Source of the DNA: Candidatus Poribacteria bacterium
Lineage (GTDB): Bacteria > Poribacteria > WGA-4E > PCPOR2b
Assembly (NCBI GenBank): GCA_965208325.1
Contig: OZ242326.1
Span: 2,847,363 to 2,911,362 of the forward strand
DNA: 64,000 nucleotides
Reading direction: 5' to 3'
How positions within the stretch are numbered: the stretch's first letter is position 1; every line of letters starts with the position of its first letter. Below the pieces are notes generated by a model. That model had not been told where the DNA came from, made no database searches, and saw nothing but the letters and a program-made list of their open reading frames with translations. Of this stretch, positions 1 to 64,000 are shown piece after piece. Both the position numbers and the translations under genes were made by a program.

Positions 1-22
1 ACATGCGATATACTATTTAAAC

Positions 23-865
23 GTGGTTTCTGATGGAGACCCGATAGGATCTGTTATTATGATAAAATTAGGTACGATGTCTTTAAATCTCAGGAATATC
101 GCCGCTACTGAATTTGCACGGATTGTTTACGAACTCGGTTTCGATGTCATTGAACTACATTCAAGCGCTTTTGAATCGACAGATTTCGGATATCTTCGCG
201 AACTCAAGATGACGTTGATGAAACTAGGGCTTCCGCTGGGATATATCGGGATTAGCAACGATTTCGGGCGTCCCGTCGATAAACACCCGGAGCAGATTGC
301 GGCAATTAAAAAGTGGATTGATGTCGCAAATTTCATGAGCTGCCCGCTGGTGCGCGTATTCGGCGCGTATGTCCCTGACGAGTGCGGCGACGAAGAAGCG
401 CTTTGGGCGCCGATGATCGCCGGATTCCAAGAGGTCGCCGAATACGGATATGAAAAGGGCATCCTAGTCGGTTTACAGAACCACAATCACAACAACCTCA
501 CCCGCACCGGCGGCGATATGCTCCGCGCCCTTCGAGAGACAGATCGGCCCTATTTTACACATATCTTAGACACCGGACAATATGCCGGGTCACCCGGTGC
601 CAGCGGTCACCGAGGGCAGTCTCATCCCGGTTACGATTGCTATGATAGTATTGCGAAAACAGCACCGCACGCCGTGTATGTTCGCGCAAAGTTTTATCGT
701 ATTGACAGCGGTATTGAGGAGTGGCTGGATTATCCGCGCATTCTTGAAATCCTCCGCGAGGTGGGTTATAATGGCCCCGTCTCCGTCGTCTACGAAGGCG
801 AATCGGATCCGATTGAATCCATGCGAAAAGCCGGCGAATATTTACGGTCGCTTATCTATTCATGA
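23..865 (+). CDS. Sugar phosphate isomerase/epimerase-like protein (xylose isomerase-like TIM barrel). The real start is probably an internal Met near position 59.
   Basis: 280-aa ORF; length and composition consistent with xylose-isomerase-like TIM barrel (AP endonuclease 2 fold) proteins; no specific catalytic motif verified. Confidence 0.45.
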   Translation: MVSDGDPIGSVIMIKLGTMSLNLRNIAATEFARIVYELGFDVIELHSSAFESTDFGYLRELKMTLMKLGLPLGYIGISNDFGRPVDKHPEQIAAIKKWIDVANFMSCPLVRVFGAYVPDECGDEEALWAPMIAGFQEVAEYGYEKGILVGLQNHNHNNLTRTGGDMLRALRETDRPYFTHILDTGQYAGSPGASGHRGQSHPGYDCYDSIAKTAPHAVYVRAKFYRIDSGIEEWLDYPRILEILREVGYNGPVSVVYEGESDPIESMRKAGEYLRSLIYS

Positions 866-1190
866 TAACCGCTACAAAACCGGATTTGCGCAATTCCCAC
901 AACATATAACGGACGGGAAAAACTAGAGAAGGCCAGTTCGGCAAAGACAATCTCATCGTGGAACGATAAACGTGGGCTACCATTGACGGTACACTAGAGC
1001 CGATTGCCTGTCTTGGAGACAGTTTCTTCTACATCACTTAGAAGGGATAGCCAAAGATTACCAACCTTCTCCAGTCCCTCTAATTCTTCATAGAAACACC
1101 AAGCGAAAGAGGGAAGCCACTACATCAACCTCACCTTATTGAAAAAATACTAGAGGCACTAGTTAGACGAATTTGCCAGCTTGATGGGAC

Positions 1191-2525
1191 GTGTTAGCAA
1201 TGCCAACACCTAAAGAAGTTTTTAAAAATCCGAAAAAATTCCTAACTTACCTGCGATCTCGGAATCTGGAGGGGCAGTTTTTCGAGCGGAAAGAAGTCAG
1301 GACTGACTCTAAATCCCAGAGAGACAATATCAGAGACAAGATTATTCAGACTATTTCCGGGTTTGCTAATTCTAACCGGCACGGCGGATTGCTCGTCCTC
1401 GGAATGGCTGATGATGGAACAATCATTGGATGGAATCATGTGCAGGAAGTAAATTTAAACGGAATTCTTCAAGCAAAAGAGACAGGATTAAGAGGCCATA
1501 GCACAATAACAGAAGAATTACATTGTAAAAACACACACGGCGATGACGATAGAATATACTTGCTTTATACGCCTTGGGTATCAAATGCGATATGCGAAAC
1601 TACTGAATCGTTCCCAAAGGCTTGGAAGCGAGATGGACCCCAATGTCTCCCTTTAACTGAACAAGATCGTGAACAGCTTAAACGAGATAAAGGAATAGTT
1701 GACTTTGAGTTGTCTTACTGTTGTGCTTATGATGCAGGTGAGCTCGATATGGGCGTCGTTGAGGAGTTCAAAAAGGCTTTTCTCGAAACCAGAGATTCAC
1801 AGTACGATTACACAACCGAAGAAGTTTTATTTCAAGCAGGAGCGCTCATTAAAGAAAACGGCAAATATGCCTTCACGAATGCGGGCTATCTGTTTTTCGT
1901 CTCGAATCCGCGCAAACGTTTTGCGGGCGCATTTGTTCGGTTGTTGCGCTATGATGTATCCGCTGAAGACTTGAAGAACTACGGAGCGACTACATTGGAT
2001 AAAGACTTCGACAGCGCCCTTCCGAATATCATTCGCAATCTTCGTACCTTTTTTAATGATTCCGCAATCTTCCGCGCCTTCTCGAAACGAAATCATAGCG
2101 GTGGATTCATTGATGAACCCGAATACCCCTTCATAGCAATTGATGAGGCGCTCGTAAACGCAGTTGTTCATAGAGACTATGGAGTCTCGAACCCGATTCG
2201 CTGTACGGTGTATAGGGATAGCTTGGCGGTTAGGAGCCCGGGGAGCATTCCGCAACAGGTTCCGGACAGTTTCAGTCTCCATGAGACATCGCTTGATTCT
2301 GTACTGCGTAACCCGAAAATTGTCGAATGGATGCGCATCATGAAGGACGAGCAGGGAACAGCTTTCGTGCGGGCGTTGAGCGAAGGCACCCGCCGGATGC
2401 GTGAAGAGATGGAACAACTCGGGTTGCCGGCTCCCCATTACCAGACAAACAGTCATACTACTGTCACACTGCAGAATCAAATTGACGAACGCTTGGAGAG
2501 ATACGGCGCCGAGTGCTGTCAGTGA
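1191..2525 (+). CDS. Putative transcriptional regulator / ATP-binding protein with an AlbA_2 (Schlafen-like) N-terminal domain and a HATPase_c_4 C-terminal domain
   Basis: 444-aa ORF; the C-terminal motif IAIDEALVNAVVHRDY is characteristic of the HATPase_c_4 (RecG-C-like ATP-binding) family; sits next to an HsdS fragment. Confidence 0.55.
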   Translation: MLAMPTPKEVFKNPKKFLTYLRSRNLEGQFFERKEVRTDSKSQRDNIRDKIIQTISGFANSNRHGGLLVLGMADDGTIIGWNHVQEVNLNGILQAKETGLRGHSTITEELHCKNTHGDDDRIYLLYTPWVSNAICETTESFPKAWKRDGPQCLPLTEQDREQLKRDKGIVDFELSYCCAYDAGELDMGVVEEFKKAFLETRDSQYDYTTEEVLFQAGALIKENGKYAFTNAGYLFFVSNPRKRFAGAFVRLLRYDVSAEDLKNYGATTLDKDFDSALPNIIRNLRTFFNDSAIFRAFSKRNHSGGFIDEPEYPFIAIDEALVNAVVHRDYGVSNPIRCTVYRDSLAVRSPGSIPQQVPDSFSLHETSLDSVLRNPKIVEWMRIMKDEQGTAFVRALSEGTRRMREEMEQLGLPAPHYQTNSHTTVTLQNQIDERLERYGAECCQ

Positions 2526-2662
2526 GACCGGAGAGTACACCAACCTGTTTCCACTTGAACATTCAAATTAATCCCTGTCACGCGACGAATTTAGAGACCT
2601 TCGCGGAAACACGGTTACGGCGATCAGACACGCGCTGCTAGGACAAGGAAAATACAAAATCA

Positions 2663-2959
2663 ATGAACCCGAGGGAAACAGGTAACATGAGCGAAGCGGA
2701 TACCGGTCTGTTCAATCTTCCCGACGGGTGGGTGTGGACGACGGTTGGTAGTATTGGTTTAATCGCAAACGGAAAAACACCCAAAGGGATCAATGACTTG
2801 AATTCGGAAGGCAAAATTCCGTTCTATAAGGTTAACGACATGAATAAACAAGGAAACGAAAAATTCATGCGAACTGCCGAAATCACGCTTGACGATGATG
2901 AAGTCGAAAGATTAGGGATCCATGTCCGAACTCAAGGAACAGTGATTTTTCCTAATTGA
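2663..2959 (+). pseudogene. Type I restriction-modification specificity subunit (HsdS) N-terminal fragment, truncated by an IS remnant
   Basis: LPDGWVWTTVGSIGLIANGKTPKG matches the HsdS target-recognition-domain N-terminal signature (LPEGWEW..LGE...GGTPK); the ORF is only 98 aa and ends at the IS3 fragment. Confidence 0.5.
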
Positions 2960-2961
2960 GC

Positions 2962-3290
2962 TACCCCCATCCTTTAGACAGAAACTAACGAGATTTAAGT
3001 AATAATTTCCGACTAATTCTGGTCAATTTTCAACGCCTAAAGTTAGTGAAAATACACCTCGTAAGGTGTACGGTATTCGAGCGAGTGATGTGACCGCTCT
3101 CGGTTGTAAAAGTTGAAATAATCTCTCAAGCGGCGCCGAGCCGTGTTCATCGAGTCATAGTCATTGAGGTAAACCCCCTCATACTTAACACTGCGCCAAA
3201 GGCGTTCAACGAAGATGTTGTCAAAGTAGCGGCGGCGTTGGAACAATTTCAGGACATCTATGAAGCGTGAACGGGCGTTCGCCAATATCT
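2962..3290 (-). mobile_element. IS3-family insertion sequence right-end remnant (copy 1)
   Basis: Contains the transposase C-terminal fragment plus about 80 bp of terminal sequence; the same roughly 175-bp terminal segment recurs at 33297-33471. Confidence 0.6.
3043..3285 (-). pseudogene. IS3-family transposase (OrfB/integrase core) C-terminal fragment
   Basis: ERLWRSVKYEGVYLNDYDSMNTARRRLRDYFNFYNRERSHHSLEYRTPYEVY is typical of the IS3-family transposase C-terminus; no N-terminal part is present. Confidence 0.65.
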
Positions 3291-3519
3291 AACTGAGACA
3301 TTGAATCTTCACCCTTAGCACCGCTTCCCCTTCCCGCATCCGCACTTCAAAGTCCCCATATCCAATCTAGTCCGTCCGTTAATCGCTCCGTGTCGTGGAA
3401 AATTTATTGACATAGGCGAGAAATGCGGGTAAATTATAGAACAATAATAGGGTTCAATTCTCCCTCATATCGTCTTTAACAGCAACCTAAAATTCAATCT
3501 GAAACCGGAGGGTTATATC

Positions 3520-4368
3520 ATGGCAGATTACGCTCAACCTGAAGTCTTGGTCAGCACCGATTGGGTGGCGCAGCACCATAGCGACCCAGGCATCAGGCTG
3601 CTCGAAGTCGATGTCGACACCGACGCCTACGCCGAAGGACACATCAAGGGCGCAGTCGGACTCAACTGGCAGACCCAACTCTGCGATCAAGTTCGGCGGG
3701 ATATCTTAACCAGAGACCAATTTGAACAACTCTGCAGCGATTGCGGTATCAGCAACGGTACCACCATTATCTTTTATGGCGATAATAACAATTGGTTCGC
3801 CACCTACGCGCTCTGGCAGTTCCGATATTACGGCCACGATGAGAGCAGGCTTAAGGTGATGGACGGTGGACGCACAAAATGGATCGATGAAGGACGCGAG
3901 TTGGTCACGGACGTGCCTGCGCCGCCCGCCACAGATTACAAGGCTAAGTTCCCCGACGACAACGTGCGCGCAACGAAGGACAACATTCTCCCAACGCTGA
4001 ATCAGGGAGTTATCAATCTCGTTGATGTCCGCTCTCCGGCAGAGTTTACCGGCGAAATCCTCGCACCGCCCGGTTTATCTGAAACCGCCCAGCGCGGCGG
4101 ACACATTCCCGGTGCAGCCAATATCCCGTGGGCGACTGCAGTGGCTGAAGATGGAACCTTCAAGTCCTACGATGAACTAGAGGCAATCTATGGAGGCGAG
4201 GGCGTTGACCCTAGCAAGGAAACAATTGCCTACTGCCGCATCGGAGAACGCTCCTCGCACACCTGGTTCGCACTCAAGTATCTGCTAGGTTACGAAAAAG
4301 TACGCAACTACGATGGCAGTTGGACCGAATGGGGCAACCTGATTGGTGCGCCGATCGCCAAGGAGTAG
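3520..4368 (+). CDS. Thiosulfate sulfurtransferase (rhodanese, two rhodanese domains)
   Basis: 282 aa with two rhodanese-like halves; the active-site loop CRIGERSSH matches the CR(K/I)GxR thiosulfate sulfurtransferase type. Confidence 0.8.
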   Translation: MADYAQPEVLVSTDWVAQHHSDPGIRLLEVDVDTDAYAEGHIKGAVGLNWQTQLCDQVRRDILTRDQFEQLCSDCGISNGTTIIFYGDNNNWFATYALWQFRYYGHDESRLKVMDGGRTKWIDEGRELVTDVPAPPATDYKAKFPDDNVRATKDNILPTLNQGVINLVDVRSPAEFTGEILAPPGLSETAQRGGHIPGAANIPWATAVAEDGTFKSYDELEAIYGGEGVDPSKETIAYCRIGERSSHTWFALKYLLGYEKVRNYDGSWTEWGNLIGAPIAKE

Positions 4369-4440
4369 TGGTCACGCGGCGCCCTAATCGGCGTTCGGGG
4401 CGCCGCCAAACCTTTCGTAGGATTGATGCGGGAGTTTTAG

Positions 4441-4728
4441 ATGGCTAAGTTTGTTTCGGTCCACATAATCGCCTGCATGACCCGCCAAGATGTGGAGCGT
4501 TTGCTTGCGCGGTTTGCAACCGAGGCGAGCGGCGGCGTAAAGAATCTGCGAGTGCAGTGCGATACCTTGTCCGGCCGGATGGTCTGCGAATGGGAGGCGC
4601 CGGACCGGGACACGCTCGTGAAGTGGCTAAAAAATTGCGATGTCCGATTCCGCGGCAAAAGCGAGTGGCTAATGCGCGTGCAGCTTGAGTCCGCGGCGGG
4701 CAAGGTAGTAACGCTCACAAGCGCGTAG
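4441..4728 (+). CDS. Small conserved hypothetical protein (possibly DUF4242-like)
   Basis: 95-aa ORF between the rhodanese and pterin genes; assignment by weak resemblance only. Confidence 0.3.
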   Translation: MAKFVSVHIIACMTRQDVERLLARFATEASGGVKNLRVQCDTLSGRMVCEWEAPDRDTLVKWLKNCDVRFRGKSEWLMRVQLESAAGKVVTLTSA

Positions 4729-4757
4729 AAACCACTATCTTATGTTGTATTCCTATC

Positions 4758-5609
4758 ATGCATCATCTGACACGCCAAGTTGCCTTTGAGGCATCACACT
4801 ATTATCGCGTCCCTGAACTCAGCCAAGCCGAAAACACCGCACTCTTCGGCGCCGCCGCAAACCCCAACAGCCACGGCCACAACTATGTGCTTGAAGTAAC
4901 CGTAAAAGGAGAGGTTGAGCCCGAACATGGGATGGTTGTCAATATCGCGAATCTGGATGCGCTCCTCAAACAACGTGTCGTTGTGGACTACGATCACAAG
5001 CTGATTAACCAACAACATCCCGTCTTCGCAAACAATCCCGAACGGCAACCGACATGCGAAAATCTGGCGATACAAATATGGCATTCGATCGAACAGCATC
5101 TGAAAGACGCGGCTTTGCATCGCGTCCGCTTATATGAGGATTCCACCGCGTTCGCTGATTATCATGGAGATGGACACATGGTATTTCAAACCAAGGTCTA
5201 TGAATTTAGCGCATCACATCGGCTGCACAGCCTAGAACTTGGCGATACGGAAAACCGGCGAATCTTTGGAAAATGTAATAATCCTCACGGGCACGGTCAC
5301 AACTATGTGTTAGAGGTCATGATTAAAGGCGCCGTTGAACCAAGGACAGGGCTGGTCACAGATTTGGGATTCCTAGATAGGACTATTGAGGAGCAGATTT
5401 TCGCTCGGTTTGATTTCAAACATCTCAACCTAGACACGCCTGAATTTGAGAAAATAAACCCAACTTCTGAAAATTTTGTGAAAGTGCTTTGGGATATTCT
5501 CGAACCCCAACTAAAACCTGTCAAACTCCATCGGCTTCGATTAAGAGAAACGCCGAGGAGTTATTTTGACTATTACGGAGAGCAAAGTTTAACCGATGAA
5601 AATTCCTGA
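4758..5609 (+). CDS. 6-pyruvoyl-tetrahydropterin synthase, a tandem-duplicated (two-domain) form
   Basis: Two internal repeats, each carrying the PTPS zinc/catalytic motif ([19 protein letters not shown] and [21 protein letters not shown]). Confidence 0.8.
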
Positions 5610-6198
5610 AGCAGAGTCCTCTGAGGTCACTAAAATCACTCCAAACCCAAATCTTGAGCAAATCTACGCTCAATTGCTAAGTCACATTGGTGAAGATCTT
5701 GCGAGGCAAGGGCTGCAAAAAACCCCCCAGCGTGCATCGGAAGCGTTTCAGTTTTTAACACGAGGGTATAACCAAACCATTGACGAAGTGCTGAACGATG
5801 CAATCTTTGACGAAGAATATGACGAGATGGTCATCGTCAAGGCAATTGAATTTTATAGCGTCTGCGAACATCACTTACTCCCGTTTCTCGGTAGATGTCA
5901 CGTTGGATATATCCCTAAAAAAAAGATTATTGGCCTCAGCAAAATCCCCCGCATCGTAGATATGTTCTCACGCAGGCTTCAAGTTCAAGAACGTTTGACG
6001 CGGCAGGTTGCGTTGGCGTTAGAAGAAGCGCTGCATCCGCTCGGTGTTGCTGTTGTCATAGAAGCTCAACATATGTGCGTAATGTGTCGTGGTGTACAAA
6101 AGCAACACCCGATAATGATGACCAACGTGATGCTTGGCGCCTTCCGAGACGAAGATTCAACTCGTGCCGAGTTCATGAGATGTATTCAGACTGCATAA
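5596..6198 (+). CDS. folE: GTP cyclohydrolase I
   Basis: The [20 protein letters not shown] signature of GTP cyclohydrolase I; 200 aa; overlaps the upstream PTPS gene by 14 nt, suggesting an operon. Confidence 0.85.
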
Positions 6199-6225
6199 TG
6201 GCTAATCTTTAACAGTTCAGATTAA

Positions 6226-6960
6226 GTGTCGAATGAAGTAAATGCAATGTTACAGAATAAAGTTGCGGTAATTACCGGCGCCTCGCGCGGTGTCGGCGAA
6301 GCCACGGCCCTCGCTTTTGCGCGCGCCGGCGCCAAGGTTGTTCTTGCCGCACGCACAAAACAAGACTTGGATACTGTCGCAAACCGAATCCATACAGAAG
6401 GTGGAATTGCGCATGTTATACCAACTGACGTAATGCGTTCCGAAGACGTGGCGCACCTTTTTCAGCGTACGTTGGAGACCCACCATCAGATTGACATCCT
6501 TGTAAACAATGCGGGAATCGGCAGCTTTGGCTTCGTGGCTGACTTTGAAGAGGCGGAATGGAGCGCGGTGATCGACTCAAACCTCAAGAGCGTGTTTCTC
6601 TGCTCAAAATTTGCGCTTCCATCAATGCTCGAACGTCAGTCTGGGCAGATTATCAACGTGCTTTCAATTGCCGCAAAAGTGCCGTTTAAGGCATCAAGCG
6701 CCTATTGTGCGGCAAAGGCAGGGGCGCTCGCGTTCACAAAAGTCTTATCAGAAGAAGTCCGGAATCAGAATATCCGAGTCACAGCGGTCGCCCCGGGGGC
6801 AATTCATACGACACTCTGGGACACAATCGAAGAACACCCTGATTTTAATCTGATGTTAAAACCAGAGCATGTCGCCGAGACAATCCTCTTTGTGGCTGCT
6901 CAACCGCTCGACATGGTACTTGATGAAATCGTCGTCACCCCGCCTCGCGGAATCTTATGA
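6226..6960 (+). CDS. Short-chain dehydrogenase/reductase (SDR), a candidate sepiapterin/pteridine reductase
   Basis: The VAVITGASRGVGEA Rossmann motif and a YCAAK catalytic Tyr-x3-Lys; lies immediately downstream of folE and PTPS. Confidence 0.7.
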   Translation: MSNEVNAMLQNKVAVITGASRGVGEATALAFARAGAKVVLAARTKQDLDTVANRIHTEGGIAHVIPTDVMRSEDVAHLFQRTLETHHQIDILVNNAGIGSFGFVADFEEAEWSAVIDSNLKSVFLCSKFALPSMLERQSGQIINVLSIAAKVPFKASSAYCAAKAGALAFTKVLSEEVRNQNIRVTAVAPGAIHTTLWDTIEEHPDFNLMLKPEHVAETILFVAAQPLDMVLDEIVVTPPRGIL

Positions 6961-7036
6961 CGAGACGAAATCAAGAAAAGGAGTTGGGAAAATGCATAAA
7001 ATTGGGCGGCCGGATGCGTTAGCAAACCTACACGTT

Positions 7037-8416
7037 TCACACCTCGCGTGTTTTAAAACTGCCAACCTTATTACGGAGGCGAACTCGCCGGATACTGCGT
7101 GCATCAGCATCAGAAATCACAATTATCAAGTTATCAGTCTCAATCTCGTCACCCGGTCTGGAAATTGTACCGGTCTGCTCTAGGATATAGCCCGCAACTG
7201 TTTCATAATCCCCCAATGGAATCGGAACACCGAACTGATCCTGTAAGACGCTCACTTCCGCCCTCCCTTCACATTCAAGGATGCGCGGACTGACCAGACG
7301 GACATACGAGTCCTCATCTTGTTCATTTGAGAATTCCCCGACAATTTCTTCAACCAAATCCTCGACCGTTATCAATCCGACAACGCCGCCGTACTCATTT
7401 ACTACAAACACCATCGTATGCCGGCTGTGTTGAATCTCCTTCAGCAGTACGCTGGTTTTTTTCGATTCCGGCACTACGTGTAAATCTGTGCGGACAAAAC
7501 GCTCTATAGTTGGTGCATCATGGTTAGCATAGATGACGTCAAGTAGGTGAATTATTCCAACAATGTTATATATTTGCCCTTCGTAAACCGGGATGCGGGA
7601 AAAACCGGATTCCGATGCAGTCCGCAGGAAGCTCTCAACATCAGTGTTTTTTTCGACCGCAACAATATCAACGAGCGGAACCATTACCTGATCCACCGTC
7701 TGCGTCTGCAAGTCGAGAACGCTGTGAATCATCCGGCGCTGATCCCTGAGAAGCTCCCCGGATTGTTCGCCCATCGTCGCCAATAAACGTAATTCATCAC
7801 GCCGCGCATCTGGCGAACTAGATTCACTGTTTTTGCCAATAATCTTCACAAGATAATCTGTGAAGTATGTTACTATATTTACGATAAAGCCAAGTAGGAA
7901 CTCAGAGATTCTCAACGGATAGGCATAGCGCAAAGCAAGCGCATCTGCCTTGGCACGGAAGATAGTCTTGGGTAGAAGTTCACCAAAGATTAGCAAGAGC
8001 ACTGTTATGACGACTGTTGCAACCCGTTCTTGCGTTTTTTCAGCCGCAGCCAGCAGCAAAATCACGAGCAATAACATAAGTTGCGCCGCAACAACGTTCG
8101 CCAAATTGGTACCAACTAGCGTCAACCCAAGCATCTTTTCAGGGTTTTTGAGGAGATTACTGACAATTTTCGCACGTTTATTTTCTTCTTCGGCGAACCG
8201 GTTTATCTTTATCTTGTCAACTGAGACTAACGCCGTCTCGGATCCAGAGTAGAAAGCAGACAATATTAAGAAAACTATCAGACCAAACGTGAGTATTGCA
8301 ATCGGAAATAGATCTGCCGATGTGAGCGGCTTGAAGAATCCCTGTGGAGGCGTCGCAGCTATTAGAAAACAGCAAAAAATCAATAATATAAGGGGTTTAA
8401 GACGGGATATTTTCAT
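7037..8416 (-). CDS. CNNM/CorC/HlyC-family membrane protein (DUF21 transmembrane domain, CBS pair and CorC_HlyC domain)
   Basis: N-terminal TM helices, central CBS-like region and a C-terminal CorC_HlyC-type segment; paralog of the adjacent gene. Confidence 0.75.
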   Translation of the reverse strand: MKISRLKPLILLIFCCFLIAATPPQGFFKPLTSADLFPIAILTFGLIVFLILSAFYSGSETALVSVDKIKINRFAEEENKRAKIVSNLLKNPEKMLGLTLVGTNLANVVAAQLMLLLVILLLAAAEKTQERVATVVITVLLLIFGELLPKTIFRAKADALALRYAYPLRISEFLLGFIVNIVTYFTDYLVKIIGKNSESSSPDARRDELRLLATMGEQSGELLRDQRRMIHSVLDLQTQTVDQVMVPLVDIVAVEKNTDVESFLRTASESGFSRIPVYEGQIYNIVGIIHLLDVIYANHDAPTIERFVRTDLHVVPESKKTSVLLKEIQHSRHTMVFVVNEYGGVVGLITVEDLVEEIVGEFSNEQDEDSYVRLVSPRILECEGRAEVSVLQDQFGVPIPLGDYETVAGYILEQTGTISRPGDEIETDNLIIVISDADARSIRRVRLRNKVGSFKTREV

Positions 8417-8421
8417 TATAA

Positions 8422-9795
8422 TTATCCTGATGCGGCACTGCCTGTGCTTTCAGGAAGATTCATGATCACGGCGCCAATGAGATTTCCTTCCATTACAGCA
8501 ACCTCAAATCGGTTCCCGTGCTCGTCAATCTGAGATTCGCCGACCAACGGGATACGCCCAAAAAGTCCTAAGACATAACCGCCAATCGTATCTGCAATTC
8601 CCTCGTCGATTTTCAGGTTGAACTGTTGATTAATCTGTCTTACACTGACACGTCCAAAAACCTCTATCACATCAGAATTTTCGGGGTGCATGATTATTTC
8701 AGGATGAGCCAAAGATGTATCATGTTCGTCAATGATGTCGCCGACGACCTCTTCGATTATATCTTCAATTGTGGCGAGACCGGAAATACCGCCATGTTCA
8801 TCTATTAGAATAGCCATTTTGTTTTTTTCACGGGTGAATTCAGATAGCAGATCTGCAATTTTTTTAGTTTCCAGTACAAAGAAAGCCGGATGTACTAGAT
8901 TCGGTTCAGACTGTGTGCGCCTGAACGTGTGTCGATTAATCAGAAAATCCTCAATTGTTACGCTTCCAATATCTGCGGTCCGCCATGAAGGAAGATCTTT
9001 GACATGGAAAACGCCGCAAATATTGTCTATCTGGTTTCGGTAGAGGGGTATACGGGAGAATCCAACTTCCCTTGCTTTATCTAATACTTCCTGGATAGTA
9101 GCCGAAGAATCCATCGCGACCATTTCGGTACGTGGAACCATGATTTCTTTCGCTTCAATCTCCCGGAGTTCAAGGATGTTGCTTAGAATCTCACGCTCAT
9201 CGGCTTGCAGTGTGTCCTCCTCATGAGTATTGACAATCACCTTGAAATCTTCAGCCGTGATACGCTCTTCTCTGGGGATATGGCTTCCGCCAAACAGCGG
9301 AATCAAAAGATTTGTGATGCCTCTTAGAACGGTGCGAAAAGGGTAAATTAGCACGGAAAAGATCCAAAGTGGACGTGCTGTGATTCTAGAAAACCCTTCC
9401 GCGTATTTAATCGCGTACGTTTTTGGCGTAATCTCTCCAAAAATCAGAAGCAGCAATGTAATTAGGATGGTTGCAGTAACAATGGCAGGGCCCGATGCAC
9501 CTTGAGTCGGCTCGGTTGTGTCTTGACTGAACACACTGTAAATCAGGGAGGCAGAGATTACCGCAAAAGCGGCGTTAATAAAGGTGTTGCCAAGTAGGAT
9601 GGTGATAAACAATCGGCGGGGATTATCAACAAAATTGACAATCGCAGCGGCGCTTTTTCTCTTGTCATTGCGGAGACGTTCAATCTGCAACTTGTTCAGA
9701 GCGCACAGTGCCGTCTCTGAACCGGAGAAAAAACCAGATAAAAATAGGAGCAGCCCCAATCCAATCAATCGGGGCAAAAACTGGTCAACTTCCAT
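8422..9795 (-). CDS. CNNM/CorC/HlyC-family membrane protein (a second tandem paralog)
   Basis: Same architecture as 7037-8416 (GSETAL motif of DUF21, CBS pair and the C-terminal transporter-associated domain). Confidence 0.75.
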   Translation of the reverse strand: MEVDQFLPRLIGLGLLLFLSGFFSGSETALCALNKLQIERLRNDKRKSAAAIVNFVDNPRRLFITILLGNTFINAAFAVISASLIYSVFSQDTTEPTQGASGPAIVTATILITLLLLIFGEITPKTYAIKYAEGFSRITARPLWIFSVLIYPFRTVLRGITNLLIPLFGGSHIPREERITAEDFKVIVNTHEEDTLQADEREILSNILELREIEAKEIMVPRTEMVAMDSSATIQEVLDKAREVGFSRIPLYRNQIDNICGVFHVKDLPSWRTADIGSVTIEDFLINRHTFRRTQSEPNLVHPAFFVLETKKIADLLSEFTREKNKMAILIDEHGGISGLATIEDIIEEVVGDIIDEHDTSLAHPEIIMHPENSDVIEVFGRVSVRQINQQFNLKIDEGIADTIGGYVLGLFGRIPLVGESQIDEHGNRFEVAVMEGNLIGAVIMNLPESTGSAASG

Positions 9796-9982
9796 TGTGT
9801 TTGGTAATTACCTCGGCGAGGCTGATATTCAATCGGAGCCTCATCGGTCGTTGGTACGGAACAGCAGTCAACTGATTAAAATCGCTTCTATTCCCCAAAA
9901 ACCTGAACCTCCAACATTGTAGCACATAAAATCTAGAAAATCAAGGAAACTCATGAACTCTATCCGACAAATGGAGTGATAG

Positions 9983-10651
9983 ATGGAAAAACGAGAACAT
10001 ATGCAACGCATAGAAGCGTGTGGGGTAATAGCCATAATCCGCACAAATAACGCAGCTGAGCTAATCAAGGTTACAGACGCAATTAAAACCGGTGGAGTAG
10101 ATATCATTGAGATTACCATGACTACACCGAACGCCATAAGCATAATCAGTGGCGTGGCAGCGAATTACGGCGGCGAAATACTGGTGGGAGTTGGTTCGGT
10201 GCTCGATGCGGAGACCGCCCGCGCGGCAATGCTTGCAGGCGCAGAATTCGTTGTCAGCCCCGTAACCAAACCGGATATCATCGAAATGTGCAACCGGTAC
10301 GGTACGGTTGTTATGTCCGGCGCATTCACACCAACTGAAATTTTAAAGGCATGGGAATCCGGTGCAGACTATGTCAAAGTTTTCCCGTCAAGCGGTGTCG
10401 GACCCGGCTACATCAAAGACATCAAAGCGCCAATGCCGCATATTCCCCTTGTTCCAACAGGTGGCGTCAACCTCGATAATGCGGGAGATTTCATCAACGC
10501 TGGCGCCGCAGCATTAGGAGTTGGAAGTGCGCTTGTGAATAATACTGTTGTCGCCAAAGGCCAATACAATCTCTTGATATCAAAAGCTCGGCGTTTAATT
10601 GAAGCCGTGCAAATCGCGAAAAGCCAATCAACCAATAGGCCGGGTTCATGA
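9983..10651 (+). CDS. eda: 2-dehydro-3-deoxyphosphogluconate / 4-hydroxy-2-oxoglutarate aldolase
   Basis: VIAIIR...ITMTTP...VGVGSV...VVSP...PTGGVN blocks typical of the KDPG aldolase family; 222 aa. Confidence 0.8.
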   Translation: MEKREHMQRIEACGVIAIIRTNNAAELIKVTDAIKTGGVDIIEITMTTPNAISIISGVAANYGGEILVGVGSVLDAETARAAMLAGAEFVVSPVTKPDIIEMCNRYGTVVMSGAFTPTEILKAWESGADYVKVFPSSGVGPGYIKDIKAPMPHIPLVPTGGVNLDNAGDFINAGAAALGVGSALVNNTVVAKGQYNLLISKARRLIEAVQIAKSQSTNRPGS

Positions 10652-10877
10652 TGAAAACTAACCGCTGTTACGTTCCGCACTTAGCGCCATCATTCTAACC
10701 TGCCTTAAGTGGTTTTCTTTACAGTCAAAGACACATCTCACTCCTTCACCGAACTCAAACTCCACAATTACAATCGAGGCCTTGTGCATAAAGGCTTGAC
10801 AGCTCATTCGGATTTGTGCTACCCTCTCTCCGTTAGCATATCACCTCCGGTACCGCATAGTAGCAAGGATTACGCAC

Positions 10878-12824
10878 ATGCAATTGGACGGATTGGTCTT
10901 AGGAAAATATTGGATTGAAACACTGATTAACAGCGGCAGCTTTGCTTCTGTTTTTCGCGCTAAAGAACAACTTACCAACCGCATTGTCGCTATAAAAACA
11001 TTGTCCAAGTCCTCATATCCGCCAGGCCGCATGCGTTATCTGCTTACCGAACTGAGCGCCATGGGATTAAATTGGGGCCACCCGAATATCGTTTCAATTC
11101 ATACGGTTGAACCCGGTGACGACAATTATATTGCCTATATTATCATGGAGCACGTGGATGGGCCAAGTTTGCGGGAACTAATGAATGAAAAGCCAATCAC
11201 ACCCAACCGAGCAATTAGCATTGCATTGGACGTTTGCCGCGGATTGACCGCAGCGCATGAATTCAACATCATCCACAGAGACATTAAACCGCAAAATATA
11301 CTTTTGACCTCCAATCTCACAGCCAAAATCTCAGACTTTGGCGTCGCACGCATTCTTGAAACAGCAAACGAATACGCAGGAACCATCACAGGAACACGCA
11401 AATACATGTCACCTGAACAGTACGAGGGCAATTATGACCACAGGGCAGATCTCTATTCGACAGGGTTGACACTTTACGAAATGTTGACCGGCAGATCTCC
11501 TTTCAGAGGTGCAAATCATAATGAGATTCAAGCGAAAAAACGGTCTGCAGCGTTTGACATCGCTGGCGTGCCTAACGATTTTCACGACATCTTGCTAAAA
11601 GCATTGCATCCCGATGTGAACGGACGTTATCGTTCAGCCGCGGAAATGTATGGTGACCTGGATCAAATTCGGCGAAAATGGTATGCCGCCGCCGCCAGAA
11701 GTGCCATCAGCAGCTACTCAAATGCAGACATTTTATCTGCAGCTTTATCCAAAAACAGAGAGGAATTAAGACTCTCTACCGAAGCGGCTGAGAATATCGA
11801 ATCGAAAATTCTACGCGAAGGGCAAGTTGAATTTGAGGAGAAGAAACGAATCGAGTGTGAAAATGAGGTGGATAAACACTACGATTTAGCTATTGAAAAT
11901 CTTCGTTCTGATTCGCCGCAGATCGCCTTGCAGGAGATGCAGCAAGCGCACCGCCTCTACCTAGCGAATGCCCACGCCGCCAAGAAAGCAGATGCGATAT
12001 TTCACGAGTTGTCGGAACATATTTCCAACATCCTTCCCACAAAAGCACGAGCGCTAATTCAATCCATCAATGAATTGCCCGCGAATGAGAAGGGTGAATT
12101 GAAGGAATGGTTCTTCACCCAATTCCCGCCCAGCGAGTCTGATGACCCATCCTCCCTCAATTCTCAAAGCACAGATAATAGGCCCCTACCTCATGAAACG
12201 GGTGACGCTCGCCCAGGAAATGATCCGTCGCCAGAATATATCTTGAAAGAGCGTCATGAGGAGATTCAAAACGCTCACGAACTCGAGGCAACTCAGATTT
12301 GTCAGTCGGCTGAAGAGTTTGCTCGACAGCGAAAAACTAGGCGAGCTCGGTCAGAATATAAAAAACTCGGGGAATTTTATCGGAAACAAGCCGATTCATT
12401 TATCACATCGGGGGATTGGGAATCAGCTTCCGAATGTTATGCACGTTCTCGGCTCGCCTATATGGCAGCGCGTCGCATTACCAATGCGAGACAGAGCGCA
12501 GGAGAAGCCGGCTTTCACTTTGCCGAAGCCGCCGCGTTGCATGAAAGAAAACAGAATTGGGCTGAAGCCGGTAATTTGTATTTACAATCGGCGGAACAAT
12601 TTGAATTCTCCGAACAATCAGAATCGGCTGATGAAAGCTGGCTGCGGGCAACAATCTGCTATTTCAACGTCGCTGAGGACGCACGCACAGCTGGAAAGCT
12701 GAAACAGGCTTACGACTTTTGCGAAAAGACCTTGGCAATAGCAAAAGACATGCGCAGGCCTACCAATGCAGCAAACGGCGCGCGAAAACTAATCAGGGAA
12801 ATTGAGGAGCTTTTTCTGGGATGA
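10878..12824 (+). CDS. Hanks-type serine/threonine protein kinase with a long C-terminal helical/TPR-like region
   Basis: Kinase subdomain motifs HRDIKPQNILL, DFGVAR and SPEQ; roughly 350 aa of C-terminal low-complexity helical sequence. Confidence 0.8.
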   Translation: MQLDGLVLGKYWIETLINSGSFASVFRAKEQLTNRIVAIKTLSKSSYPPGRMRYLLTELSAMGLNWGHPNIVSIHTVEPGDDNYIAYIIMEHVDGPSLRELMNEKPITPNRAISIALDVCRGLTAAHEFNIIHRDIKPQNILLTSNLTAKISDFGVARILETANEYAGTITGTRKYMSPEQYEGNYDHRADLYSTGLTLYEMLTGRSPFRGANHNEIQAKKRSAAFDIAGVPNDFHDILLKALHPDVNGRYRSAAEMYGDLDQIRRKWYAAAARSAISSYSNADILSAALSKNREELRLSTEAAENIESKILREGQVEFEEKKRIECENEVDKHYDLAIENLRSDSPQIALQEMQQAHRLYLANAHAAKKADAIFHELSEHISNILPTKARALIQSINELPANEKGELKEWFFTQFPPSESDDPSSLNSQSTDNRPLPHETGDARPGNDPSPEYILKERHEEIQNAHELEATQICQSAEEFARQRKTRRARSEYKKLGEFYRKQADSFITSGDWESASECYARSRLAYMAARRITNARQSAGEAGFHFAEAAALHERKQNWAEAGNLYLQSAEQFEFSEQSESADESWLRATICYFNVAEDARTAGKLKQAYDFCEKTLAIAKDMRRPTNAANGARKLIREIEELFLG

Positions 12825-12962
12825 TCTCACTTAATGATTGGCGCCCCGCACCTCCTCGGGCAATAATCCATCCGCTATGCGCAACCCGGCAGTAAATTCA
12901 TCCCAACGCTTTGCAATGAGCGAAATTCAGCGTAAACATCAATCCATCCGTTACATCTTGGC

Positions 12963-13796
12963 ATGAGAAATTCAGAAATGAGAGCAAATCAAATAAAATC
13001 GACTTTACACAAAGGAGAAATTTTAATTGGAACCTTTGTAATGGAATTTTCGGTATCATCGATCGCAACACTCTTGGCAAGCGCCGGCGCCGATTTTATC
13101 GTTGTATGTATGGAACATACCGCTTTCACAATAGAAACCGTCGGACGCATCATCAGAGCTGCTAGAGGGTCTAATTTGCCCAGCATTGTACGGCCGCCAG
13201 CGTTGGAACGCCATTTTATCTCTCGAGCTCTTGATGCAGGTGCTTCAGGGCTGATGGTGCCGCGCATAGAATCACGCAAAGATGTTGAAAAAATCACCGC
13301 ATGGGCAAAATATGCGCCGGAAGGCGACCGAGGCGTAGCATTTGGCATCGCGCACACCGATTATGGGGATTTTCGCAAGTTAGACGGTGTCAAATATACG
13401 AAGCAGGCAAATGAAGAGATTTTTATTATCGGGCAGATTGAAACCGCGAAAGCCGTCGATAATATTGATGAAATCCTCAATAGCGGCGGATTAGACGCTA
13501 TCTTTATAGGACCCTACGATCTATCAACTTCATTGGGCGTATCGGGGCAGCTCGATCACCCGCTAGTCGTCGCCAGCATTGAGAGTGTCATTGCCAAAGC
13601 AAAATCCTACGACGTTATTCTCGGAAGCTACGTAAACGATTTTGAGAGTGGCAAACGGTGGGCTGATGCGGGCGTTCAATTGATTGCTTGTGGCAACGAC
13701 GCTTTTTTGCTGACCTGCAAATTTGCCGAAGAGCATCAGAAATTTCAAGACTATTCGGGTAGGAATCGGGGCATCAACCCACCGGTCAACAGCTAA
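12963..13796 (+). CDS. HpcH/HpaI-family aldolase (citrate-lyase beta-like)
   Basis: 277 aa; TIM-barrel aldolase pattern (GADFIVVCMEH...ESRKDVEKI...IETAKAV) typical of the HpcH/HpaI family. Confidence 0.65.
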   Translation: MRNSEMRANQIKSTLHKGEILIGTFVMEFSVSSIATLLASAGADFIVVCMEHTAFTIETVGRIIRAARGSNLPSIVRPPALERHFISRALDAGASGLMVPRIESRKDVEKITAWAKYAPEGDRGVAFGIAHTDYGDFRKLDGVKYTKQANEEIFIIGQIETAKAVDNIDEILNSGGLDAIFIGPYDLSTSLGVSGQLDHPLVVASIESVIAKAKSYDVILGSYVNDFESGKRWADAGVQLIACGNDAFLLTCKFAEEHQKFQDYSGRNRGINPPVNS

Positions 13797-14075
13797 ATCG
13801 GCGCACACTGAAGGAGCACCAACATCACGGCATCTGAACTCTTAGCGAAAGTCAAGGTGGGGAAGCCCGTTCCTTGCGGTACATGCCGCAAAGGAATTCC
13901 GGCGGATGACATTGCAAGCATAACCTTTAAGCTAGGCAAACTCGCACCCCGAATGGAGCGCGCACGGGTTGGATCGATTCGCTGCGTACAGTGTCAGCAC
14001 GATGACCCCAAATTCCAGGCTGAACCCCGAGGACCAGATATCAAGTTTGTGCGAGGGGATTAAAGTACCACTGAA

Positions 14076-14969
14076 TTAGGGCGTTTCCGCCGCAACGAGT
14101 TCTTTCTCTTTCAGCTCAAAAGCAAAAAATCTGAGCAGGTACATCCGTTCTTGATTTACGGTTACCGGAATCATCTGGTTGTATTGGTATTTGACAACAC
14201 CCACATTGGGAACCACCCAGTATTTTGCCGGCTCATATGTGGCAGTTTCCAATTCCGGCGGATCAGCATTAGATAGTTTTACAGTCGTCTCCTCCGACAA
14301 ACCTACAATCTCCTCCTCAACTAGGTACGCATCGTAGTTGCCGTCGGGAACTGCCACCGGAACGCCTTCATCAAGAACACGGCGAATAACCTCGACGGTC
14401 GGTTCAGTCGTCTTCTCAACCACAGTCCACGAATTGCCTTTCTTCAACGGAAAATCCCAGAACCGATAGGGGGAAAAGTGTTTCAGGTGGAAAACCCTTG
14501 AAGGATTGGCAACATCAAAAGCCGATTCAATCTGAGCTTGTGATGTCTTTAAAAAGTACGTTGCAATCACAAAGTTCGGTTCTACAATCCGAAAATCGGA
14601 CTGAAAAAAGTAGACGGCGTTTGCGGAAAGGTGATCGACCGCTTCTCGGTTGACACTGTCAGGATCTCCGGGAATTTCAATCTCGCTGATAGTCATCTGC
14701 CGGTGGGTCAATCCTTCAACCTCTCGGGTATTCTCAATTCTCAACGTGTATTCCTGACCGGTTTCCACATTCACATAGCTCCAAGCAGACCCGTTGTTTG
14801 TGGGAAAATCCACCGCATGTAGCCCTTCGTCGAAAGGCGGAGCATCCTCCACATCGCCGTGCGGGTCTATTAACCCTTCTTCACCGCACCCGAGCATGAA
14901 TACCAGCAGGCAACCCAAGACCACAAACCGGCGCATTAAAAAGAGTAAAATTATTGTAAACCTTGCCAT
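14076..14969 (-). CDS. Hypothetical lipoprotein
   Basis: Signal peptide with the lipobox LGCGEE; no recognised domain. Confidence 0.4.
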   Translation of the reverse strand: MARFTIILLFLMRRFVVLGCLLVFMLGCGEEGLIDPHGDVEDAPPFDEGLHAVDFPTNNGSAWSYVNVETGQEYTLRIENTREVEGLTHRQMTISEIEIPGDPDSVNREAVDHLSANAVYFFQSDFRIVEPNFVIATYFLKTSQAQIESAFDVANPSRVFHLKHFSPYRFWDFPLKKGNSWTVVEKTTEPTVEVIRRVLDEGVPVAVPDGNYDAYLVEEEIVGLSEETTVKLSNADPPELETATYEPAKYWVVPNVGVVKYQYNQMIPVTVNQERMYLLRFFAFELKEKELVAAETP

Positions 14970-15120
14970 CTAAAAGCATCCCTTGGTTTGAACGAGACCA
15001 ATCCCCGATTTGCATCCATGTAGGTGGGAATTCCGATTCCAGACTCCCTATCCGGATACCGTGCCCAGAGAAGGCGGAAATTCCAATTCCCTCTTATCCG
15101 TTCAGGTTAAAATTCCGCGC

Positions 15121-17526
15121 CTACTTCATGATGAACATTTTCTGCGTATCAACGGAATCACCCGTTCTTAAACTATAGAAGTATACGCTGCTCGCAGCGC
15201 GAACGCCCGTATTCGTGCGCCCATCCCAATGTGCAGCCTCTCCCTGCTTGATATACCGTCCCCGCACTTTCACACCGAGATTTAGCGTGCGAACTAAACG
15301 GCCAGAGATATCGTAGATTTCAATCGAAACAGGTGAGTCCTCTGCCAATTCGTAAGGAATCCAAACGTCTGGATTGAAGGGGTTAGGGTAACTTTGCAGC
15401 AAGCGCGTGTGCAGCGGCGGCGCAGCAGAGGTATTCAGCGGAGTGAAGGCAGGCGTGATACCCTGCGCATCAATGCCCGGCCTTCCCATGAGGCCAACGG
15501 CGTTGACCGGAACTACGGCGTAAAAATAACGTATATTCTGTGGATCAAAACGAGAATCTTCGACATTAATGTCTTGAAATATGGTTACGTCTTCAAAACT
15601 GGTGTCAGTCGCATTGACGCGCCCAATAATATTGATATCCCCTTCAGGGATGCCGTTGCCGTCTCGATCCGCGGCAACAAGGACTTCCGCCGCATTCTGG
15701 AATGGTCGTGGGCTGTCAGTGTCATATATGGATGTATACCGTTTGCGGACTATAGCGACCTCTCGAATACCGCTCAAATCTTCAAGCGTCCATTGAACTA
15801 ATACCCCGCCCTCGCTGCCCTGTGACACCGAGGGAGTAGATAATACTCCCGCGGGCGGACGGCCTGCTATGTAACTCACCGACCCGCCAAACGCCGCTGA
15901 AATAAATCGTCCGGATACAGACCGGCCGCCTTCAACTACGACGCGTTCAACATCCGGACGAACATTGATTAGGATTAACGTGACCTTTTGAATCTCACCC
16001 CCAAAATCATTGAACGTGATTTGGGCTTCCTGGGATCGATGATACGTCAATGCCTCGCGAACTTCTGTTGTCCCATCCCGCTTTTCTACGGCGAATTTCG
16101 CCCCCCAGCCGCGCAGTCCTGTAACTTCATGCCGATCCAACTCCCCTTGAATGGCGTCGTGGTCTCCCGCAGAGAGTTGGTTCATGTCCATTGGAGCGAG
16201 ATCCGCGCCATCAACCTTGATGGCAAATTCGTCCATCACGCCATCCGGCTCGAAAACTATATAGCGCGCTGAAAACGGTTCGGGCATAGATTCCGAATCG
16301 AAATCAATGCGAACCGGGTAGCGCTGATGCACATCGCTGGGATGGATAGCCACTGGCGGGAACCGATGGCCGTTGAGGTAGTGCTCTCCGTCGTCTCGAT
16401 TGTAAGTGAAGTAATTCCATTCGGTGAACGTCTTAAATGCTTCAACAAGCGTCGTTCCATAATTCCGGAAGACACCTTCAAAGTTGCCGTACTCGCGGTA
16501 TGAGCCTTCGGTGGCGCCGCCGTAAAATTGCCTGACTATATCGACGCCGAACCGCTCCGCCATGTAAAATACGAAAATTACCGAACCGTACTCATGGTCG
16601 CCGACACGATTTCTGAGCGCAATGTCCGGCTGAAGAAACCAACGGCGCAACTGTCCAGAATAGTAGTTGTAAGCGTTAGTCTCGCCAATCTCGTCAGGGT
16701 CTGCAATGTCGTCAAGATCGTCAATCAAACCGCCGTCGTACACCTTTGACTCCGACCACGTCGCAGACGCCTCCATAAACCATGTCGGCATCAGCGCGTT
16801 ATAGGCATACTGCACGCCGTGGAAAAATTCATGTGCGCACGTCGTTTCAATAAACCGAACGGCTTCCGACTTCCCGAAATACAGGTGCATGCGAGAGTTG
16901 ATTCCGAACCATGGAGCCGTAGTTACGACCGTCGACAATACACGTCCATAGCTGCTGCTGCTGACAGTTATACCCAGTGCAGGGAACATAAACAGGTATA
17001 CGTCGTATTTATGGTTGCCTCCATTTACCTTAACCCAAAAATCGTCAAGCGGCGCTTTATAACCCATTAATTCTATCTGAACATGGTAAGATCGTTCTAG
17101 CGCATCGGCGCAGATATCCACGTAATCGGGAACTCCGTTCATCGGATTGAAGTCGTCGGGCGGAGGCGCATGGTGGCCAACCGTGGTGTAGTGGAGCCTG
17201 AAGTGCGGTGTGTCATACTTGTTGGGCAGATACACAGATCCAAAGAGGCTTCCCGGCGCACCAGGACGAAGGAATATACCCTGAAATTCCCTCTGATAGA
17301 TTGCTGGAAGGTGATGCCAATTTGCAGCGAGAATATTTAAGCTGTCCGTGAAGCACTCTTGAAGCTCGGACGGATCATAACTCGTTTTCAGGTTAATATA
17401 CTTTCGAGCCTCCCGAATTGCGCTGAACAACTCTGGATCGGGAGCTTGCGCTTCAACACACGATGCCGTAAATCCAAAAATGCTAATTATTGCCAATGCG
17501 GTTAAGCGAAAAGTCATCTTGTTCAC
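15121..17526 (-). CDS. Secreted putative zinc metalloprotease with a T9SS C-terminal sorting domain
   Basis: Signal peptide; an HEFFHGVQ (HEXXH) motif; C-terminus [14 protein letters not shown]...VYFYSLR...MFIMK matches the T9SS type-A CTD. Confidence 0.7.
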
Positions 17527-18308
17527 CTAATCATGCCTTCCCAAGAACTTGATGCCGTCGCATACAGTTTTTTCGGGATGCGTCCAGCTAAAAACGCTAG
17601 GCGTCCAGCCTCAATCGCTTTACGCATAGCTTCCGCCATCATCACAGGCTGGCGCGCCTTAGCTACCGCAGTATTGAGCAAAACGCCGTCACAACCAAGC
17701 TCCATCGCAACGGTTGCATCAGAGGCAGTTCCCACTCCGGCATCAACGATGAGAGGCAGACTGACACTATCGCGAATGATTTCGATGTTGTAAGGATTCC
17801 GAATCCCCATGCCTGAACCAATAGGCGCCCCCAACGGCATGACAGCCGCGCACCCCAAATCCTCTAGCTTCTTGCAGGTGATTGGATCGTCGTTACAATA
17901 CGGCAGTACAGTGAACGCTTCTTTGACTAACGTCGCCGCTGCGGATAGCAACTGTTCAACGTCGGGAAACAGCGTCGCATCATCGCCGATGACTTCCAGC
18001 TTGATGAGATCGGTTCCGAGCGCTTCTCGTGCCAATTGAGCCGTCAGTATCGCCTCCTTCGCCGTATAACAGCCCGCCGTGTTCGGCAGGATAGTGTATC
18101 CACGTGTTTGCAGCATATTGAACAAATTCTCTTCGGCGCCCGATAGCGTCACCCGGCGGAGAGCAACTGTGGCCATCTCTACACCCGCCATTTCGAGCGC
18201 GCGAAGCATCACATCGAAATTCGGGTATCCCGAAGTCCCCATAATTAACCGGGATTGATAGTCGCTGCCGCCAATTCTGAGTCCATCCATCTTTTCCATC
18301 TTGCACAA
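17523..18308 (-). CDS. thiG: Thiazole synthase
   Basis: Collinear with ThiG ([13 protein letters not shown]...[15 protein letters not shown]...LPYCNDDP...[13 protein letters not shown]...VDAGVGT...LLNTAVA). Confidence 0.85.
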
Positions 18309-18439
18309 AAATCCCTAAGCGCCCTCACTCAATAACAAACAACAACCTTTTGGATAACAGCAGACCCATACAGGACCTACAAAGCAACCCACATCCGGAT
18401 TTAATTGAACACATTGTCAAAAATGCATGCGTCCCGGCA

Positions 18440-19078
18440 TCAAATGGTACCAAAATTCCTTCCAATGAAGAACATGCCAATTGCGAAGGCAACCATAATA
18501 CCTCCCGTGACCAAATAAAAAACACAGGAAATCATTTTCGTAGGTACAGACGAGTTGCGGAAATACTCGTTCATCGCATTGACAACCTCTCTGAAAACCG
18601 AATTGTATCCACGCTGTTTGACCTTGATAATGCCCGTTCCCATCCACGACTGAATAGCTACCTGCAAGTCCACGTCAACTGTTGTAAGCCGTATTACGGA
18701 AAGACTCTCTTCATAGGGTAGTTGTAGTTTTTCAAGCGCCGCTAATAGCGCCTCTCGAAACGATGCATCTGTTACCGCGTACGCCGTGTAACCCTTTAAT
18801 TGATACCACATCATTAGGAGAACAACTAAAAGTATAAGTAGGGTTACCCAATTCATGACATTGAAACTGCCGGGTAATGATAACGATGACGAGACATTTA
18901 ATAAGATCATCGGGATTAAAACAACAAACATCATTGAAAGCACCCATCTATTTGAGACCAAAAAAGGCTGCTTGGTCAAGATGCCTCGAAGCCCAACCGT
19001 CAAGAAGTTGATTGCCGTAAACCCAAATATAATTGGAAATACGATTGAAATCATCATCTCATGGAAATCAAGATTCAT
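18440..19078 (-). CDS. Paralogous 4-TM membrane protein of unknown function (copy 1)
   Basis: Three N-terminal TM helices (the GLRGILTKQPFLVSNRW motif), an approximately 80-aa soluble domain (AVTD.SFREAL.AALEKLQLPYEESL), then a C-terminal TM helix. Confidence 0.5.
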   Translation of the reverse strand: MNLDFHEMMISIVFPIIFGFTAINFLTVGLRGILTKQPFLVSNRWVLSMMFVVLIPMILLNVSSSLSLPGSFNVMNWVTLLILLVVLLMMWYQLKGYTAYAVTDASFREALLAALEKLQLPYEESLSVIRLTTVDVDLQVAIQSWMGTGIIKVKQRGYNSVFREVVNAMNEYFRNSSVPTKMISCVFYLVTGGIMVAFAIGMFFIGRNFGTI

Positions 19079-19140
19079 TTTGTTTCTCCACCCTTCCCCA
19101 AAACGCTAAACACATTATTTCAAACGGAACCCTCTCGACA

Positions 19141-19752
19141 TCATACGGTTACGAAGATATTTCGAAAGAAGAACATGCCAATAGCGAAGACTATCATAAT
19201 CCCACCCATAACCAAACAATAAAAACAGGAAATCATTTTTGTAGGTACGGACGAGGTGCGGAAGTATTCGTTCATCTCATTGACAACCTCTCGGAGCACC
19301 GAATGGTATTCACGCTGTTTGACCTTGATAATGCCCGTTCCCGTCCACGACTGAATAGCTACCTGCAAGTCCGCATCAATTGTTGTAAGCCGTATTACGG
19401 AAAGTCTCTCTTCGTAGGGCAACTGTAGTTTCTCAAGCGCCGCTACAAGCGCCTCACGAAACGACTTATCTGTAACTGCCCACGCCATGTAACCCTTGAG
19501 TTGATAGCACACCATTAGAAGGATAACCCCAAACATAAGCGGGTGTACCCAACTCATGATTTTGAAAGCGCTAGGTAGGGATGACCCCGACAGCGGCAAT
19601 AACACCATCGGAATGAAAACAACGAGAAAAATCGGCAGCCACCATCTATTTGAGATCAAGAACGGCTGTTTGGTCAAGATGCCCCGAAGCCCAATGGACA
19701 AGAAGAAGATTGACATAATTCCAAACATGATTGGGATTTCAATTGACACCAT
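19141..19752 (-). CDS. Paralogous 4-TM membrane protein of unknown function (copy 2)
   Basis: Roughly 60 percent identical to copy 1 with the same motifs. Confidence 0.5.
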   Translation of the reverse strand: MVSIEIPIMFGIMSIFFLSIGLRGILTKQPFLISNRWWLPIFLVVFIPMVLLPLSGSSLPSAFKIMSWVHPLMFGVILLMVCYQLKGYMAWAVTDKSFREALVAALEKLQLPYEERLSVIRLTTIDADLQVAIQSWTGTGIIKVKQREYHSVLREVVNEMNEYFRTSSVPTKMISCFYCLVMGGIMIVFAIGMFFFRNIFVTV

Positions 19753-19857
19753 TATCCTGTAGACCTGTAGAAATCAAGATTCATGTTCGCTTACTCCTGC
19801 CGACCAAGTTCGTTTTTTGCGGTCAGTCACATTTCGAGAACTACACTTCTGTATCGC

Positions 19858-20442
19858 TTATAATTTTTTCAAAACCGTCAAGCCATCGCTCCCATCGGGG
19901 TTCAGTACAAGTGAATCCTCCGTCCGCTCCCATGTGCCTGTTTCCACCTCATCAAATATTTCGATGGTGTAGTCGGCGCCATCAAGAGAGTAGCTGCCCG
20001 GTAACTGATCCATGCCGACAAGCACTCCCTGAATATCCTCGACTTGCAACTGCAGCCGAATGACGATTTCTAATTCCATGATACCACCCTCATGAAACGA
20101 GTAAGAAATGGAGCCGTCATAACCAGTAACACCGTCCCCAGACCAAAATGCTGCTATCGCTTGTTCTCGAAGATCTCCCTCCACAACCGAGCCGTCGGCG
20201 TCCAGAAAGGTCCAGTCCTCATCGCCGTAATCATCATATTCAGCGAGGGTCTCTAGCAAACTGAGTCCCTGATAGCTTTCAAGCGCCCATGTCCCAATCC
20301 ACTCATCGTCTGCAGGCTCAATCGGCTCAGGATCTATAACTTCAGTAATCAACGCCTCAAAACTATCACAGCCGATGACACCAAAAATCCCGACAACCCC
20401 AAAAACACCCAAAATTATACTCGTAGCTATTTGTTTAAACAT
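19858..20442 (-). CDS. Lipocalin-like lipoprotein
   Basis: Signal peptide with the lipobox VIGCDS, then a DDEWIGTWAL motif (the GxW of bacterial lipocalin-like domains). Confidence 0.45.
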   Translation of the reverse strand: MFKQIATSIILGVFGVVGIFGVIGCDSFEALITEVIDPEPIEPADDEWIGTWALESYQGLSLLETLAEYDDYGDEDWTFLDADGSVVEGDLREQAIAAFWSGDGVTGYDGSISYSFHEGGIMELEIVIRLQLQVEDIQGVLVGMDQLPGSYSLDGADYTIEIFDEVETGTWERTEDSLVLNPDGSDGLTVLKKL

Positions 20443-20753
20443 TTTTGCATCCTCCTTAGCATTATTTTATTGCGCTCTAGGGTCAAGCGCAGAAAATCAT
20501 TCAAAAGACCGTAGGAGCGATCTCCGAATCGCGACTCTTTACTCACCCAAATCACCGTACGATAACTGGTGGGCGAGACTTCCACCAATCCAACCGCTGT
20601 GACTTCAGCGGGGATTGGTACAGACATCTGGCGGCAAACGGCGACTGCCTCGCTAATCTGCCGATCCGATAAACTGGAAGCAACTGTGCAGTGCGGAACC
20701 CAGTTCCCAACGATTGAATTTCAGCATGGATGATTTTCAGTATCGAAAATCGA

Positions 20754-21365
20754 TTAGAAGATGATTCGAAAGAAAGCCATGTCAAATGCGAAATATACCC
20801 CAATCACACCTATACTCAAATAAACCGCGCAGGAAATCATATTCCTAGGCACGGACGAAATTCGGAAATACTCATTCATCTCACGGACTACCTCTCTGAG
20901 CACAGATTTGTGCGCCCGCTGTTTGACCCTTATTATCCCGGTTCCCATCCACGAATGAGCAGACACTTGCAGGTCGGCTTCAATAGACGTCAGGCGTATT
21001 GCGGCAAGACTCTCTTCGTAAGGCAACTGTAGTTTTTGAAGAGCGGCTGTCACTCCATCGCGAAACGATGTATCTGTCACGGCGTACGCCGTGTAACCCC
21101 TGTAATGAAACCATCCCCGCAACAGAAGAAGCCCAAGTATAAGCGGGATCGCCCAATTAATAGCATACAAACTGGCGGGTAAGAGCATTGAGAAATTCAG
21201 CAGTATTATTGGAACAAAAACAACGAACAAAATTGACAGCCACCATCTATTCGAGACCAAGAAAGGCCGCTTGATCAGAACGCCCCGAACCCCAATCGTC
21301 AAGAAAAAGACTGCCATAATTCCAAACATAATTGGAAAAATTAGGTCGTAAATATCAGGGTTCAT
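20754..21365 (-). CDS. Paralogous 4-TM membrane protein of unknown function (copy 3)
   Basis: Same architecture and motifs (GVRGVLIKRPFLVSNRWW; AVTDTSFRDGVTAALQKLQLPYEESL). Confidence 0.5.
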   Translation of the reverse strand: MNPDIYDLIFPIMFGIMAVFFLTIGVRGVLIKRPFLVSNRWWLSILFVVFVPIILLNFSMLLPASLYAINWAIPLILGLLLLRGWFHYRGYTAYAVTDTSFRDGVTAALQKLQLPYEESLAAIRLTSIEADLQVSAHSWMGTGIIRVKQRAHKSVLREVVREMNEYFRISSVPRNMISCAVYLSIGVIGVYFAFDMAFFRIIF

Positions 21366-21438
21366 GTTCCTTTGCTCCTAGCAGCCAAGTGCAGTTTCGG
21401 CGGACGGGTGGGCTGATAAAGGATTCCAACGCCTACTT

Positions 21439-21723
21439 TCAATCGGAATGGCGCTTTAGATGCCTGGCGTCATCCATCACTTTTAACACGAATCGTAATG
21501 CCTCATTCACAGCTTCGTCATTGGGAAAAGCTGCGGCAACATCTGGTGCGAGACGGACAATGTTCGTACCATCAGCATATTCCTGAGCATATTTCCCGCG
21601 AATCCCATTTTTCAACAATGATTCGTCGTACTCGGTACGTAATTTGTCATTAGGTGCGGTTATGTCAGCCATTTTCTTGTATTCTCCTAATCCGAATAAT
21701 CCGAATCGCAGATTGAATGGCAT
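21439..21723 (-). CDS. BrnA-like ribbon-helix-helix antitoxin (an orphan); the likely start is the internal Met MADITAP
   Basis: C-terminal NIVRLAPDVAAAFPNDEAVNEALRFVLK resembles the BrnA/CopG-like antitoxin family; no toxin ORF lies upstream. Confidence 0.4.
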   Translation of the reverse strand: MPFNLRFGLFGLGEYKKMADITAPNDKLRTEYDESLLKNGIRGKYAQEYADGTNIVRLAPDVAAAFPNDEAVNEALRFVLKVMDDARHLKRHSD

Positions 21724-21865
21724 CTTATGTTAACTAGATAACTAATTGCGCTGTTAGGACGCTGCGCAAATTCCATGTTGCCCACTCAAAACACGCGCTT
21801 TAAACCATGCCTGCTTGTCGAGCGCACACCCTCTTCCTAGGCAGGGAAAAGATGTATGCAGACGC

Positions 21866-22129
21866 TTAATTTAACGCAACTGATTCGCGCACACGCTCAA
21901 TCAAAATCTCATTTACTAGTGTTTCAATGGATACGCCTTGGGAATGGGCACTCTGCATGAGTTCATCAACAATTTCTGGTAGTATCGCGATCCGAATTGC
22001 ACGCTTGCACGGTGTCTCAAAACGAAACCATTCCTCATCGTCTTCCATGAAATCTGCGGTATCTAAGCTATCCCAAAATGAGGCTTCTTCCTCATAGTTC
22101 TTAAATTCTGGGACGTGTAGCTCTTTCAT
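21866..22129 (-). CDS. BrnA-like antitoxin
   Basis: IRIAILPEIVDELMQSAHSQGVSIETLVNEILIERV matches the BrnA-family C-terminal RHH region; overlaps the upstream BrnT-like fragment by 29 nt. Confidence 0.45.
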   Translation of the reverse strand: MKELHVPEFKNYEEEASFWDSLDTADFMEDDEEWFRFETPCKRAIRIAILPEIVDELMQSAHSQGVSIETLVNEILIERVRESVALN

Positions 22130-22274
22130 TTTTCCGCCTTTTAAAGTTTAGTTTCTCGCGGTCGGCCATATCTCGGGCCGTGATGGTTTTGTAGACCGTG
22201 CCTTCAACATGTGTTAATACTACGAACGGATAGCGCGCGTTTGCTGACCGTCCAAAAAGCGATAGCAATTTCAC
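22101..22274 (-). pseudogene. BrnT-like (DUF497) toxin, a C-terminal fragment lacking an ATG start
   Basis: Minus-strand frame translates to ...LSLFGRSANARYPFVVLTHVEGTVYKTITARDMADREKLNFKRRK, resembling the BrnT C-terminus (..VVVYTERG..IRIISARKATKKERKxYE); only about 57 codons from a possible GTG, so the N-terminus is missing. Confidence 0.35.
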
Positions 22275-22287
22275 CTTTAACGGCGGG

Positions 22288-22509
22288 TTATTTGTAGCGG
22301 GGTATTGGTTTTAAGTTCGATCGAGGCGGTTCAAAATGTAACTCCAGCGCTTCTCCTAGATTGACCAATGCCTCTGCTTCGCTTCCGCCTTGACTCGCAA
22401 CATCAACCTCTAAACATTGGGCAATAAACCAGTCATCTTCTTGCCATACACTCGCCGTAAACGTTTCAATCTTCATACTCAACACGATTTCTCCACGCTT
22501 TAAGAGCAT
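22288..22509 (-). CDS. HicB-like (UPF0150) antitoxin, an orphan with no HicA partner
   Basis: MKIETFTASVWQEDDWFIAQCLEVDVASQGGSEAEALVNLGEALELHFE matches the HicB/UPF0150 fold signature. Confidence 0.5.
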   Translation of the reverse strand: MLLKRGEIVLSMKIETFTASVWQEDDWFIAQCLEVDVASQGGSEAEALVNLGEALELHFEPPRSNLKPIPRYK

Positions 22510-22534
22510 TTCTACTCTAGCGGCCTGATACCAC

Positions 22535-25500
22535 CTAAAAATCCAAACTCACCCCCATCATGACCAAGCGCGGTGAACTCCACGACAGCGGACTCGAATG
22601 CTTCCTATTGTTGAGCGGGATACCGTACCGGTCGTATGTAACCGGGTCTATCAGGTCGTCCAAATTTCTCGTGTTGAAGACGTTCCGAATATCCGCAAAG
22701 ACGGTATACGTCATCCCCGAGAGCACCATCCGCTTGCTAAGAAGTACGTCAACATTGTACGTCGGCGGGTACCGCTTCGAGTTCACGGCAGGCTTAATCG
22801 GCGCGGCAGGATTCGGCGTGTAGGGCAAGCCGCTGGCGTACCTGCCAATCATATTCGCCGAAGTATTAAACGGCAATTGAATCCCCAATGTTCCGGAAAC
22901 GATGTGGCGCTGATCCCAGTCTAAAGGGTGGCTTTCAGTCACTTCAGGCTGCTGCCGATAAAAGGTCAGGTAGCCCAGATTTCGACTCGAGCCCTTCCCC
23001 TTCGCAACGGAATACGTATAGCTGAACATCCCGGACACCCGGCTCTGACCCGTGCCCCACTTGCGAAGCGAAAACTCAAACCCTTGAACCCGTCCGTAGA
23101 TATCATTGATGAAATAACTGTAATCGTTGGTAATATCGACATGCAGGCTGCTCACAAGGTCGTTGATATTTTTTGTGAAACCGGTCAGGTCAACGGTTAA
23201 GTCGTCCGTGAGTTGCTGTGCCACGCCAACCTCGTACGCGATAGTCTTCTCCGGTTCGAGGTCGGGATTCCCCTTTCTCCGAATGGCGCCCCGCATATCA
23301 AAGTAAAGATTCTCGTAGAGATCATCGCCCCGCGGAATCTGATAATAATGTCCGTACGTAAAGTGCAACTTCGCCCGATCTGTAATCGGAAACGACATGC
23401 CGAGGCGCGGTGCAAGCGACCGCTTGACCGAAGGCTTAACCGGATCTTTGATGATGGGCAACCCGACCCTGTACACACTTTTGTCCAACTTGAATGTACC
23501 ATCCTCGTTAAGTTCGAGCGGATTCAGCGGGTCTTTAGGAATGTCGCCCTCAGGATTATACTGCTCATACCGCAAACCCGCATTGACAATCATCCCCGCA
23601 TACTCCATCTTGTCTTGCAAATACAAGCTAACACTGCCGGGCGTCACGTCATAATACTCCAAGTAGAGGTTTGAACTCCCATGATTTGTCGCTCCGAGAT
23701 AATATAGGTTCTGTGTTGAGAATTCAGCACCCGTCTGGATTTGGTGATGTGTCGTAACTTGGCTGGCAAAATCCGCTTTAACGATAGACGTCGTCGAATT
23801 GCGGTCAACCCAACTATTGTCATCGCCGGCAATGAAATAGTTTGTATCGTTGTACGCCTGCTGGGTCGGATTCCTGATTCGCCCCTCGTCCTGATTCTGC
23901 TCGAAGGTTTTTTCCGGATCCCAAGCGTTCTCCTCAAACGATTTATCCAACGGATCCCACAATTTGTCCGGTTGATGGCTCTCAAAGGAACGATGAAACT
24001 GTCCAACCGTCAGGGTGTAGAACGTGCCCGAGTTGAGATTATGTGAAAGCTGCACCGATATGCTCCGCCCATCCCGGTTCGCCACCGGAATCGCGCTGGG
24101 TAGAAAGCGCAGCGAACCGCCGTACGAGTTGGATTCTCGCTCATCCATCAACCCGCTCGCCGTCAGTTTGATGTCGGGTGTCATCTCAAACTTAAGTTTA
24201 CCCTGAAAAGTGTATCCCCTTGCGTCATTGTTAGGTAGATAGCTTTCATCCCGCCGCAACTGGCTGGCGGCGGAGAATGTCAACCGATTGCCCCATATCG
24301 GTCCGCTGAGCGCGAATTCACCTATATGCATCGGGCTAAGCTCATAATTCTTCGTGTCGTTGAATAACCCGCTGTACTGCTCCAAATCCACAACATAGTT
24401 GTCAAACAGCGTAACCTGTTTTTTCTCATAGTCAATAACCGTGCCGTCGGCGTCCTGATATGGTTGGCGCGCCGTAATGGTCTCCCCCGTATCCGGGTTT
24501 ACCTTGGGTTCACCCGATTCCGGATCGATAACCGGAAGAAGCGGATTCTTCGTCATGTCCGCATACACACCCGGGACAATCTCCGCGAATTCTACCCTGT
24601 CATCGCCCTCACGCGCTGCCAACTCCCCAACTGTAACCGTTTCACCGCGGTAGGGCGTCTGATAATCGTAAGGCTTGCCGAGAAAGATTCCCCTGAAAGG
24701 TTCAAGCGCGACAGGCCGGAAACCGTTGTCAGGATCCAGCCAAGGACCGTATAACGGGTCGCCGTGGTGCTCCGCCCACTTTCCAACGCGATACCGGATG
24801 CGTCCAGAAAATTTTTGCGTCCCGGCTTTCGTGATGAGATTAATTACGCCGGATTGCGCATCACCGTGTTCCGCATTGAAACCGCCCGTGATGACCTCCA
24901 TCTGTTCAATCGAATTCGCGTCGACACTCACACCCAAGCCCCTGAAAATCGGGTCATTAATCGGGATGCCGTCGATCAGGTATTTGACCTCCATTGAGCG
25001 TCCCCCGCGAATATGGAGCGTACCGGTCGCATTATCTACCGCGACGCCAGCCTGCGTTTGCAAAATCCCGTTCACGGTGTCACGCGGCATGGCAGCAATC
25101 TCGTCTGCTTCAATAATCCTTGTACTTTGTGTAACATCCCGCTTAATCAGCGGTTTGGTTGCCGTCACCTCTATCTCTTCCAGCGTGATAACCTCGGCCG
25201 CCTCCAACGCAAAGTTTAAGGTTGTAGTGAGTCCGGCGTAAACCTTCGCCCCCATTACAGTCTCTGAAGCGTAACCTGTGAGTTCGGCTTTTACATCATT
25301 ACTCCCCGGCGGGATGTTTGTCATGACATAATAGCCATCGTCATTCGTTGCCGCAGTGCTGCTTGTCCCGACAATTGTTACGGTAGCGTTCGTCAGCGGT
25401 GCCCTGGTCGCTTCATCGGTAATTACACCCGAAATCTTGCCGGTGATGGCGGCGTAGACGCTGCGGTTGCCTACCTCAAAACTCAGCACTGCTGCGCATG

Positions 25501-25573
25501 TCAAAAGTATCCAGAAAAAAACGCGTCTATTTTTCATTGATACCTCTCCTGAAATCAAGCATTGTGGATTCAA
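22535..25573 (-). CDS. TonB-dependent outer-membrane receptor with an N-terminal carboxypeptidase-regulatory-like domain
   Basis: Signal peptide; a CarbopepD_reg-like segment (ISGVITDEATRAPLTNATVTIVGTS...DGYYVM); a plug domain (IIEADEIAAMPRD...GGRSMEVKYLIDGIPIND); a long beta-barrel; a C-terminal aromatic residue (..SLDF). Confidence 0.85.
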   Translation of the reverse strand: MNPQCLISGEVSMKNRRVFFWILLTCAAVLSFEVGNRSVYAAITGKISGVITDEATRAPLTNATVTIVGTSSTAATNDDGYYVMTNIPPGSNDVKAELTGYASETVMGAKVYAGLTTTLNFALEAAEVITLEEIEVTATKPLIKRDVTQSTRIIEADEIAAMPRDTVNGILQTQAGVAVDNATGTLHIRGGRSMEVKYLIDGIPINDPIFRGLGVSVDANSIEQMEVITGGFNAEHGDAQSGVINLITKAGTQKFSGRIRYRVGKWAEHHGDPLYGPWLDPDNGFRPVALEPFRGIFLGKPYDYQTPYRGETVTVGELAAREGDDRVEFAEIVPGVYADMTKNPLLPVIDPESGEPKVNPDTGETITARQPYQDADGTVIDYEKKQVTLFDNYVVDLEQYSGLFNDTKNYELSPMHIGEFALSGPIWGNRLTFSAASQLRRDESYLPNNDARGYTFQGKLKFEMTPDIKLTASGLMDERESNSYGGSLRFLPSAIPVANRDGRSISVQLSHNLNSGTFYTLTVGQFHRSFESHQPDKLWDPLDKSFEENAWDPEKTFEQNQDEGRIRNPTQQAYNDTNYFIAGDDNSWVDRNSTTSIVKADFASQVTTHHQIQTGAEFSTQNLYYLGATNHGSSNLYLEYYDVTPGSVSLYLQDKMEYAGMIVNAGLRYEQYNPEGDIPKDPLNPLELNEDGTFKLDKSVYRVGLPIIKDPVKPSVKRSLAPRLGMSFPITDRAKLHFTYGHYYQIPRGDDLYENLYFDMRGAIRRKGNPDLEPEKTIAYEVGVAQQLTDDLTVDLTGFTKNINDLVSSLHVDITNDYSYFINDIYGRVQGFEFSLRKWGTGQSRVSGMFSYTYSVAKGKGSSRNLGYLTFYRQQPEVTESHPLDWDQRHIVSGTLGIQLPFNTSANMIGRYASGLPYTPNPAAPIKPAVNSKRYPPTYNVDVLLSKRMVLSGMTYTVFADIRNVFNTRNLDDLIDPVTYDRYGIPLNNRKHSSPLSWSSPRLVMMGVSLDF

Positions 25574-25854
25574 AGTTCGTTTCGGTTATGTCCTTTTATT
25601 CAGAAATTCAGAATACTCGCCAAATGAATTCTTCACTATCCTTAACACCGGTAATTCTTCGACGCTGCAACTCGCGCCCCAACATGGATTTCGCCGCATG
25701 CCTCGGACCACGCCGCCCATACTTTGCACCATTGGTCAGTTTCATCTGAAATTTTAACACATTTAAACAAGTTTCGGTAGGTGCGGTTTCCATCCACACC
25801 TGCGGATTGGAAAAATTTTTGCCGGTTCGACTATCACTTGAATTATCGATTCAA

Positions 25855-26400
25855 CTACTCCGCACGCCTCATAAGGACAAACGTACCGGTGGGCGCAGTA
25901 GAACTCAGCGTCAGCGCATCGCCCGATAAACTCCACGTGGCTTCCGTAATGGAAATTGGGCTTTGCTCCTCTCCGTAATTTAGCGTATCCCAGACATCCT
26001 TAGGTTCGAGGGTAACCTTTTCTTCCGCCGCAACGAACGACAACTGTGAACCCGATTGCGTATATTTCCCGTTTGTGGAAAAAGTTTGCTTCAGCGTGAC
26101 AGGAACACCTTCACTTTTAATGACGGCCGACTCAAATCCAAGAATTAGACTATACGAACCGTCAACGGCAAACAAAACCTCATTCTCGGCAATCTTGGTA
26201 TCAATTCCTTGAACTTGCCCTTGTACGCCGAAAGCAAACGACAAGGCGAAGGTAAGCAAGTTGGCTACTGCGCTAATGGGTTGGCCATCAATCGATACAA
26301 TCTCCCACGATCCAATCAAGGATGGCTCGTCTTCGTCACTGCTGCCGCAACCCATTACAACCAATAATATTACCATAATCACGGAAGAATTCCGCATCAT
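25855..26400 (-). CDS. Lipocalin-like lipoprotein
   Basis: Lipobox VVMGCGSSDED, then LIGSWEIVSIDGQ (a GxW lipocalin-like motif). Confidence 0.4.
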   Translation of the reverse strand: MMRNSSVIMVILLVVMGCGSSDEDEPSLIGSWEIVSIDGQPISAVANLLTFALSFAFGVQGQVQGIDTKIAENEVLFAVDGSYSLILGFESAVIKSEGVPVTLKQTFSTNGKYTQSGSQLSFVAAEEKVTLEPKDVWDTLNYGEEQSPISITEATWSLSGDALTLSSTAPTGTFVLMRRAE

Positions 26401-26613
26401 CTTTTCGATTCCCCCATACTAGCAATTAGACCAATCTGGCAAGTTGCCAACCCCGGTATTTTTGTTGTTTTTTGGTTTCAACCCTACCTTAATATTTGTA
26501 TGAAAACGACTGTGGGAGGGGTTTCCCTGCCCCGGTTATCCAGACAAAGATGCCCCTCCTACATTCAAACCATACAACCACTCTAACGGCCCATTTAGGC
26601 AACTCGCCGCGAA

Positions 26614-28167
26614 TCAACGGGTTTCTTTTCGAAGCCCCATCCACACGCAAACAGCCATACCCAATAGAACTATGGCGAACGGAAAGCCGGTCGCGAGCGA
26701 CGCCGCCTGCAACGACTGCAGTCCGCCGCCAAGCAGCAGCGCGATGGCAACCAATCCTTCAATCGTGCACCAGAAAACACGTTGCGGTACCGGTGCGTCA
26801 ATTTTTCCGCCCGCGGCAATGGTGTCAATGATTAGCGAGCCGGAATCCGACGACGTAACGAAAAAGATAATCGTCAAAAGCATGGCGACGGAAGAAAGCA
26901 GCAACGTCCACGGCAGTTCATCGAACATCTTAAACAGCGCGATTTCCAACTTCCACGCCTCAACATTCTCCGTCACACCGGTATAGCCGTCAACGATATG
27001 CTGGTGTAACGCCGTGCCGCCAAAAGCGCCAAACCACAGCAAACATAACAGCGTCGGCAGAAGTAACACAAAAATTACGAACTGCCGTACCGTCCGCCCC
27101 TTTGAAATGCGCGCAATGAATGTGCCCACGAACGGTGCCCACGCTATCCACCACGCCCAGTAGAACGTGGTCCAGCCGTGAAAAAAGCCGGTGTCCTCGC
27201 GTCCAATCCAGTTGCTGAGCGGCACAATCTTAGCGGCGTAGTCAACCAGCCCATTGAACATACTGCGGAAAATGTAGAGCGTAGGACCGAGAATGATAAC
27301 AGCCAACAGCAATAAGAACGCAAGAATTATGTTGAATTGGCTGAGTCGCTTGATACCGACATTAATTCCCGTTATCACCGATGTCAGCGCGACAGCCGTA
27401 ATGACAACAATTAACACCACCATCGTGGTATTGCTTTCGGGAACGTCAAATAGGTAATTCATGCCGGATGTGACCTGTTTAACTCCCAAACCGAGAGATG
27501 TTGCCAGCCCAAACAAGCCCGCGAAGATGGCGAAGGTATCAATGACATGGCCAGGCCAACCCCAGACGCGGTCGCCGAGCAGGGGATGAAACACCGAGCG
27601 GATCGTGAGAGGAAGGCCCCGGTTGTAAGCAAAGTATCCGAGCGCAAGTCCGACAACCCCGTAAACCGCCCAACCTTGAATCCCCCAGTGAAAGACTGTC
27701 GCCGATATGCCCGTGACTGCAGCTCCCGGCGACCCGGCGTCAATTCCGAGCGGCGGATTCTTCAGGTAATACATCGGCTCCGCCACGCCGAAAAACAATA
27801 ATCCAATCCCTACGCCTGCCGCGAAGAGCATGGCTGTCCACGTCAAATTGGAGTATTCCGGTTCCGCATCCGCGCCCCCGAGACGCACCTTGCCGAGCGG
27901 CGAGAACGCCACAACCAAACAGAACAGCGTGACAAGATTGACTGTAATCATAAACAACCAATCAAGGTTCGTCGTAAGCCAAACACGCACATCTCCAAAC
28001 AGTTTCGTCGCGCTTTCCTGAAACACGAGCGCCCCGACGACAAAGATGAGGATGGCGATTGCGGAAATTACGAAGACCGGAGTCAAATAGATATCTAAAC
28101 CGAATACCTTTCGGTACTCTCTGTCTTGCGGCAATTGAGTTTGATTTCCTTCTTCGTGCATTTTCAA
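26614..28167 (-). CDS. BCCT-family (betaine/carnitine/choline) transporter
   Basis: The BCCT signature WTTFYWAWWIAWAPFVG plus 12 predicted TM segments. Confidence 0.9.
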   Translation of the reverse strand: MKMHEEGNQTQLPQDREYRKVFGLDIYLTPVFVISAIAILIFVVGALVFQESATKLFGDVRVWLTTNLDWLFMITVNLVTLFCLVVAFSPLGKVRLGGADAEPEYSNLTWTAMLFAAGVGIGLLFFGVAEPMYYLKNPPLGIDAGSPGAAVTGISATVFHWGIQGWAVYGVVGLALGYFAYNRGLPLTIRSVFHPLLGDRVWGWPGHVIDTFAIFAGLFGLATSLGLGVKQVTSGMNYLFDVPESNTTMVVLIVVITAVALTSVITGINVGIKRLSQFNIILAFLLLLAVIILGPTLYIFRSMFNGLVDYAAKIVPLSNWIGREDTGFFHGWTTFYWAWWIAWAPFVGTFIARISKGRTVRQFVIFVLLLPTLLCLLWFGAFGGTALHQHIVDGYTGVTENVEAWKLEIALFKMFDELPWTLLLSSVAMLLTIIFFVTSSDSGSLIIDTIAAGGKIDAPVPQRVFWCTIEGLVAIALLLGGGLQSLQAASLATGFPFAIVLLGMAVCVWMGLRKETR

Positions 28168-28221
28168 ATATTCTCCTTTCGGTTGGACAGACGCAGCAGT
28201 CCGTTATTGAAAGCGTAGCGC

Positions 28222-29565
28222 TTAGAAGTAGTAACCCAAGTTAAAGTTAATCCGCCAATTCCATGCGTCATTTCCGTTGGCGCCATAGTCGCCGGCACCT
28301 GTATAAATGTTGGCGTAGTCCTCGACCTTTCCGTCGGCGTCGACATTCCCGACAAATCCGTTGCCGTTGGAAAGTGCCAAATCACTATAGACGTACAAGG
28401 CGCCAAACAATGTCCAGCTAGCGCCAAGTGTCACCAAGGTGCTGTTGTTAAAGTTATCCACCGTTTTAAGGATAGTACTTGCTTCAAGATATGGTGTAAC
28501 ACTGTCCATCCAAGAGATTCCGGACGCATCAATACCGTTGTAGCGCAGATTCAGCGCAGGAATCAATCCCTTGGACGCTATGGGCCACGCAAAATCGTAA
28601 GCCCCCATGGGGATTAAGTCGCCAGTGCCCCACGGCGTCTCATCAGTAATGTTGTATGCATAATAGGAAAATTGAGAGTAGACCGTGAAATCCGAGAACG
28701 TGTTCTTCATGTGCGCGGAAAGCGCATAGTGATTCGCGCCGTCATCATCCACGTCCGTTCCTTTCAACAACCCGTACTGAACCGACGCGCCGACATCCGC
28801 AATATTCTCAAGTGTATAAATGCCGCGCAGGTTGAATTGGTGCTGCTCATCAAATCCGTTCTCGCCCGCGCCCCAATCGACGTTCCCGTCCGCATCGGCT
28901 TTTTCCGCCCACGTCACGATGTCGTAACTGTACCGCGAACTCGCGACGCTGCTGCCCTCCGTTTGAGGTTCGCTCTGAAGAAAGTAGCCTACATCAAGCG
29001 CCATCTTGCCCATGGTGTCGCTCCATCTGATTCCCACATCCATGTCGTCGGCAAGCCCGACATAAAAATGTTGATCGAAGAACCAACTGCTTGAGACACC
29101 ATAAGCAGTAGGCCCAAAGGGAACCCGTACGACGCCCGCTTTCACTGTGCCCAACTCGCCGAGGTTATACCCAAGCCAAGCGGTGTGTATCATACTGTAC
29201 GTGTCGTACCATCGGTATTCCAGTCTACTAATCACATTGTTATAATCCAGATCGGCATTCAGGCGGAAAATCTCAAGGTCGGCATCTCCGATGTTTTCGC
29301 TTCGGCGGTGCGGATTGTCCTCGTCGCCGTAGGTGCCGTAGGCATATCCCACCCGCATAGCGCCGCCAATCTTAATCGGGCTTTTTTTGTCCTCGGCAAC
29401 CGCAACCCATTGTGAGGCGAACAACAATACTACGAGGGCAAGGTTAAAAGTCCCGTTGTATCCCCATTTTTTCACAGCATTTATCCTTTCTAAATTTTGC
29501 AACGGCAGATTAGTAACTGCCCTGCCAATGTCTATCCGATCCGAAAATTCGCGAAGCCGTATCAT
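28222..29565 (-). CDS. Putative outer-membrane beta-barrel porin; the likely start is a GTG near 29475 (VKKWGYNGTFNLALVVLLFASQWVAVA signal peptide)
   Basis: Signal-peptide-like segment, alternating amphipathic beta-strand pattern, and a C-terminal ..NLGYYF ending in Phe. Confidence 0.5.
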   Translation of the reverse strand: MIRLREFSDRIDIGRAVTNLPLQNLERINAVKKWGYNGTFNLALVVLLFASQWVAVAEDKKSPIKIGGAMRVGYAYGTYGDEDNPHRRSENIGDADLEIFRLNADLDYNNVISRLEYRWYDTYSMIHTAWLGYNLGELGTVKAGVVRVPFGPTAYGVSSSWFFDQHFYVGLADDMDVGIRWSDTMGKMALDVGYFLQSEPQTEGSSVASSRYSYDIVTWAEKADADGNVDWGAGENGFDEQHQFNLRGIYTLENIADVGASVQYGLLKGTDVDDDGANHYALSAHMKNTFSDFTVYSQFSYYAYNITDETPWGTGDLIPMGAYDFAWPIASKGLIPALNLRYNGIDASGISWMDSVTPYLEASTILKTVDNFNNSTLVTLGASWTLFGALYVYSDLALSNGNGFVGNVDADGKVEDYANIYTGAGDYGANGNDAWNWRINFNLGYYF

Positions 29566-29730
29566 TTAGATGCCAATCGGTTTCGTGAATTGTCGGATAC
29601 GAGAACACTCACTTCCAGAGTATATCTCTAGGCGAGCCGTAATCGTCGAATACTAAACCCATAATAAACCTTATACACATTAAAGTCAACTGCAATAACG
29701 TAAATTACCACACATTTCCGAAGGCCAGGC

Positions 29731-30830
29731 CTCTCGTAGAATCCATCTCCGAATCACGGCAAACCACCTGTGGGAGCGGCTTCCAGCCGCGATATAGCTC
29801 TTGTAGGTTGGGTAGAGCGGATTCACCCATAAACCACCCATTTAAACGATCCACACCGTCAACCTAACCTCGCACAAAATTCTATGATTCGAGCGAAACC
29901 CAACGCTTTTGAAACCTCTGGCATTTCAATCGACTCGCAAACACCATCATCCCCCCTAATTCCAAACTAAACTCACTCGGTCAATCTTACAAAAACGTCT
30001 GAACTGTGATTTTTATGATAAAATGATGGGCTATGAGTTAAAGAACTCATCTCTCTGTAGGAGCGATCTCCGAATCGCGGCCACCACCTGTGGAAGCGGA
30101 TTCCAGCCGCGATATAGCTCTTGTAGGTTGGGTAGAGCGGATTCACCCATAAACCGCCCATTTAAACGATCCACACCGTCAACCTAACCTCGCACAAAAT
30201 TCTATGATTCGAGCGAAACCCAACGCTTTTGAAACCTCTGGCATTTCAATCGACTCGCAAACACCATCATCCCCCCTAATTCCAAACTAAACTCACTCGG
30301 TCAATCTAACAAAAACGACTGAACTGTGGTTTTTATGGTAAAATGATGGGCTATGAGTTAAAGAACTCATCTCTCTGTAGGAGCGATCTCCGAATCGCGG
30401 CACACCACCTGTGGAAGCGGATTCCAGCCGCGATATAGCTCTTGTAGGTTGGGTAGAGCGGATTCACCCATAAACCGCCCATTTAAACGATCCACACCGT
30501 CAACCTAATCTCGCACAAAATTCTATGATTCGAGCGAAACCCAACGCTTTTGAAACCTCTGGCATTTCAATCGACTCGCAAACACCATCATCCCCCCTAA
30601 TTCCAAACTAAACTCACTCGGTCAATCTTACAAAAACGTCTGAACTGTGATTTTTATGATAAAATGATGGGCTATGAGTTAAAGAACTCATCTCTCTGTA
30701 GGAGCGATCTCCGAATCGCGACAAACCACCTGTGGGAGCGGCTTCCAGCCGCGATATAGTCGTAGGCACACTCCGGTTTGTAAAGTTTTTGTAGGTTGGG
30801 TTGAGTCGGGATTCACCTAATGATGTACTA
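29731..30830. repeat. Tandem array of a 320-bp repeat (about 3.4 units). Each unit contains the TGTAGGTTGGGTAGAGCGG motif shared with the MITE-like family.
   Basis: Units start at about 29733, 30055, 30375 and 30695 with over 95 percent identity; no ORF spans the array. Confidence 0.9.
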
Positions 30831-32411
30831 TTTTACGTTTCGTTCTGGAAGCCTAACGACGTACAAAATACGAGGCGCAGAGAACCCGAAGACTATTGCA
30901 CTCACTATTCGTTCGCTTGATGGTTGGGTTCGCTGCCTCTTAACAAATTTCAAACACCTTCAAATACCAATATCCAGCCTACCTTTTCCAGACTTTCATT
31001 TAACCCGCTTAACCCAACCTACAAAAAAAAACAGGAACCTTCATGGCGTCGAGCGACGAATATCAACAGTACGAAATTCAAACCCACAAATTTCAGCCAA
31101 AATTACAGTTTTTACAGTCCATAAAAAAAGGGGGTAATTTTTGCGGCGTATGTTGTCCGAAATAAATTAAAACGCTCCTGTTAGGCTGGGTTGCGGGGAA
31201 GTAGATTTGGGATTTTTGATTTGCTTTTTTTGTGAGTATTTGGGACATGCGAAAATTAGCGAAAATGGGCGTGAGGCGAGACAGGGAGCGGGTTTGGGGC
31301 GTTGAGTATTTTTGAGTATTTGAAAAAATAAGTTGAGAATGCTCAATTTTGAAACCGCGGACGAGTTGATTGATTCAGCCATCATAGTTTGTGTAGGTTG
31401 GGTAGAGCGGATGATTCCAAAACGGTATTGGTAGCAATCAACCGTTACGAATTTCTAACAATGCTGTTGTCAACACACGCAGAGCGAAACCCAACCGGCA
31501 AATACTACTACAAACTGAACTGACTAATTCCTATTTAAATTGTTTACAGAGATGCTACCTTCACTGTTTAGTTCGTGTTTGGGAAATGAATTGTGCGTTC
31601 TTAGGGCGGCATTACCGAAAAAAATCAACTTCTCTGGGGAAATGCGTTATATTAAATCATCGCGGAAACCGTGTCAACACGCAAACCTTGCTCAGAATAA
31701 CATCTATACTGCATAGATCTCGGTTGAATTCGGTTGTTAAGAGGACGTGCGGGGACAGCCGTTTCAGCCGAAAGAGCGCGTCATACGCTTTACCTGTAGT
31801 GGTCAAGAGGATAGTTTGCGGACGGTGCCGCTTGCATCGGAAAATCCTCCCCCTTGCTAAGGAGGAGTTAGAGGGTTCAGATGCGTTGCACCCCCGCTAG
31901 GTGCCGTCAGTGTCAACCTTCTCATGGACCAATACAGTTATTCACGGTAACAGGGATTCGCCTGAGAAAATCGTTGTACAGATACATCCCGTTATGGTTA
32001 AATTTAATGACTGATTCTGTGAAAAATTCATAGTTTTCATAGTTTTCCGACGCAACACAACCATTTGATGGCGGTGAACAATGGGCGTAAATTCAGTCTA
32101 GCACTAATCTTCGCGTGGTTGATGCTAGATTTGGCTAAGAAGTTTACTATGAAACTTTAGTGTTTTTCAGGTGGAGGAATGCGATAGGGGTTAACAAAAG
32201 CGGGGAATCGGAGGCGTGCCTTTATGTCGTACAAGGTGAGGAGTGGGCGGCGGACGGAGGCAATAATAGGCAATCATGGGCGTAAATCTTAGCCGATGCT
32301 CATCCCTGGCGTATCCGGACGACTAGCGGGTTTGAGAATGTTCGCCGCCGTGAATTTTTCAAGGGTTTAATCTGTAACATAAAAAAGGAGGGTAATGCCG
32401 TGTTTAACAGG

Positions 32412-32790
32412 TCGTGTAGGTTGGGTTGAGCGAGCAACCGACTGAACAGGTAGCGCGATAGTTCTAACCTTCAGTGAAAATTAACATGACGGAGCGTAAA
32501 CCAACGTTTTTCGTATTTCCGAACCGCTTCCAATAAACTAAACGCCCCGCAATATCCAAACACAGTCTGAACTGTGACTCGTATGATTAAATGATGGGCT
32601 ATGATTGAGGGAGCACATTATCATTCGGTGTTCGCAGAGAAGGTGGGTTGACATCAATCAACCGGATAATTTCTTGTAGGTTGGGTTGAGCGGTGTTGAG
32701 AAACCGACGCATGTTTGCCGCGGGCGTTGCGTGTTTTGATTGTGTTCAAAATTCGAATCAATGAAGCGTAACCCAACGTTTTTTGCATGC
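32412..32790. repeat. Two further degenerate MITE-like copies (32412-32630 and 32674-32790) in the non-coding region
   Basis: gtgtaggttgggttgagcg...ggagcgtaaaccaacgttttt ; ttgtaggttgggttgagcggtgttgag...aagcgtaacccaacgtttttt. Confidence 0.6.
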
Positions 32791-33296
32791 GAAGTGTATC
32801 GCTAACTGGTGGTGCTTGAAGCAAAAAAACTGGAGATCGCTATTGCACTCGCTCTTCGCTCATTTGGCGGTTACGTTACGTTCAGCGTGATTTACGAATC
32901 AAGTCGTACAGAAATCGGTATGGATCTTGGCATAGGTCTGGAATTGAAAACGCCAGACGAAAGAAAAGTAGTGGGATTGGCCACGGGCTAAACCGAACCT
33001 ATAAGCACTGACACGCCAATAATATTTTACAGGGCAGCATTTTTCAGGGTTTGGAAATGGAAGCGATCCAAGGAGAATATCCAATGACACGTACCAAGGC
33101 GATTGACAGAGTTAAACTTCCGGCAAATAGTGGCAGCGTGAATAGGAGGGACTCAGTTAAATCAATTCTCGACACGCCAGAGGTTGTAACGAAGGAAGTG
33201 TTTGAATCTAAATTAGATAGGAACAAAAAGAAAAGCGAGAACTCCAGCAAGAAGAAGTGAGTAGCAAAGAGACCAAGATAAGTTACCCCCATAACT

Positions 33297-33471
33297 TACC
33301 CCCATCCTTTAGACAGAAAATAAGGGGATTTAAGTAATAAAGTCCGACTAATTCTGGTCAATTTTCAACGCCTGAAGTTAGTGAAAATACACCTCGTATG
33401 GTGTACGGTATTCGAGCGATTGATGTGACCGCTCTCGCTTGTAAAAATTGAAATAATCTCTCAACCGGCGC
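33297..33471 (-). mobile_element. IS3-family right-end remnant (copy 2, truncated)
   Basis: About 90 percent identical to 2962-3140 (terminal sequence plus the last roughly 25 codons of the transposase). Confidence 0.6.
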
Positions 33472-33578
33472 CAAAGATTAGTCCGACAATTGCTATAAGA
33501 ATCAGCCAACCTAACATCGTGATTCTCCTTATGTAAGGATTATGGGGGAGGGGGTAGCCGCCCCCTGTGGAGAAGAAG

Positions 33579-33953
33579 CTAAAGCCTAGGGCTAGCGACA
33601 AACATGGGAAATACATGTTCATTCCCTTCCCAGTCGGAAATAGTAATCTCTCCTCTCGAATAATCACTATCATCATGCTCGATGACAGTAACACAGACTT
33701 TTGCGTCACTATTGCGGTCCCGCACAACAATCCTTGGCAATCCTTGATCATCCATGGTCAAGTCAAGGATACCTATGATTGAAATTGTGTTGTTCTTAAT
33801 CCAAATAGTGGGATTACCCTCGTCGTCTACGATTGTAATACTTTTGCAAGTTACAGATTCATAGGTTGGATTAGTTATATCAGACATCGTAAATCTCCTC
33901 TTTGTAAGGGTTGTGGGGGAGGCGTAACCCTCCCTCTTTTTTCGGCAATACAT
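33579..33953 (-). CDS. Hypothetical protein; the start is probably the internal Met at about 33887
   Basis: ORF only; beta-strand-rich pattern; no recognised domain. Confidence 0.3.
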   Translation of the reverse strand: MYCRKKREGYASPTTLTKRRFTMSDITNPTYESVTCKSITIVDDEGNPTIWIKNNTISIIGILDLTMDDQGLPRIVVRDRNSDAKVCVTVIEHDDSDYSRGEITISDWEGNEHVFPMFVASPRL

Positions 33954-33971
33954 ACAAGTTGGTTAATTTTC

Positions 33972-34256
33972 CTAACTCATGTCGTCAGCATCTTCCGTCA
34001 TGGACTCGTCGTCCACCATGGGCTCATCTTCTGTGGGTTCAGGATCGGGTTTCCTATCAGTATCTCGGTCAATGTCTCGGTCACTTTCCCGATCAACTTC
34101 CCGGTCAATGTTAATATCTCTATCGACATCGCGCTGGAAGATGTCTAGGATACGGGTAGCTTGGTCACAACCAGTTAGCGAAACCATCATTAGCGCCAAC
34201 AATACGAAAACCACAGTAAACACTGTTCCAACAGCAATGGGAGTTGTTAATTTCAT
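33972..34256 (-). CDS. Hypothetical small lipoprotein with Asp/Arg-rich repeats (DRDI/DREV)
   Basis: Signal peptide with the lipobox LTGCDQ, followed by repeated DR-containing tetrapeptides and an acidic tail. Confidence 0.35.
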   Translation of the reverse strand: MKLTTPIAVGTVFTVVFVLLALMMVSLTGCDQATRILDIFQRDVDRDINIDREVDRESDRDIDRDTDRKPDPEPTEDEPMVDDESMTEDADDMS

Positions 34257-34431
34257 GAAATATCTCCTTCTTGGTTTAGAAATGGGCGGCGCGGAACAGG
34301 GAATACAGGAGCGTGAAACCCATGGATAGGTTTCCCCTTTTTTCTACCCTATTCCGCGCCATAGGTTGCTTTCCAATAAAATTCAAATGTGCGAACGCGG
34401 CGTTTGCAGTGCTTACACCGCGCAGCCCGTT

Positions 34432-34854
34432 TTATAATTTTTTTCCGTCGGGAGCGCGCATGTTCTGGGGATTAGGTTTAATGATGCGCTTCTTGCAGTG
34501 TTTGCATTTCACAGTCAATTTTCCGAGTTCAGCCCGGATACGTTTAAAATTCTCGCTTTCCCGCATTGTAATCATGGACTGAGAACGTCTGAATATCAGC
34601 CCGTTCTTGTTTTCTTGAATTAACCTCATTTTGCTGTGTCGCCTTGCTGAATATGGGATCTCATCTTCAGTAGGCGAAAGTGACGGTTCACCTGGGGTAA
34701 ATGTTATTGAAGGCGGGCCGTCGACGTGAAAGGTAACCAGAAATGCGGCAATGGGGCCGCCGTGACCAATTATCATGGATGTCTCTTCTTCGTGCTTCAC
34801 AGCGATATTACATATATCGACGCGGTTATTAACTTCCAGCGTAAATTCATTCAT
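34432..34854 (-). CDS. Hypothetical protein with a C-terminal CxxC-type basic tail
   Basis: ORF only. Confidence 0.3.
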   Translation of the reverse strand: MNEFTLEVNNRVDICNIAVKHEEETSMIIGHGGPIAAFLVTFHVDGPPSITFTPGEPSLSPTEDEIPYSARRHSKMRLIQENKNGLIFRRSQSMITMRESENFKRIRAELGKLTVKCKHCKKRIIKPNPQNMRAPDGKKL

Positions 34855-34997
34855 GTTTCCTCTCCGTTAGAACCTGATGGAAAGTATGTTGCAGAGCCAT
34901 TGTTTGAATATTTGAGGGTCAAAATCATCGGATTTTCAAGGCATGTACCCCAAAATTGCCTCCCCCGAGGACGGACCTGGTCCATTGAAAAGGGCTC

Positions 34998-35456
34998 TTA
35001 ATGTTGATGTGATTCACCCGTGCGGATTTTGTCTTTATTCCAAGTATTGACAACACCGTTACCATGTTCATTTATGCCCATGGAAGCAATGGCTTTCGTT
35101 TTACCACTAGCAATTACATACCCGCCATGTTCATCATGACCAATGTCCACGTTCACTTTAGCGTTAGCGTCCCTTACAGTGATAGCAGGGACAATTCCCG
35201 GGTGGGTGATATACGTGGTACCGTAACGAGTACCGCCATAAAGCAGCATGCCAGTATCCAAGAGGTGTACGACACCACGATGATAAGTGTATCCATTGAC
35301 CTGCAAATCCTCGTTGACCGTCAAACGCCCACACTCAATCTCTCCGAATTTTTCCTTTTGTGCGGATATGGGCGACAGCAGCATGCCGATAATGGTGAAA
35401 ATACTGCCTAACGCCATTAGACCTAGCTTGTGCTTCCAATTAATCAGGGGTTTCAT
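34998..35456 (-). CDS. Hypothetical secreted protein
   Basis: N-terminal TM/signal segment (LGLMALGSIFTIIGMLLSPISA); no recognised domain. Confidence 0.35.
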   Translation of the reverse strand: MKPLINWKHKLGLMALGSIFTIIGMLLSPISAQKEKFGEIECGRLTVNEDLQVNGYTYHRGVVHLLDTGMLLYGGTRYGTTYITHPGIVPAITVRDANAKVNVDIGHDEHGGYVIASGKTKAIASMGINEHGNGVVNTWNKDKIRTGESHQH

Positions 35457-35923
35457 TTGGTGTCTCCTTGTTGTTTCGGAACGGTGTCAATCGTCATTTT
35501 CAATTTAAGCTTTTCTTTAATACGCTCTAAATAATCAGCCATCTGATAAACACCATGATACCGCCTCACATACCAGCCGCCTATTTCTACATCACTACGG
35601 CGTTTCCGAGGACGAAACACTACTTTAGGTAGAATAGGCGGAATCCTTGCAATGCCCACTAAGGCGAGCACCTCATGAAATGTCTTATACTCTGTGTTAT
35701 TTTCAACTATAGTGCCGTCTGCCATTGTGACAACCAAATGGCGGTTAGGTTCATCAGACTTTTTGGGGATAGATGATAACCCATTTACAAACTGCATAAT
35801 GACCTTACCGGTTGGACGCTGCTTCCCATACCTCTCTACGGCTTCAGAAATAGTGTCGATCAATTGCTTCCGTTTATTATCAGAGATTGGCATAAATCCT
35901 TCCTTTTTTGTGGAATTGTCCAA
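35453..35923 (-). CDS. Hypothetical protein
   Basis: ORF overlaps the downstream gene by 4 nt, suggesting an operon; no recognised domain. Confidence 0.3.
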   Translation of the reverse strand: MDNSTKKEGFMPISDNKRKQLIDTISEAVERYGKQRPTGKVIMQFVNGLSSIPKKSDEPNRHLVVTMADGTIVENNTEYKTFHEVLALVGIARIPPILPKVVFRPRKRRSDVEIGGWYVRRYHGVYQMADYLERIKEKLKLKMTIDTVPKQQGDTK

Positions 35924-36025
35924 TAAGAACCATTAGCGGACATCCCCCGCTCCCCGCCAAAAGTCCAAATTTGCGTTCTTTTATGACGGCTGTATATAGA
36001 ACTGTTATGTAGGCAGCCAGATACT

Positions 36026-36280
36026 TCAGTCATTCGACTGCTTCTTCTTGTTTGTGCTATGCGTTAACCGACGAAGGTATTCGATGTTCATGTCGATACA
36101 CTTGCGGATAAGCGAGCCAAAGGAAACCCCGGTCGCATACTTTGCTTGTTTTAAGATAGTATCTTGCCGTTCCGTAAGTTGTATCATCACTGTGGACCGT
36201 GCGGCATCCTTTTCTCCGTTCATGGACACTTTTTCTTTCCTCCTTAAATTTGGCAAAGGGTGACGGGGAACGGTCTCCAC
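36026..36280 (-). CDS. Putative ribbon-helix-helix DNA-binding protein
   Basis: 84 aa; central VMIQLTERQDTILKQAKYATGVSFGSLIRKCI resembles RHH (CopG/Arc-like) folds. Confidence 0.3.
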   Translation of the reverse strand: METVPRHPLPNLRRKEKVSMNGEKDAARSTVMIQLTERQDTILKQAKYATGVSFGSLIRKCIDMNIEYLRRLTHSTNKKKQSND

Positions 36281-36441
36281 TGGAGTGTTGTGTCAATGGG
36301 AATAATCTACCCGCGCCCCGCCTTATTAAATTTTGGCGGCGGCAAACAGAACCAAGGAGACGGAATTGCTCAGCGAATCGTACGAACTGTGAGCAACCCA
36401 AGAGCTGGTTGTCACCGTACTAGAGATTTTTTGTTTCTGGT

Positions 36442-39195
36442 TTACTTCACTATTGCCATGCGACGTAGTGATTGATAATCGCCCGATCGCAATTGGTAGA
36501 AATACACGCCGCTTGGCACAGTTTCACCGGACTGGTTTCTGCCGTCCCAATGCGCGGCTTGTGTCTGATTGGCGTAGAAGCCCGCGTCCCGATGCCCCAA
36601 ATCGAGTTGCCGCACTAGATTGCCCTGGACGTCATAAATCGTCAGCGTTACTTTGCCCGCGCGGGAGAGGTGGTACGGAATCCAGGTCTCCGGATTGAAC
36701 GGGTTGGGGTAGTTTGGCAAGAGCGCGGTCTCTTTCGGCGTCAAGGCTGCGAGGAGGTGTTTCAGCGTGAGAACGCCGCGCTGGTATTGCGCTGTGTTTT
36801 TGCCCGTCAGCTTGGCTTCGGTTAGCCAGTGTTCGACCATCACCGGGGACAGGTCTGTAGGCAACTGGACGCGGGCTGCCGGTGCAGCCGGTACGCTGTC
36901 TACCGCAGCGGCGACGGCGATAACGTCGTCGATGTCGACAACCCCATCCCCGTTGACGTCCGCCGATTCTTTGCCTGTCCGCCCGTAGTGCACTGCGACG
37001 TAAACAATGTCTAGACGATCCACGCTTCCGTCGCCGTTGGCGTCCGCGATAATGGGTGGAGGCTGAGTTTCGGCAACGGCGTGAAAGGTGATTTTCTCCA
37101 ACAATCCAACGGCGGATGCCTCGACAGAGTTTTTTCCCGGATTTTGCCCCAACGTCAGGGTAGTCTCCGCTTGCCCGCCGCTATCGGTCATTGCGCTTGT
37201 TGCACTGAGCTTGCCGCCGCCCACAGTGACTGTGAAAACAATTGGAACCCCTTCAATCGGGACGTGTTTCTCGTCCAGCACTGCCACGACGAACGGGTTT
37301 TCAAGCGCTTCGCCGGCGTACGCCCGTTGATCGCTCCCCGATTGGATGCGAATCCGCGGCGGTGGTCGGCTGTCAAAACCTACCTCAACTCTTCTTTCCT
37401 GTAAGGCAGGGATGTGTAGGTAAATTGAGGCGTAACTCAAGGGGTTTCCCTGCAGATGAACCTCGTCCCCATTACCCAATCCCGTATTGGCTACCAGCGG
37501 TGAAATGTCCGAGATGTTGTTGCGCGAAAGGTCCAGGATTGTAAGGTCGGTCAACCACGATATTGCCTTGATGTCCGAGATGTTGTTTTCCCAAAGATTC
37601 AACCGTCTCAGGTTGGTTGCCGCTTCGAGCCCAGTTAAATTGCTGATGTTTGCGTTAGCGGCGTCAAGCATATCATCAAGCGCCGCCATTTCCGCCGGGG
37701 CAATGGGTTCACCGGCTGTTTTGTTGAGGGCATTCTCAACCGCGGCACGGAGGTTCGGGTCGGGTATATGGATCGGAAGCCCCGCCATGGCGTTGAATGT
37801 GACCGTCTGCCCAATTCCAGCGGCGGACACCTCTACCGTGTTTTGTCCGATATTCGCGCCCAGTGTCAACACGCTCGCTGCACGGCCGCCCCGATCTGCG
37901 TGGGCGGACTCCACACTGAGCCTGCCGCCGCCGACGGCGACAGAGAATCTAACGGCAACCCCCTCAATCGGATTGCCGTTGTGCACATCTCGGACTTCAA
38001 CGACAAACGGGACGAGTAACGGTGTATCCGGCAAGCCGTGTTGGTTGTCTCCTGAGACTTTCGTTAACGGCTCTAATTTTTCCGAAAACAACGTAAAGTC
38101 TCTCCACGACACATTGCCATCCGTATCAATGGCTTCAATGGTAATCGGATGGGTAGTCGGATTAAAAAGGTTCGTGTTTCTGCTGTAAGGTAGGGAATGT
38201 GCATGGGGAATAACGCCGTCGTAATCAAAGGCAGCAGTTTCCTCTTGGTTTCCCCCCAACCCAAAACACGCCTTGACCGAACTGCCGTTGGGACTATCGG
38301 GTTGATTAACGTGTAAGATTACCTGGTGAAGTCCGTCAAAATCATGGAGGCGGGGACTGACAATGATATTACTTGCGAATGCTGAATATGAACGGGGCGA
38401 AATGAGTTCTATGGTGGGCGGCTCCCCCGCTTCAATTGGGGTGCTCTGATTGAAGTAGGTATGAACCGACAAATACACCGCATGGCATTGAGATAACCGC
38501 TTCTCATCCCGGGAACTAGGGCCATACGACATTACGTAGGCACCATCTCGGAAATCGTGGTAAAGTCCAAAGGCGTGTCCCAATTCGTGTGCGATTAGCC
38601 ACCAATCAAATGCACGCAAGCAAAACGCGAATCCGCCGCGTTTTGAATATGCGCGGCCTTGACCGCCATCAATATACGCCGTCTCAAGTGTGCCCGGTCG
38701 GTCGATGAAAACGAGATAAACGTTCTCATAAAGATTGAACGCTTCTTCAATCTCGCCAATTACAACAGGCGTACTGCCAAAGCCTTGTGGATAATGGCTG
38801 TCCGGGTATCTCCCGCCGACCTGATTCACTATCGGTTCACCGTAAGCGTCCGTTTCAACCCGGAAGGTTTGCCGTCCGTAGCCGTGCGCTTGCATCTGAT
38901 CGGCAAAAAAGCTTTGTGCGATGCTAAGCTGTTCCTTAATTCGTTTCACCACTTGTTCCCGATACGGGCGGTCATTGGGTAAAAAGTAAATTATGCGCAC
39001 GGTGCGTGTTGTTCCGACATTCAGAGCAAGGGTTTTGGAGCGGGCATCTGGGTGCGTGCCGCGCTTATGGTACTGATGTCCGGTAAACCCGCAGTAATGA
39101 GCTGCCGATTTAGGCGGGGCGGCAAGCGCGGCGGTTAGGTTAACAAGGCACAAAAGCACCGTGCAAAGCGATAACCGAAAAAATCGGATTTTCAC
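36442..39195 (-). CDS. Secreted multidomain metzincin-type zinc metalloprotease with Ig-like, leucine-rich-repeat and dockerin-like modules and a T9SS C-terminal sorting domain
   Basis: Signal peptide; HELGHAFGLYHD (HExxHxxGxxHD) motif; LRR segment (LRRLNLWENNISDI...LDLSRNNISDISPL); dockerin-like DANGDGSVD/DVNGDGVVD; C-terminal LLPNYPNPFNPETWIPY...YFYQLR...MAIVK. Confidence 0.8.
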   Translation of the reverse strand: MKIRFFRLSLCTVLLCLVNLTAALAAPPKSAAHYCGFTGHQYHKRGTHPDARSKTLALNVGTTRTVRIIYFLPNDRPYREQVVKRIKEQLSIAQSFFADQMQAHGYGRQTFRVETDAYGEPIVNQVGGRYPDSHYPQGFGSTPVVIGEIEEAFNLYENVYLVFIDRPGTLETAYIDGGQGRAYSKRGGFAFCLRAFDWWLIAHELGHAFGLYHDFRDGAYVMSYGPSSRDEKRLSQCHAVYLSVHTYFNQSTPIEAGEPPTIELISPRSYSAFASNIIVSPRLHDFDGLHQVILHVNQPDSPNGSSVKACFGLGGNQEETAAFDYDGVIPHAHSLPYSRNTNLFNPTTHPITIEAIDTDGNVSWRDFTLFSEKLEPLTKVSGDNQHGLPDTPLLVPFVVEVRDVHNGNPIEGVAVRFSVAVGGGRLSVESAHADRGGRAASVLTLGANIGQNTVEVSAAGIGQTVTFNAMAGLPIHIPDPNLRAAVENALNKTAGEPIAPAEMAALDDMLDAANANISNLTGLEAATNLRRLNLWENNISDIKAISWLTDLTILDLSRNNISDISPLVANTGLGNGDEVHLQGNPLSYASIYLHIPALQERRVEVGFDSRPPPRIRIQSGSDQRAYAGEALENPFVVAVLDEKHVPIEGVPIVFTVTVGGGKLSATSAMTDSGGQAETTLTLGQNPGKNSVEASAVGLLEKITFHAVAETQPPPIIADANGDGSVDRLDIVYVAVHYGRTGKESADVNGDGVVDIDDVIAVAAAVDSVPAAPAARVQLPTDLSPVMVEHWLTEAKLTGKNTAQYQRGVLTLKHLLAALTPKETALLPNYPNPFNPETWIPYHLSRAGKVTLTIYDVQGNLVRQLDLGHRDAGFYANQTQAAHWDGRNQSGETVPSGVYFYQLRSGDYQSLRRMAIVK

Positions 39196-39329
39196 CCCTT
39201 AGACTCCTGTTTTTGTATGGATTTTGATGGCTATAATAAAACCTATAATCATTTATACACTGCGGTAGGTGCGGTTAGGAAACCGTAGTGAAAGCGGGGC
39301 AAGATGCCCCGCCTACGGGTGTGCTGGCG

Positions 39330-42254
39330 TTATTTCACGATTACCATCCGCCGGAGCGCGTTATAATCGTCCGTTCGGAGTTGATAGAAATAGGCGCCGC
39401 TAGCGACGGCTTCGCCGTTTTCGTTCCTGCCGTCCCAATAGGCAGCGCGGGTTTTCTCGATATACACGCCCGCCCGTTGATGACCTAAATCCAACTGTCG
39501 AATTAGGGCGCCGTTTAAGTCGTAAATCGAGATTTGGACGTCCGAACCCGTCGCTAACCGGTAAGGTATCCAGGTCTCCGGATTAAACGGATTTGGATAG
39601 TTTGGCAGAAGTGCGGTCTCTTTCGGCGCCAAGACTGCGAGGAGTTGCTCCAACGTGAGAATGCCGCGCTGGTATTGCGGCGTGTTTTTGCCGGCCAGCT
39701 TGGCTTCGGTTAACCAGTTTTCGACCATTTCCGCGGTCAGGTCTCTAGGCATCGCCGCACGGGCTGCCGGCGCAGCGGCTACGCTGTCTACCGCGGCGGC
39801 GACCGCGATAATGTCGTCGATGTTCACAACGCCGTCGCCGTTGATGTCCGCTGCACCTTGGCTTGTCTGTCCGTAGTGCAATGCGACATAGACAATGTCT
39901 TGGACATCTACGCTGCCGTCACCGTTGGCGTCGGCGTCTTTGGCTTCGACGGTCTCATCTTCGGTTTCGTCATCCGGGTCTTTCGATTCGATCGGTTGCG
40001 GAGAGGCGTTAATGGCAATGGAGGACGGGCGATCCATGCCGCTTGCGATAACATCTTCAACGTTGGATGCGTCCAAATTGGCACGCCGGACTGTTTCATC
40101 ACGCCAATCTGTCCAATATATTTTTCGATTGTCGATATCTAAGTCTAAGCTGTGCACCCCCGCTAATTCTGTAACGACGTCTTCGACATTTGAACCATCC
40201 AAGTCGGCACGCTGGATTTTTCTCGCGGCAGCATCTGTCCAGTACATTTTCCCGTCTGCAACATCTAGGGCAATGCTGGTTGGCGCCTGCAATCCTGTGA
40301 CGAGGTCTTCGACATTTGTGCCATCCAAGTCGGCGCGCTGGATTTTATTCGTGCCGTCATCTGTCCAGTACATCTGACCGCCATCAACATCTAACGCCAA
40401 ACCGCTTGGAATGCGCAAACCGCGTGTCAGGAGGTCTTCAACGTTTGAACCGTCTAAGTCGGCACGTTGGATTTTATCGGTGCCGTTATCTGTCCAATAC
40501 ATCTTACCGGCCGCAACATCTAGGGCAATGTCTTTCGTCCCTTTCAATCCTTGTGTCACAAGGTCTTGGACGTTTGCGCCGTTCAAGTCGGCGCGTTGAA
40601 TTTTATCCGTGCCGGAATCTGTCCAGTACATGTGTCCGCCGGTAACATCTAGGGTTAAACCGCTTGGTTGTTGCAGACCGCGCTGAACTAGGGTTTCGAT
40701 GCGTGAAGCGTCGGAGCTGGCTGCGCGGATGCTCATTGTGCCGCGGTCGATCCAGTAAATGGCAAGCGGCTTCTGTTCACGGACGGCGGCGACGGGAACG
40801 TTTGCGGTGAGCGAACTGCCGCTGTAGCTTGCGATGCCGCCGGCGCGCACACTGAACGACAACGTCGCATTTGTGTCAAAGTCGGTGCCGTCAAAAGCGA
40901 GTACAATCGTAATCTGCGTGTCACTTTCGCGCCGAACCCTATTAACAGTAACACCTGCAATCCCGGAAACCATCACGGCGTTACTGATGCGGGACAAAGA
41001 CTGTTCCCATGCACCGTTCCTCAATGTGAGCGCCACATCGCTTCCGTCTAACACCGTCTCTGTTAAGGGCGCCGAAGTTGAGGCGTGTAGCGTCGGTTCC
41101 TTTTTCGCCTCCACTGTAATACGCACGCTCGCAGAACAGTTGTTAGTTTTGTCACTCTCGTTTGCAACACTATCGACGCATGCGCCGAAATAGTAGGTTC
41201 CGGCAGATGTTGGGGCCGTAAGACTGATGCTCTCGGCACTCCTCCCATTAGCATTAAGCGCGCTAACACTGGCCGTGCCGACCGCTGTATCGCTAGTCGA
41301 AATCGTGGAATCGGCCGAGCGGTAGTAGCGCAGCGTGGTCGCGGCCGCACTGCTTGTGCCGCTATTTCTGACGGCGGTGGACAGCGTAAAATTTTCGCCG
41401 GCGGTTAAGTCGCTTTTACTGACTGTCGGACGGTCAACGATTAAGTCCGGCGAGTCCGATTGAACCTCCACCGTGATACGCACGCCGGCGGAGCAGTTGT
41501 TGTCAGAATTGCTCTCGTCCGCAACTGCGTCAACACAAGCGCCGTAGTAGTAGGTGCCGGCAGATGCAGGGGCGGTGAGACTGATACTCTCGGCACTCGT
41601 CCCATTTGCATTCAGCGCGTTAACGCTGTCCGTGCCGACTGCTGTATCGCTGGACGAAATCGTGGCATCGGTCGAGCGATAGTAGCGCAGCGTGGTGGCA
41701 GCGGCACTGCCAGTGCCGCTATTTCTGACGACCGTCGACAGCGTAAAGCTTTCGCCAGGCGTTAAGGTGTTTTTACTCACGGTTGGGTGGTCAACGACTA
41801 AATCCGATTGTTCAGATTCGGCACAGGTTGGCGCGTTGCTAAAACGTGTCACAACCCAAACTTCACCACTCTTTACAAAGCGGAACCAATTGAAATCAAC
41901 TTCTGTAGGTTCTGAAATAAGAACATTTGTTGCACCTGCGAGTTGTACAACACCGTATCCGTCACTTCTATGAGCAACCAAAAGTAGACTCTCGGCACCG
42001 CTGCTGTTCACAACAAGGTCTGCTGCAAAGGTGTCTCTCGGAAATTGAAGACCGACACAGATTTCCGGTGCACGGTCTATTAAGTCTCCTGCTAAAGCCG
42101 TGTCTCCGGCCTTAATTGCCGCTTGCAAATCGCTGTATTTTGAGCTTACAGGAACTTGACTCTGGCTGAAACCAACATCTGGCAACCCACACACCAACAC
42201 TATTACGATGAGAATTGACAAGGCAACTTTTCGACTTATGATAAACATGGCCAT
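39330..42254 (-). CDS. Secreted protein with two CARDB-like domains, a six-bladed YWTD beta-propeller, a dockerin-like module and a T9SS C-terminal sorting domain
   Basis: Six repeats of (M/I)YWTD..xxKIQRADLDGSNV; two near-identical roughly 100-aa CARDB-like repeats; C-terminal 200 aa about 75 percent identical to 36442-39195. Confidence 0.8.
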   Translation of the reverse strand: MAMFIISRKVALSILIVIVLVCGLPDVGFSQSQVPVSSKYSDLQAAIKAGDTALAGDLIDRAPEICVGLQFPRDTFAADLVVNSSGAESLLLVAHRSDGYGVVQLAGATNVLISEPTEVDFNWFRFVKSGEVWVVTRFSNAPTCAESEQSDLVVDHPTVSKNTLTPGESFTLSTVVRNSGTGSAAATTLRYYRSTDATISSSDTAVGTDSVNALNANGTSAESISLTAPASAGTYYYGACVDAVADESNSDNNCSAGVRITVEVQSDSPDLIVDRPTVSKSDLTAGENFTLSTAVRNSGTSSAAATTLRYYRSADSTISTSDTAVGTASVSALNANGRSAESISLTAPTSAGTYYFGACVDSVANESDKTNNCSASVRITVEAKKEPTLHASTSAPLTETVLDGSDVALTLRNGAWEQSLSRISNAVMVSGIAGVTVNRVRRESDTQITIVLAFDGTDFDTNATLSFSVRAGGIASYSGSSLTANVPVAAVREQKPLAIYWIDRGTMSIRAASSDASRIETLVQRGLQQPSGLTLDVTGGHMYWTDSGTDKIQRADLNGANVQDLVTQGLKGTKDIALDVAAGKMYWTDNGTDKIQRADLDGSNVEDLLTRGLRIPSGLALDVDGGQMYWTDDGTNKIQRADLDGTNVEDLVTGLQAPTSIALDVADGKMYWTDAAARKIQRADLDGSNVEDVVTELAGVHSLDLDIDNRKIYWTDWRDETVRRANLDASNVEDVIASGMDRPSSIAINASPQPIESKDPDDETEDETVEAKDADANGDGSVDVQDIVYVALHYGQTSQGAADINGDGVVNIDDIIAVAAAVDSVAAAPAARAAMPRDLTAEMVENWLTEAKLAGKNTPQYQRGILTLEQLLAVLAPKETALLPNYPNPFNPETWIPYRLATGSDVQISIYDLNGALIRQLDLGHQRAGVYIEKTRAAYWDGRNENGEAVASGAYFYQLRTDDYNALRRMVIVK

Positions 42255-43955
42255 TCGACACTCCTTATGTTTGGCTTACGATTTAGTTGAAATGAAGACA
42301 GCGGGGGCTGCTTGAAATTACCCCCACAAACTAGGCATTGACTTAAACATGCTGAAAACTCTTTCGACGAATCCCGCGTGTTTATTCGACAATCGGCGGA
42401 TAAACCACCGCACCCGAACCAGAAGGACCCGGCGCGCTGGACATACCACCAAGACCTCGCTTACCCGAATAGGCGTCCTATTTGACCATTCGGGTATCCG
42501 GCGGCAATCTGCGTTAGCCCGGTTGCCGCCATACAGACAATGTTGTATGCCAGCAATGTGAACGCAATAATTTCCACTGTTGAAGCAAACGTGGGGTTTT
42601 CATTGATTTCTTAATGCCTCAAGTTTAGCCTTGTTATTGCACATCTAATCTTTCGGCGCAGTCGCCTCGCGGAATTGCGCCCCGTTTACATTTGCGGCGG
42701 TATCGGGGACAAGCGGTTCATCGTCTTCTTGGGTTAGTATTTCGCGTGCAATGTCACAACCCGAAAAAAACACAGGGTAACAACACAAAACTGAGTTCTT
42801 CGGTAAATTTTTTTTGGTTCCTATGAGTCACTGATGTTCTCCTTTTTTAGGATTAGCCATAGCCGTTTGAATTCACTCTGTGAGCTTTTTTCAAGATAAA
42901 GTCAATTGCTATCAAAGGCACACAATCAAAGCGAGTAATGCGATTGCTGGAGGACTTATCTTGATTCCTACCCATATAGAGTTAAATAAGCAATCGCATT
43001 TTGATGGATATACCTTGGGCACACGCAATAATTCCAACTAACCGGCACCGCGAAGACATGGCACAAGACTGCCAAAGCGGCGGCTATTTTGCATTTCGAG
43101 CGAAACACGAACGATAAACGAACAAGCAGCGGCCTCCTCTCGTCGGCGCGAACAGAACCAACTGCCATAAAGTCTATTGATATAAATACAGGGAAATTCT
43201 CTCCCTCCTTCCATTCCCCGGCGAAGGGGAGCGGCAGGCATCACGGAGCCGTAATGTCGCCTCCTGCCGCGGGAAGGGAAATTGGACGCGTCAATCTCTA
43301 GAGCCGGACGGATCAGAAAAAGACGATCTGCCTCCCCTTTAATAGAACAAAAACCGTGCCAATGGTCGGTTTAAGGAGGAGTTCAACTCTGTAGAGACGG
43401 ATAAATCCAGTGGTAGTCTAGGTTCGATGGATATGCGAAGCAGCCGGGCGGGCAGTTAGCGTGACAGGGTGCAGGTTGAAAAAGTATCAAAATGAGACTG
43501 GCAAGGTGTGCAGAAATAGAGGAAATCGGCGGGGAATCCTGTAATGACGCGGGATGCGGACGTTTATCTCAAAATAGGACTGAGTCTCATTTTGGGACAA
43601 ATGAAAGAGGGTTTAAGGACGGATTAGTTCATTCAAAAAAAAAATTTTAGCACAACTGTTTCAAGTTGTATTTATTTTTCGGTAATTTCTGAGTGATATG
43701 CGGTGCGGTTAGGAATCAGAACCTACCGGAATGGGCCGCGCAGTTTATACAACTTCAATTTCCGATAAAGTGTTGATTGACCAATCTTCAACGCTTACAC
43801 CTTAATGGGCAAGTATGACTGTCTAAACATTGGGGGTAAGTAAATCCCATTTCACGCAGCCGCACCGCGATGTGCTTGGACAGGTCTTCCGGCGGCAACT
43901 GTGCCAGTTGGGTCTCCGAGATGCCAAAGAGTTGGTAATAGGCGCGGTTGGCGTG

Positions 43956-46082
43956 TTAATCGGGCAGAATCCTGGAGCAGGGCAGCTGGATGTGGATTGT
44001 CATCCCTTTTCCATGTCCGCCGCTTGATGCGCTAATCTTGCCTCCGATTGCAATCACGAAATTAGCGCTCGAATGCAGCCCCAGTCCCGTGCCCTTCTGT
44101 TTGGTGGTATAACCTGGCGTAAAGATTGTCCTGGATTGGTCGGGGTCTATCCCTATCCCGTTGTCGGTAAAATCGATGCGCAAGGAATCCGCATCACTGT
44201 GCGCTCGAATTCGGATAAAGGGCATCTCGTTCAATTCCCCCAATTTCGCGAGCTCATCGATGGCTTCAATCGAGTTCTTGACCATATTGACTATCATCTG
44301 ATGAAACTGGCTCTCCTGTATCCGAATCTCATCGATCGCTCCTTCACAGTCTATCTCAATCTCTATGCCGCGCTTTTCGATAGAGTGCTGCAATACATTG
44401 ATAGCCGATGAAAGTGCTTCGGCAAGATGGATATCTTTGCGGTTATCGCGGGCGTCGCCATGCGACTTCTGCGTCCGGATGATGTCCACGATATGATTGG
44501 TACGGTTCCGAATACGCTCGACCCTCCGCTTCAAGTCGGCGTCAACCTCGTGCAAGTCGGTTGCCAACCCCTTAATGAAGGGTAAAACTTTTAGGCCTTG
44601 CGGGTGATTGGTGACATACTCACCCAAATCTTCTCGATGCGCTTCGAGTGCGTTGGCGAGGGCAGTGAGCCGGGTTGAAAGTTTGTCGCTGGCAAGCATT
44701 TCGTAGACGGTATCAGTGCCGACTGCGACACTGTTGATGGCATTGCCGATATTGTGCAAGATGGTATCGACGACCTCCAACCGCCCCTGTGCGAACGCTT
44801 GATTCAAATGTTCGGCGGCACGCACTTTATCCGTTACGTCGTGGAAAACAACGACTCCTCCTTGTTGTTCACCGCTGTCGTCCCGCAGCGGTCTTCCGCT
44901 GACGTTGAGATATGCGCCCTCAGGTATAGAGGGATTTTGCACAAATATTTCGACGTTATTTGTTGATTCACCGCGGATGGCGCGGGTCAGCGGAAGCTCA
45001 TCGGTCGGGAACGGCGTTTCCTTGTCCATATAATACATCCCGTATTTTTGCGTCCAGTCGTTGATGGGGACTTCAAGCTGCGGTCCGCCAGCTATCTGTT
45101 CGGCCCGCGGATTGAACATGGTCAAATTGCCGTTTTTATCGGCAACGACTATGCCGTCACTGATGTTGTTAAAGACCGATTCCAGGAGTTGAGTTTGGCG
45201 TTCAAGTTCAGCGATCGAGTTTTTCAGCCGTTCCTCGGTCTGCTTGAGTTGCGTGATGTCGCGTATTACGGCAACTGCGCTTACCACATGTCCCTTCTTG
45301 TTCAATATGGGGCGTGCGCTGATACTCACGTGGATGCCTTCCGGCTGTGTCTCATTCCGCAACAACATCTCAATGTTATCGGTGTTTTCCCCCAGTAACG
45401 CCAACGCAAGCGGAAGTTTGTTTACGGGGAACTCCGACTCCCCGTCCGGTTGAAACAGACCAATCTGCCGAGGCGCATCCTTGGTATGTTTGCCGCGCAG
45501 TTTCTTTGCCCCCATCTCGTCAGCTCGTTTGTTGAAGAACACATATTTTCCGTAATCGTCTGCGACAATCACGCCGTCGCTGATGCTGTTGAAAACGGTA
45601 TCTAACAACCTTGACTGCCTTTGCTGGTTAGCCCTCGATTCATCGAGTTGGGCTTGTATGGTTTTCAACTCGGTGATGTCGCGCAACACAATCACTCCTC
45701 CAATCAGTTCACCCGAAGAATCGTGCAACGGCCGCCCACTCACGTTGATAAAAACGCCGTCAGGTCTCTGCTCATTGCGAATGAACAGTTCGATGTTGTT
45801 TGTAACCTCGCCGTGCATGGCTCGCATCAATGGAAGATTCTCGTTGGGAACGGGTGTCATCTTATCGGGATAGAATGTGCCGTAAATTTCACTCCATTCG
45901 TGTGGAGAATCTTCGGTCGGCCCCATGCCGACAATGCCGACCGCGGTCGGATTGGCAAGCCAAAATTCACCCGCCGTGCTGGTCGCGACAACTCCCTCAC
46001 TGAGGCTATCGAAAATGGTTTGCATCTGTTCTAGCTGCTCTCGCAGTTGCTTGTTTTCAGCTTCTAATTCCGTGATAGTCAT
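43956..46082 (-). CDS. Cytoplasmic sensor histidine kinase with three PAS domains (PAS-PAS-PAS-HisKA-HATPase_c)
   Basis: Three homologous PAS repeats (IYG.FYPDKMTP...NVSGRPL.D..G...GGV.V..DIT); H-box (NIGNAINSV) then G1/G2 ATPase motifs (DNGIGIDP, GTGLGLHSS); no TM segment; no adjacent response regulator. Confidence 0.85.
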   Translation of the reverse strand: MTITELEAENKQLREQLEQMQTIFDSLSEGVVATSTAGEFWLANPTAVGIVGMGPTEDSPHEWSEIYGTFYPDKMTPVPNENLPLMRAMHGEVTNNIELFIRNEQRPDGVFINVSGRPLHDSSGELIGGVIVLRDITELKTIQAQLDESRANQQRQSRLLDTVFNSISDGVIVADDYGKYVFFNKRADEMGAKKLRGKHTKDAPRQIGLFQPDGESEFPVNKLPLALALLGENTDNIEMLLRNETQPEGIHVSISARPILNKKGHVVSAVAVIRDITQLKQTEERLKNSIAELERQTQLLESVFNNISDGIVVADKNGNLTMFNPRAEQIAGGPQLEVPINDWTQKYGMYYMDKETPFPTDELPLTRAIRGESTNNVEIFVQNPSIPEGAYLNVSGRPLRDDSGEQQGGVVVFHDVTDKVRAAEHLNQAFAQGRLEVVDTILHNIGNAINSVAVGTDTVYEMLASDKLSTRLTALANALEAHREDLGEYVTNHPQGLKVLPFIKGLATDLHEVDADLKRRVERIRNRTNHIVDIIRTQKSHGDARDNRKDIHLAEALSSAINVLQHSIEKRGIEIEIDCEGAIDEIRIQESQFHQMIVNMVKNSIEAIDELAKLGELNEMPFIRIRAHSDADSLRIDFTDNGIGIDPDQSRTIFTPGYTTKQKGTGLGLHSSANFVIAIGGKISASSGGHGKGMTIHIQLPCSRILPD

Positions 46083-46091
46083 TTTAGCGCG

Positions 46092-46532
46092 TTAGCTCCT
46101 CCCAATCAGGTTGAAATCATACACCTGTTGAACCAGCCCTAAAACATAGTCGAGGTTCTCGACCGACTTCAATTTTACAACGGTCCAACCGAAATCCTTT
46201 TTCTCGTATATTTCATGGGGATCCGTGATGTTGTCGAAAGGCATTTTTAAGTAAAAGGTCACGTGTTTCAGGTGTTGGTAGACTGATAAAAACTGTGTTC
46301 TCATCAACTTCGGAGCTTTGAAACCGACACTACCATCCGATTTTCGGTTAAACGCCTCAACCCCATCCAAGTCCAAAACACGCTGCATTAGCCGTTGGAA
46401 AAGAGCGTCCATGTCTGTTGGGGTCGGCGGCGTGTGCTCCTTGAGCCGTAACTGCTCCAGTTCGGTTCGCATCTCTTGGAGACCGCTTAACACTGAGTAT
46501 TTCCTCCTTTGGCACGACAGACATTTCAACAT
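46092..46532 (-). CDS. Hypothetical protein, probably co-transcribed with the histidine kinase
   Basis: 10-nt gap to the downstream kinase gene; no confident domain assignment. Confidence 0.35.
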   Translation of the reverse strand: MLKCLSCQRRKYSVLSGLQEMRTELEQLRLKEHTPPTPTDMDALFQRLMQRVLDLDGVEAFNRKSDGSVGFKAPKLMRTQFLSVYQHLKHVTFYLKMPFDNITDPHEIYEKKDFGWTVVKLKSVENLDYVLGLVQQVYDFNLIGRS

Positions 46533-46756
46533 CGGTGATAGCGCCTAGTGCGTCCGTCTTGGGAATAATTTGCTAGGGTCGCATATCCAATACTGCCGAA
46601 AAGCAACGTGTCTGCTCATTATCCAATTTGTTGTAGTCATTTCGGTTCATATTTACACAGAGAGGAAACGACTGATTGATAATCGAGGTTAGGAATCCTC
46701 TCCCACAAACCAATAATAAAAGCATAATTTTTAGTCGTAATGACTGTAAATTCAAA

Positions 46757-46894
46757 GTGAGCAATGCGTAAAATCTAATGCGTAATGCGTAATGAGTAAT
46801 GCGTAATGCGTAATGAGTAATGAGTAATGAGTAATGAGTAATGCGTAAAATGTAATACGTAAAATGTAATGCATAGAGGGTAATGCGGTAAGCG
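46757..46894. repeat. Heptanucleotide tandem repeat (GTAATGM)n, about 18 units
   Basis: gcaatgc gtaaaat ctaatgc gtaatgc gtaatga gtaatgc gtaatgc gtaatga gtaatga gtaatga gtaatga gtaatgc gtaaaat gtaatac gtaaaat gtaatgc ... ; shorter arrays of the same unit at 54364-54398, 56288-56323, 57185-57234, 60252-60284 and 61938-61970. Confidence 0.9.
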
Positions 46895-46923
46895 GCTCGA
46901 TTGCGTTAGAAAATGAATTTAGA

Positions 46924-46959
46924 AAGAAACCGTGTTTTGAAGAAAAAACTCGGTTTCTC
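46924..46959 (-). terminator. Intrinsic terminator hairpin immediately after the stop of the 46963-49716 gene
   Basis: On the minus strand, AGAAACCGAGTTTT-TTCTTC-AAAACACGGTTTCT followed by a T-rich tract; near-identical copies at 51611 and 57822. Confidence 0.7.
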
Positions 46960-46962
46960 TTG

Positions 46963-49716
46963 CTACTTCATAATCAGCATCTTCCGGCTGGCTGAAAAGT
47001 CCGGGGTATGCAATTTGTAGAAGTAAACACCAGAAGCAACCCGCTCACCCATGTTGTTACGCCCGTCCCAATACGCGGCGCGCGCCCGGCTATTATAAAA
47101 TCCCGCTGATTGAAAACCGATCGACAGCGTGCGAACCAAATTACCCGTTGTATCGTATATGGATATGGATACAGGACTGTCTTCCGTGAGTTGATATGGA
47201 ATCCACGTCTCCGGGTTGAACGGATTCGGGTAGTTCTGCAACAACTGAGTCTGCTTCGGTTGACCGATGGTATCCAGCCTGACAGACAATACTGCGTTTT
47301 CCAAGTGTTCAGGGGCCACTTTGAATCTCAGGGTTGGCGATTCAATATTTCCATCCAGACCAATGACGCGCACTTCAATCACGTCTCCGGCTTCGACAAC
47401 GCTCCGCCGCAACAAGTCTGCGGTCGCAGCGGCAAAGTAATCACCTTGCACCGGCGCGGTTATGATCTTGTTTGTTCTCAGGTTGAGGACGACAACTTGA
47501 TAGCCGTCAAATGACTGTACACCTTCCAAATGCCCACTCACAACGAACGCCCACGCGTTTTGAGCAACCCCCCTGTCCCCCCTTATCAAGGGGGTAATGG
47601 TGGGTGCCGCCGCGGCAGGCTCTGTTTGGCTAGTCCACGGCGCTCCGACGAAGGCGAAATTGCGGGTTTCCGGGACATTGACGATATAACCGCCGCCGCC
47701 TTCGATTGGAAAACCGTCGTTCGGCGCGCCCGGCGTCCACGCCACGAAACGCTGGTTCGGCGCATCGATCGTGATGACGGTTGTCGCTCCTGTCAGCCCG
47801 GCAAGCGACTTGGCGCTCATCGGGGTTGACGGCGCCAACGGCACGGAAATCATGTTCAATCCTTTCGGCAGCGTGACGTTGTAGGCGTTACTGAAATACT
47901 CACTCACTTCTTCGGCAACCGGTCTGGCGATAAACCCGTGTCGGCGTCCATCCGCCGAGTCATAGTGGCCGACGACAGAGCCGTCTTGATTGATATTCCA
48001 ACCCTCCGTGCCAACACTGCCGGGAACCTGCAATTCGTGCGGCTCCCCGAATCTGCCGACGTATGTGCGCGGGACATCACCCACTTGTTTGGCTCGACCA
48101 ACGATAATCCCTACATCGTTGATACCGTGCATAAAAATGTACTCGAAATCCGCGGCTGCTAAGATGTCGGCAAAACCAAATCTGCCATCCGGAGCACGCG
48201 CGTATGCCTGATATGTGCCGTCACTGTCCACATAGCTGCCCACAACGGCACCTGACGCACTCACAAAGTCGGCATAAGTTTCCACTGCTCCGGGGACTTC
48301 AACGATGGTTTCCCCGGAAAAGCCTCGCCGCACGCCGGCAGCGTCGATAAAATTGCCCGTCAGTGCCCCGGTCGCATCGGAAATACCGTATATCTCCGTT
48401 TGGACCGCATCCGGAAAATCATATTGCCGCAGTTTGCCATTTTTCAAGACGACACCGTGGTAAAGCCCCTGGTTGTCCTCGTAATGTCCGGCGGCAGTCC
48501 CATCGTTACCGAGCGCATAGAAATAAGTGTTCTTGGAATCAGGAAAATCATGCCTCGTAAAAACGCCATCAATCAGCGTAAAGGCGACTATTTTTTCACC
48601 ATCGGCAGACCGCGTGTAGCCGGCGTAATCCTCAAAATCGCTGCTCGCCGTCAACGCTAAAAATTCAACACCGGGAACATCAATACTCTCAAAAGTATAA
48701 GTGTAGTTGAGGATGTCAGGCGGTACAACGGGCCGATCGCCGCCCGTTGCAGCAGTCCTAGCGATAAACCCGTGTCTGCGCCCATCCGCCGAGTCATAGT
48801 ATCCGACGACAGAACCATCCTGATTGATATTCCAGCCGTCTGTGATAACACTGTCCGGTACCCGCAATTCATGCAGCCCGCCGAATCTGCCGACGTATGT
48901 GCGCGGGATGTCACCCACCTGTTTGGCGCGAACCACTGCAACGCCTAAATCGTTGACGCCGTATGGATACAGATACTCCAAATTCGATACGTCGAGAGCG
49001 TCGGCAAATATAAACCTGCCATCAGGGGCACGCACGTATGCCTGATATACACCGTCACTGTCTACGTAACTGCCTACCACGGCGCCCGATGCGGTCGAAA
49101 AAAAGGCATGAGTTTCCGCTGCTCCGGGGACTTCAACGACGGTATCCCCGGAGAAACCGCGGCGAACACCGGCATCGTCGATAAAATTGCCGGTCAGCAC
49201 CCCGGTCGCGTCAGAAATACCGTATATCTCCGTTTGGACGGCATCCGAAAAATCGTATCGCCGAAGCTCGCCATTTTCCAAGACGACACCGTGATACAGA
49301 CCATCGCTATCTTGGTAGTGTCCCGCGGCTGTCCCGTCATTACCCAACGCATAGAAGTGAGTTTTCTGCGAGCCGGGGAAATCATGGCGCATAAAAACAT
49401 CGTCAATGAGCGTAAAGCCGACCTCTCTTTCGCCATCGTCACTTTTCGTATATCCGGCGTAATCCTCAAAGTCGCTGCTCGCTGTCAGCGCCAAAAAGCC
49501 CACACCCGGAACATCAATAGTTTCAAAAGTATAGTTGGCGCCGGCGGATGCGCCTCCGGATTCATTGTTCGTTTGTGCGGCGGAATCCCATGGGAAAAAG
49601 GATTTGAGGCACATATACAACGTAAATATGTAAAACAAAAAATTCGGTTTTGTCTGAGTAATCGACATTAAAAACTCCTTTGTTGTATTGACTAAAGACG
49701 GCGGTTGGGTGTTCAT
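46963..49716 (-). CDS. Secreted HAF-like extracellular-repeat protein with a T9SS C-terminal sorting domain (paralog A); the probable start is the internal Met MSITQTK
   Basis: Internally duplicated roughly 300-aa modules with a recurring G..N..G.VVG.Y.DS.G..HGF pattern (HAF-repeat-like); C-terminal NYPNPFNPETWIPYQL...YFYKLHT...MLIMK. Confidence 0.7.
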   Translation of the reverse strand: MNTQPPSLVNTTKEFLMSITQTKPNFLFYIFTLYMCLKSFFPWDSAAQTNNESGGASAGANYTFETIDVPGVGFLALTASSDFEDYAGYTKSDDGEREVGFTLIDDVFMRHDFPGSQKTHFYALGNDGTAAGHYQDSDGLYHGVVLENGELRRYDFSDAVQTEIYGISDATGVLTGNFIDDAGVRRGFSGDTVVEVPGAAETHAFFSTASGAVVGSYVDSDGVYQAYVRAPDGRFIFADALDVSNLEYLYPYGVNDLGVAVVRAKQVGDIPRTYVGRFGGLHELRVPDSVITDGWNINQDGSVVGYYDSADGRRHGFIARTAATGGDRPVVPPDILNYTYTFESIDVPGVEFLALTASSDFEDYAGYTRSADGEKIVAFTLIDGVFTRHDFPDSKNTYFYALGNDGTAAGHYEDNQGLYHGVVLKNGKLRQYDFPDAVQTEIYGISDATGALTGNFIDAAGVRRGFSGETIVEVPGAVETYADFVSASGAVVGSYVDSDGTYQAYARAPDGRFGFADILAAADFEYIFMHGINDVGIIVGRAKQVGDVPRTYVGRFGEPHELQVPGSVGTEGWNINQDGSVVGHYDSADGRRHGFIARPVAEEVSEYFSNAYNVTLPKGLNMISVPLAPSTPMSAKSLAGLTGATTVITIDAPNQRFVAWTPGAPNDGFPIEGGGGYIVNVPETRNFAFVGAPWTSQTEPAAAAPTITPLIRGDRGVAQNAWAFVVSGHLEGVQSFDGYQVVVLNLRTNKIITAPVQGDYFAAATADLLRRSVVEAGDVIEVRVIGLDGNIESPTLRFKVAPEHLENAVLSVRLDTIGQPKQTQLLQNYPNPFNPETWIPYQLTEDSPVSISIYDTTGNLVRTLSIGFQSAGFYNSRARAAYWDGRNNMGERVASGVYFYKLHTPDFSASRKMLIMK

Positions 49717-49929
49717 GTAAATTGTCTGAATCAGGATTTACAGGATTTAAGTTTATGTGGGTTGGGTTATGCGGTTTAGACAACGCTTTGAGCGACGCCG
49801 CTATTCGACGAGGTTGAGTTGATTTGATGCGTTAGCCTTTATTATCAGAAAGGCGGTGCCTTATATCTGGCTCAAAGCCAATGCAATTACACTGCATTAC
49901 CCCCAACCTAATTGTAAAGATATCTAATA

Positions 49930-50703
49930 TTAGATTTTTGATCGGTTATCATTTATGGGTTTCCATGTAAGTGAAACGGTGACGGTCAACCGGGTTACGT
50001 CGTCAAACTGCATGGCTTTTGTCCCGGCAATGTCTTGACCCCGAAAGGTTTCGGTCTTGCCGACAAAGTCGTCCGAAAAAGGAAATCCAACTCCGCCCGG
50101 TTCCGGGCAAGGCAATGAATCATCCTCAATAACGACAAGATATATCACCTTATCCTGCAGATCGTCGTATGTTAAATAACCGCCGTCGGACTTATTGAAA
50201 AAGGCGCCCACGGAGTAGAGCCTGTCCGACCCGTCTACATGTTCTAATCCGTTAATTTGACCGGAGCACGCAATAAAGTTATCTGCGCGGTCATAAATGT
50301 GAACCTCAATTTCAAGCCGACCGAATTCATACTCGTTCGTAACCGCAATTTCCGTGATGGTGACACGATCGGGCACACGTGAAACGAAAGGCCCGCCGGA
50401 ACCTAACGATTCTTCTAAGGGCGTAAACCTATTGTCAACGTCATCTCTGAACGTAAAAATCTGATCTTCAATCGCCATACGCGATTTGAAAATAGCGCCT
50501 TCAACGTCTCTCCGCAGGTCGGACTGTTCGCCACGCAACGTGGAAATTTCGTCTGCAAGATTGGGCCGCTCGTCTCTTAAAGAGTTTATTTCGGATTGGA
50601 AATCTTCGCGCAAAATATCAAGATCTTCTCGATCAACTTCAGCGCATCCAATCACAAGAAGAACTAAAATCATCACAATCGAATGCGTGTAACTTAGCTT
50701 CAT
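49930..50703 (-). CDS. Hypothetical lipoprotein with an N-terminal coiled-coil region
   Basis: The start is assigned to the internal Met giving the signal peptide MKLSYTHSIVMILVLLVIGCAEV (a lipobox); the upstream part of the ORF is probably not translated. Confidence 0.4.
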   Translation of the reverse strand: MKLSYTHSIVMILVLLVIGCAEVDREDLDILREDFQSEINSLRDERPNLADEISTLRGEQSDLRRDVEGAIFKSRMAIEDQIFTFRDDVDNRFTPLEESLGSGGPFVSRVPDRVTITEIAVTNEYEFGRLEIEVHIYDRADNFIACSGQINGLEHVDGSDRLYSVGAFFNKSDGGYLTYDDLQDKVIYLVVIEDDSLPCPEPGGVGFPFSDDFVGKTETFRGQDIAGTKAMQFDDVTRLTVTVSLTWKPINDNRSKI

Positions 50704-50905
50704 ATAGAACCCTCCATAGTTAGGACATGTTGGCATTTGAGTGAAAGGCTGATTTAATGCACCGACCGCTTCACAAACGCCAAGCATCCCCATCGTTCCT
50801 CCCATCCCCGACATTCTTCCTCAATTGGTTCCCTCATTACAAATTTGAAAGAGTCGGTAAATCCTTCAATTCCAATCGTTCAATGGCTTCAAGCCGGGTT
50901 GGGTT

Positions 50906-51412
50906 TTATTTCTTTTTGAAGACTATGGTACTACCATCATCGCTGTTCAGTGTGAGCGTATTCCCTTTTCTCGTCCAGGTGCCGGTGTCTTCGTCCGTAG
51001 GACCGACTGGTTCTACTTCTTCTTTAAATATACCGGTGCCTTCTACTGCTATAGGTGTAAGTGTATAATTGGAGTCAGATAGGGAGTAAGTGCCTGTCAT
51101 TTTCATTGAACCTTGCCCTGAAAGTTCCAAGCCTTCCTCTTCCACTTCAAACTTCACAGCGATTTCCGCTTCCACCGTTCCATTCTTATCAAACATCCAG
51201 TTATTGGCGACAATGGAAACATTTCCTCCTTCTTCGCCAAATTCTTCCACGAACAACCGGTCAAAACTCTGACCATCAATGGTTTCCCATGCCCAAGTTC
51301 CGACCCATTCATTATCATCCTCATCACTACCACAGCCGATGGATACAATAATCAGAACTACGTAAAGGCTAACTAACCACAAATACCAGCGGGGTATTAC
51401 GTGTTGAAACAT
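50906..51412 (-). CDS. Lipocalin-like lipoprotein
   Basis: Lipobox VSIGCGSDEDD, then NEWVGTWAWETIDGQSF (a GxW motif); similar to 19858-20442 and 25855-26400. Confidence 0.45.
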   Translation of the reverse strand: MFQHVIPRWYLWLVSLYVVLIIVSIGCGSDEDDNEWVGTWAWETIDGQSFDRLFVEEFGEEGGNVSIVANNWMFDKNGTVEAEIAVKFEVEEEGLELSGQGSMKMTGTYSLSDSNYTLTPIAVEGTGIFKEEVEPVGPTDEDTGTWTRKGNTLTLNSDDGSTIVFKKK

Positions 51413-51610
51413 CCTTTGAATCTCCCTTTTAGATTAAATGTTAGATTTTTGAACAAGTTTCGTAGGTTGGGCGTAGCGGTGTTGACGATAAACACTTCAA
51501 TGCGCCGCGTGCTTTACCTGGTTTGATTGCGTTAGAAAATGTGATTGATGGAGCGTAAACCAACCGACAAAAATCGAAGTTGAATCGGGAGGGGCTTCCG
51601 AAATTCAGAA

Positions 51611-51644
51611 AGAAACCGAGTTTTGAAGAAAAAACTCGGTTTCT
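51611..51644 (-). terminator. Intrinsic terminator hairpin after the 51649-54417 gene
   Basis: Perfect 14-bp stem AGAAACCGAGTTTT/AAAACTCGGTTTCT with a 6-nt loop, and a T-tract on the transcribed strand. Confidence 0.75.
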
Positions 51645-51648
51645 CTTG

Positions 51649-54417
51649 CTACTTCATAATCAGCATCTTCCGGCTAGCTGAAGAGATCGGGGTATGCAAT
51701 TTGTAAAAGTAAACACCAGAAGCAACCTGCTCACCCATGTTGTTACGGCCGTCCCAATACGCGGCACGCGCCCGGCTATGATAGAAACCTGCGGACTGAA
51801 AACCGACCGGCAGCGTGCGAACCAAATTACCCGTAGTATCGTATACGGATACCGTCACAGGACTATCTTCCGCGAGCTGATACGGTATCCACGTTTCCGG
51901 GTTAAACGGATTCGGGTAGTTCTGCAACAACTGCGTCAGTTTCGGTTTACCGATACCGTCAAGCCTGACGGACATTACGGCGTCTGCCAGGTGTTCAGTG
52001 GTCACTTTGAAACTTACGGCTTGAGATTCAACAACCCCGCCCGGTCCGATAACGTGCAACTCCACCACATCCCCGATCTCGACAACGCTCCGCCGCGACA
52101 GGTCCGCCGTTGCAACGGCGAAGTAATCGCCTTGCACCGGCGCAGCAATGGTGCTGTTTGTTCGCAAGTTACGGACGACAACGTGATAGCCGTCAAACGC
52201 GGGTTTAACTTCGTAGGTAGGGTTGGGTTCCCCAACCCTACCGCTTACAACGAACGCCCACGCGTTTTGAGCAACCCCCCTGTCCCCCCTTATCAAGGGG
52301 GTAATTGTGGGTGCCGCTGCGGTAGACTCTGTTTGATTTGTCCACGGCGCACCGACGAAGGCGAAATTGCGCGTTTCCGGGACATTGACGATATAACCGC
52401 CGCCGCCTTCGATTGAGAAGCCGTCGTTCGGCGCGCTTGGTGTCCAGGCGATGAAACGCTGGTTTGCCGCATCGATCGTAATAACGGTTGTCGCTCCTGT
52501 CAGCGCTGCGAGCGACTTGGCGCTCATGGTAGTTGGCGGCGCCAACGGCACGGAAATCATGTTCAATCCTTTCGCCAGCGTGACGCGGTAAGTGTTACCG
52601 AAATAATCACTCACTGCCTCGGCAACGGGTCTGGCGATAAACCCGTGCCTGCGTCCATCTACCGAGACGTAGTTTCCGACGACAGAGCCGTCCTGATTGA
52701 TATTCCACCCCTCCGTGCTGACGCTGCCCGGCACCTGTAATGCAGAGCGTCCACGCGCCGATCCGATATAGGTGCGTGGGACATCACCGATCCGTTTGGA
52801 GCGGGCAACGAAAATTCCTGCAGTGTTGATTGCATGGAAAAAATAGTATTCGAGGTTATCGGCATTTTCCAAGTCGATAGATGTAAATTGGCCGTGCGCA
52901 TGTATATATCCGTGATAAAGCCCCTGAGCGTCGACGTAACTCCCTACCAGCCGCCCGGCAGCCACAAAGTCCGCGAAGGTCTCCGAGGCGCCGGGGACTT
53001 CAATGACGGCATCGCCGGTGAATCCACGACGCACCCCTTGAGCGTCCGTGAAATTTCCTGTCAGCACACCTGTTTCATCAGAAATTCCGTATATCTCAGT
53101 TTCAACAGCACCGGGGAAATCGTATTGCGTAAGTACCCCGTTTTCCAAGATAACACCGTGAAATGACCCCTGGCTGTCTTGGTAATGTCCGGCGGCGCGG
53201 CCATCATTACCGAGTGCGTAGAAATAGGTGTTTTCCGCGTTCGGGAAATCGTACCTGGTAAAAACGCCGTCAATGAGCGTAAAGGCAACCATCTTTTGAC
53301 CGTGAGCACTCCTCGTGTAGCCGGCATAGTCCTCGAAGTCGCTGCTCGCAGTCAAATGTAGAAATTCTACCCCCGGCACATCAATACTCTCAAACGTATA
53401 GTCAGAGAAGGTCGGCTGCAGCGCAGGCGCCCCGGCGGGTCGGGCGATGAATCCGTATCTGCGTCCATCGGGTAGATTGTAGTATCCGACGACAGAGCCG
53501 TCCTGATTGATGTTCCAACCTTCCGTGCTCACGCTCTCCGGGAATTGTAATTCCACTCGCCCGCGGAATGTACTGACATGGGTGCGCGTGACATCACCGA
53601 CAAATTTGGAGCGGGTAACGTATACGCCCGCCTTGTTGATGCCGTGCACAAGAACGAATTCGATGTGTGCGGCGTTTGGGATGTCAACAGTCCGATACTC
53701 GCCATCCGGAGTAAGTACGTAAGTGTGATAGAGTCCGTCCATATCAATGTAACTGCCGACGAGCCGTCCTTCAGCCACAAAGTCGGCGAAGGTCTCTGCG
53801 GCACCGGGCACCTCAATGATGGTGTCCCCTGTGAACCCGCGCCGAACCCCATCAGCGGCGATAAAATTACCCGTCAGCGCACCTGTTTCATCAGAAATCC
53901 CGTATATCTCCGTTTCAACGGAGCCGGGGAAATCGTATTGCCGGAGTTCGCCATTTTCTAAGACGACACCGTGATATTGACCATCGCTATCTTCGTAGTG
54001 TCCCGCGGCTGTCCCGTCATTACCCAACGCATAGAAGTAGGTGTTCATTGAATCCGGGAAATCATGGCGCGTAAAAACGCCATCTATGAGCGTGAAGGCG
54101 ACCATTTTGCCGCCGTCCGTACTTTTCGTGTAGCCTGCATAGTCCTCGAATTCGCTGCTGGCGGTCAATGCTAAAAAGTCTACATCCGGAACTTCAATAC
54201 TCTCGAAGGTATAGTCGGCAGCGGTTTCAGTGTTGTCTTGTGCAGCCGTGTCTTTTAGGAACAAGGAATTGAGGCAAAAAAACAACGTAAACGCGTTAAA
54301 CAAGAAACTTTTTTTAATCTGAGTGGTTATCATGAAAAACTCCTTTTGCGTAAAACGTGATGGGTAATTCGTAATGAGTAAACGTAATGCGTAATGAGAA
54401 AAAGCAGATGCTGCCAA
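51649..54417 (-). CDS. Secreted HAF-like extracellular-repeat protein with a T9SS C-terminal sorting domain (paralog B); the probable start is the internal Met MITTQIKK
   Basis: Roughly 70 percent identical to 46963-49716 overall; 3' end and terminator about 90 percent identical at the nucleotide level. Confidence 0.7.
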   Translation of the reverse strand: MAASAFSHYALRLLITNYPSRFTQKEFFMITTQIKKSFLFNAFTLFFCLNSLFLKDTAAQDNTETAADYTFESIEVPDVDFLALTASSEFEDYAGYTKSTDGGKMVAFTLIDGVFTRHDFPDSMNTYFYALGNDGTAAGHYEDSDGQYHGVVLENGELRQYDFPGSVETEIYGISDETGALTGNFIAADGVRRGFTGDTIIEVPGAAETFADFVAEGRLVGSYIDMDGLYHTYVLTPDGEYRTVDIPNAAHIEFVLVHGINKAGVYVTRSKFVGDVTRTHVSTFRGRVELQFPESVSTEGWNINQDGSVVGYYNLPDGRRYGFIARPAGAPALQPTFSDYTFESIDVPGVEFLHLTASSDFEDYAGYTRSAHGQKMVAFTLIDGVFTRYDFPNAENTYFYALGNDGRAAGHYQDSQGSFHGVILENGVLTQYDFPGAVETEIYGISDETGVLTGNFTDAQGVRRGFTGDAVIEVPGASETFADFVAAGRLVGSYVDAQGLYHGYIHAHGQFTSIDLENADNLEYYFFHAINTAGIFVARSKRIGDVPRTYIGSARGRSALQVPGSVSTEGWNINQDGSVVGNYVSVDGRRHGFIARPVAEAVSDYFGNTYRVTLAKGLNMISVPLAPPTTMSAKSLAALTGATTVITIDAANQRFIAWTPSAPNDGFSIEGGGGYIVNVPETRNFAFVGAPWTNQTESTAAAPTITPLIRGDRGVAQNAWAFVVSGRVGEPNPTYEVKPAFDGYHVVVRNLRTNSTIAAPVQGDYFAVATADLSRRSVVEIGDVVELHVIGPGGVVESQAVSFKVTTEHLADAVMSVRLDGIGKPKLTQLLQNYPNPFNPETWIPYQLAEDSPVTVSVYDTTGNLVRTLPVGFQSAGFYHSRARAAYWDGRNNMGEQVASGVYFYKLHTPISSASRKMLIMK

Positions 54418-54440
54418 TTAGTGCTTTCATTTGATGCCCC

Positions 54441-54815
54441 TTACATCTGCGGTCTTTTACCGCGCCATTTAGGAATATTCGGGATGCTAGACGGATCCAC
54501 ATAGGGGGCGGGTTCTGAGAACAGGCGTCCGGGAACAGCGGGCGGTGCGCCGCCGTCAATGGAGCTGAGTCCCACGGGTAGCTTGGCAGTGTGCAGCGGG
54601 CGACGGGGTGGGGTTCTGAAATTTAAGTCGCCTTCTTCCTGCTGCGGTTTTTCCGGCTCTAATGGATGGCTGCGGATATGTGCTTCCATGAAAATCACGC
54701 TAATACCGCTCTTTTCGTTTAACGGGCCTTCTTTATCGTAGGCGGCGGCGAATATTACCCACAAGACGGTTGCGACGAACACAACCGCGATCAGGGCGCT
54801 AATCAACACTTTCAT
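54441..54815 (-). CDS. Hypothetical membrane-anchored Pro-rich protein
   Basis: N-terminal TM helix (LISALIAVVFVATVLWVIFAAAY); lies downstream of the TonB gene on the same strand. Confidence 0.3.
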   Translation of the reverse strand: MKVLISALIAVVFVATVLWVIFAAAYDKEGPLNEKSGISVIFMEAHIRSHPLEPEKPQQEEGDLNFRTPPRRPLHTAKLPVGLSSIDGGAPPAVPGRLFSEPAPYVDPSSIPNIPKWRGKRPQM

Positions 54816-54829
54816 TGTTTGCTTCCTAC

Positions 54830-55063
54830 TCAGAGAATACCTAGGATTTCTTCGGGGTCGTCGTTGGTATCACTATATGCAATCGTAATTTCACCGCCAG
54901 GGAGTGGGATTACGACATTTACACATCGCGGATCCCCGACCGATCTTTCAACAACCCTGCAAATGTCGACGATCAATTCATTTCCACTTAGGCGGGGACG
55001 GATTTCTATAAAATCGTCACCATTTCCGTACATCGATGGGTTTAAGTAGTTCATCTCTGGCAT
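54830..55063 (-). CDS. Hypothetical small protein
   Basis: ORF only. Confidence 0.25.
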   Translation of the reverse strand: MPEMNYLNPSMYGNGDDFIEIRPRLSGNELIVDICRVVERSVGDPRCVNVVIPLPGGEITIAYSDTNDDPEEILGIL

Positions 55064-55223
55064 AAAAACCTCCTCTTTTTGTGAAATGTCCGATAAGAGA
55101 CATATCGGACATTTTTTTCAGCGGAAAAATGGTGAGGGGGCGAGCCCTTTTTGGGCGAAAAAGCCCCGGTTAGTGTTTTGCCCGCGCCCAGCCCTTTAGA
55201 AGCGCGTATCTATCGACGAGTAT

Positions 55224-56165
55224 TTAATCCTCAATTTTGAACCGATACGGAATAATTATACGAATTGAGACCGGTTTACCGTCTTTTTGAGCCGGAGTAA
55301 ATCGTGACCGTTTCAACGCCTCAATTGCTTCTTCATCGCATCCATAGCCTAAAGGTTGGATAACCTCAATATCGCTTGCTTTGCCGTCAATTCCAATCGT
55401 GGCTTTTAACTTCACTACGCCTTCTTTTCCGGCATTCCGGGCGCGTTCCGGATACTTCGGCTTTGGTTTATGGACGGCTTTAGGCGGTACAGTGTTTTCC
55501 GTTATGTCCACGACGGGTACGTTGACAGTGTCGTCTAGCCCAATATCTGCGTCCGGGATGTCTGTCTCCATCTCGTTAAAAATTGATGGTCTGCCAGGTT
55601 TGGTGGGGGCAATCTTCGGCAATTCAGGTTCAATGCTTGGGCGTTCCCCTTCGGCGATTGGCGGCCTTTCAATTCTCGGTATCTCCGGCGGTGCATCAGG
55701 TGAGGCAATATCGAGATTATCTGAAGGGATAGTGATTTCGCCTGGGCCGGATGGAATATCCACCGGTTTTACCGGTTGACTGGGTTGGATAGTCTCAGTT
55801 TGCCGTATTTCGGGTTTAATTGTCTTGGCTTCACGCTCAGGTTCACGACGAATTGGTTTGATTTTCTCCGCATCAAACATATCAGCGACCACTACATCAT
55901 CATCGTGAATGGCGACATTTTTGGCAATGTGAAAAGCTACAAACAGCATGATGACCAAATGAAAAGCGAGAGATACAATCCACCCAAGAGATTTAGACAC
56001 GCGATTCCGCTTTCTTTGCCGCCGTTCTAAAATCGGCTGAACCGCAGGAATCGGGCGTTTGCGTTCATGATTTAGCGAATTCGACTTCGATTGAAATTCC
56101 TTGGTGTTTTCAACATTATGGTTGGACATGGTTCGAAAATCTCCTTTCTGTTTTGAGCGCATCAA
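55224..56165 (-). CDS. tonB: Energy transducer TonB
   Basis: N-terminal TM anchor; Pro/Glu-rich spacer (PEIPRIERPPIAEGERPSIEPELPKIAPTKP); C-terminal TonB_C domain (KPKYPERARNAGKEGVVKLKATIGIDGK...FTPAQKDGKPV). Confidence 0.75.
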   Translation of the reverse strand: MMRSKQKGDFRTMSNHNVENTKEFQSKSNSLNHERKRPIPAVQPILERRQRKRNRVSKSLGWIVSLAFHLVIMLFVAFHIAKNVAIHDDDVVVADMFDAEKIKPIRREPEREAKTIKPEIRQTETIQPSQPVKPVDIPSGPGEITIPSDNLDIASPDAPPEIPRIERPPIAEGERPSIEPELPKIAPTKPGRPSIFNEMETDIPDADIGLDDTVNVPVVDITENTVPPKAVHKPKPKYPERARNAGKEGVVKLKATIGIDGKASDIEVIQPLGYGCDEEAIEALKRSRFTPAQKDGKPVSIRIIIPYRFKIED

Positions 56166-56327
56166 GTTATTGACGGCGCTAGATTGTAATTCTACTTGAC
56201 TTTAAATTACCAGTAACCGAATGTCTTCTCCCTATGTGTCAATACTCGATCGAGGGTAACGAGAGCATCAGTCCTAACCGGTGCGGCGTAATGAGTAATG
56301 CGTAATACGTATTGCGTAATGAGTCTT

Positions 56328-56599
56328 TGTAGGTTGGGTTGAGCGGTGTAGACAACAAGGATTTCAATCCGTCGCGTGCGTTACGCGGTTTGATTTCGTT
56401 CGAATACATGATTGACCGAGCGTAACGTAACGCTTTTCGTATAGTCATATCGGTTCATATTTACGCGAGGAGGAATCGACCGATTAATTATCAAGGCTAG
56501 GAAGCCTATCCTACAAACCAATAGTAAAGGAATATTTTTAGATATAAAGACTATCGCCATCGCTATTCGCTCAGTCGATCGCTCAACCCAACCTACAAA
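56328..56599. mobile_element. MITE-like repeat, a full copy with terminal inverted repeats TGTAGGTTGGGTTGAGCGG / CGCTCAACCCAACCTACA
   Basis: Roughly 270 bp, non-coding, with a perfect 17-bp TIR; the internal consensus (gcgccgcgtgcgttac..ggtttgattgcgtta...ggagcgtaac...tcggttcatatttac..gaggaatcgac.gat..ataatcgaggctaggaagcct.tcc.acaaaccaatag) is shared by other copies. Confidence 0.8.
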
Positions 56600-56640
56600 T
56601 ACTGTTCGCCGGCAGGAGTTAGTCGAAATAGTCGAAATCG

Positions 56641-56904
56641 CTAGGTCGAACTTCCGAAGCTAACCAATACAAAGACAAGAAAAACTCCGACGATGAATCC
56701 GAATTCGTACCACCGGCCGTTGTTGTTTAATTCGTAGATGCCCACGTCTGTGAAGATGCTGGCGATTAAGGTGAAGACGCAAATCAAGCCGTGCCAAACT
56801 CCGCTGAAAAAGCCGGCGCGTTCGTAAGGAGTAGCGTCGCCGGGGAAACAGCTTGAGAATACAAACACAACGAGAAGTAGGGTTACCAATCTTAGGTATT
56901 TCAT
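56641..56904 (-). CDS. Small hypothetical membrane lipoprotein; the start is set at the internal Met MKYLRLV, since the 5' part of the ORF is a read-through of a MITE copy
   Basis: Signal peptide with the lipobox FSSCFPG plus two TM helices; the upstream ORF extension lies inside the repeat 56945-57142. Confidence 0.35.
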   Translation of the reverse strand: MKYLRLVTLLLVVFVFSSCFPGDATPYERAGFFSGVWHGLICVFTLIASIFTDVGIYELNNNGRWYEFGFIVGVFLVFVLVSFGSST

Positions 56905-56944
56905 GATTCCGCCTTTACTTTCTTCGCGTAAGGTTATCAGCTTT

Positions 56945-57142
56945 TGTAGGTTGGGGTAAGCGGTGTAGACAACAAAACATCGTAATGCCGCGTGGGTTAC
57001 ATGGTTTGATTGCGTTAAAAAATTTGATTGACGGAGCGTAACCCTACGGTTCTTGTAATAGCTATGTCGGTTGATATTTACACATTGGGGAAGCGACTGA
57101 TCGATAATCGAGGCTAGGAAGCCTGTCCCACAAACCAATAGG
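56945..57142. repeat. MITE-like repeat copy (left TIR plus core)
   Basis: Roughly 85 percent identical to 56328-56520. Confidence 0.8.
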
Positions 57143-57242
57143 CATCTGTAATGTTTTTTGTCGCAATGACCGTAAATTCAAAGTGAGTAATGAGTAAACG
57201 TAATGTGTAAAGCGTAATTAGTAATGCGTAATGAGCTTCTGC

Positions 57243-57328
57243 AGGTTGGGTTGAGTGGTGTAAACTACAAAAATCTCATAGTACCCGGTTTATTCGGTGT
57301 TATCCGCTTAACCCAACCTACAAAAACT
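57243..57328. repeat. Short (about 85 bp) MITE-like copy that retains both TIRs
   Basis: caggttgggttgagtgg ... cgcttaacccaacctacaaa. Confidence 0.7.
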
Positions 57329-57412
57329 GATTCTCTGAAGAAATAGCCCGCATTTCCGTGTCAAATTTCCAGCTGGATTTTCGCGGGTGTTTTTTTGCCC
57401 CCTCTAGCTCCC

Positions 57413-57647
57413 CCTTGTAAAGCTTACTATTACCCACATCTTAATGGAGGGTGCTAGAATCTGCGCACAACCCAACCTATAACCTCCCCTAACCCCGCCT
57501 TAGTAAGGAGGGGAATGATTATTGTAATGAGTCGACAAGGCGTTCTCACTGTAGGAGAGGCATCCCTGCCTCGACAATCGGCAGAAGGATTTCCCGCCCA
57601 CAGCGTGGCTCCGTGCGAATTTCTGGACTTGTGGGTAATAGTAAGCT
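57413..57647. mobile_element. A second, distinct 235-bp MITE-like element with perfect 16-bp TIRs (GCTTACTATTACCCAC / GTGGGTAATAGTAAGC), inserted inside another repeat
   Basis: The empty site is visible at 62184-62200 (cccccttgtaaa|ggggga); the filled site is cccccttgtaaa[g]-element-cttgtgaa|ggggga, implying a roughly 8-bp target duplication. Confidence 0.7.
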
Positions 57648-57821
57648 TGTGAAGGGGGAGAATTTTTTTTTGCCTCTTGTCGGTTCAGCGGTTCTGGAGG
57701 TGAAGACTTGAAGACTATCGACCTCCCTATTCGGTCGGTTGATCCTTCGCTATCCGCTCGGTTGATCCCAACCTAAAGAAATTCCAAGTTGAGTCGGGAG
57801 GAACCCCTCCCGAACTTCGGA

Positions 57822-57856
57822 AAGAGACCGAGTTTTGCAGAAAAAACTCGGTCTCT
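57822..57856 (-). terminator. Intrinsic terminator hairpin after the 57874-60162 gene
   Basis: Stem AGAGACCGAGTTTT/AAAACTCGGTCTCT with a loop GCAGAA (the third copy of this terminator type). Confidence 0.7.
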
Positions 57857-57873
57857 CTTGCCAATCTTGCAGT

Positions 57874-60162
57874 TTACTTGACGATTACCATCCGCCGTAA
57901 TGCGGTATACTCCCCCGCACGGAGTTGATAAAAATACAGACCACTCGCTACGTGCTCACCGAATTCGTTTGTACCATCCCAATACGCGGCTTTCGTCCTA
58001 TCCGTATAATTGCCCGCTGCTTGATGCCCTAAATCCAACCAGCGCACCAGCTCACCTTTGGAATCGTATATCGAAATTTGCACATCGGCGTGGTTCGACA
58101 GATGGTACGGTATCCACGTCTCAGGATTAAACGGATTCGGGAAATTCGGCAGCAGTTCAGCCGACTGCTGCGGCGCAGTGTCTCCACGTTCGATGACTTC
58201 GTCCGTGTCTTCCATATCCTCTAAATCGTCCAATGCCACACCCAAATCCCACAGGTGAATCACATTGTCGTAACCGCCGCTTGCAAGTATCCCGCCCCGG
58301 CTGACAGCTATACTCCGACCCCACTCGGTATGGCGTTCTAGCACGTGGAGCGGCGTGCCCGCTGCCGAGTCCCAAAGCCTGACGCTATTATCCTTACCCG
58401 TACTGGCAAGTATTTCACCATTCGGGTGGAATGCCGTGCTGAATACCCAGCCGGTATGCCCGGCAAGAACGCGGCTTGATTCTGTCTCGAGATTCCACAA
58501 CCGGACGCTGCCATCCGCGCCGGCACTGGCAAGCGTGTTGCCATCATCGAACGCGACGCTCAATACCTGTTCCTCATGTCCGGAGAATTCCTTTGTGATT
58601 TCACCGGTTTCAGGATTCCACAGCCGGACAATCGCATCGCCGCCGCTGCTGGCGAGCATGTCCCCGCTCGGATGGAAGGCGACGCTCCAGGCGCGAACCG
58701 AGTGCGCACGTATGCGATGCTTGCGCTCAACTCTACTCAAGTTGGAAATGTCCCAAATGGAAATATGCCCATACTCTGTCCCAGTTGCCAGGGTGTTCCC
58801 GTCCGGACTGAAGTCTATGCCCCAAACTGTACCGCCCGGTCTGATAATTCGTTTGATTCGCCCCGTATCAAGGTCCCACAACAACACTCTGGCATCCATG
58901 CCGCCGCTCGCCAATGTGTTGCCGTCCGGACTGAATGCAACCGAGCGCACCGAAAACCGATGACCTTCAAGCGTCCGTATGAGTTCCCGTGTTTCAACCT
59001 CCCACAACCGGACGGTTTTATCTTTGTGCGCACTGGCAAGGATTTCCCCGCTCGGACTGAAAGCGACGCCGTATACCCGCTGCGTCCCGGTATCGCCCGG
59101 ATTCGATGTAGCTTCAATTGTGTCAATGTATGTGGGTTCGGGAAATAACGGCGTTGCTGTAGCAGTAAACACAACCGTCTCATCTACTCCGGCGGCTGAC
59201 GCTTCCACGGCAAACTCGCCCGGACTATCACCAAGCGTGAGCCTGGCAGAGGCTTGCCCAGCGGCGTCTGTGGTGGACGTTGGATGGTTCAATGCGCCAA
59301 CCCCGGTGAGGACGGTAAAGGTGACGGTCGTGCCCGCTAGCGGGGCGTCGTACTGGTCGCTAACCTTTACGACAAACGGGTCTGCCAACACGCTGCCGAT
59401 GAGTCCCGTCTGGTTATCTCCGGAGATTTTCTCCAATCGCACCGCCTTCGGGCGTGAGGGGTCAACGGTTACGGTAAATTCTGTATAGATGTCGGGTGTA
59501 TCGCTTGGATAGGCTTTGACGATGTATTGTCCCGCTGCATCGGTGCCGAGGGTGAGCGTCGTCGTGGCGCGTCCATTTGCATCTGTCGTTGCCGTCACAG
59601 GATTCAACGATGCGCTGGATTCGTCTCCGGAGTCAATAGAAAAAGTCAAATCTACGTCCGGCATGGGGTTTCCGTCCGCATCCCGCAATTCGACAGTAAG
59701 TCTCTGGCTTTCCCCGGGGCTAGTGACATGATTGTCGTCCGAGACATTTACCAGTTTCGGCGATGGCGGAGTTGGACACGATGGCTTACCAGTTATTATA
59801 AAGTTAATATTAGAGGTGGGGCGGGGATCTCTAGTGAGCCGCACTGTGACTGTATATGTGCCGCAGGCATTCGCATTAAAGTGCAATTCAAACCATGCAC
59901 GGCCATCGTCATCAGTTGCGGATGGGGCAGACAGCGTCGCAGTCCCGTTGTTTGGACTGAGGCCCCACGTCAAGGCCCCTCCTATAGGGTTGCATGTGGG
60001 CGCGCAAAGCACCAGCCCGAATTCGTAGCGAACGCCCGGCCATCCGGGCTCAACTTGCAGGGTATGACTCTCACTGGCAACCGCACCTAACGGTACTGAG
60101 AGACAGATAAACAGTAGATAGATGAGACCAATTGTTTGCTTTTCGATAGGGGCGCTTGACAC
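57874..60162 (-). CDS. Secreted protein with bacterial Ig-like domains, a seven-bladed WD40 beta-propeller and a T9SS C-terminal sorting domain
   Basis: WD40 repeats (GH..V.SVAFSPDGNTLASGG.D..V.LWD); Ig-like N-terminal domains; C-terminal LLPNFPNPFNPETWIPYHL...YFYQLR...MVIVK. Confidence 0.8.
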   Translation of the reverse strand: MSSAPIEKQTIGLIYLLFICLSVPLGAVASESHTLQVEPGWPGVRYEFGLVLCAPTCNPIGGALTWGLSPNNGTATLSAPSATDDDGRAWFELHFNANACGTYTVTVRLTRDPRPTSNINFIITGKPSCPTPPSPKLVNVSDDNHVTSPGESQRLTVELRDADGNPMPDVDLTFSIDSGDESSASLNPVTATTDANGRATTTLTLGTDAAGQYIVKAYPSDTPDIYTEFTVTVDPSRPKAVRLEKISGDNQTGLIGSVLADPFVVKVSDQYDAPLAGTTVTFTVLTGVGALNHPTSTTDAAGQASARLTLGDSPGEFAVEASAAGVDETVVFTATATPLFPEPTYIDTIEATSNPGDTGTQRVYGVAFSPSGEILASAHKDKTVRLWEVETRELIRTLEGHRFSVRSVAFSPDGNTLASGGMDARVLLWDLDTGRIKRIIRPGGTVWGIDFSPDGNTLATGTEYGHISIWDISNLSRVERKHRIRAHSVRAWSVAFHPSGDMLASSGGDAIVRLWNPETGEITKEFSGHEEQVLSVAFDDGNTLASAGADGSVRLWNLETESSRVLAGHTGWVFSTAFHPNGEILASTGKDNSVRLWDSAAGTPLHVLERHTEWGRSIAVSRGGILASGGYDNVIHLWDLGVALDDLEDMEDTDEVIERGDTAPQQSAELLPNFPNPFNPETWIPYHLSNHADVQISIYDSKGELVRWLDLGHQAAGNYTDRTKAAYWDGTNEFGEHVASGLYFYQLRAGEYTALRRMVIVK

Positions 60163-60964
60163 TTGAGAGTCTCCGATTCAACACGATCCAATAACTACTG
60201 GCAGTGGATTGACAAACTGCATTGCCTTAGATTGGATATCTATAGTCATTTGTGAGTAATGCGTAAAACGTAAAGCGTAATGAGAAAAAGCGTTGGGTTA
60301 GGCTTTGCGATTCTTGCCAAGAGCGGCGTCATATTTTAGGAATGGTAGACTATGCTTTGTGCGCATTCGGCATTTTCCGCTTTACCCAACCTACAAAATC
60401 TCGTCATCAAAAATTCCTCCTTTCTTTATTCTAGCAGTCCGTTCTTGATTGCATCAGGAAGTGCAATTTAATCAATCTGAGCCGCCTTTTTAATATACGA
60501 CCAGGCTGATTTACTGATTTAGGCGACGGGCTTTTGCTGGCGGAAAGGATGGGGTGCTGTAAACCCCAAAAAGCGCCAGCTGCCCGTCATTTAGACCTTA
60601 GGATTGTTTTTGATCGCACCGGGGAGTGCAATAGTCGCATTGTGGGCGAATTGTGGATAACTTTGCACGCTCTCGGTTATTTCACGTGTTCACTTTTTGA
60701 CCTCCTGAAACGCCTCTTGAACGCCGAACGGCACGCATTGATTCCAATTGAAACACCAGCACATCAAACGGCCGAACAGTTCCTCGTTCTCTAATATTTC
60801 GCCGGATTCGATTGCGCGAACAACTTCCTGCGCTTGACCCATTGGAACGCTATCAGAATTCGACATTACTCACTCCGTGTGTTCTTGGTTAGGCTATGTA
60901 ATTTCAAAGAGTTCTACAGGCGCAACGCGGACGGCGGCGGCAAGTTGGCGCGTGCGCGGTGATG

Positions 60965-61936
60965 CTACCATTCAACCGGTTCCGTGAGGGAAGCGTTTCC
61001 ATCTTTTAACTCATTCCTGGCTCTAAACCGCCCGTATCTAGCGTACTTAAAACCCGGTCTCAGACGTATCGCCTCATCGAAGTCTTGAATCGCGGCGGCG
61101 TATTGTTCCAGTTCATATTTCGCCCTACCCCGATAACAATACGCGTCGGCATAATCCGGTGTCATGCGAATCGCCTCGGTATAGTCGTGAACGCTAGCCG
61201 CATAATGTCCTATCTCATACTTCGCCCTACCACGCCAGTAGTAGGCGTCAACATAATCCCGTTCCAAGCGTATCACTTCGTCGTAGTCGTGAACACAAGC
61301 AGCATATTGTCCTAACTTAAACTTTGCCGTACCTCGCCAGTAATAATAAGCAGCAACATTATCTTCATGCCTAATCGCAGCGTCGAAGTCCGCCAGCGAT
61401 GCGGAATATTGTCTTAGCTTATACTTTGCCCTGCCGCGCCAATAATGGCAGTCATCTAAATGACTAAGACTGAGTCGTATAGCGGCGTCAAAGTCTGGAA
61501 TCGATGCGGCGTATTGTCTAAAGGCGTATTTCGCTACGCCGCAGGCGTAGTAAGCGTCCGCAAATTTTGGATTAAATAGAATCGCAGCATCGAATTCCGC
61601 AATCGCATCAGCGTATTGCTCGAGTTCATACATTTGCGCACCATGCTCAAAATAACGAATGGCATGGGATTCTCTATGCAGTTGGTGCGTCCGAGTTCTT
61701 GACGGACGGTCTCTTTCCGGTCGCGGACTTTCCTCCTTTGCGGGTTTGCCTTTCACAAGTTGATTGGTAATTACTTCGTATGCGTTTTGGACAAGTATAA
61801 AGCGAAGTTTTGCACCGGAGGACGGATCCTTGTCCGGGTGCATGACTTTCACGCGGTCACGATAGGCTTTCTTGGCATCGTCTAGTGTCGCATTGGATAC
61901 CAGCCCCAAAATGCGAAATGCTTCCTTTCGTGTCAT
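60965..61936 (-). CDS. DnaJ (J-domain) protein with TPR repeats
   Basis: N-terminal J domain with an HPD motif (KKAYRDRVKVMHPDK); then at least seven TPR-like repeats (AYYWRGRAKY.LGQYAA...DFDEAIRL). Confidence 0.8.
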   Translation of the reverse strand: MTRKEAFRILGLVSNATLDDAKKAYRDRVKVMHPDKDPSSGAKLRFILVQNAYEVITNQLVKGKPAKEESPRPERDRPSRTRTHQLHRESHAIRYFEHGAQMYELEQYADAIAEFDAAILFNPKFADAYYACGVAKYAFRQYAASIPDFDAAIRLSLSHLDDCHYWRGRAKYKLRQYSASLADFDAAIRHEDNVAAYYYWRGTAKFKLGQYAACVHDYDEVIRLERDYVDAYYWRGRAKYEIGHYAASVHDYTEAIRMTPDYADAYCYRGRAKYELEQYAAAIQDFDEAIRLRPGFKYARYGRFRARNELKDGNASLTEPVEW

Positions 61937-61974
61937 AGTGAGTAATGAGTAAAACGTAATGCTTAATGAGTTTT

Positions 61975-62318
61975 TGTAGGTTGGTTTGAACGGAGTAGAC
62001 TATAAGAATATAAATGCGTCGCGTGTTTTATGCGGTTCGATTGCGTTAGAAAATTTGAATAATGGAGCGTGACTCAAAGCATTTAGTTATGGTCATTTCG
62101 GCTCATACTTGAATACGGAGGAATTGACTAATTTATAATCGAGGCTAGGAAGCCTCTCCCACTGTAATTACCCCCTCTAGCTCCCCCTTGTAAAGGGGGA
62201 GAATTTTTTTGTCTCTTTTTGATACAGCGGTTCTTGAGGGGAAGGTTCGAAGACTCGAAGGCTTAGGGACTATCGTCTTCGCTGTCCGTTCAGTTGATGC
62301 CAACCTACAAAAACGGTT
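61975..62318. repeat. MITE-like repeat copy plus an associated right-end module (ccccctctagctcccccttgtaaaggggga...ccaacctacaaaa)
   Basis: Left TIR tgtaggttggtttgaacgg; core about 80 percent identical to other copies; the right end resembles the 57661-57778 module. Confidence 0.7.
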
Positions 62319-62355
62319 AACCCTCCGAGTCCATAGCCTGATTGCATTGATAAGC

Positions 62356-62559
62356 CTACGCGGCTAGTACCGCGAAAACCAAAAACGAGTAAGCAACTAA
62401 TACAACACAGCATAGTAACTTCATTGGTGATTTCCTTATCTCTTGTTTAACTCGTGAATTCGGACGAATCAGTGCAGTCGGCGAATTATGAACAGGAATT
62501 AGGTAAATTCCACCGAATGCGGTGGCTAATATGAGTGCGAGATATATCCATTCAAGCAT
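62356..62559 (-). CDS. Hypothetical small membrane protein
   Basis: Two hydrophobic helices; ORF only. Confidence 0.25.
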   Translation of the reverse strand: MLEWIYLALILATAFGGIYLIPVHNSPTALIRPNSRVKQEIRKSPMKLLCCVVLVAYSFLVFAVLAA

Positions 62560-62598
62560 TTTTCAATCCGATCTGAGTAGCGACAGCGAGTGCAGTTT

Positions 62599-62699
62599 TT
62601 GTAGGTTTAGATCAGCGGTGTAGACAATGCGCCGCGTGCGTTACATGGTTTGACTGCGTTAGGAAATAAGATTAATGGAGTGTAACCAACCTACAAAAT
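62599..62699. repeat. Short MITE-like copy with both TIRs
   Basis: tgtaggtttagatcagcggtgtagacaatgcgccgcgtgcgttacatggtttgactgcgttagg...gtaaccaacctacaaaa. Confidence 0.7.
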
Positions 62700-63080
62700 T
62701 TGAAAAAGACTATCGCTAATCGCTCAGTTGATCCTAACCTACAACAGCCTACCTACCTTTCAGTTGGCGTTTCATCGCAAAATAGGCCGTTACCCCTAAG
62801 TGTCAAGCGGGAGGCAGACACGCACTTACTGGAGGAAAGGCTTGGGATTCCAAAAGACCCCAGCCTATTCTTTTTAACGTGTCTGCCATAAGGTTAATTT
62901 CTATTTTGGATTTTGTAGGTATATCAAGGGTGACGGGGCGGGAGATGCGCTAACACGCAGAATTTCGTCAACACTGGCGCCCCCGCTTCCCGTCATAAGA
63001 TGAATCATTCAGCGCCGCTGATTACTATTCACGTCGGAGTATTCACCCTAACGCACTAATCGCTGGCGGCAAAAGCCGTT

Positions 63081-63992
63081 TTACGGCGACACCGCTTCGT
63101 TTGCGGCGAAAGGCACTAGGTTGCCGTCCTTGATAGTCAGCACAACCGGTTCGTAAAGCGCTTCGCCCTCCGCGTCAAATGAGAAGTGCCCGAGGTTGGT
63201 GCCAAAGTCGTGCACCGTAGCCAAAGCATCGCGAATGGACATTGAATCCGGAATCGTAATTGACGCAGAATCCTCTGAAAATGTCGCCTCTAAAATCGCG
63301 TGGTAAAGGATGTAAAGCGCCGCGTATGACTGAGCTGCCCATGGGTCCGGCGCGATTCCGTATGCCGCTTGGTAACCGGCAACAAACGACTGATTCATCG
63401 GATTGTCCACTGTGCTATCCCAACCGGTGAAAGTGATAACGCCGTCCGCCGCGGCGCCCGCTTGTTGAATATCGTTGATACCTAATTCCGGAACGATATA
63501 ATCCGCCTCAATGCCAATCTCCCGTGCCTGTACCACCACGCTCACGATTTCGGGAGCCAGACCTGAAACAAAGAGCGCGTCCGGGTTAACTTCCATTATC
63601 GCGGTCAATTGCGCTGTGAAGTCGGTGTCGCCGGATTGGTACGTCTCGGTCAACAACACATCCACGCCGCGGTTCAAAAGCGCCGCCGCCAAGTGTTCGT
63701 AGCTGCTCGTGGAGTAGAGATCGGCGTCGTCATATATCATGGCCGCGCTTTCATAACCGATCGCCTCATGCGTAATGTTCACACCCGCCGGATTCATCTT
63801 ATCTACGGCTAGGGCGGCGCGAAAAATGTAATCCCCGATGCTGCTCAGACTGGCGGCGGCTGACACGGAACTTAAAACCACAACCTGATTCTCTTGCGCT
63901 ATCGGGAAAGCGTGCTGGGCTTGATTCGATATGGCAACACCCACAATAGCGGGAACGCCCGCCTGAATCAGCCGTTCAAACGCGGATTCCAT
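63081..63992 (-). CDS. Type 1 periplasmic substrate-binding protein (Leu/Ile/Val-binding-like), N-terminus beyond the window end
   Basis: ORF is open to the window edge; sequence pattern typical of ABC-transporter type-1 periplasmic binding proteins (GYQAAYGIAPDPWAAQSYAALYIL). Confidence 0.55.
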   Translation of the reverse strand: MESAFERLIQAGVPAIVGVAISNQAQHAFPIAQENQVVVLSSVSAAASLSSIGDYIFRAALAVDKMNPAGVNITHEAIGYESAAMIYDDADLYSTSSYEHLAAALLNRGVDVLLTETYQSGDTDFTAQLTAIMEVNPDALFVSGLAPEIVSVVVQAREIGIEADYIVPELGINDIQQAGAAADGVITFTGWDSTVDNPMNQSFVAGYQAAYGIAPDPWAAQSYAALYILYHAILEATFSEDSASITIPDSMSIRDALATVHDFGTNLGHFSFDAEGEALYEPVVLTIKDGNLVPFAANEAVSP

Positions 63993-64000
63993 GCCGTCTT

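Follow-up and report, generated by a model that had tools for sequence, protein, structure and literature searches.

The tandem array in this Poribacteria genome is probably a recent, lineage-specific amplification of a mosaic of short, selfish interspersed repeats (REP-like hairpins and MITE fragments) that occur genome-wide, and it looks like an ordinary kind of bacterial repeat cluster, not a new gene, RNA or element. In the window, i.e., the whole 64,000-nucleotide stretch of DNA that was analysed, Tandem Repeats Finder (TRF) detected a single long-period array, at 29731-30759, with a period of 321, 3.2 copies, 96% matches, 0% indels and a score of 1925. Together with the alignment of the copies, this result upholds the 320-bp tandem array described in a sequence-only reading of the same DNA, as well as the identity of more than 95 percent claimed there for its copies: the global pairwise identity of the full units is 96.0% between units 1 and 2, 97.2% between units 1 and 3, and 98.1% between units 2 and 3. 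The period, which had been called perfect, is not, the three full units being 321, 320 and 321 nt long. The end at 30830 and the count of 3.4 copies given there were too large, as the array proper stops at 30759. Its fourth copy consists of only the first ~62 nt of a unit (30698-30759), corresponding exactly to the module called A below, and is followed by a 30-nt unrelated insert and then, from 30790, by a separate, diverged element of the type that we call B. The three full units are distinguished from one another by private substitutions and a 1-nt indel.

Four modules, A, B, C and D, make up the mosaic of each unit, and the array as a whole is arranged as a left-edge A followed by three copies of B-C-D-A (Table 1). 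The same doublet of REP hairpins, module A, opens and closes the array, and both boundaries coincide with it. Module A (~58 nt) consists of two REP-type hairpins in direct orientation: A1, with the structure GTAG-GA-[GCGAT]-CTCCGA-[ATCGC] and the tail GAC or GGC, and A2, with the structure GTGG-GA-[GCGGCT]-TCC-[AGCCGC] and the tail GAT. The tag is present in every copy (GTAG in A1, GTGG in A2). The stem variants are compensatory (GCGAT/ATCGC, GCGGCT/AGCCGC and GGGAA/TTCCC), and the loop CTCCGA is retained with both the GCGAT/ATCGC and the GGGAA/TTCCC stems. All of the motifs named in the earlier reading were found, e.g., TGTAGGTTGGGTAGAGCGG in every unit and GTAGGAGCGATCTCCGAATCGCG three times within the array. 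Of these, CACCTGTG comprises the spacer and the GTGG tag of the second REP, A2, and the CGCGG/CCGCG inverted pair is a predicted 8-bp helix joining the 3' ends of the two REP hairpins. A single further copy of GTAGGAGCGATCTCCGAATCGCG had been reported elsewhere in the window; it does occur once outside the array, at 20511-20533 and not at 20506.

Members of the GTAG superfamily of REPs are defined by a terminal GTAG or GTRG outside the stem, a stem of 5-13 bp, a loop of 2-20 nt, GW bases and a 3-nt tail (PMC3733652). Module A has the tag, the GW bases, a short stem-loop and the 3-nt tail, and it forms sub-families with complementary stems, so that on its sequence it can be classed as REP-like, of the GTAG-1-like type. 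The copies of A are not equivalent. The left-edge copy shows 7-8 differences from the inner copies within the first 45 nt, the two inner copies have GGAAGCGGATTCC variants in common that both edge copies lack, and the inner A2 variant (GGAAGCGGATTCC) also resembles a remnant of A2 in one of the relatives described below.

Table 1 Features of the array and its surroundings (positions in the window).
Feature	Position	Strand	Detail
Solo A1 REP, exact copy	20511-20533	+	Intergenic, after the gene at 19858-20442
Promoter-like site of the 417-aa gene/BCCT operon	29661-29689	-	TTGACT-17-TATTAT; sequence conserved with relatives
Full units 1, 2 and 3	29736-30056, 30057-30376, 30377-30697		321, 320 and 321 nt; from sequence reading and copy alignment
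Left-edge REP doublet A	29736-29793	+	Degenerate A1 GTAGAATCCATCTCCGAATCACG at 29736-29758; canonical A2 GTGGGAGCGGCTTCCAGCCGCGAT at 29770-29793
Module B, unit 1	29802-29910	+	
Module C, unit 1	29911-29996	+	Same segment at 30231-30316 and 30552-30637
Module D, unit 1	29997-30056	+	Left arm of palindromic element, GTCTGAACTGTGATTTTTATGATAAAATGATGGGCTATGA, plus ~20-nt tail
REP doublet A, unit 2	30057-30113	+	A1 GTAG-GA-GCGAT-CTCCGA-ATCGC-GGC; A2 GTGGAAGCGGATTCCAGCCGCGAT
Modules B-C-D, unit 2	30122-30356	+	Four private substitutions clustered at 30308-30338
REP doublet A, unit 3	30377-30434	+	
Modules B-C-D, unit 3	30443-30697	+	
Terminal REP doublet A, array end	30698-30759	+	A1 at 30698-30720; A2 at 30732-30755
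Separate B-type MITE	30790-31023	+	Inverted ends TGTAGGTTGGGTTGAGTCG ... CCGCTTAACCCAACCTACA, the second at 31005-31023
Dispersed repeat families E and F	E 31040-31158, F 31174-31387	+	Common to OZ242351.1 loci and syntenic relatives
Diverged B-C'-D copy	32415-32604	+	Only module cores conserved relative to the array unit

Module B is a ~110-nt element with the conserved ends TGTAGGTTGGGT...AACCCAAC, of which the 5' end carries the GTAG-tagged TGTAGGTTGGGTAGAGCGG (B5) and the 3' end carries GAGCGAAACCCAACGCTTTT. With up to three mismatches allowed, the window contains 17 copies of B5, distributed over both strands, against an expectation of 0.01; within the array, all A1, A2 and B5 motifs are on the + strand. 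Among 15 aligned B elements only a terminal stem of 7+2 bp is invariant, the ~75-nt interior varies by sub-family, and the alignment revealed neither covariation nor conserved structure in that interior. In nearby copies (30790/31005, 56328/56579 and 57240/57304), the ends of B (TGTAGGTTGGGTTGAGCGG) form terminal inverted repeats. The copy at 30790-31023 lies outside the array and is also found at the orthologous site of relatives that have no array. Module C is an ~86-nt lineage-specific spacer that had no match in the related loci searched. Module D comprises ~40 nt plus a 20-nt tail, and this tail also precedes A1 in other loci. Between units, the B-C-D parts show just 1-5 differences. Shared repeats make up almost all of window 29732-31387, the exceptions being the unit-specific C spacers and the B interiors. 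The ~45-nt segment that the unit had been said to share with a degenerate copy downstream is likewise real, and is located at 32565-32604. Of the three identities that had been offered for the array, i.e., a tandemly amplified MITE, a cluster of sRNA genes or an array of binding sites, the first comes closest, except that the amplified entity is a mosaic and its unit has no terminal inverted repeats.

The array is located in ~4.4 kb of DNA in which no credible genes were found, and upstream of a minus-strand series of genes, in which a conserved hypothetical gene precedes those for a BCCT transporter and a TonB-dependent receptor. The hypothetical protein has many homologues, and the few with a source name are labelled Candidatus Poribacteria; they are ~417 aa long, which places the real start of the gene near 29477. 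A promoter-like site precedes this operon, and its -35-like hexamer is ~40 nt downstream of the start of the array. The contigs that encode the closest homologues of the hypothetical protein, which range from 56 kb to 5.0 Mb and are apparently long-read assemblies (by name), were used as relatives. Over 7.2 kb, three of them (L130, L131 and L133) match window 22535-29696 with 90.5-91.6% identity; collinearity is lost at 29696, just upstream of the promoter-like site and 35 nt short of the array. At the orthologous site, all three have a different REP (GTAGGTCGGGCTTCCAGCCCGAC), in the position occupied by the left-edge A in the window, then one A1, and then the same B-type MITE and E/F repeats. 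A1 is followed by an A2 remnant in L133 and by a D arm in L130 and L131. The single A of these relatives is orthologous to the terminal A of the array, and their shared MITE and E/F part corresponds to window 30698-31356. Neither a B-C-D unit nor a tandem array is present at the orthologous site of L130, L131 and L133, and a stage with a single unit, A-BCD-A, was not found in the relatives. A fourth relative, L132 (84% identity), has ordinary genes upstream. Long-period TRF matches upstream in the relatives were considered as further mosaic arrays and rejected, as they represent a CRISPR array, the repeat of which is absent from the window. This comparison marks the site as a hot spot for the turnover of repeats and the array as specific to the lineage of the window.

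The sequence-only reading had proposed that a lack of copies elsewhere would favor a neutral local duplication. The individual modules have many copies elsewhere; the complete B-C-D-A unit has none in ~0.9 Mb of related sequence. Three 8-kb loci in OZ242351.1, a complete chromosome from a Candidatus Poribacteria MAG, contain many copies of A1, A2, B and D, including seven copies of A1 in 24 kb. The order of the modules elsewhere differs from that in the array, being B5-D-A1-A2 in locus L008 and A1-D in locus L022, where it is found twice, ~200 nt apart. A 140-nt D-A1-A2 composite recurs with 82-86% identity in L008 (5290-5153) and in L130/L133 (6591-6712 in L133), and the D-to-A junction was therefore pre-existing and not made by the duplication. 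A1 by itself was found in 106 stretches of metagenomes, frequently at the end of a contig. Of 125 A1 copies in the metagenome relatives, 80 are followed 16-17 nt downstream by a partner REP in inverted orientation, GTAG-GA-[GGGAA]-CTCCGA-[TTCCC]-GAC, which has the same tag and loop and fully compensatory stems, i.e., a REPIN arrangement. In the window and in OZ242351.1 the A1-A2 doublet is head-to-tail, not inverted, and no pair of inverted REPs forming one hairpin, as in a REPIN, was found in either. The 26-mer spanning the junction between the 3' end of B and C gave 0 matches in metagenome and viral contigs. In the viral contig scans this junction, B5 and D gave 0 matches each and A1 gave one match, and no plasmid match was found for the array unit. 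No transposase adjoins the repeats in L008 or L022 or lies between the inverted A1 copies in locus L026. A tblastn search for RAYT with an E. coli query against ~0.87 Mb of loci and the window, in which a single-copy gene is easily missed, returned only matches with E>0.4, to LysRS and IS3 genes.

The anatomy of the array suggests how it could have arisen. A B-C-D segment would have come to sit between two direct A doublets, and unequal homologous recombination or replication slippage between the flanking A copies would then have duplicated B-C-D-A in at least two rounds. We infer this mechanism from the array anatomy alone. The combination of a diverged left-edge A with near-identical B-C-D parts would fit an older resident REP flanking young duplicates, and the variants shared by the inner A copies would fit a stepwise expansion. 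Because the inner A2 variant is similar to what remains of A2 in L133, a simple hybrid-junction history is not provable, and dispersed copies may have undergone gene conversion. The array probably has no selected function. It may incidentally affect the promoter-like site ~40 nt away or the local structure of DNA or RNA.

Several known repeat systems resemble the array in part. In Salmonella and E. coli, recombination between direct REP copies leads to tandem chromosomal duplications with a REP at the join point. In the present array, too, the start, the joins and the end all lie in the same REP doublet, but those duplications involve kilobases of genes and are unstable, whereas the segment amplified here is 320 bp of non-coding repeats. 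The BIMEs of E. coli are extragenic mosaics of REPs and other short conserved motifs, with several REPs per cluster (see also PMC3733652). The array is likewise an extragenic mosaic of REPs and other short conserved motifs. However, REP orientation alternates (Y/Z) in BIMEs, whereas the hairpins of the array all point one way, and its units are approximately ten times longer; alternating REPs with conserved linkers were not found in it. Like MITEs, module B is short, non-coding and multi-copy and has ends that form terminal inverted repeats in neighboring copies, but the array unit itself lacks inverted ends, and neither a target-site duplication nor a matching transposase was seen. The array had also been judged too long in period to be a CRISPR array, and we concur: the period is 320 nt, whole units are near-identical, and direct repeats of 23-50 nt separated by unique spacers of like size are not present.

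The closest parallels are tandem REP clusters. Tandem repetition of REPs or REPINs along with their flanks has been described in Pseudomonas and other genomes, including GI-GIII arrays with a period of 184 bp and REPIN clusters of over 700 bp in Pseudomonas (PMC3116915, PMC3733652). As in the Pseudomonas clusters (Bertels & Rainey 2011; Di Nocera et al. 2013), near-identical units of REP plus flank are arranged head-to-tail in extragenic DNA, more than one REP type occurs at fixed spacings, and the REP anatomy matches the GTAG-1 type. With 3.2 copies, 96-98% identity and two or three REP-type hairpins per unit, the array has the properties of a tandem REP cluster. It differs from the Pseudomonas clusters in its host, which belongs to a phylum outside those surveys, in its longer period of 320 bp, and in the composition of its unit, to which the MITE-like B and one half of an unrelated palindromic element also belong. 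Together, the two REPs of the array form a head-to-tail heterodimer, an arrangement that is rare among published REP families.

We considered whether the array could instead be a protein-binding or architectural DNA array, similar to BIMEs that bind gyrase, IHF or Pol I, or could regulate the promoter-like site of the 417-aa/BCCT operon. REP clusters in E. coli bind such proteins (PMC3733652), each unit of the array provides two or three REP-type hairpins in one orientation, and the -35-like hexamer close to its start lies in conserved sequence. However, the relatives keep the promoter-like region and the operon without the array, and with different REPs there, indicating that the operon can do without the array. 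A binding motif was not found, and units that are 96-98% identical are too young for any selection to show. This role, which is drawn by analogy with E. coli, is therefore unlikely.

A cluster of small-RNA genes, one of the identities proposed earlier, is decidedly unlikely. Tandem sRNA arrays do occur in other bacteria, e.g., NsiR1 in Nostoc. In the present case, an extended -10-like TGnTAAAAT in D would drive an RNA of ~190 nt through the REP hairpins, ending in a T-run after B (GAGCGAAACCCAACGCTTTT). Several observations point in this direction: (i) D contains TGATAAAAT (TGGTAAAAT in unit 2), which by eye resembles an extended -10 element. (ii) B terminates in a short hairpin followed by TTTT. 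(iii) The strong conservation of D across phyla implies some constraint. However, a consensus scan for promoters and terminators found no such site inside the array on either strand. A search of Rfam 15 gave 0 matches at the gathering score over the 64 kb and 0 at E<=5 over 29500-33500, and no tRNA or tmRNA was found. The proposed transcript is no better folded than shuffled sequences (MFE z-score of -1.23), and whole units on the two strands gave z-scores of only -1.58 and -1.53. Moreover, the order from promoter to terminator is not conserved, the modules elsewhere being arranged as A1-D or B5-D-A1-A2, the array is missing from close relatives, and the interior of B, as noted above, has no conserved structure or covariation. 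Finally, D is part of a near-perfect hairpin in other phyla, so a promoter on one arm would read into its own hairpin. The earlier statement that the array contains no ORF holds in that none exceeds 62 aa; its ORFs are only 51-62 aa long, and two of them were looked up as proteins, neither of which is on record. A diversity-generating (DGR-like) pair of template and variable repeats was likewise rejected, as the substitutions are not adenine-specific and no reverse transcriptase was found in the few neighboring ORFs scanned.

Module D has a wider distribution than the other parts of the unit. A scan of a genome collection with 22 nt of D yielded 21 loci, three of them in OZ242351.1. Outside Poribacteria, D is the left arm of a near-perfect hairpin of ~80-150 nt and is found in MAGs labelled Parcubacteria/Patescibacteria, Ardenticatenaceae, Symbiothrix, Flavihumibacter, Balneolia, Calditrichaceae and Marinamargulisbacteria; in Poribacteria, only solo D arms were seen. 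The 42-nt arm, approximately half of which was fixed by the search pattern, matches with at least 88% identity along 39-42 nt in most of the loci fetched from about ten distant lineages, among them Patescibacteria, Chloroflexota, Bacteroidota, Margulisbacteria and Poribacteria, and the upstream GTCTGAACTRTGATT, which was not fixed, is conserved as well. The D loci have GC contents of 0.30-0.60, and in five of them just 16-26 nt align. Each arm contains four WATGATK repeats ~9-10 nt apart, and the element terminates in TGTC...GACA. Among the ORFs of the 21 loci, no protein family was common to the neighbors of D across phyla. D had no plasmid match, no meaningful phage match, no viral-contig match and no Rfam match, and its sequence string led to nothing relevant in the literature searched. 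One could imagine D as a portable promoter or protein-binding hairpin that seeds expanding units, each yielding a REP-structured RNA, such that the array would not be junk; we consider this very unlikely.

That the whole B-C-D-A unit is mobile, with three adjacent insertions by REP-targeting or REP-primed transposition and not recombination, is highly improbable. REPs are described as insertion targets for some IS elements (PMC8450116), and D-A1-A2 composites recur in other loci, but the complete unit occurs nowhere else in the searched data, its copies keep an exact 320/321-nt register, and it has neither terminal inverted repeats nor target-site duplications, the unit ends GTAGGAGCG... and ...CTCATCTCTCT not being inverted. 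Least probable of all is an assembly artefact, in which a single unit was wrongly expanded or a repeat was collapsed or mis-joined: repeats of this size can break or loop short-read assemblies, and an independent short-read contig (Logan SRR10996926), which equals window 28018-29792 with 5 mismatches, does end within the first REP doublet, but the units differ by private substitutions and a 1-nt indel, collinearity with the relatives holds on both flanks, and the contig matches across the left junction, which is thereby confirmed in another sample. The break of this contig inside the REP doublet is a typical effect of repeats on short-read assembly.

A recent tandem amplification of a repeat mosaic, as favored here, reveals no new mechanism. 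The only lead with a wider reach is module D, which is conserved across very distant phyla and GC contents. Such repeats have practical consequences, in that they break short-read assemblies and yield spurious small ORFs, e.g., MGGLWVNPLYPTYK. The array mainly provides a worked example: the genomes of these sponge-associated Poribacteria harbor several families of short interspersed repeats side by side, which form mosaics together and undergo local amplification. Repeat clusters of this kind create hot spots of rearrangement, and the site upstream of a conserved operon varies here even among relatives that are 91% identical. With the array, the known range of GTAG-1-like REPs and tandem REP clusters comes to include a candidate phylum outside the published surveys.

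Module D, the palindrome arm of the array unit, makes up one side of a near-perfect hairpin element of ~100 nt. Copies of D lie in the window and at loci L002-L022, which were recovered from a genome-collection scan with 22 nt of D. The element has the termini TGTC...GACA, with four WATGATK repeats per D arm, and is present in MAGs from about ten distant lineages, among them Patescibacteria/Parcubacteria, Ardenticatenaceae, Bacteroidota, Calditrichaceae, Margulisbacteria and Poribacteria. The 42-nt arm retains at least 88% identity over 39-42 nt in most of L002-L022, and the GC content of the loci sharing it ranges from 0.30 to 0.60. The element has no match in Rfam, plasmids or viral contigs, did not turn up in the literature when looked up by sequence, and has no protein partner that we could find at the D loci.

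In an Ardenticatenaceae MAG, D-type hairpins occur head-to-tail with ~112-nt spacing (L021 6302-6640; L013 3935-4090). Thus, tandem clustering of D is not confined to Poribacteria. Two tandem ~200-nt units on the minus strand of the Poribacteria chromosome OZ242351.1 (L022 2860-3220), each laid out as REP hairpin A1, D, a spacer and the hairpin AAACCGAGTTTTGAAGAAAAAACTCGGTTT, are a second case of locally duplicated mosaics. The terminal hairpin, which resembles a bidirectional terminator, is also found in the window at 46925-46958 and 51611-51644, after two paralogous 917/922-aa genes. Another dispersed repeat is a 176-nt direct duplicate with 93.8% identity (window 33297-33472 and 2962-3137, 30 kb apart).

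The closest syntenic relatives (L130, L131 and L133) carry a CRISPR array 3-9 kb upstream of their counterpart of the conserved 417-aa hypothetical gene. Some of its spacers are duplicated, and its repeat, GTTTCAATTCCACACTGGTTCGATTAAAAG, has zero copies in the window. One end of the L133 CRISPR array is flanked by a D-A1-A2 composite, in which A1 and A2 are REP hairpins, and a B-type MITE (6380-6720).

Coordinates of the features discussed.
Feature	Sequence	Coordinates	Strand
Module D copies	Window	29997-30036, 30317-30356, 30638-30677, 32565-32604	
CRISPR array	L130	500-6450	
CRISPR array	L131	3100-5750	
CRISPR array	L133	430-6370	
Large paralogous genes	Window	36442-39195, 39330-42254, 46963-49716, 51649-54417, 57874-60162	Minus
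REP/B-derived spurious ORFs	Window	29686-29841, 29973-30161, 30614-30769	Minus
Heptamer microsatellites	Window	46776-46887, 54364-54402, 56286-56324, 57187-57235, 60232-60284	

To the right of the array, 31400-32400 and 32800-33500 (~1.7 kb in total) contain no ORF larger than 104 aa. This sequence has G-rich runs and a GC skew of +0.11 to +0.19, compared with -0.15 to -0.2 in the array; it matches neither the relatives nor other loci, gives no Rfam hit at E<=5, and could be what is left of a gene or an RNA not yet described.

Elsewhere in the window, (GTAATGC/GTAATGA)n heptamer microsatellites immediately adjoin B-type elements, for example 57187-57235 leading into one at 57240 and 56286-56324 into a B 5' end at 56328; they appear to belong to the B repeat family or to be drawn to it. 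There are also several large paralogous genes; the only member scanned, at 36442-39195, carries Ig-like, LRR, dockerin and type IX secretion sorting domains. A ~200-aa gene that lacks Pfam domains is present as three paralogues in tandem (18408-21357). These gene sets fit the repeat-protein-rich genomes reported for Poribacteria.

Spurious ORFs derived from the REP hairpins and B reappear in every array unit (MGGLWVNPLYPTYKSYIAAG...), and such peptides are likely to be called hypothetical proteins by gene callers in Poribacteria genomes like this one.

Follow-up and report, generated by a model that had tools for sequence, protein, structure and literature searches.

Two neighbouring surface-protein genes of a sponge-associated Candidatus Poribacteria bacterium, referred to here as A and B, close unrelated upstream parts with the same kind of 3' module, and the locus raises the question of whether that module was passed from one gene to the other, in which direction, and how long ago. 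The window, i.e., the whole stretch of DNA analyzed, comprised 64,000 nt. Both ORFs were found as earlier placed (strand and lengths in Table 1), in tandem on the same strand with 134 nt between them. By Pfam and NCBIfam, gene A was read in order as a putative signal peptide, zinc metallopeptidase (HELGHAFGLYHD), Big_1, LRR, Big_1, dockerin, hairpin and CTD, with both the zinc-peptidase motif and the FlgD_ig/TIGR04183 CTD found. A twin of gene A (P0121, 99% identical) was found on a 421-kb ENA contig. Gene B was read by Pfam as a putative signal peptide, two CARDB domains, a 6-bladed YWTD (Ldl_recept_b) propeller, dockerin, hairpin and CTD. The domain calls of the original prediction (peptidase/LRR for A, CARDB/YWTD for B, dockerin and CTD for both) thus hold. 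The N-termini of A and B were signal-peptide-like by eye (MKIRFFRLSLCTVLLCLVNLTAALA... and MAMFIISRKVALSILIVIVLVCG..., respectively). No terminator or promoter was found in the 134-nt spacer by a consensus scan, and no RNA genes were found across the window (Rfam gathering threshold, ARAGORN). A GC hairpin, lacking a T-run, was noticed by eye after the gene B stop codon.

Table 1. Positions of genes A and B, of the segments of their shared module, and of the other CTD-bearing genes, counted from the first nucleotide of the window.
Feature	Position	Strand	Remarks
Gene A	36442..39195	-	917 aa ORF
Gene A dockerin	36892..37047	-	Module residues 1-52; Ca-loop repeats DANGDGSVDRLD, DVNGDGVVDIDD
Gene A Ala/Pro linker + two-helix hairpin	36739..36891	-	Module residues 53-103; ...VMVEHWLTEAKLTGKNTAQYQRGVLTLKHLLAALTPKETA
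Gene A CTD entry motif LLPNYPNPFNPETWIPY	36688..36738	-	Module residues 104-120; 3' edge of exchanged tract
Gene A CTD beta-sandwich	36445..36687	-	Module residues 121-201; TIGR04183 match, Foldseek
Gene B	39330..42254	-	974 aa ORF
Gene B dockerin + hairpin + invariant motif	39576..39935	-	Counterpart of A 36688-37047 (offset +2888)
Gene B CTD beta-sandwich	39333..39575	-	TIGR04183 match
CTD-bearing gene	15121..17526	-	801 aa; most divergent CTD in window
CTD-bearing gene	46963..49716	-	917 aa; no dockerin/hairpin; paralogue of 51649-54417
CTD-bearing gene	51649..54417	-	922 aa; paralogue of 46963-49716
WD40 + Big_1 gene	57874..60162	-	CTD but no dockerin/hairpin; background CTD family

The two proteins were aligned by BLASTP over their final 201 residues only (71% identity, gap-free, E 1e-82), with no significant similarity upstream of the module, which bears out the earlier view that the upstream parts are unrelated. 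Over the last 201 codons identity was 71% for protein and 76% for DNA, and blastn returned a single 612-nt match (75.8%). The original prediction had called the module near-identical, at about 75% protein and 85-88% DNA identity; the protein figure was too high and the wording overstated, and DNA identity near that range (83%) was reached in the dockerin/hairpin part alone, not throughout, with 62-67% in the CTD. The example given for it (36660-36840 versus 39570-39750) was 22 nt out of register, but the first interval does give 83% when paired with 39548-39728, in line with the offset from A to B of +2888. On the 5' side, identity in 60-nt windows rose from ~30% to 83% at A 37047 / B 39935; pairwise alignment therefore showed the identity step to be real, and the alternative of uniform divergence was not seen. 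Segment by segment, the dockerin of A and B was 79% identical in amino acids (pS 0.41), the linker/hairpin segment 72% (pS 0.27) and the CTD 59-60% (pS 0.70), and the CTD entry motif was invariant or near-invariant across 104 sequences.

The module was modelled as a whole with AF2 (pLDDT 86.5, pTM 0.74) and as dockerin plus hairpin alone (pTM 0.79). Dockerin helices were predicted at residues 17-25 and 45-54, the Ala/Pro linker region (residues 58-66) was disordered, hairpin helices were placed at 74-87 and 92-108 (pLDDT ~90 or above), and the strands of the CTD, which forms the extreme C-terminus and ends at the stop codon, fell within 127-205 (pLDDT mostly ~90 or above). What had been described as a conserved linker is indeed conserved, but it is confidently predicted to be a folded two-helix hairpin; in the models it appears packed on the dockerin and seems to form one unit with it. 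No Pfam, NCBIfam or PDB match to the hairpin was found by profile searches and Foldseek. The dockerin of gene A passed Dockerin_1 (PF00404) with 26.0 bits, above the cut-off of 22.9; that of gene B, with 16.8 bits, fell below it. Foldseek of the dockerin half against the PDB gave, as its top six matches, dockerins of cohesin-dockerin complexes (target TM 0.31-0.70, or 0.61-0.70 for the five dockerin-only chains; superposition rmsd 1.3-2.6 Å in five of the six), with E-values of 0.06-1.3, weak on account of the small size of the domain. The CTDs passed TIGR04183 (A 29.5, B 28.7 bits; cut-off 23) and PF13860 FlgD_ig (A 40.3, B 37.3; cut-off 27) and fell just under the cut-off of 27 for PF18962 (A 25.7, B 25.1). 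Structural matches to the CTD were FlgD Ig-like domains, the CTDs of PorU (6za2) and PorZ (5m11), and those of NucA and RemA within translocon complexes (8glk, 8gl6).

The module is a tripartite cassette, made of a type-I-like dockerin, an Ala/Pro linker with the hairpin, and a T9SS type-A/FlgD-Ig-like CTD. Its dockerin, hairpin and motif were matched by at least 1,495 database proteins. In a contig scan of which the best 80 loci were kept, the full-length genome matches listed were all from Poribacteria MAGs, with a best cross-genome dockerin-hairpin identity among them of 55%; the cassette is provisionally regarded as restricted to Poribacteria. At 72 listed loci the module lay inside an ORF open for 162-1,666 codons upstream, and the distance from dockerin to stop was 187-226 codons, mostly ~200 (70 loci with a complete ORF). 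Cassette proteins were mostly WD40 and LRR proteins: the N-terminal body was WD40 in 33 of 54, the rest being LRR, YWTD, metallopeptidase+LRR and LRR+cohesin. The bulk of the resemblance between A and B is therefore this family-wide cassette. Stand-alone mobile cassettes had been considered, as the top 120 matches were all of 219 aa or less; one of these (L001) proved to be the tail of a WD40 gene broken by a frameshift, and free-standing modules are contradicted by the 72 loci at which the ORF continues upstream for 162 codons or more. Many database fragments with the cassette were frameshifted gene calls, and one apparent orphan module (L002) was seen.

Nor was the CTD particular to this pair, as six genes of the window carry it (Table 1). 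When 98 CTDs were compared with the orthologues of B excluded, the commonest bootstrap nearest neighbour of the B CTD was not A but the CTD of the WD40 gene, at 57877 (38% of replicates). Conversion of the B CTD from that nearby gene (70% aa) was considered and is unsupported, because pS between the two is saturated at 0.72.

Against this background the A-B module was a mosaic. Dockerin plus hairpin stood at 75% aa and 83% nt identity (pS 0.33, dS 0.43), with a phylum median of 50% aa, and exceeded the 99th percentile (71%) of 4,257 background pairs. The CTD, at 60% aa and 62-67% nt identity (pS 0.70, saturated; dS ~2), sat at the background median of 61% in the same 4,257 pairs, and the CTDs of A and B were no closer to each other than to those of other species. 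A max-chi2 breakpoint fell just past NPETWIPY, at A 36671-36681 (permutation P ≤ 0.001), with third-position identity of 75% to its left and 39% to its right; taken by segment, third-position identity was 76% in the tract versus 44% in the CTD. Bootstrap resampling gave B as the nearest neighbour of A in 97.7% of replicates for dockerin-hairpin versus 8% for the CTD. Of 20 other adjacent pairs, 15 had a dockerin-hairpin pS of 0.6-0.84, so synonymous sites in this segment are not generally constrained. The tract specifically common to A and B is thus dockerin, hairpin and NPFNPETWIPY, ~360 nt (A 36688-37047, B 39576-39935), its boundaries being based on 201 codons of a single gene pair. The whole module had originally been taken as shared; this stands for those three parts and fails for the CTD proper, which is at background divergence.

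Polarity was determined from the families of the two genes. The A family comprised 80 proteins with a coherent module of their own (within-family medians of 69% for dockerin-hairpin and 76% for CTD), to which the module of gene A was only 43% and 52% identical, respectively, with the switch in gene A at about residue 728. The A-family module type reads TDARALEV...KRG, RLAEDAFVTLTIYD. The B relatives, with N-terminal identities of 98% (orthologue P0248), 90% (orthologue P0255), 67% and ~55-60%, all carried the TEA(K/E)L(T/S)GK...Y(Q/R)RG type. Since the A family has a different module and the relatives of B carry the A/B type, the transfer ran from the B lineage, as donor, to A. Comparison of module against gene family, as had been suggested, thus gave discordant segments, with A an outlier to the module of its own family. 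No orthologue of A with the ancestral A-family module beside B was found; the sponge-metagenome contig L086 stops before the A module.

With respect to age, dockerin-hairpin pS was 0.33 for both A-B and A-B86, 0.10-0.18 for B-B86, and ~0.6 from B to L083 or L087, and A was equidistant from B and its 90% orthologue. In a four-way comparison of two strains, no site with A=B and A'=B' was found that would point to ongoing conversion. With a pS of 0.33 and a dS of ~0.4 the exchange is old, and it took place before the three sampled strains diverged. The CTD of A is also unlike the A family (52%), so a conversion of dockerin-hairpin only is not the whole story, and this CTD calls for either a further event or a donor outside the sample; among the 293 CTDs searched no donor was found, the closest relative reaching 67%.

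The reading that best fits these results, to which a probability of about 0.72 was assigned, is that A took its dockerin-hairpin tract from the B lineage by gene conversion, in an old event, the unit having a presumed role in export and docking. Under this reading the ~360-nt tract came to gene A from the B lineage, B being its tandem neighbour, most likely through non-reciprocal homologous recombination. The probable anchors are the first Ca-binding loop on the 5' side and NPFNPETWIPY on the 3' side, which are the two best-conserved islands of the cassette, and the A and B copies have diverged independently since then. The cassette, the mosaic, its polarity and its relative age are results of the analysis, and the mechanism, the anchors, export and docking are inferred.

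A one-step fusion was weighed as an unlikely alternative, in which a duplicate of the entire B 3' end (dockerin, hairpin and CTD) became attached to an A-family body, possibly when the tandem genes underwent unequal crossing-over, and the A CTD was later overwritten by a third CTD gene or diverged unusually fast. It would explain why the CTD of A stands apart from the A family (52%, where family members share 76%) and leans slightly to B-family CTDs (0.60-0.67 versus 0.51-0.62 in the switch-point profile), and it suits genes lying in tandem on one strand 134 nt apart, as well as the adjacency of module genes at 19 of 84 Poribacteria loci scanned. However, in the same gene pair CTD pS is saturated at 0.70 with dockerin-hairpin at 0.33, and as this synonymous excess cannot come from protein-level selection, fusion still requires further recombination; among the 293 CTDs no donor was found (best 67%). 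Far less probable, and largely refuted, is plain old paralogy with no exchange, by which A and B would be alike solely through the cassette carried by every such gene of the phylum, their higher dockerin-hairpin identity marking an ancient and strongly constrained module subtype. The cassette is phylum-wide, the TEAKL..YQRG hairpin subtype occurs in other genomes too (L083, L084, P0327), and the hairpin of A is nearly as similar to that of L083 (70%) as to that of B (72%), so the case for a more recent A-B link leans on synonymous sites. At those sites, however, A-B pS was 0.27-0.41 versus 0.56-0.62 for A-L083, and divergence in the tract was two-fold below that of the CTD. Plain paralogy is further opposed by the outlying position of A relative to the coherent, different module of its own family, the significant internal breakpoint, the bootstrap-supported discordance of nearest neighbours, and the pS of 0.6-0.84 in most other adjacent pairs.

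Convergence, with A and B selected for the same cohesin partner and their sequences drawn together, was judged highly improbable. A cohesin domain does exist in a poribacterial module protein (L010), and dockerin specificity residues co-evolve with cohesins in cellulosomal systems, which would favour it; such selection works at the amino-acid level and does not reach synonymous codons, and the third-position contrast between tract and CTD speaks strongly against it. The chance of an assembly artefact, in which the repeated module was collapsed or made chimeric in the MAG, was considered close to negligible. Copies of the cassette abound in these genomes, and many database fragments are frameshifted calls, but the same A-B arrangement and mosaic recurred in an independent assembly (L085, 97.4% nt identity), gene B and the start of gene A were present again in the third, sponge-metagenome contig, and the copies are only 76-83% identical, which is well below the level at which assemblers collapse copies.

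Whether the products are exported, as the label T9SS cargo given to both genes supposed, can be addressed in part. The CTD passes TIGR04183 and supports the label, but a study of poribacterial single-cell genomes reported no Por structural genes (Kamke et al., 2014, PMC3909097), and none of the T9SS machinery (SprA/Sov, PorV, PorU, PorZ, GldK/L/M/N) was found among the window ORFs scanned. A and B are therefore best called putative T9SS cargo, judging from the CTD alone. The same study had already noted a T9SS-type CTD in Poribacteria, on WD40 proteins among other eukaryote-like ones. In the literature searched, the repeats and the CTD were described, with no fixed dockerin-hairpin-CTD cassette and no exchange between genes, and no paper linked Poribacteria to dockerins or T9SS machinery. 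The cohesin of the poribacterial LRR protein L010, at residues 688-798, matched PF00963 at 34.7 bits (cut-off 24.1), and no cohesin was found in the window ORFs scanned. In the proposed mechanism the CTD would direct outer-membrane crossing, and dockerin-hairpin would stay on the mature protein and could dock to cohesin-bearing surface partners. If dockerin-hairpin is a docking unit, its swap would retarget the protease/LRR body of A to the partner of B, and the A-B case would be a clean example of possible rewiring of docking specificity.

The exchange is real but fairly ordinary recombination. Recombination-driven diversification of secreted effectors had been proposed; the identity step and recombination rather than uniform paralogy were upheld, but the event is old and shows no ongoing conversion, so there is no evidence of active diversification. 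Modules are normally inherited with the gene family, the A and B families each carrying a coherent type; shuffling therefore looks occasional and does not resemble a general engine of effector diversification. What is new is that the CTD is one of three parts of a fixed cassette, beside a dockerin and a predicted folded hairpin that lacks annotation, and that this cassette, found on more than a thousand proteins, is normally inherited within families and can on occasion be exchanged between neighbours. A bolder and rather doubtful extension is that the cassette defines a Poribacteria-specific export-and-assembly system, with a multiprotein cohesin-dockerin surface scaffold facing the sponge. 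Were this true, eukaryote-like repeat proteins (WD40, LRR, YWTD, proteases) would leave the cell by a route that is either highly divergent or independent of T9SS and that recognizes the NYPNPFNPETWIPY-led CTD, the hairpin, not described before, would be a specificity or processing element, and unit swaps such as that in A would rewire scaffold membership. The results as a whole bear on how sponge symbionts bring their eukaryote-like repeat proteins to the interface with the host, and the cassette offers handles in its cohesin-dockerin pairing and its C-terminal processing site.

Among known systems, the nearest to the CTD are the T9SS type-A CTDs (TIGR04183/PF18962), as in Porphyromonas gingivalis gingipain, PorU and PorZ, and the FlgD Ig-like fold (PF13860). 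In common with the type-A CTD, that of A and B is a beta-sandwich of ~80-95 residues at the extreme C-terminus of multidomain proteins with a putative N-terminal signal peptide; it differs in that the dockerin-hairpin unit precedes it and the phylum-invariant NYPNPFNPETWIPY motif opens it, and type-A systems differ in that the host phylum here is outside Bacteroidota/FCB and Por structural genes are reported absent. The dockerin resembles type I dockerins of cellulosomal and non-cellulosomal cohesin-dockerin systems (PF00404) in its two tandem 12-residue DxNxDGxVDxxD Ca loops with a helix after each, but it is followed by the conserved, unmatched two-helix hairpin and is carried on WD40, LRR, YWTD and protease bodies rather than on carbohydrate-active enzymes. 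The exchange itself resembles gene conversion between tandem paralogues (same-strand neighbours, an island-bounded tract, lower dS inside it, discordant phylogenies), and differs from homogenization or programmed variation in being a single old event (dS ~0.4) that passed a putative docking unit from one gene to another, the two being otherwise unrelated. A further likeness, in the same phylum, is to the eukaryote-like repeat proteins of sponge symbionts (WD40, LRR and LDL-receptor class B/YWTD in Poribacteria; Kamke et al., 2014), to whose classes A, B and their relatives belong.

Comparison of genes A and B, two adjacent ORFs, indicates that one old segmental exchange put the dockerin-hairpin unit of gene B into gene A. 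The two are separated by a 134-nt spacer; the original prediction had placed both ORFs exactly, and profile matches bore out its domain assignments. Gene A encodes a HELGHAFGLYHD zinc peptidase, Big_1 and LRR, and gene B two CARDB and six YWTD (Ldl_recept_b) matches, each followed by a dockerin and a FlgD_ig / TIGR04183 CTD. The upstream parts are unrelated, as had been claimed: BLASTP of the full ORFs aligned the last 201 residues alone (71% identity, 0 gaps, E 1e-82), with no significant protein similarity outside them. At the DNA level, blastn gave a single 612-nt match (75.8%), and the breakpoint check by alignment, proposed with the prediction, placed an identity step from ~30% to 83% (60-nt windows, nt) at A 37047 / B 39935. 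The similarity of the 3' module is thus real, and "near-identical" was an overstatement (71% aa, 75.8% nt); the example pairing was off by 22 nt, as 36660-36840 matches 39548-39728 (83%). Overall, the observation was partly confirmed and its interpretation partly supported.

Coordinates of genes A and B and of further features in the window and related loci (L numbers)
Feature	Position	Strand	Description
Gene A	36442-39195	minus	ORF, 917 aa
Gene B	39330-42254	minus	ORF, 974 aa
Tandem array	29731-30759		Intergenic; 321-nt unit, 3.2 copies, 96% matches; repeats also in L085, a related strain locus
Strain-variable block	~30866-35947		Directly downstream of gene A; GC 0.44-0.45 (low), small ORFs only; L085 (97.4%-identical strain) has an unrelated 3.5 kb instead, including a TonB_C gene (82% identity to window 55217-56087)
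Strain hot spots	41300-41900, 45800-46400		21-53 differences/300 nt vs 1-7 across most of the block (97%-identical strains); the former falls in gene B's duplicated CARDB domains
g46963	46963-49716	minus	Full-length paralogue of g51649 (70.6% aa; CTD 89% aa); no dockerin or hairpin
g51649	51649-54417	minus	Paralogue of g46963
CTD gene region	15121-60162		Six CTD-family genes within 45 kb; also TonB-dependent receptor, TonB_C protein, PAS histidine kinase; looks like a surface-protein-rich region
B86 (L086)	1985-4897		Gene B orthologue; CTD pS vs gene B lowest of three segments
B-like gene (L083)	4856-8465		CARDB, YWTD, module; another Poribacterium; apparently interrupted by opposite-strand DDE transposase (6010-6807) and frameshifts
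LRR protein (L010)	2541-5603		Poribacterial; cohesin (PF00963, 34.7 bits) and dockerin-hairpin-CTD cassette
Orphan ORF (L002)	5968-6603		Apparent dockerin-hairpin-CTD ORF without signal peptide or N-terminal body; stop codon 11 codons upstream, AT-rich spacer in front; possible remnant or silent copy

The module was modelled by AlphaFold2 from a 104-sequence alignment (pLDDT 86.5, pTM 0.74). Two-helix dockerin, disordered Ala/Pro stretch, well-defined two-helix hairpin and beta-sandwich were predicted, therefore the "linker" of the original prediction is modelled as a folded element. Dockerin and hairpin modelled without the CTD gave pTM 0.79, which suggests that they form a single compact unit. 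In structure searches, solved dockerins resembled the dockerin half, and the beta-sandwich resembled genuine T9SS CTDs as well as the Ig-like domains of FlgD; the hairpin had no structural match.

Between A and B, the dockerin and hairpin were 82.5% identical in nucleotides and 74-75% in amino acids (synonymous divergence pS 0.33, dS 0.43), and the CTDs 67% and 68%, or 60% aa without the invariant motif (pS 0.70, dS ~2). A breakpoint was located at A 36671-36681, directly after the invariant NPETWIPY motif (max-chi-square, permutation p ≤ 0.001), with third-position identity of 75% to its left and 39% to its right. With this breakpoint and the identity step, divergence is not uniform along the pair. 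Against a background of 4,257 between-locus pairs, the dockerin-hairpin identity (75% aa) exceeded the 99th percentile (71%), and the CTD identity (60%) was close to the median (61%). B was the nearest neighbour of the A dockerin-hairpin in 97.7% of bootstraps and of the A CTD in only 8%; the B CTD was most often nearest to that of the WD40 gene 18 kb off (38% of replicates, 98 CTDs compared, B orthologues not among them). Synonymous sites were saturated in every CTD pair of the window, the g46963/g51649 paralogues excepted. A low dockerin-hairpin pS is not the rule: of 20 further adjacent pairs, 15 gave 0.6-0.84.

The N-terminal 716 residues of gene A were used as query, recovering a twin (P0121, 99%) and a large family of the same architecture at ≤56% identity. 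Eighty of these A-family proteins have their own coherent module type (medians: dockerin-hairpin 69%, CTD 76%), to which gene A is only 43% and 52% identical, respectively. The hairpin type TEA(K/E)L(T/S)GK...Y(Q/R)RG is common to A, B and all B relatives (P0248 98%, P0255 90%, P0327 67%, L083 and L084 ~55-60%). Similarity along gene A switched from the A to the B family at ~residue 728 and stayed there until ~827, the CTD portion being ambiguous between the two. The atypical module, the shared hairpin type and this switch together make the B lineage the source of the dockerin-hairpin tract and gene A its recipient. None of 293 CTDs came close to that of A (best 67%), which likewise differs from the A-family CTD.

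The tract edges fall on the cassette's two best-conserved islands (first Ca-binding loop, NPFNPETWIPY motif), consistent with homologous recombination or gene conversion between genes in tandem on one strand whose cassettes had already diverged. Alternatively, an A-family body could have been fused to a duplicated B 3' end, with later turnover of the CTD; both gene conversion and fusion need at least one further event for A's CTD. Module genes were adjacent in 19/84 Poribacteria loci scanned, L055 and L008 each hold a pair with N-terminal parts only ~43% identical and modules 87-88%, and the L023 pair has similar modules on unrelated N-terminal parts. For g46963/g51649, pS was 0.63-0.72 in the 5' half and 0.24-0.44 in the 3' third, which suggests 3'-biased homogenisation of nearby paralogues. 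Together these support recurrent exchange of 3' ends in these genomes; that each family keeps a coherent module type shows such exchange to be occasional.

A 97.4%-identical strain (L085) has the same mosaic at its syntenic locus, and the B-A adjacency was kept on sponge-metagenome contig L086. For dockerin and hairpin, pS was 0.33 for both A-B and A-B86 (B86 being a 90% orthologue) and ~0.6 for B vs L083 or L087. Between B and B86, it was 0.18 in the N-terminal body, 0.10 in the dockerin-hairpin and 0.00 in the 76-codon CTD; the last value reflects either recent 3'-end exchange between strains or unusual constraint. From these values, the A-B exchange is older than this species-level clade and younger than deeper splits. 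A four-way polymorphism comparison (A and B, two strains) gave no sign of ongoing exchange. What is present of the recombination originally proposed is one old segmental exchange, of an occasional kind. The pair illustrates module exchange neatly; the evolutionary process is ordinary, and the event neither recent nor ongoing.

The CTD is not peculiar to A and B, as six genes of the window carry it, and at least 1,495 proteins matched dockerin, hairpin and first CTD motif, one of them labelled in its source as a Candidatus Poribacteria protein with a T9SS sorting domain. In a DNA-level scan sampling one genome per species, full-length matches were all from Poribacteria MAGs among the matches listed, and the cassette is provisionally limited to Poribacteria among these. 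At 72 loci, the module lay within an ORF open 162-1,666 codons upstream of the match, and dockerin start to stop codon spanned 187-226 codons, mostly ~200 (70 loci with complete ORF). The ~200-aa database "proteins" are mostly fragments; L001 is the 3' end of a frameshifted WD40 gene. N-terminal bodies were WD40 propellers in 33/54, the others being LRR arrays, one YWTD propeller, metallopeptidase+LRR and one LRR+cohesin protein. Dockerin-hairpin-CTD is thus a phylum-wide C-terminal cassette, a useful handle on repeat-protein display by sponge symbionts. Its CTD component was already reported; no description of the three as a unit was found.

The same CTD occurs on poribacterial eukaryote-like proteins (Kamke et al. 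2014, PMC3909097). The A and B CTDs resemble those of T9SS proteins in scoring above the curated TIGR04183 threshold, in fold and in position, but the study that described it reported no structural genes for Por secretion in poribacterial single-cell genomes (Kamke et al. 2014, PMC3909097). Because a literature search found no later paper settling this, "T9SS cargo" is used as a working analogy, not as established membership. The same search found no paper linking Poribacteria to dockerins. The A module has the sequence and fold of dockerins, whereas the B dockerin falls below the Pfam cut-off. Because A is dockerin-like in both respects and a cohesin occurs in a poribacterial module protein (L010), surface docking by cohesin-dockerin pairing would be plausible; cohesin and dockerin on that same chain hint at self-assembling networks.

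What the first reader, a model, noticed from the sequence alone, without database searches (positions are those of the whole stretch)
46560..62760. Dense family of MITE-like repeats (TIR TGTAGGTTGGGTTGAGCGG) punctuating the T9SS cargo gene cluster
There are at least 15 copies or fragments of a non-coding element, ranging from about 85-bp TIR-only forms to about 270-bp full forms, with a perfect 17-19 bp terminal inverted repeat. They lie between nearly every gene of the 46-63 kb region, and further copies sit in the 29.7-32.8 kb non-coding tract. Full copies share a conserved core (gcgccgcgtgcgttacatggtttgattgcgttagaaaat..gattgatggagcgtaacc...tcggttcatatttacac..gaggaatcgactgat.gataatcgaggctaggaagcct.tcccacaaaccaatag). 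This density in an accessory region suggests an active non-autonomous transposon family that may shape expression and recombination of the surrounding secreted-protein genes, analogous to Correia elements in Neisseria.
Basis: seen in the sequence. Interest (0 to 1): 0.7.

Follow-up and report, generated by a model that had tools for sequence, protein, structure and literature searches.

The report
REP/REPIN palindromic repeats in Poribacteria
The dense repeats are real, but they are REP/REPIN elements, the small palindromic repeats served by a single-copy tyrosine transposase (RAYT), not classical MITEs; here they take an unusual long-loop form typical of the sponge-symbiont phylum Poribacteria.

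Summary
The 19-mer TGTAGGTTGGGTTGAGCGG occurs 17 times (up to 3 mismatches) against 0.01 expected, in two clusters, 29.8-32.8 kb and 46.6-62.8 kb.

The "TIR" is the head of a GTAG-tagged REP: GTAG, then the stem arm GTTGGGTT, then GAGCGG, a loop, AGCGA, and the other arm AACCCAAC. The same motif occurs in Poribacteria, Cyanobacteria, Chloroflexota, Desulfobacterota and Beta/Gammaproteobacteria.

In seven genomes, four of them Poribacteria, it directly flanks a REP-associated tyrosine transposase gene. That gene scores about 200 bits against NCBIfam NF047646 and matches PDB 4ER8 at E=4e-40.

The elements have no target-site duplications. Inverted doublets fold as long hairpins, and tandem, mosaic, BIME-like arrays occur.

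The family is genome-wide. Against a ~96%-identical relative every copy sits at the same place, so I found no sign of recent transposition. A more distant ortholog carries different REP content at one shared site.

Two features are unusual. In Poribacteria the loop is about 71 nt, variable in sequence but fixed in length (unit 102±2 nt). In this locus the REPs are also coupled to heptamer microsatellites that differ in copy number between strains.

Verdict: known kind, new variant, moderate interest.

The parts
29731..30759 (+). Tandem array of 3.2 x 321 bp. Each unit holds one long-loop REP (29803-29904, 30123-30224, 30444-30545; 102 nt each) plus palindromes of a second GTAG/GTGG-headed class (ctGTAGGAGCGATCTCCGAATCGCGGC, GTGGAAGCGGATTCCAGCCGCGAT).
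   Evidence: TRF, 96% matches; head/tail scan; sequence
30790..31023 (.). REPIN doublet. REP(+) 30791-30898 has a degenerate tail; a spacer follows; REP(-) is 30920-31023. The outer 18-22 bp pair.
   Evidence: ssDNA fold -31.6 kcal/mol, z -3.45
31393..31495 (+). Single long-loop REP (103 nt). Its loop subfamily is shared with L032 and L074 (OZ242351.1).
   Evidence: closing stem predicted, z -2.4
32416..32505 (+). REP unit of 90 nt with the tail AGCGTAAACCAAC.
32676..32777 (+). Long-loop REP of 102 nt, subfamily A (loop ...GCCGCG..GTTTTGATTGTGTTCAAAAT..).
   Evidence: z -2.3
46627..46915 (+). Orphan module B (46627-46745), linker, heptamer array (46776-46887; 16 x TAATGCG/TAATGAG), and an internally deleted REP-A remnant (46873-46915).
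   Evidence: The array is 35 bp longer than in L115.
49756..49912 (.). Degenerate inverted pair of heads (TGTGGGTTGGGTTATGCGG ... CCCCAACCTAA).
51462..51564 (+). Long-loop REP of 103 nt, subfamily A, a singlet lying between the terminator hairpin of the 922-aa gene and the next gene.
   Evidence: In L115 this copy is fused at a GATTGAT microhomology to module B plus a heptamer array.
54340..54402 (+). Heptamer array immediately 5' of the ATG (54333) of the 922-aa secreted-protein gene, which lies on the minus strand.
56286..56598 (+). Heptamer array (56286-56324) plus the full composite: REP-A 56329-56431, module B 56435-56540, and module C 56545-56598, which ends in an inverted head.
   Evidence: fold -48 kcal/mol, z -5.1. 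The array is 28 bp longer than in L115. Ortholog L124 carries different REP content here.
56943..57235 (+). REP-A 56946-57047, module B 57052-57156, linker, and heptamer array 57187-57235.
   Evidence: Conserved at this site in L115 and L124.
57238..57325 (.).
   Evidence: 16-bp stem, z -3.3
57463..57781 (-). Orphan head (57463-57481) and module D plus module C (57646-57781) ending in a degenerate head.
60253..60394 (-). Heptamer array (60253-60290) abutting a minus-oriented long-loop REP (60292-60394; 103 nt).
   Evidence: L115 has one extra heptamer here.
61937..62310 (+). Heptamer array (61937-61970) abutting the ATG of the DnaJ-TPR gene, then REP-A 61976-62078 (degenerate tail), module B 62083-62187, and modules D and C with an inverted head at 62298-62308.
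62597..62745 (+). Shortened REP-A (62600-62694) whose tail has become a full inverted head, followed by module C (62700-62745).

Best explanation
The repeats are REPs (repetitive extragenic palindromes) of the GTAG-tagged super-family. They occur as singlets, as inverted doublets (REPINs) and as mosaic or tandem arrays like the BIMEs of E. coli.

The unit is 5'-GTAG-GTTGGGT(T/A)-GAGCGG-[loop]-AGCG(A/T)A-ACCCAAC-3'.

These elements are non-autonomous. Their cognate enzyme is a single-domain HUH/Y1 REP-associated tyrosine transposase (RAYT) encoded elsewhere in the genome.

The following steps are inferred from the E. coli TnpA-REP and IS200/IS605 paradigm. The RAYT binds the hairpin and the GTAG tetranucleotide on single-stranded DNA. 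It cuts and rejoins without making target-site duplications. Copies therefore accumulate slowly in intergenic DNA and are inherited with their flanks.

Once in place, copies change mainly by homologous and microhomology recombination between modules and by tandem amplification. In this lineage heptamer microsatellites have also grown next to them. Any effect on the neighbouring secreted-protein genes, such as termination, mRNA stability or promoter spacing, is plausible but not shown.
For: (1) Anatomy. Head and tail are conserved in 218 units from 115 sources. Minimal 29-37-nt hairpins occur outside Poribacteria, for example GTAGGTTGGGTTGAGCGGAGCGAAACCCAAC. Compensatory stem variants exist: GTCGGGT/ACCCGAC, GGTGGGT/ACCCACC, GGATGGGT/ACCCATC.

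(2) RAYT linkage. tblastn found RAYT genes in two Poribacteria loci that had been fetched only because they contain the motif. They score 199-202 bits against NCBIfam NF047646 REP_Tyr_transpos (cut-off 80), and also hit Pfam Y1_Tnp. They match PDB 4ER8 TnpArep at E=3.9e-40, with the HUH motif and the catalytic Tyr aligned. These genes are directly flanked by the motif in L105 (a REPIN array on the right, copies on the left), L009, L119/L120 and L121/L122, Calothrix L110, Desulfobacterales L111 and Anaerolineae L112.

(3) RAYTs of these phyla are 60-65% identical to the Poribacterial one. This parallels the conservation of the REP sequence.

(4) No TSDs around 82 inverted pairs.

(5) Doublets fold as long ssDNA hairpins, z -3.5 to -5.1.

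(6) The family is genome-wide. More than 109 loci were returned in a capped scan. Loci fetched independently of the motif hold 2.4-4.8 heads per 10 kb.

(7) The tandem array and mosaic modules match the higher-order REP/REPIN clusters described in PMC3116915. GTAG-tagged REPs in Cyanobacteria and Chloroflexi are described in PMC3733652.
Against: No RAYT lies in the 64-kb window, and I could not search the rest of this genome, so the cognate enzyme for these particular copies is inferred from relatives.

The Poribacterial unit is 102 nt with a ~71-nt loop, far outside the 20-40 bp usual for REPs. Single units fold only marginally: z from +1.0 to -2.4, with the closing stem in the MFE structure of 5 of 9.

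In cluster 2 most right-hand partners are module C, a head without the complementary tail, so several 'full copies' are not textbook REPINs.

No transposition event was caught. There is no insertion polymorphism against L115.

The RAYT query that first found the link was an E. coli sequence recalled from memory. The link was afterwards confirmed with curated HMMs and the PDB.
Confidence: 0.85

Rival explanations
1. A classical TIR-type MITE, analogous to Correia/NEMIS elements, mobilised in trans by a DDE transposase that recognises the 19-bp inverted repeats and makes target-site duplications.
For: The elements have 18-20-bp terminal inverted repeats, are 88-273 bp long, non-coding and intergenic.
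Against: There are no TSDs at any offset around 82 inverted pairs. Many copies are singlets with only one 'TIR'. Minimal 29-37-nt forms cannot be MITEs. No transposase family other than the RAYT recurs next to the motif in 109 loci. The DDE genes seen in L112, L117 and L118 are not bounded by the motif.
Confidence: 0.05
2. Purely local segmental duplications that accompanied amplification of the paralogous secreted-protein genes, with no mobility at all.
For: The 917-aa and 922-aa genes and their 3' flanks are paralogous at 90% (D8 and D9). Modules A and B recur next to them. Copies are positionally stable against L115.
Against: The same unit is found at many unrelated loci of at least 20 Poribacteria genomes and in other phyla. 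A second cluster at 29.8-32.8 kb has no paralogous genes. Copies flank unrelated genes such as TonB, DnaJ-TPR and WD40.
Confidence: 0.03
3. Primarily host cis-acting elements, for example transcription terminators or attenuators, mRNA-stabilising hairpins, or binding arrays for a nucleoid or regulatory protein. On this view selection for that role, not transposition, explains their spread and the fixed 102-nt length.
For: The unit length is fixed despite sequence drift. Positions are stable between strains. Placement relative to gene ends and to the heptamer arrays is constant. E. coli REP/BIMEs are known to bind gyrase, IHF and Pol I and to stabilise mRNA; this last point is from my own knowledge and from the background section of PMC3733652.
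Against: There is no Rfam match even at E<=1. Promoter-like and terminator-like sites are not enriched (18 vs 19.1 and 19 vs 19.6 expected). Single units fold weakly. This view does not explain the tight RAYT linkage. It is compatible with the best explanation as a secondary role.
Confidence: 0.07

Closest known systems
REP / REPIN-RAYT systems (E. coli REP-BIME with TnpA-REP/RayT, PDB 4ER8; Pseudomonas REPINs; Nostoc punctiforme REPINs, PMC3116915)
   Same: Both have a GTAG head followed by a stem. Both are extragenic, occur as singlets, inverted doublets and ordered tandem clusters, and lack TSDs. In both, the REPs flank a single-domain HUH/Y1 RAYT gene. The Poribacterial RAYT aligns to 4ER8 at E=3.9e-40 with its catalytic motifs conserved.
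   Different: In Poribacteria the hairpin loop is about 71 nt (unit 99-105 nt, mode 102), compared with 2-27 nt in described families. The loop varies in sequence but not in length. In this window the right arm of many composites is a head-only module (C), and extra modules (B, D) and heptamer microsatellites are attached.
GTAG-tagged REP families of Di Nocera et al. 2013 (PMC3733652), in particular the cyanobacterial GTAG-15 family with 9-15-nt non-complementary loops
   Same: Both have a GTAG tag, a 7-8-bp stem and an unpaired loop of 9-11 nt in the minimal form (GAGCGGAGCGA, GAGGAACGA). Both are present in Anabaena, Nostoc and Calothrix and in distant phyla, and both form dimers 20-100 bp apart.
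   Different: I could not verify identity with GTAG-15 because the consensus figure is not held and the supplements contain no such sequence. Poribacteria and the long-loop form are not mentioned in that paper.
Correia/NEMIS elements of Neisseria and other bacterial TIR-MITEs
   Same: Both are small, abundant, intergenic repeats with inverted ends that can sit between genes and fold into hairpins in transcripts.
   Different: From my own knowledge, Correia elements have 26-bp TIRs, a TA target duplication and an IHF site. Here there is no TSD, there are singlet and 30-nt forms, and the associated enzyme is a Y1 transposase.
IS200/IS605 family and its palindrome-associated derivatives (PATEs)
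   Same: Both use HUH/Y1 chemistry, recognise hairpins on single-stranded DNA and make no TSD.
   Different: The associated protein scores 27 bits on the IS200 equivalog (cut-off 55) but about 200 bits on the RAYT equivalog. No TnpB is present. The gene is flanked by REP arrays rather than by distinct left-end and right-end hairpins.

Membership tests
REP / REPIN-RAYT | Conserved 5' GT[AG]G tetranucleotide next to the palindrome | tested here: met
   Every head begins with GTAG, with rare GTGG or GCAG variants, in the window and in all 218 extracted units.
REP / REPIN-RAYT | Short imperfect palindrome (stem-loop) with compensatory stem changes | tested here: inconclusive
   The 7-8-bp stem GTTGGGTT/AACCCAAC is always present, and a few compensatory variants exist. 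However, the loop is about 71 nt in this window, and single units fold only marginally (z from +1 to -2.4).
REP / REPIN-RAYT | The repeats flank a RAYT gene (HUH + Tyr, single domain) | tested here: met
   Met in 7 related or unrelated genomes: L105, L009, L119/120, L121/122, L110, L111, L112. It could not be tested for the window's own genome; there is no RAYT in the 64 kb.
REP / REPIN-RAYT | Extragenic, high copy number, dispersed over the genome | tested here: met
   All units in the window lie outside the long ORFs. More than 109 loci came back in a capped scan. Motif-independent loci L116 and L117 hold 2.4-4.8 heads per 10 kb, and L118 holds none.
REP / REPIN-RAYT | Inverted doublets that fold as one hairpin (REPIN), and ordered tandem clusters | tested here: met
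   Doublets at 30790-31023 and 56326-56598, and in L009, have z -3.5 to -5.1. Tandem arrays occur at 29731-30759 and L105 3430-5950.
REP / REPIN-RAYT | No target-site duplication | tested here: met
   Among 82 inverted pairs, 71-79 have no flanking direct repeat of 2 nt or more at offsets 0-3.
REP / REPIN-RAYT | [quoted passage not shown] | not testable with these tools
TIR-MITE (Correia-like) | Target-site duplication flanking the inverted repeats | tested here: not met
TIR-MITE (Correia-like) | Parent IS with a DDE transposase and the same terminal inverted repeats | tested here: not met
   No such gene family recurs near the motif in 109 loci. Only the RAYT is linked. Whole genomes were not searched.
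Integron attC / CALIN | Order R'' (RYYYAAC) ... R' (GTTRRRY) within a site, and an IntI integrase | tested here: not met
   The order here is GTTGGGT ... ACCCAAC on both strands, the inverse of an attC site (direct reading). No integrase was seen among neighbouring ORF families.
IS200/IS605 (autonomous or PATE) | TnpA of the IS200 equivalog, distinct left-end and right-end hairpins, often tnpB | tested here: not met
   The IS200 equivalog scores 27 bits against a cut-off of 55, while the RAYT equivalog scores about 200 bits. No tnpB lies next to the RAYT genes.

The most novel reading that the evidence does not exclude
Poribacterial 'long-loop REPs' may be a distinct class of RAYT-associated element. 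In them the two halves of the recognised hairpin are separated by a ~71-nt segment whose sequence drifts freely but whose length is held at 102±2 nt. Even the 46 loops with no detectable similarity to any other loop obey this. A parallel 64-67-nt class exists in Oceanospirillales, Chloroflexia and Desulfarculales. This would imply a molecular-ruler constraint that no described REP has, for example a symmetric bubble in the REPIN hairpin or wrapping around a protein. In this locus the elements are also coupled to hypervariable heptamer microsatellites just 5' of secreted-protein genes, which could give the symbiont phase-variable control of these genes.
Probability: 0.25. Interest if true: 0.6.

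Novelty: new variant of a known kind. Interest (0 to 1): 0.4.

Why it matters
REPIN-RAYT systems have been studied almost only in Enterobacteria and Pseudomonas. They are debated as long-lived, vertically inherited intragenomic replicators.

This result extends them to an uncultured, sponge-associated candidate phylum. I found no paper in the held library that links Poribacteria with REPs or RAYTs.

It also shows one REP sequence paired with one RAYT clade, at 60-65% protein identity, across at least five phyla.

Finally, it reveals a form with a long loop of fixed length. That form challenges the idea that the RAYT substrate is a compact 20-40-nt hairpin.

There are practical consequences too. 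These repeats and the adjacent heptamer arrays are likely break points for MAG assembly and hot spots of rearrangement in the eukaryote-like and secreted protein gene clusters of sponge symbionts.

Tried and rejected
Rfam at gathering threshold on the whole window found nothing. At E<=1 on 29.5-33.1 kb and 56.1-57.9 kb the only hit was a meaningless miRNA match at E=0.84.

There are no tRNA or tmRNA genes.

The integron attC idea (GTTRRRY/RYYYAAC) was rejected because the order of the core sites is inverted.

A full-text literature search for the motif returned only unrelated primers. The supplements of PMC3733652 do not contain the sequence.

Clustering ORFs from the 109 motif loci gave only ordinary genes: SDR, ABC, GFO oxidoreductases and WD40 proteins.

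The promoter/terminator consensus scan showed no enrichment.

A loose covariation scan (3 mismatches allowed) returned mostly noise and was replaced by a stricter one.

The exact product of the DnaJ-TPR gene is not on record.

The TonB homologs P0125, P0126 and P0130 turned out to be paralogs in non-syntenic contexts. They could not serve for empty-site comparison, but they did serve as motif-independent samples of density.

L032 is not syntenic with the window apart from one 463-bp non-coding block.

The CRISPR-like 'variable spacer' idea for the loops was rejected because loops within one tandem array are near-identical.

Full report
OBSERVATION. It has 17 matches with up to 3 mismatches, against a mean of 0.01 in shuffles. 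The hits form two clusters, 29.8-32.7 kb and 49.7-62.0 kb. Direct-repeat and BLAST mapping confirm a modular family:
- Module A is about 103 nt and starts with the 19-mer.
- Module B is about 105 nt (tcggttcatatttacac...ggctaggaagcct...cccacaaaccaatag).
- Module C is about 50 nt (gactatcgc...cgctcagtcgatCGCTCAACCCAACCTACA) and ends in the inverted 19-mer.
- Module D is a hairpin followed by a T-run.

The best 'full' copy is 56326-56598 (273 bp, 20-bp perfect inverted termini). The short form is 57238-57325 (88 bp). There is also a 3.2 x 321-bp tandem array at 29731-30759. All genes of the region lie on the minus strand. They include a PAS histidine kinase; two paralogous ~920-aa proteins with FlgD_ig domains and sub-threshold Por_Secre_tail hits; a TonB_C protein; a Big_1/WD40 protein; a DnaJ-TPR protein; and a periplasmic binding protein. 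The description of the locus is therefore fair.

WHAT THE 'TIR' IS. A capped scan of one genome per species found the exact 19-mer in more than 109 places. Most hits are in Candidatus Poribacteria. Others are in Cyanobacteria (Dapis, Calothrix, Symploca, Anabaena, Nostoc, Okeania), Chloroflexia/Anaerolineae, Desulfobacterota, Sulfuricella/Hydrogenophilales, Oleiphilus, Oceanospirillum, Pseudoalteromonas and Pseudomonas.

Reading the contexts shows a constant architecture: TGTAGGTTGGGT(T/A)GAGCGG, then 0 to ~110 nt, then AGCGAAACCCAAC. This is the tetranucleotide GTAG, an 8-nt arm GTTGGGTT, a loop, and the complementary arm AACCCAAC. Outside Poribacteria the whole unit is usually 29-37 nt, for example GTAGGTTGGGTTGAGCGGAGCGAAACCCAAC. 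It often forms inverted doublets.

A GTAG head next to a palindrome is the signature of REPs. It is the element that REP-associated tyrosine transposases recognise (PMC2817692, PMC3733652; structure 4ER8).

LINK TO A RAYT. I ran tblastn with the E. coli RayT/YafM sequence, recalled from memory and therefore only a lead, against all fetched DNA. It hit two Poribacteria loci that had been retrieved solely because they hold the motif: L105 and L009 (E about 1e-41).

Curated models confirm what these genes are. NCBIfam NF047646 'REP-associated tyrosine transposase' scores 201.6 and 199.2 bits (cut-off 80). The IS200 equivalog scores only 27 bits (cut-off 55). Pfam Y1_Tnp is also hit. PDB 4ER8 (TnpArep) matches at E=3.9e-40, with HUH (PDHLHTIW vs PEHMHCIW) and the tyrosine motif (YIHYNPVKHG vs YIYINPVKHG) aligned.

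Both genes are embedded in the repeats. In L105 there are copies on the left (2130-2480) and an array of about six doublets on the right (3430-5950). In L009 two doublets end 70 bp before the ATG. Two further Poribacterial RAYT loci, fetched through the protein, show the same picture: L119/L120 and L121/L122.

RAYTs 60-65% identical to the Poribacterial one occur in Cyanobacteria, Anaerolineae and Desulfobacterales. The three I examined are again flanked by the same REP: Calothrix L110, Desulfobacterales L111 and Anaerolineae L112.

In L121/L122 the RAYT is flanked by units whose stem carries a compensatory double change, GTCGGGT/ACCCGAC. No other protein family recurs near the motif.

OTHER DEFINING FEATURES. 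No target-site duplication is seen around 82 inverted pairs. Doublets fold as one long hairpin on single-stranded DNA: -31.6, -48.0 and -47.4 kcal/mol, with z of -3.45, -5.14 and -4.37. The family is dispersed. Loci fetched independently of the motif, through TonB paralogs, hold 5 heads in 20.9 kb, 8 heads in 16.7 kb and 0 heads in 20.9 kb. The MITE criteria of a TSD and an IS with matching inverted repeats are not met either.

COMPARISON BETWEEN STRAINS. ENA scaffold ERZ23495159:scaffold_63 (L115) is collinear with window 45084-63999 at 93.6-96.2% identity. Every REP copy is at the same position in both, so there is no insertion polymorphism over 18.9 kb. The differences are:
(i) Heptamer copy number. 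The window has +28 bp at 56297-56324, and +7 and +28 bp at 46793-46837. L115 has +7 bp at 60275.
(ii) One rearrangement. In L115 the REP at 51462 is joined, at a GATTGAT microhomology, to the 3' half of module B, a linker and a heptamer array.
(iii) A 224-bp segment at 46404-46627 that is unrelated to REPs.

A more distant ortholog is JGI contig L124, whose flanks are roughly 90-95% identical by my reading of the three-way alignment. It keeps REP-A plus module B upstream of the 87-aa gene. Upstream of TonB, however, it carries a single 104-nt REP of another loop subfamily, where the window and L115 have C + B + inverted A + heptamers. The left junction is identical, and divergence begins exactly after GAGCG, at the start of the loop. 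The sites are therefore old and stable on short time scales but turn over on longer ones, as described for REPIN populations (PMC3116915, PMC5581495).

THE UNUSUAL PART. I extracted 218 head-to-tail units and looked at their lengths. They cluster at 29-41 nt (64 units), 64-67 nt (13) and 99-105 nt (111, mode 102). In Poribacteria and the window, 99 of 133 units are 99-105 nt. The 20 longer ones merely include an extra upstream head. Outside Poribacteria, 59 of 77 are minimal.

The ~71-nt loops fall into several subfamilies plus 46 singletons. Median pairwise loop identity is 0.535, against 0.528 for shuffled loops. Even so, the singletons still give units of 95-104 nt.

Long-loop units flank the RAYT gene itself in L009, L105 and L119, so they are likely to be substrates rather than debris.

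In the OZ24xxxx genomes the two arms of a doublet belong to two different loop subfamilies that are consistently paired. From my own knowledge, this recalls the Y/Z asymmetry of E. coli BIMEs.

Described GTAG REPs have loops of 2-27 nt (PMC3733652). I found no description of this long form, nor of REP/RAYT in Poribacteria, in the held library. I could not check whether the minimal form equals the family 'GTAG-15', because the figure is not held and nothing is in the supplements.

MECHANISM, SHOWN VERSUS INFERRED. Shown: the repeat family, its GTAG-stem anatomy, its physical linkage to RAYT genes in seven genomes, conservation of the catalytic motifs, absence of TSDs, the hairpin potential of doublets, dispersion, and stability and turnover between strains. 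Inferred: that a RAYT of this genome mobilises these copies on single-stranded DNA, by analogy with TnpA-REP and IS200/IS605; that loop length is constrained by the enzyme or by the doublet structure; and that the elements influence neighbouring genes. Consensus promoter and terminator scans give no support for the last point.

VERDICT. The interpretation as a Correia-like MITE should be replaced by REP/REPIN-RAYT, with BIME-like mosaics. This is a known kind of element in a phylum where it had not been described, in a structurally unusual long-loop form. Interest is moderate.

Noticed in passing
window 46776-46887, 54340-54402, 56286-56324, 57187-57235, 60253-60290, 61937-61970: Heptanucleotide microsatellites (TAATGCG/TAATGAG on the + strand, CATTACG/CATTACT on the coding strand) sit directly next to REP heads and 0-200 nt 5' of minus-strand gene starts. 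The pattern gives 18 matches against 0.14 expected. They are absent from the other 114 loci. Copy number differs in multiples of 7 from the ~96%-identical relative L115. The TonB-upstream array is 39 bp in the window, 11 bp in L115 and absent in L124. They may be contingency (phase-variation) loci for secreted-protein genes.
   Followed up: partly
window 29731-30759 (each 321-bp unit), 57555-57590, 20511-20533: A second class of GTAG/GTGG-headed palindromes resembles Pseudomonas-type REPs: ctGTAGGAGCGATCTCCGAATCGCGGC, GTGGAAGCGGATTCCAGCCGCGAT, GTAGGAGAGGCATCCCTGCCTCGAC. The genome probably hosts more than one REP class, and perhaps more than one RAYT.
   Followed up: no
window 31033-31495; L032 6126-6585; L105 5950-6007: A 463-bp non-coding block is 87% identical to a non-syntenic place in Poribacteria OZ242351.1. 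Its segment aaaattacagtttttacagtccataaaaaaaggggg also follows the REPIN array next to the RAYT gene in L105. It may be another repeat or a small RNA gene. There is no Rfam hit.
   Followed up: partly
window 46916-46962, 51602-51648, 57815-57865: The same 14-bp-stem hairpin (gaaagaaaccgagttttgaagaaaaaactcggtttctct) lies just 3' of the stop codons of three secreted-protein genes (917 aa, 922 aa and 762 aa). It looks like a shared terminator carried along with the C-terminal sorting-domain end of the genes (D8 and D16).
   Followed up: no
window 46963-49716 and 51649-54417: The two ~920-aa paralogs each contain an internal duplication of about 834 bp (families D1, D3 and D5). They differ from their L115 orthologs by small indels. 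One is a 16-bp segment, AGGTAGGGTTGGGTTC, at 52215-52230 that resembles a REP head inside coding sequence.
   Followed up: no
window 46404-46627: A 224-bp segment is present in the window but absent from L115. It covers the 5' part of the 146-aa ORF 46092-46532, which has no Pfam hit and no called counterpart in L115, so that ORF may not be a real gene.
   Followed up: partly
window 57395-57422, 57646-57700, 62162-62215: Module D, ccccctctagctcccccttgtaaaggggga followed by a T-run, is a strong hairpin plus T-tract on the + strand, antisense to all local genes. It always lies next to module C.
   Followed up: no
L002, L017, L029, L051, L061, L094: An intermediate class of units of 64-67 nt has variable ~34-nt loops in Oleiphilus, Oceanospirillum, Chloroflexia, Desulfarculales and one Poribacterium. 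In the Oceanospirillales copies GCGG/CCGC extends the stem. The loop sizes look quantised: about 0-6 nt, about 34 nt and about 71 nt.
   Followed up: no
window 42255-43955 and 31500-32400: These are long stretches without ORFs of 80 aa or more and without REP heads. Nothing was found in Rfam at the gathering threshold.
   Followed up: no

Follow-up and report, generated by a model that had tools for sequence, protein, structure and literature searches.

The GTAATGM heptads of a sponge-associated Candidatus Poribacteria genome are probably microsatellites carried by a family of miniature repeats in co-directional spacers, where they would serve mainly as tolerated, mutable spacer. In the window (the whole 64-kb stretch of DNA analysed), tandem arrays that repeat every 7 nt around a GTAA core were identified at six places, each on the + strand, while none was found on the - strand or in the other 49 kb. 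Thus the six GTAATGC/GTAATGA arrays of 4 to ~18 units that had been predicted were present at the claimed positions:

46761-46894, + strand: array 1, ~18 heptads
54350-54397, + strand: array 2, 7 degenerate units, one of them the 6-nt GTAAAC
56288-56322, + strand: array 3, 5 units
57187-57234, + strand: array 4, 7 units including GTAAAC
60256-60283, + strand: array 5, 4 units
61942-61970, + strand: array 6, 4 units

The six arrays are real and non-random; for example, the doublet GTAATGMGTAATGM was observed 11 times versus 0.00 expected from shuffles. GTAA/TTAC is the invariant part of all units. Array 1, the only long and nearly perfect tract, proceeds from GCAATGC GTAAAAT CTAATGC through a near-perfect GTAATGC/GTAATGA run to degenerate units and has a higher-order period of 21 nt, while arrays 2-6 are degenerate and never have more than two identical units side by side.

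The arrays are hosted by a co-directional string of genes, whose start codons match the gene calls of a same-species genome (L198) and whose previously given names agree with Pfam:

43956-61936, - strand: the whole string
43956-46082, - strand: PAS histidine kinase
46092 to ~46490, - strand: small ORF, in an operon with the PAS kinase
46925-46958, - strand: terminator-type hairpin of HAF-like/FlgD_ig paralog A, inverted repeat AGAAACCG..GTTTTGAAGAAAAAACTCGGTTTCT
46963-49716, - strand: HAF-like/FlgD_ig paralog A
51611-51644 and ~57823-57856: hairpins resembling the paralog A terminator
51649-54334, - strand: HAF-like/FlgD_ig paralog B
54403-54415: short hairpin, preceding array 2
54441-54815, - strand: 124-aa ORF
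55224-56129, - strand: TonB, ATG at 56129
56641-56905, - strand: small lipoprotein
57874-60162, - strand: WD40/Big_1 protein, GTG start
60965-61936, - strand: DnaJ-TPR

As originally predicted, each of the six arrays was 5' of a minus-strand gene. The spacing to the start codon ranged from 5 to ~282 nt: 5 nt for array 6 (DnaJ-TPR ATG, without an intervening Shine-Dalgarno), 15 nt for array 2 (HAF-like paralog B ATG, with AAGGAG between), ~94 nt for array 5 (WD40/Big_1 GTG), ~159 nt for array 3 (TonB ATG), ~278 nt for array 1 (small ORF/PAS-kinase operon) and ~282 nt for array 4 (small lipoprotein). Following transcription past the end of HAF-like paralog A, array 1 starts ~30 nt beyond the terminator-type hairpin of that gene. 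Furthermore, gene-consistent ORFs of at least 120 aa between ~14 kb and 64 kb were all on the minus strand, so that a spacer element there necessarily lies between the 5' end of one such gene and the 3' end of the next. The arrays thus probably appear "upstream of genes" because each co-directional spacer precedes a gene.

The arrays are embedded in a mosaic of dispersed repeats:

46627-46731, + strand: module B (~105 nt), a dispersed-repeat family containing hairpin GAGGYTAGGAAKCCTC
56435-56539, 57052-57156 and 62083-62187: further module B copies
46728-46760, + strand: linker TTTTTAGTCGTAATGACTGTAAATTCAAAGTGA from module B to heptads, with a second copy at 57154-57186
56321-56430, + strand: element A (~105 nt), a TIR-bounded miniature element, TTTGTAGGTTGGGTTGAGCGG...GGAGCGTAACCAACCTACAAAA
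starts ~51454, 56938, 61968, 62593 and 32668, + strand: other element A copies, uniform in orientation
46888-46915: internal fragment of element A
57236-57328, + strand: short TIR element with arms CTGCAGGTTGGGTTGAGTGG / CCGCTTAACCCAACCTACAAAAA, directly after array 4
60284-60401: relative of the short TIR element, after array 5

Mosaic sequence touches all six arrays, be it TIR element A, a variant of it, module B or the shared GAAAAAGC flank. The claim that a MITE follows each array was borne out in part: TIR TTTGTAGGTTGG immediately follows arrays 3, 4 and 6 and an element variant (GAAAAAGCGTTGGGTT...CCCAACCTACAAAA) follows array 5, but array 1 is followed by the internal fragment of element A and array 2 by only the short common flank GAAAAAGC. 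Array 4 is preceded by module B plus linker; the succession of module B, linker and heptads is seen at two mutually unrelated window loci and again in the sister-genome locus L121, and the linker is conserved in L121 and L198. Array and element A orientation is identical throughout (6/6 arrays and all element A copies), and at least seven element A copies are without heptads. Moreover, arrays 2-6 can be aligned as homologous blocks (GTGA, units, GTAATGAG, TIR), and arrays 2 and 4 both carry the irregular 6-nt unit, as GTAATGA-GTAAAC-GTAATG, which shows that one block was copied and that the two did not expand independently. The blocks were therefore dispersed as preformed copies of 4-7 units, and the proposal that a repeat element delivered them is reasonable, as the arrays are physically tied to dispersed miniature repeats. 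On this view the nested miniature-repeat family runs B, linker, heptads, TIR element A, with the heptads as one of its modules, and it appears to have spread through the intergenic spacers of a plastic gene cluster that encodes secreted, eukaryote-like proteins. Arrays and elements are confined to this region; both were absent from the 24 kb surrounding the sister genome's cell-division cluster and from three more distant Poribacteria loci.

Array lengths were compared with L198 (96.3% nucleotide identity over 15.9 kb, i.e., 3.7% of sites differ) and with orthologous positions in the sister genome (loci L121 and L199). Array 1 had 18 units in the window, 13 in L198 and only four in L121; array 2 was of the same length in L198, with one substitution; array 3 had five units versus one in L198, a difference of exactly 28 nt; array 4 (seven units) was identical in L198 and had five in L121; array 5 had four units versus five in L198 (a 7-nt insertion), and its position in L199 was occupied by module B; array 6 (four units) was identical in L198 and had three in L199. 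The array indels measured by alignment (7, 28, 35 and 98 nt) were each a multiple of 7, while the flanks were otherwise 93-97% identical. Thus the comparison of copy number proposed earlier revealed whole-heptad changes at orthologous loci, which supports variation in length by slippage on an evolutionary scale. After dispersal, the arrays changed length in place, by whole units each time; slipped-strand mispairing during replication or repair would account for such changes, with array 1, the sole long near-perfect tract, probably the fastest-changing.

At the DnaJ-TPR locus, ~95 nt of other leader sequence separates the units from the ATG in L199, while the window and L198 have lost this stretch and retain the heptads as sole leader. 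As DnaJ-TPR is nevertheless intact (323 aa) in all three genomes, this heptad leader has to be compatible with expression at the least and might even promote it, which tells against the spacer reading.

The two strands of the arrays differ sharply in coding signals: over 315 nt of arrays, the gene-sense strand contained one start and three stop codons, versus 33 starts and 59 stops on the other strand, which is rich in AUG, UAA and UGA. In the mRNA sense the heptad reads (U/G)CAUUAC, almost free of start and stop codons, without Shine-Dalgarno and unstructured (26% C and 8% G; structure no greater than shuffled, z = -0.7). Such a sense strand suggests that the heptads are mainly tolerated, mutable spacer, and their uniform orientation would be the harmless one within a leader. 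On the other hand, the uniform orientation could reflect a strand-specific function rather than tolerance alone; its binomial P (0.03) carries little weight in either direction, because the copies are related and the directions of transcription and replication are confounded. Any effect on expression would probably be exerted via spacing or leader length, not via a promoter within the heptads.

The original prediction was that the heptads may carry a Bacteroidetes-type -7 promoter (TAnnTTTG) and that slippage could switch or tune the downstream gene by phase or level variation. Arrays 5' of genes, unit numbers that differ among genomes, and a DnaJ-TPR upstream region of only heptads and MITE would be consistent with it, as would, by analogy, the BrickBuilt MITE of P. 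gingivalis, which holds a tandem repeat plus promoter elements (PMC4596501). Nevertheless we consider it very improbable. The host belongs to Poribacteria, not Bacteroidetes; none of the six arrays contained an exact TAnnTTTG match, and the 41 matches in the window were at chance level (37 +/- 6 expected); and TTACGTTTAC, found in only two of the six arrays, originates from the degenerate 6-nt unit GTAAAC. The scan detected no sigma-70-like site on the gene strand within the heptads and no enrichment in the region (18 versus 20.2 +/- 4.1 expected), while the start-codon distances vary widely and entire MITEs intervene at two loci. A promoter within the heptads is thus not supported. As for phase variation, the degeneracy of arrays 2-6 argues against frequent slippage and makes them a poor substrate for high-frequency switching; at 96% genome identity, arrays 2 and 6 kept their unit count and array 4 was identical.

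Unlikely, yet deserving some weight, is a tunable leader, in which transcribed, unstructured, start-free and C-rich heptads would adjust expression of host-interaction genes through their unit number, via translation initiation (S1-type, Shine-Dalgarno-independent), mRNA stability or Rho loading. The G-poor, unstructured sense RNA, the abutment to start codons at DnaJ-TPR (no Shine-Dalgarno) and HAF-like paralog B, and the neighbouring genes for WD40, TPR and FlgD_ig-tailed secreted proteins are consistent with such a role, and TAACTGA repeats just 5' of start codons, proposed as translational regulators (PMC4679880), offer an analogy. However, the start codon is 94-282 nt away at four of the six arrays, the orientation is reversed relative to the TAACTGA system, and array 1 may be outside the downstream mRNA, because it is located between a terminator hairpin and the promoter-like site of the linker (minus strand, TTTACA-18-TATGCT). 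Distinctly less credible is that the miniature elements use the heptads as subterminal binding or target sites, with the arrays marking where elements land or are processed; for example, the invariant gene-strand TTAC might serve as an insertion target of the kind used by IS608-type transposases. IS608 inserts 3' of TTAC, and every unit here carries the invariant GTAA/TTAC; moreover heptads are found exactly at the element A TIR junction (arrays 3, 4 and 6, L121 and L199), with a single GTAATGAG unit at the L198 junction of the array 3 locus. Yet the element A copies without a heptad at their end argue otherwise, as do the lack of a transposase gene in the window, the unrelated flanks of GTAATGN arrays in other phyla, and the TIRs of these elements, since IS200/IS605-type ends are subterminal hairpins. 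Finally, a sigma-70-like promoter on the + strand of module B (TACACA-18-GATAAT, pointing toward the heptads) might drive linker and heptads as a short (GUAAUGA)n RNA that is antisense to the gene string and ends at the element A hairpin. The scan found the promoter-like site in two B copies (46654-46683 and 57079-57108), and by eye other copies keep or improve it, with a TATAAT-type -10 at ~62125 in the fourth window copy and TTTACA-18-GATAAT in the L199 copy; a terminator-like hairpin with a T run is present on the + strand of element A (56371-56389). But this small transcript is hardly to be expected: the site matches at only 9/12 and at chance frequency in the region, its recurrence reflects only common descent of the B copies, diverged copies of the B hairpin carry mismatches rather than compensatory changes, and Rfam gave no match.

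Beyond the window, GTAATGN arrays were found in >100 genomes, mostly cyanobacteria but also other phyla, with unconserved flanks and mixed gene orientation, as a simple-repeat class predicts. In other phyla, the nearest ORF was on the array's own 5' side, with tight abutment to stop codons; this abutment and the presence of one heptamer family across distant phyla suggest more than neutral slippage.

Several known systems resemble the arrays. Phase-variable promoter or 5' UTR tracts, such as the G tract of uspA1 and the AGAT repeats of uspA2 in Moraxella catarrhalis (summarised in PMC4679880), are likewise slippage-prone, vary in copy number with the strain and lie between upstream signals and the start codon; however, those tracts are long and uniform, with 1-4 nt units and a measured expression effect, while five of the six Poribacteria arrays are short and degenerate. 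BrickBuilt, a minisatellite-containing MITE of Porphyromonas gingivalis (Klein et al. 2015, PMC4596501), similarly places a variable-copy tandem repeat between fixed "leader" and "tail" modules with inverted-repeat ends, has many intergenic copies and was proposed to modulate neighbouring genes. Yet its unit is 23 nt rather than 7 nt, its promoter activity was demonstrated by experiment, and the heptads are outside the TIR-bounded element A, adjoining its end, with most element A copies lacking them. The GGGNATC/GGGGAYT repeats of Xanthomonas and Nostoc (Rehm et al. 2015, PMC4692102) are also heptameric, intergenic, variable in unit number and favour gaps between co-directional ORFs, with the nearest ORF on their own 5' side and overlap with coding-strand stop codons, as for GTAATGN in other phyla; but they are G-rich and quadruplex-forming, which GTAATGM cannot be, and their authors saw no link to mobile elements.

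TAACTGA direct repeats of marine Beggiatoaceae, cyanobacteria and Bacteroidetes (MacGregor 2015, PMC4679880) share a heptamer composed of TAA, TGA and one base, so that one strand stops all three frames and the other is open; they also form sets of 2-6 units, some abutting start codons without a ribosome-binding site, and show 7-nt-step indels among strains and a patchy cross-phylum spread, for which that study did not find a horizontal mechanism. Besides the different unit sequence, in the Guaymas Beggiatoaceae genome the mRNA sense falls on the stop-rich strand and sets mostly end a few nt at most from the start codon, while in the Poribacteria arrays the stop-rich strand is antisense and the distances run from 5 to 282 nt.

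The closest class comprises the long simple sequence repeats of prokaryotes, 5-11 nt (Mrazek et al. 2007, summarised in PMC4679880). Like these and the STRR, the heptads are head-to-tail 7-nt units without spacers, intergenic, far beyond chance length, changing by whole units among relatives and sporadic in phylogenetic distribution. The STRR are reportedly the cyanobacterial heptanucleotide repeats described by Mazel et al. in 1990, and the GTAATGN unit is itself arrayed in many cyanobacteria. To our knowledge GTAATGM is not among the named STRR units, and a literature search found no paper quoting it. Unlike STRR, the arrays are in a Poribacteria host and are short, dispersed as copies joined to miniature repeats. 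The arrays are thus probably of the long simple-sequence-repeat or STRR kind, heptanucleotide in period, with GTAATGM as a unit new to it.

Six tandem arrays of a GTAA-core heptad (arrays 1-6), as the original prediction had proposed, were borne out by separate measurements: i) the doublet GTAATGMGTAATGM occurred 11 times, against 0.00 expected from shuffles, always on the + strand and between 46782 and 57234; ii) Tandem Repeats Finder returned a period of 7 for all six arrays, the units lying head-to-tail without spacers; iii) a scan of the window for GTAA at ~7-nt spacing yielded exactly six chains, all on the + strand, the - strand and the window's other 49 kb being free of them. Orthologous arrays were compared in the same species (L198; 96.3% nucleotide identity over 15.9 kb, fully syntenic) and at two loci of a sister genome (L121 and L199).

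GTAA chains from the spacing scan, and unit counts in the window, in L198 and in the sister genome
46768-46894, + strand, array 1: window 18, L198 13, sister 4; gaps of exactly 35 and 98 nt, flanks ~93-100% identical
54350-54397, + strand, array 2: window 7, L198 7, segment absent from sister; one substitution in L198
56288-56322, + strand, array 3: window 5, L198 1, segment absent from sister; gap of exactly 28 nt
57187-57234, + strand, array 4: window 7, L198 7, sister 5; L198 copy identical
60256-60283, + strand, array 5: window 4, L198 5, module B instead in sister; 7-nt gap
61942-61962, + strand, array 6: window 4, L198 4, sister 3

In every unit GTAA is constant, and the bases after it vary (GTAATGA, GTAATGC, GTAAAAC, GTAAAGC, GTAATTC and a 6-nt GTAAAC). 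Array 1 is the sole long and near-perfect array, with four identical GTAATGA units, nine near-identical ones and a 21-nt higher-order period, while in arrays 2-6 at most two adjacent units are identical. A CRISPR-like array was ruled out, the units being without spacers, and so was an assembly artefact, the arrays being present in three independent assemblies. A coding repeat was likewise rejected: array 2 is read through by a 922-aa ORF only if an upstream TTG is wrongly taken as the start; the ATG at 54334 has AAGGAG in front of it, and the gene called in L198 begins beyond the array.

All six arrays are intergenic. The gene labels proposed earlier matched Pfam for the PAS histidine kinase, two paralogs with FlgD_ig/Por_Secre_tail tails, TonB, the WD40/Big_1 protein and the DnaJ-TPR protein; the small lipoprotein had no significant Pfam match, so its label rests on sequence. 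Start codons were assigned from sequence, with concurring independent gene calls in the related assembly (L198), and lie 5, 15, ~94, ~159, ~282 and ~278 nt from the arrays. Since every gene-consistent ORF of at least 120 aa between ~14 and 64 kb is on the minus strand, a position upstream of a minus-strand gene holds for every spacer there. Each array also lies downstream of another gene, and terminator-type hairpins precede arrays 1 and 2 by roughly 30 nt or less. The two 917/922-aa paralogs (46963-49716 and 51649-54334) contain internal duplications of ~834 nt and share with other large proteins (36442-42254) the same FlgD_ig/T9SS-like C-terminal domain; the 3' ends and terminator hairpins of the genes so tailed are near-identical, which suggests recent duplication and exchange of a tail cassette.

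The variable length claimed for the arrays was confirmed as whole-heptad differences at orthologous arrays, in unit counts that were taken from consensus assemblies and compared between genomes. Array indels measured on alignments (98, 35, 28 and 7 nt; arrays 1, 3 and 5) were all multiples of 7, as was just one of the other 15 indels of the 16-kb alignment (21 nt, at ~52204). Such whole-unit indels are the predicted signature of slipped-strand mispairing. On the other hand, unit number was the same in three of the six arrays between genomes differing at 3.7% of sites, the stable arrays being the degenerate ones, and the slippage rate looks modest from these alignments.

Repeat analysis of the window resolved the spacers into a mosaic of nested miniature elements, with the recurrent order of module B, linker, heptads and element A.

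Repeat modules around the arrays
Element A: ~105 nt, bounded by terminal inverted repeats (TIRs), ends TTTGTAGGTTGGG...CCAACCTACAAAA; at least six copies in the window, single orientation
Module B: ~105 nt, second miniature repeat; four copies in the window
Linker: TTTTTAGTCGTAATGACTGTAAATTCAAAGTGA, conserved; stands between module B and the heptads at two loci

The expectation that a MITE copy follows each array held for arrays 3, 4 and 6, where the TIR comes directly after the units, and failed for array 2, which is followed only by a short flank (GAAAAAGC) common to arrays 2 and 5; array 5 leads into a variant element and array 1 into an internal fragment of element A. Arrays 2-6 and one related-genome copy align as homologous blocks (GTGA, units, GTAATGAG, TIR), and arrays 2 and 4 share the idiosyncratic string GTAATGA-GTAAAC-GTAATG; therefore they spread by copying of whole blocks and not by separate growth. 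Heptads are missing from at least seven copies of element A, and indeed from most of its copies, so they are an optional companion of element A and not an obligatory part of it. Elsewhere in the window, a 321-nt unit repeated 3.2 times at 96% identity (29731-30759) is made of GTAG-type short repeats (CTGTAGGAGCGATCTCC..., TTGTAGGTTGGGTAGAGCGG) and sits within a ~4-kb repeat-rich stretch with no ORF of at least 120 aa.

The distribution of these modules was followed through related genomes. The histidine kinase was matched at 98% identity on a contig from a sponge metagenome and at 92% on a 4.89-Mb contig, its more distant matches being named Candidatus Poribacteria, and the WD40 protein had a 95% match on a 421-kb scaffold. 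Exact-sequence look-ups of the DnaJ-TPR, TonB and CNNM transporter proteins returned no record; the homology search with DnaJ-TPR was dominated by TPR proteins (best match 51% identity over half the query) and missed the syntenic 323-aa genes of L198 and L199. The heptads, element A and module B were absent from three more distant Poribacteria loci and from 24 kb of housekeeping sequence in the sister genome; the 72 loci found by one metagenome scan for the linker-heptad junction AAATTCAAAGTGAGNAATG were chance matches, all without heptads. Heptads and elements together form a lineage-specific system that is centred on this plastic cluster.

Several further differences mark the cluster. The sister genome (L121 4520-4640) is without a 5.5-kb segment of the window (51545-57100) that holds HAF-like paralog B (HAF-B, downstream of array 2), a 124-aa ORF, TonB and the lipoprotein, together with arrays 2 and 3; the junction falls within GATTGAT/GATCGAT, a motif common to element A and module B, and the difference has the look of a repeat-mediated deletion or insertion. 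Between the two same-species genomes, another repeat-associated indel adds ~148 nt in L198 at the right end of an element A copy (~51550-51601), upstream of a 168-aa gene. In the sister genome (L199 6866-6962), ~95 nt of ordinary leader with AGGAG separate the heptads from the DnaJ-TPR start codon; this leader is missing from the window (61930-61945) and from L198, where the heptads abut the ATG without a Shine-Dalgarno sequence, yet all three genomes keep an intact 323-aa gene. On the downstream side of the histidine kinase, 1.7 kb (42254-43956) have no ORF above 70 aa; the sister genome carries at that position a 572-aa sigma-54-dependent response regulator, of which a 37-aa remnant (59% identity) persists at 43845-43955. 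The small gene upstream of the kinase encodes ~133-146 aa in the window (46092-46532), with ~100 nt missing near its 5' end, versus 180 aa in the sister genome (L121 9449-9991), and starts after a conserved AAGGAGG with GTG in the window and ATG in the sister.

The proposal that the arrays bear phase- or level-variable promoters of Bacteroidetes type found no support in the sequence. The -33 TTTG / -7 TAnnTTTG pair is the motif of the primary sigma factor of Bacteroidota, and the host is not one of these: its named homologues are Candidatus Poribacteria, the nearest coming from sponge metagenomes. TAnnTTTG occurred in the window at chance frequency (41 matches vs 37.3 +/- 5.8 expected), none of the 41 within any array, and the promoter-like string claimed for the arrays, TTACGTTTAC, was found in arrays 2 and 4 and was absent from the other four. 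A sigma-70 consensus scan of 17 kb gave 18 sites vs 20.2 expected; on the gene strand, no site fell inside the heptads. The nearest candidate, on the minus strand of the linker (TTTACA-18-TATGCT, 46750-46721), scored 9/12; another in module B, on the + strand (TACACA-18-GATAAT, also 9/12), faces the linker and heptads, antisense to the genes, and has the neighbouring gene start behind it. These two are weak, putative promoters. The module B site recurs at 46654-46683, 57079-57108 and ~62105-62135, with a TATAAT variant in the fourth copy, and is followed by a hairpin (GAGGCTAGGAAGCCTC, GGA loop) whose diverged copies contain mismatches and no compensatory changes.

The two strands of the arrays differ sharply in codon content: over 315 nt, the gene-sense strand (26% C, 8% G) holds one start and three stop codons, and the opposite strand 33 and 59 respectively. 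Sense RNA of array 1 folded at -9.1 kcal/mol over 131 nt (z = -0.7), and the DnaJ-TPR and HAF-B leaders were no more structured than shuffles. Thus, in the orientation found here, an array gives a leader no upstream ORFs and no structure, and we infer that this orientation is probably tolerated because it is harmless there. A structured leader or riboswitch was ruled out by the same folding values; a Rho loading site, for which array 1 alone has the length, seemed unlikely. Rfam gave no match at gathering threshold across the window and, over 46-64 kb, just one chance miRNA match at E <= 1; no tRNA genes were found.

Taken together, the best-supported reading is that of a slippage-prone microsatellite module, carried along with miniature repeat elements and put up with as neutral leader or spacer sequence: the finding is real, and its kind is ordinary. 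A regulatory role, whether by tuning of the leader or by a small RNA transcribed from module B, is a less likely alternative. A bolder version, in which miniature mobile elements bring the heptads to leaders of host-interaction genes as contingency-type tuning elements, strikes us as improbable. Under it, the observed gain and loss of whole units (1 vs 5, 4 vs 5, 4/13/18) would alter how long the leader is or how far away upstream signals lie, and hence expression of the WD40, TPR/DnaJ, TonB and FlgD_ig-tailed secreted protein genes of a sponge symbiont, and uncultivated symbiont populations could vary their surface and secreted repertoire fast and reversibly. Contingency repeats consist of many identical units in one unbroken row, prone to frequent slippage; no such run exists in arrays 2-6, with their pairs of identical neighbours at most, and the equal unit counts of arrays 2 and 6 and the identity of array 4 at 96.3% overall identity count against high-frequency slippage. 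As a tolerated module, the heptads offer a tidy example of simple repeats and miniature mobile elements travelling together and remodelling the spacers of a fast-evolving cluster in an uncultivated sponge symbiont, by whole-unit slippage, by a 5.5-kb segment difference with its junction in two repeat modules and by loss of a native leader. Their import would be greater if unit number tunes the expression of host-interaction proteins.

Beyond this lineage, a scan of one genome per species requiring three perfect GTAATGN units found arrays at 120 loci or more in many phyla, among the matches listed mostly in cyanobacteria, with Bacteroidota, Chloroflexota, Acidobacteriota, Vulcanimicrobiota, Armatimonadota and others as further hosts and mainly GTAATGA and GTAATGG as units. 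Neither a universal gene-relative orientation (+/+ 37, -/- 24, +/- 21, -/+ 15) nor, in the absence of conserved flanks, a single cross-phylum mobile element fits the matches listed. The window's arrays show the properties of long simple repeats (STRR-type): a tandem 5-11-nt unit above chance, whole-unit variation, an intergenic location and a sporadic phylogenetic distribution. Because GTAATGN arrays are widespread, with unconserved flanks and mixed orientation, the arrays belong to the known prokaryotic class of heptanucleotide simple repeats; this little-studied class now extends to Poribacteria, with a GTAATGN unit common to many phyla. A full-text search of the searchable literature for the heptad sequence gave 0 matches. 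In other phyla, among the matches listed (L001-L120), a same-strand gene often ends on the array's 5' side, with its stop codon usually in or right before the first unit (median 4 nt; 45 of 63 within 15 nt), while the median distances for the remaining kinds of neighbour are 71-181 nt, all gene positions here coming from a crude ORF proxy. The arrays would gain further import if this cross-phylum start at stop codons has a mechanistic cause.

The arrays and the miniature elements beside them were compared with known systems. REP/REPIN sequences combine a GTAG tag with a 20-40-bp palindrome in inverted pairs and a RAYT transposase in the genome; the TIRs here read (T)GTAGGTTGGG and form inverted pairs, but the arm itself is not palindromic, and no RAYT lies within the 64-kb window. 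The stop-codon pattern of the GTAATGN arrays echoes the GGGNATC repeats of Rehm et al. (PMC4692102). The TAACTGA leader repeats (MacGregor 2015, PMC4679880) have their stop-rich strand in mRNA sense and end a few nt from the start codon, whereas the unit here is GTAATGM, its stop-rich strand runs antisense to every gene nearby, and the start codon lies within 15 nt in only two of the six arrays. In a BrickBuilt-like tandem-repeat MITE, dispersed in many copies, fixed leader and tail modules with inverted-repeat ends enclose the repeat; here, at several loci, the fixed linker and module B stand on one side and a TIR element on the other, and no pair of inverted ends was found around the heptads. 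Of the known systems, BrickBuilt (PMC4596501), a tandem-repeat MITE, and the TAACTGA repeats (PMC4679880) come closest.
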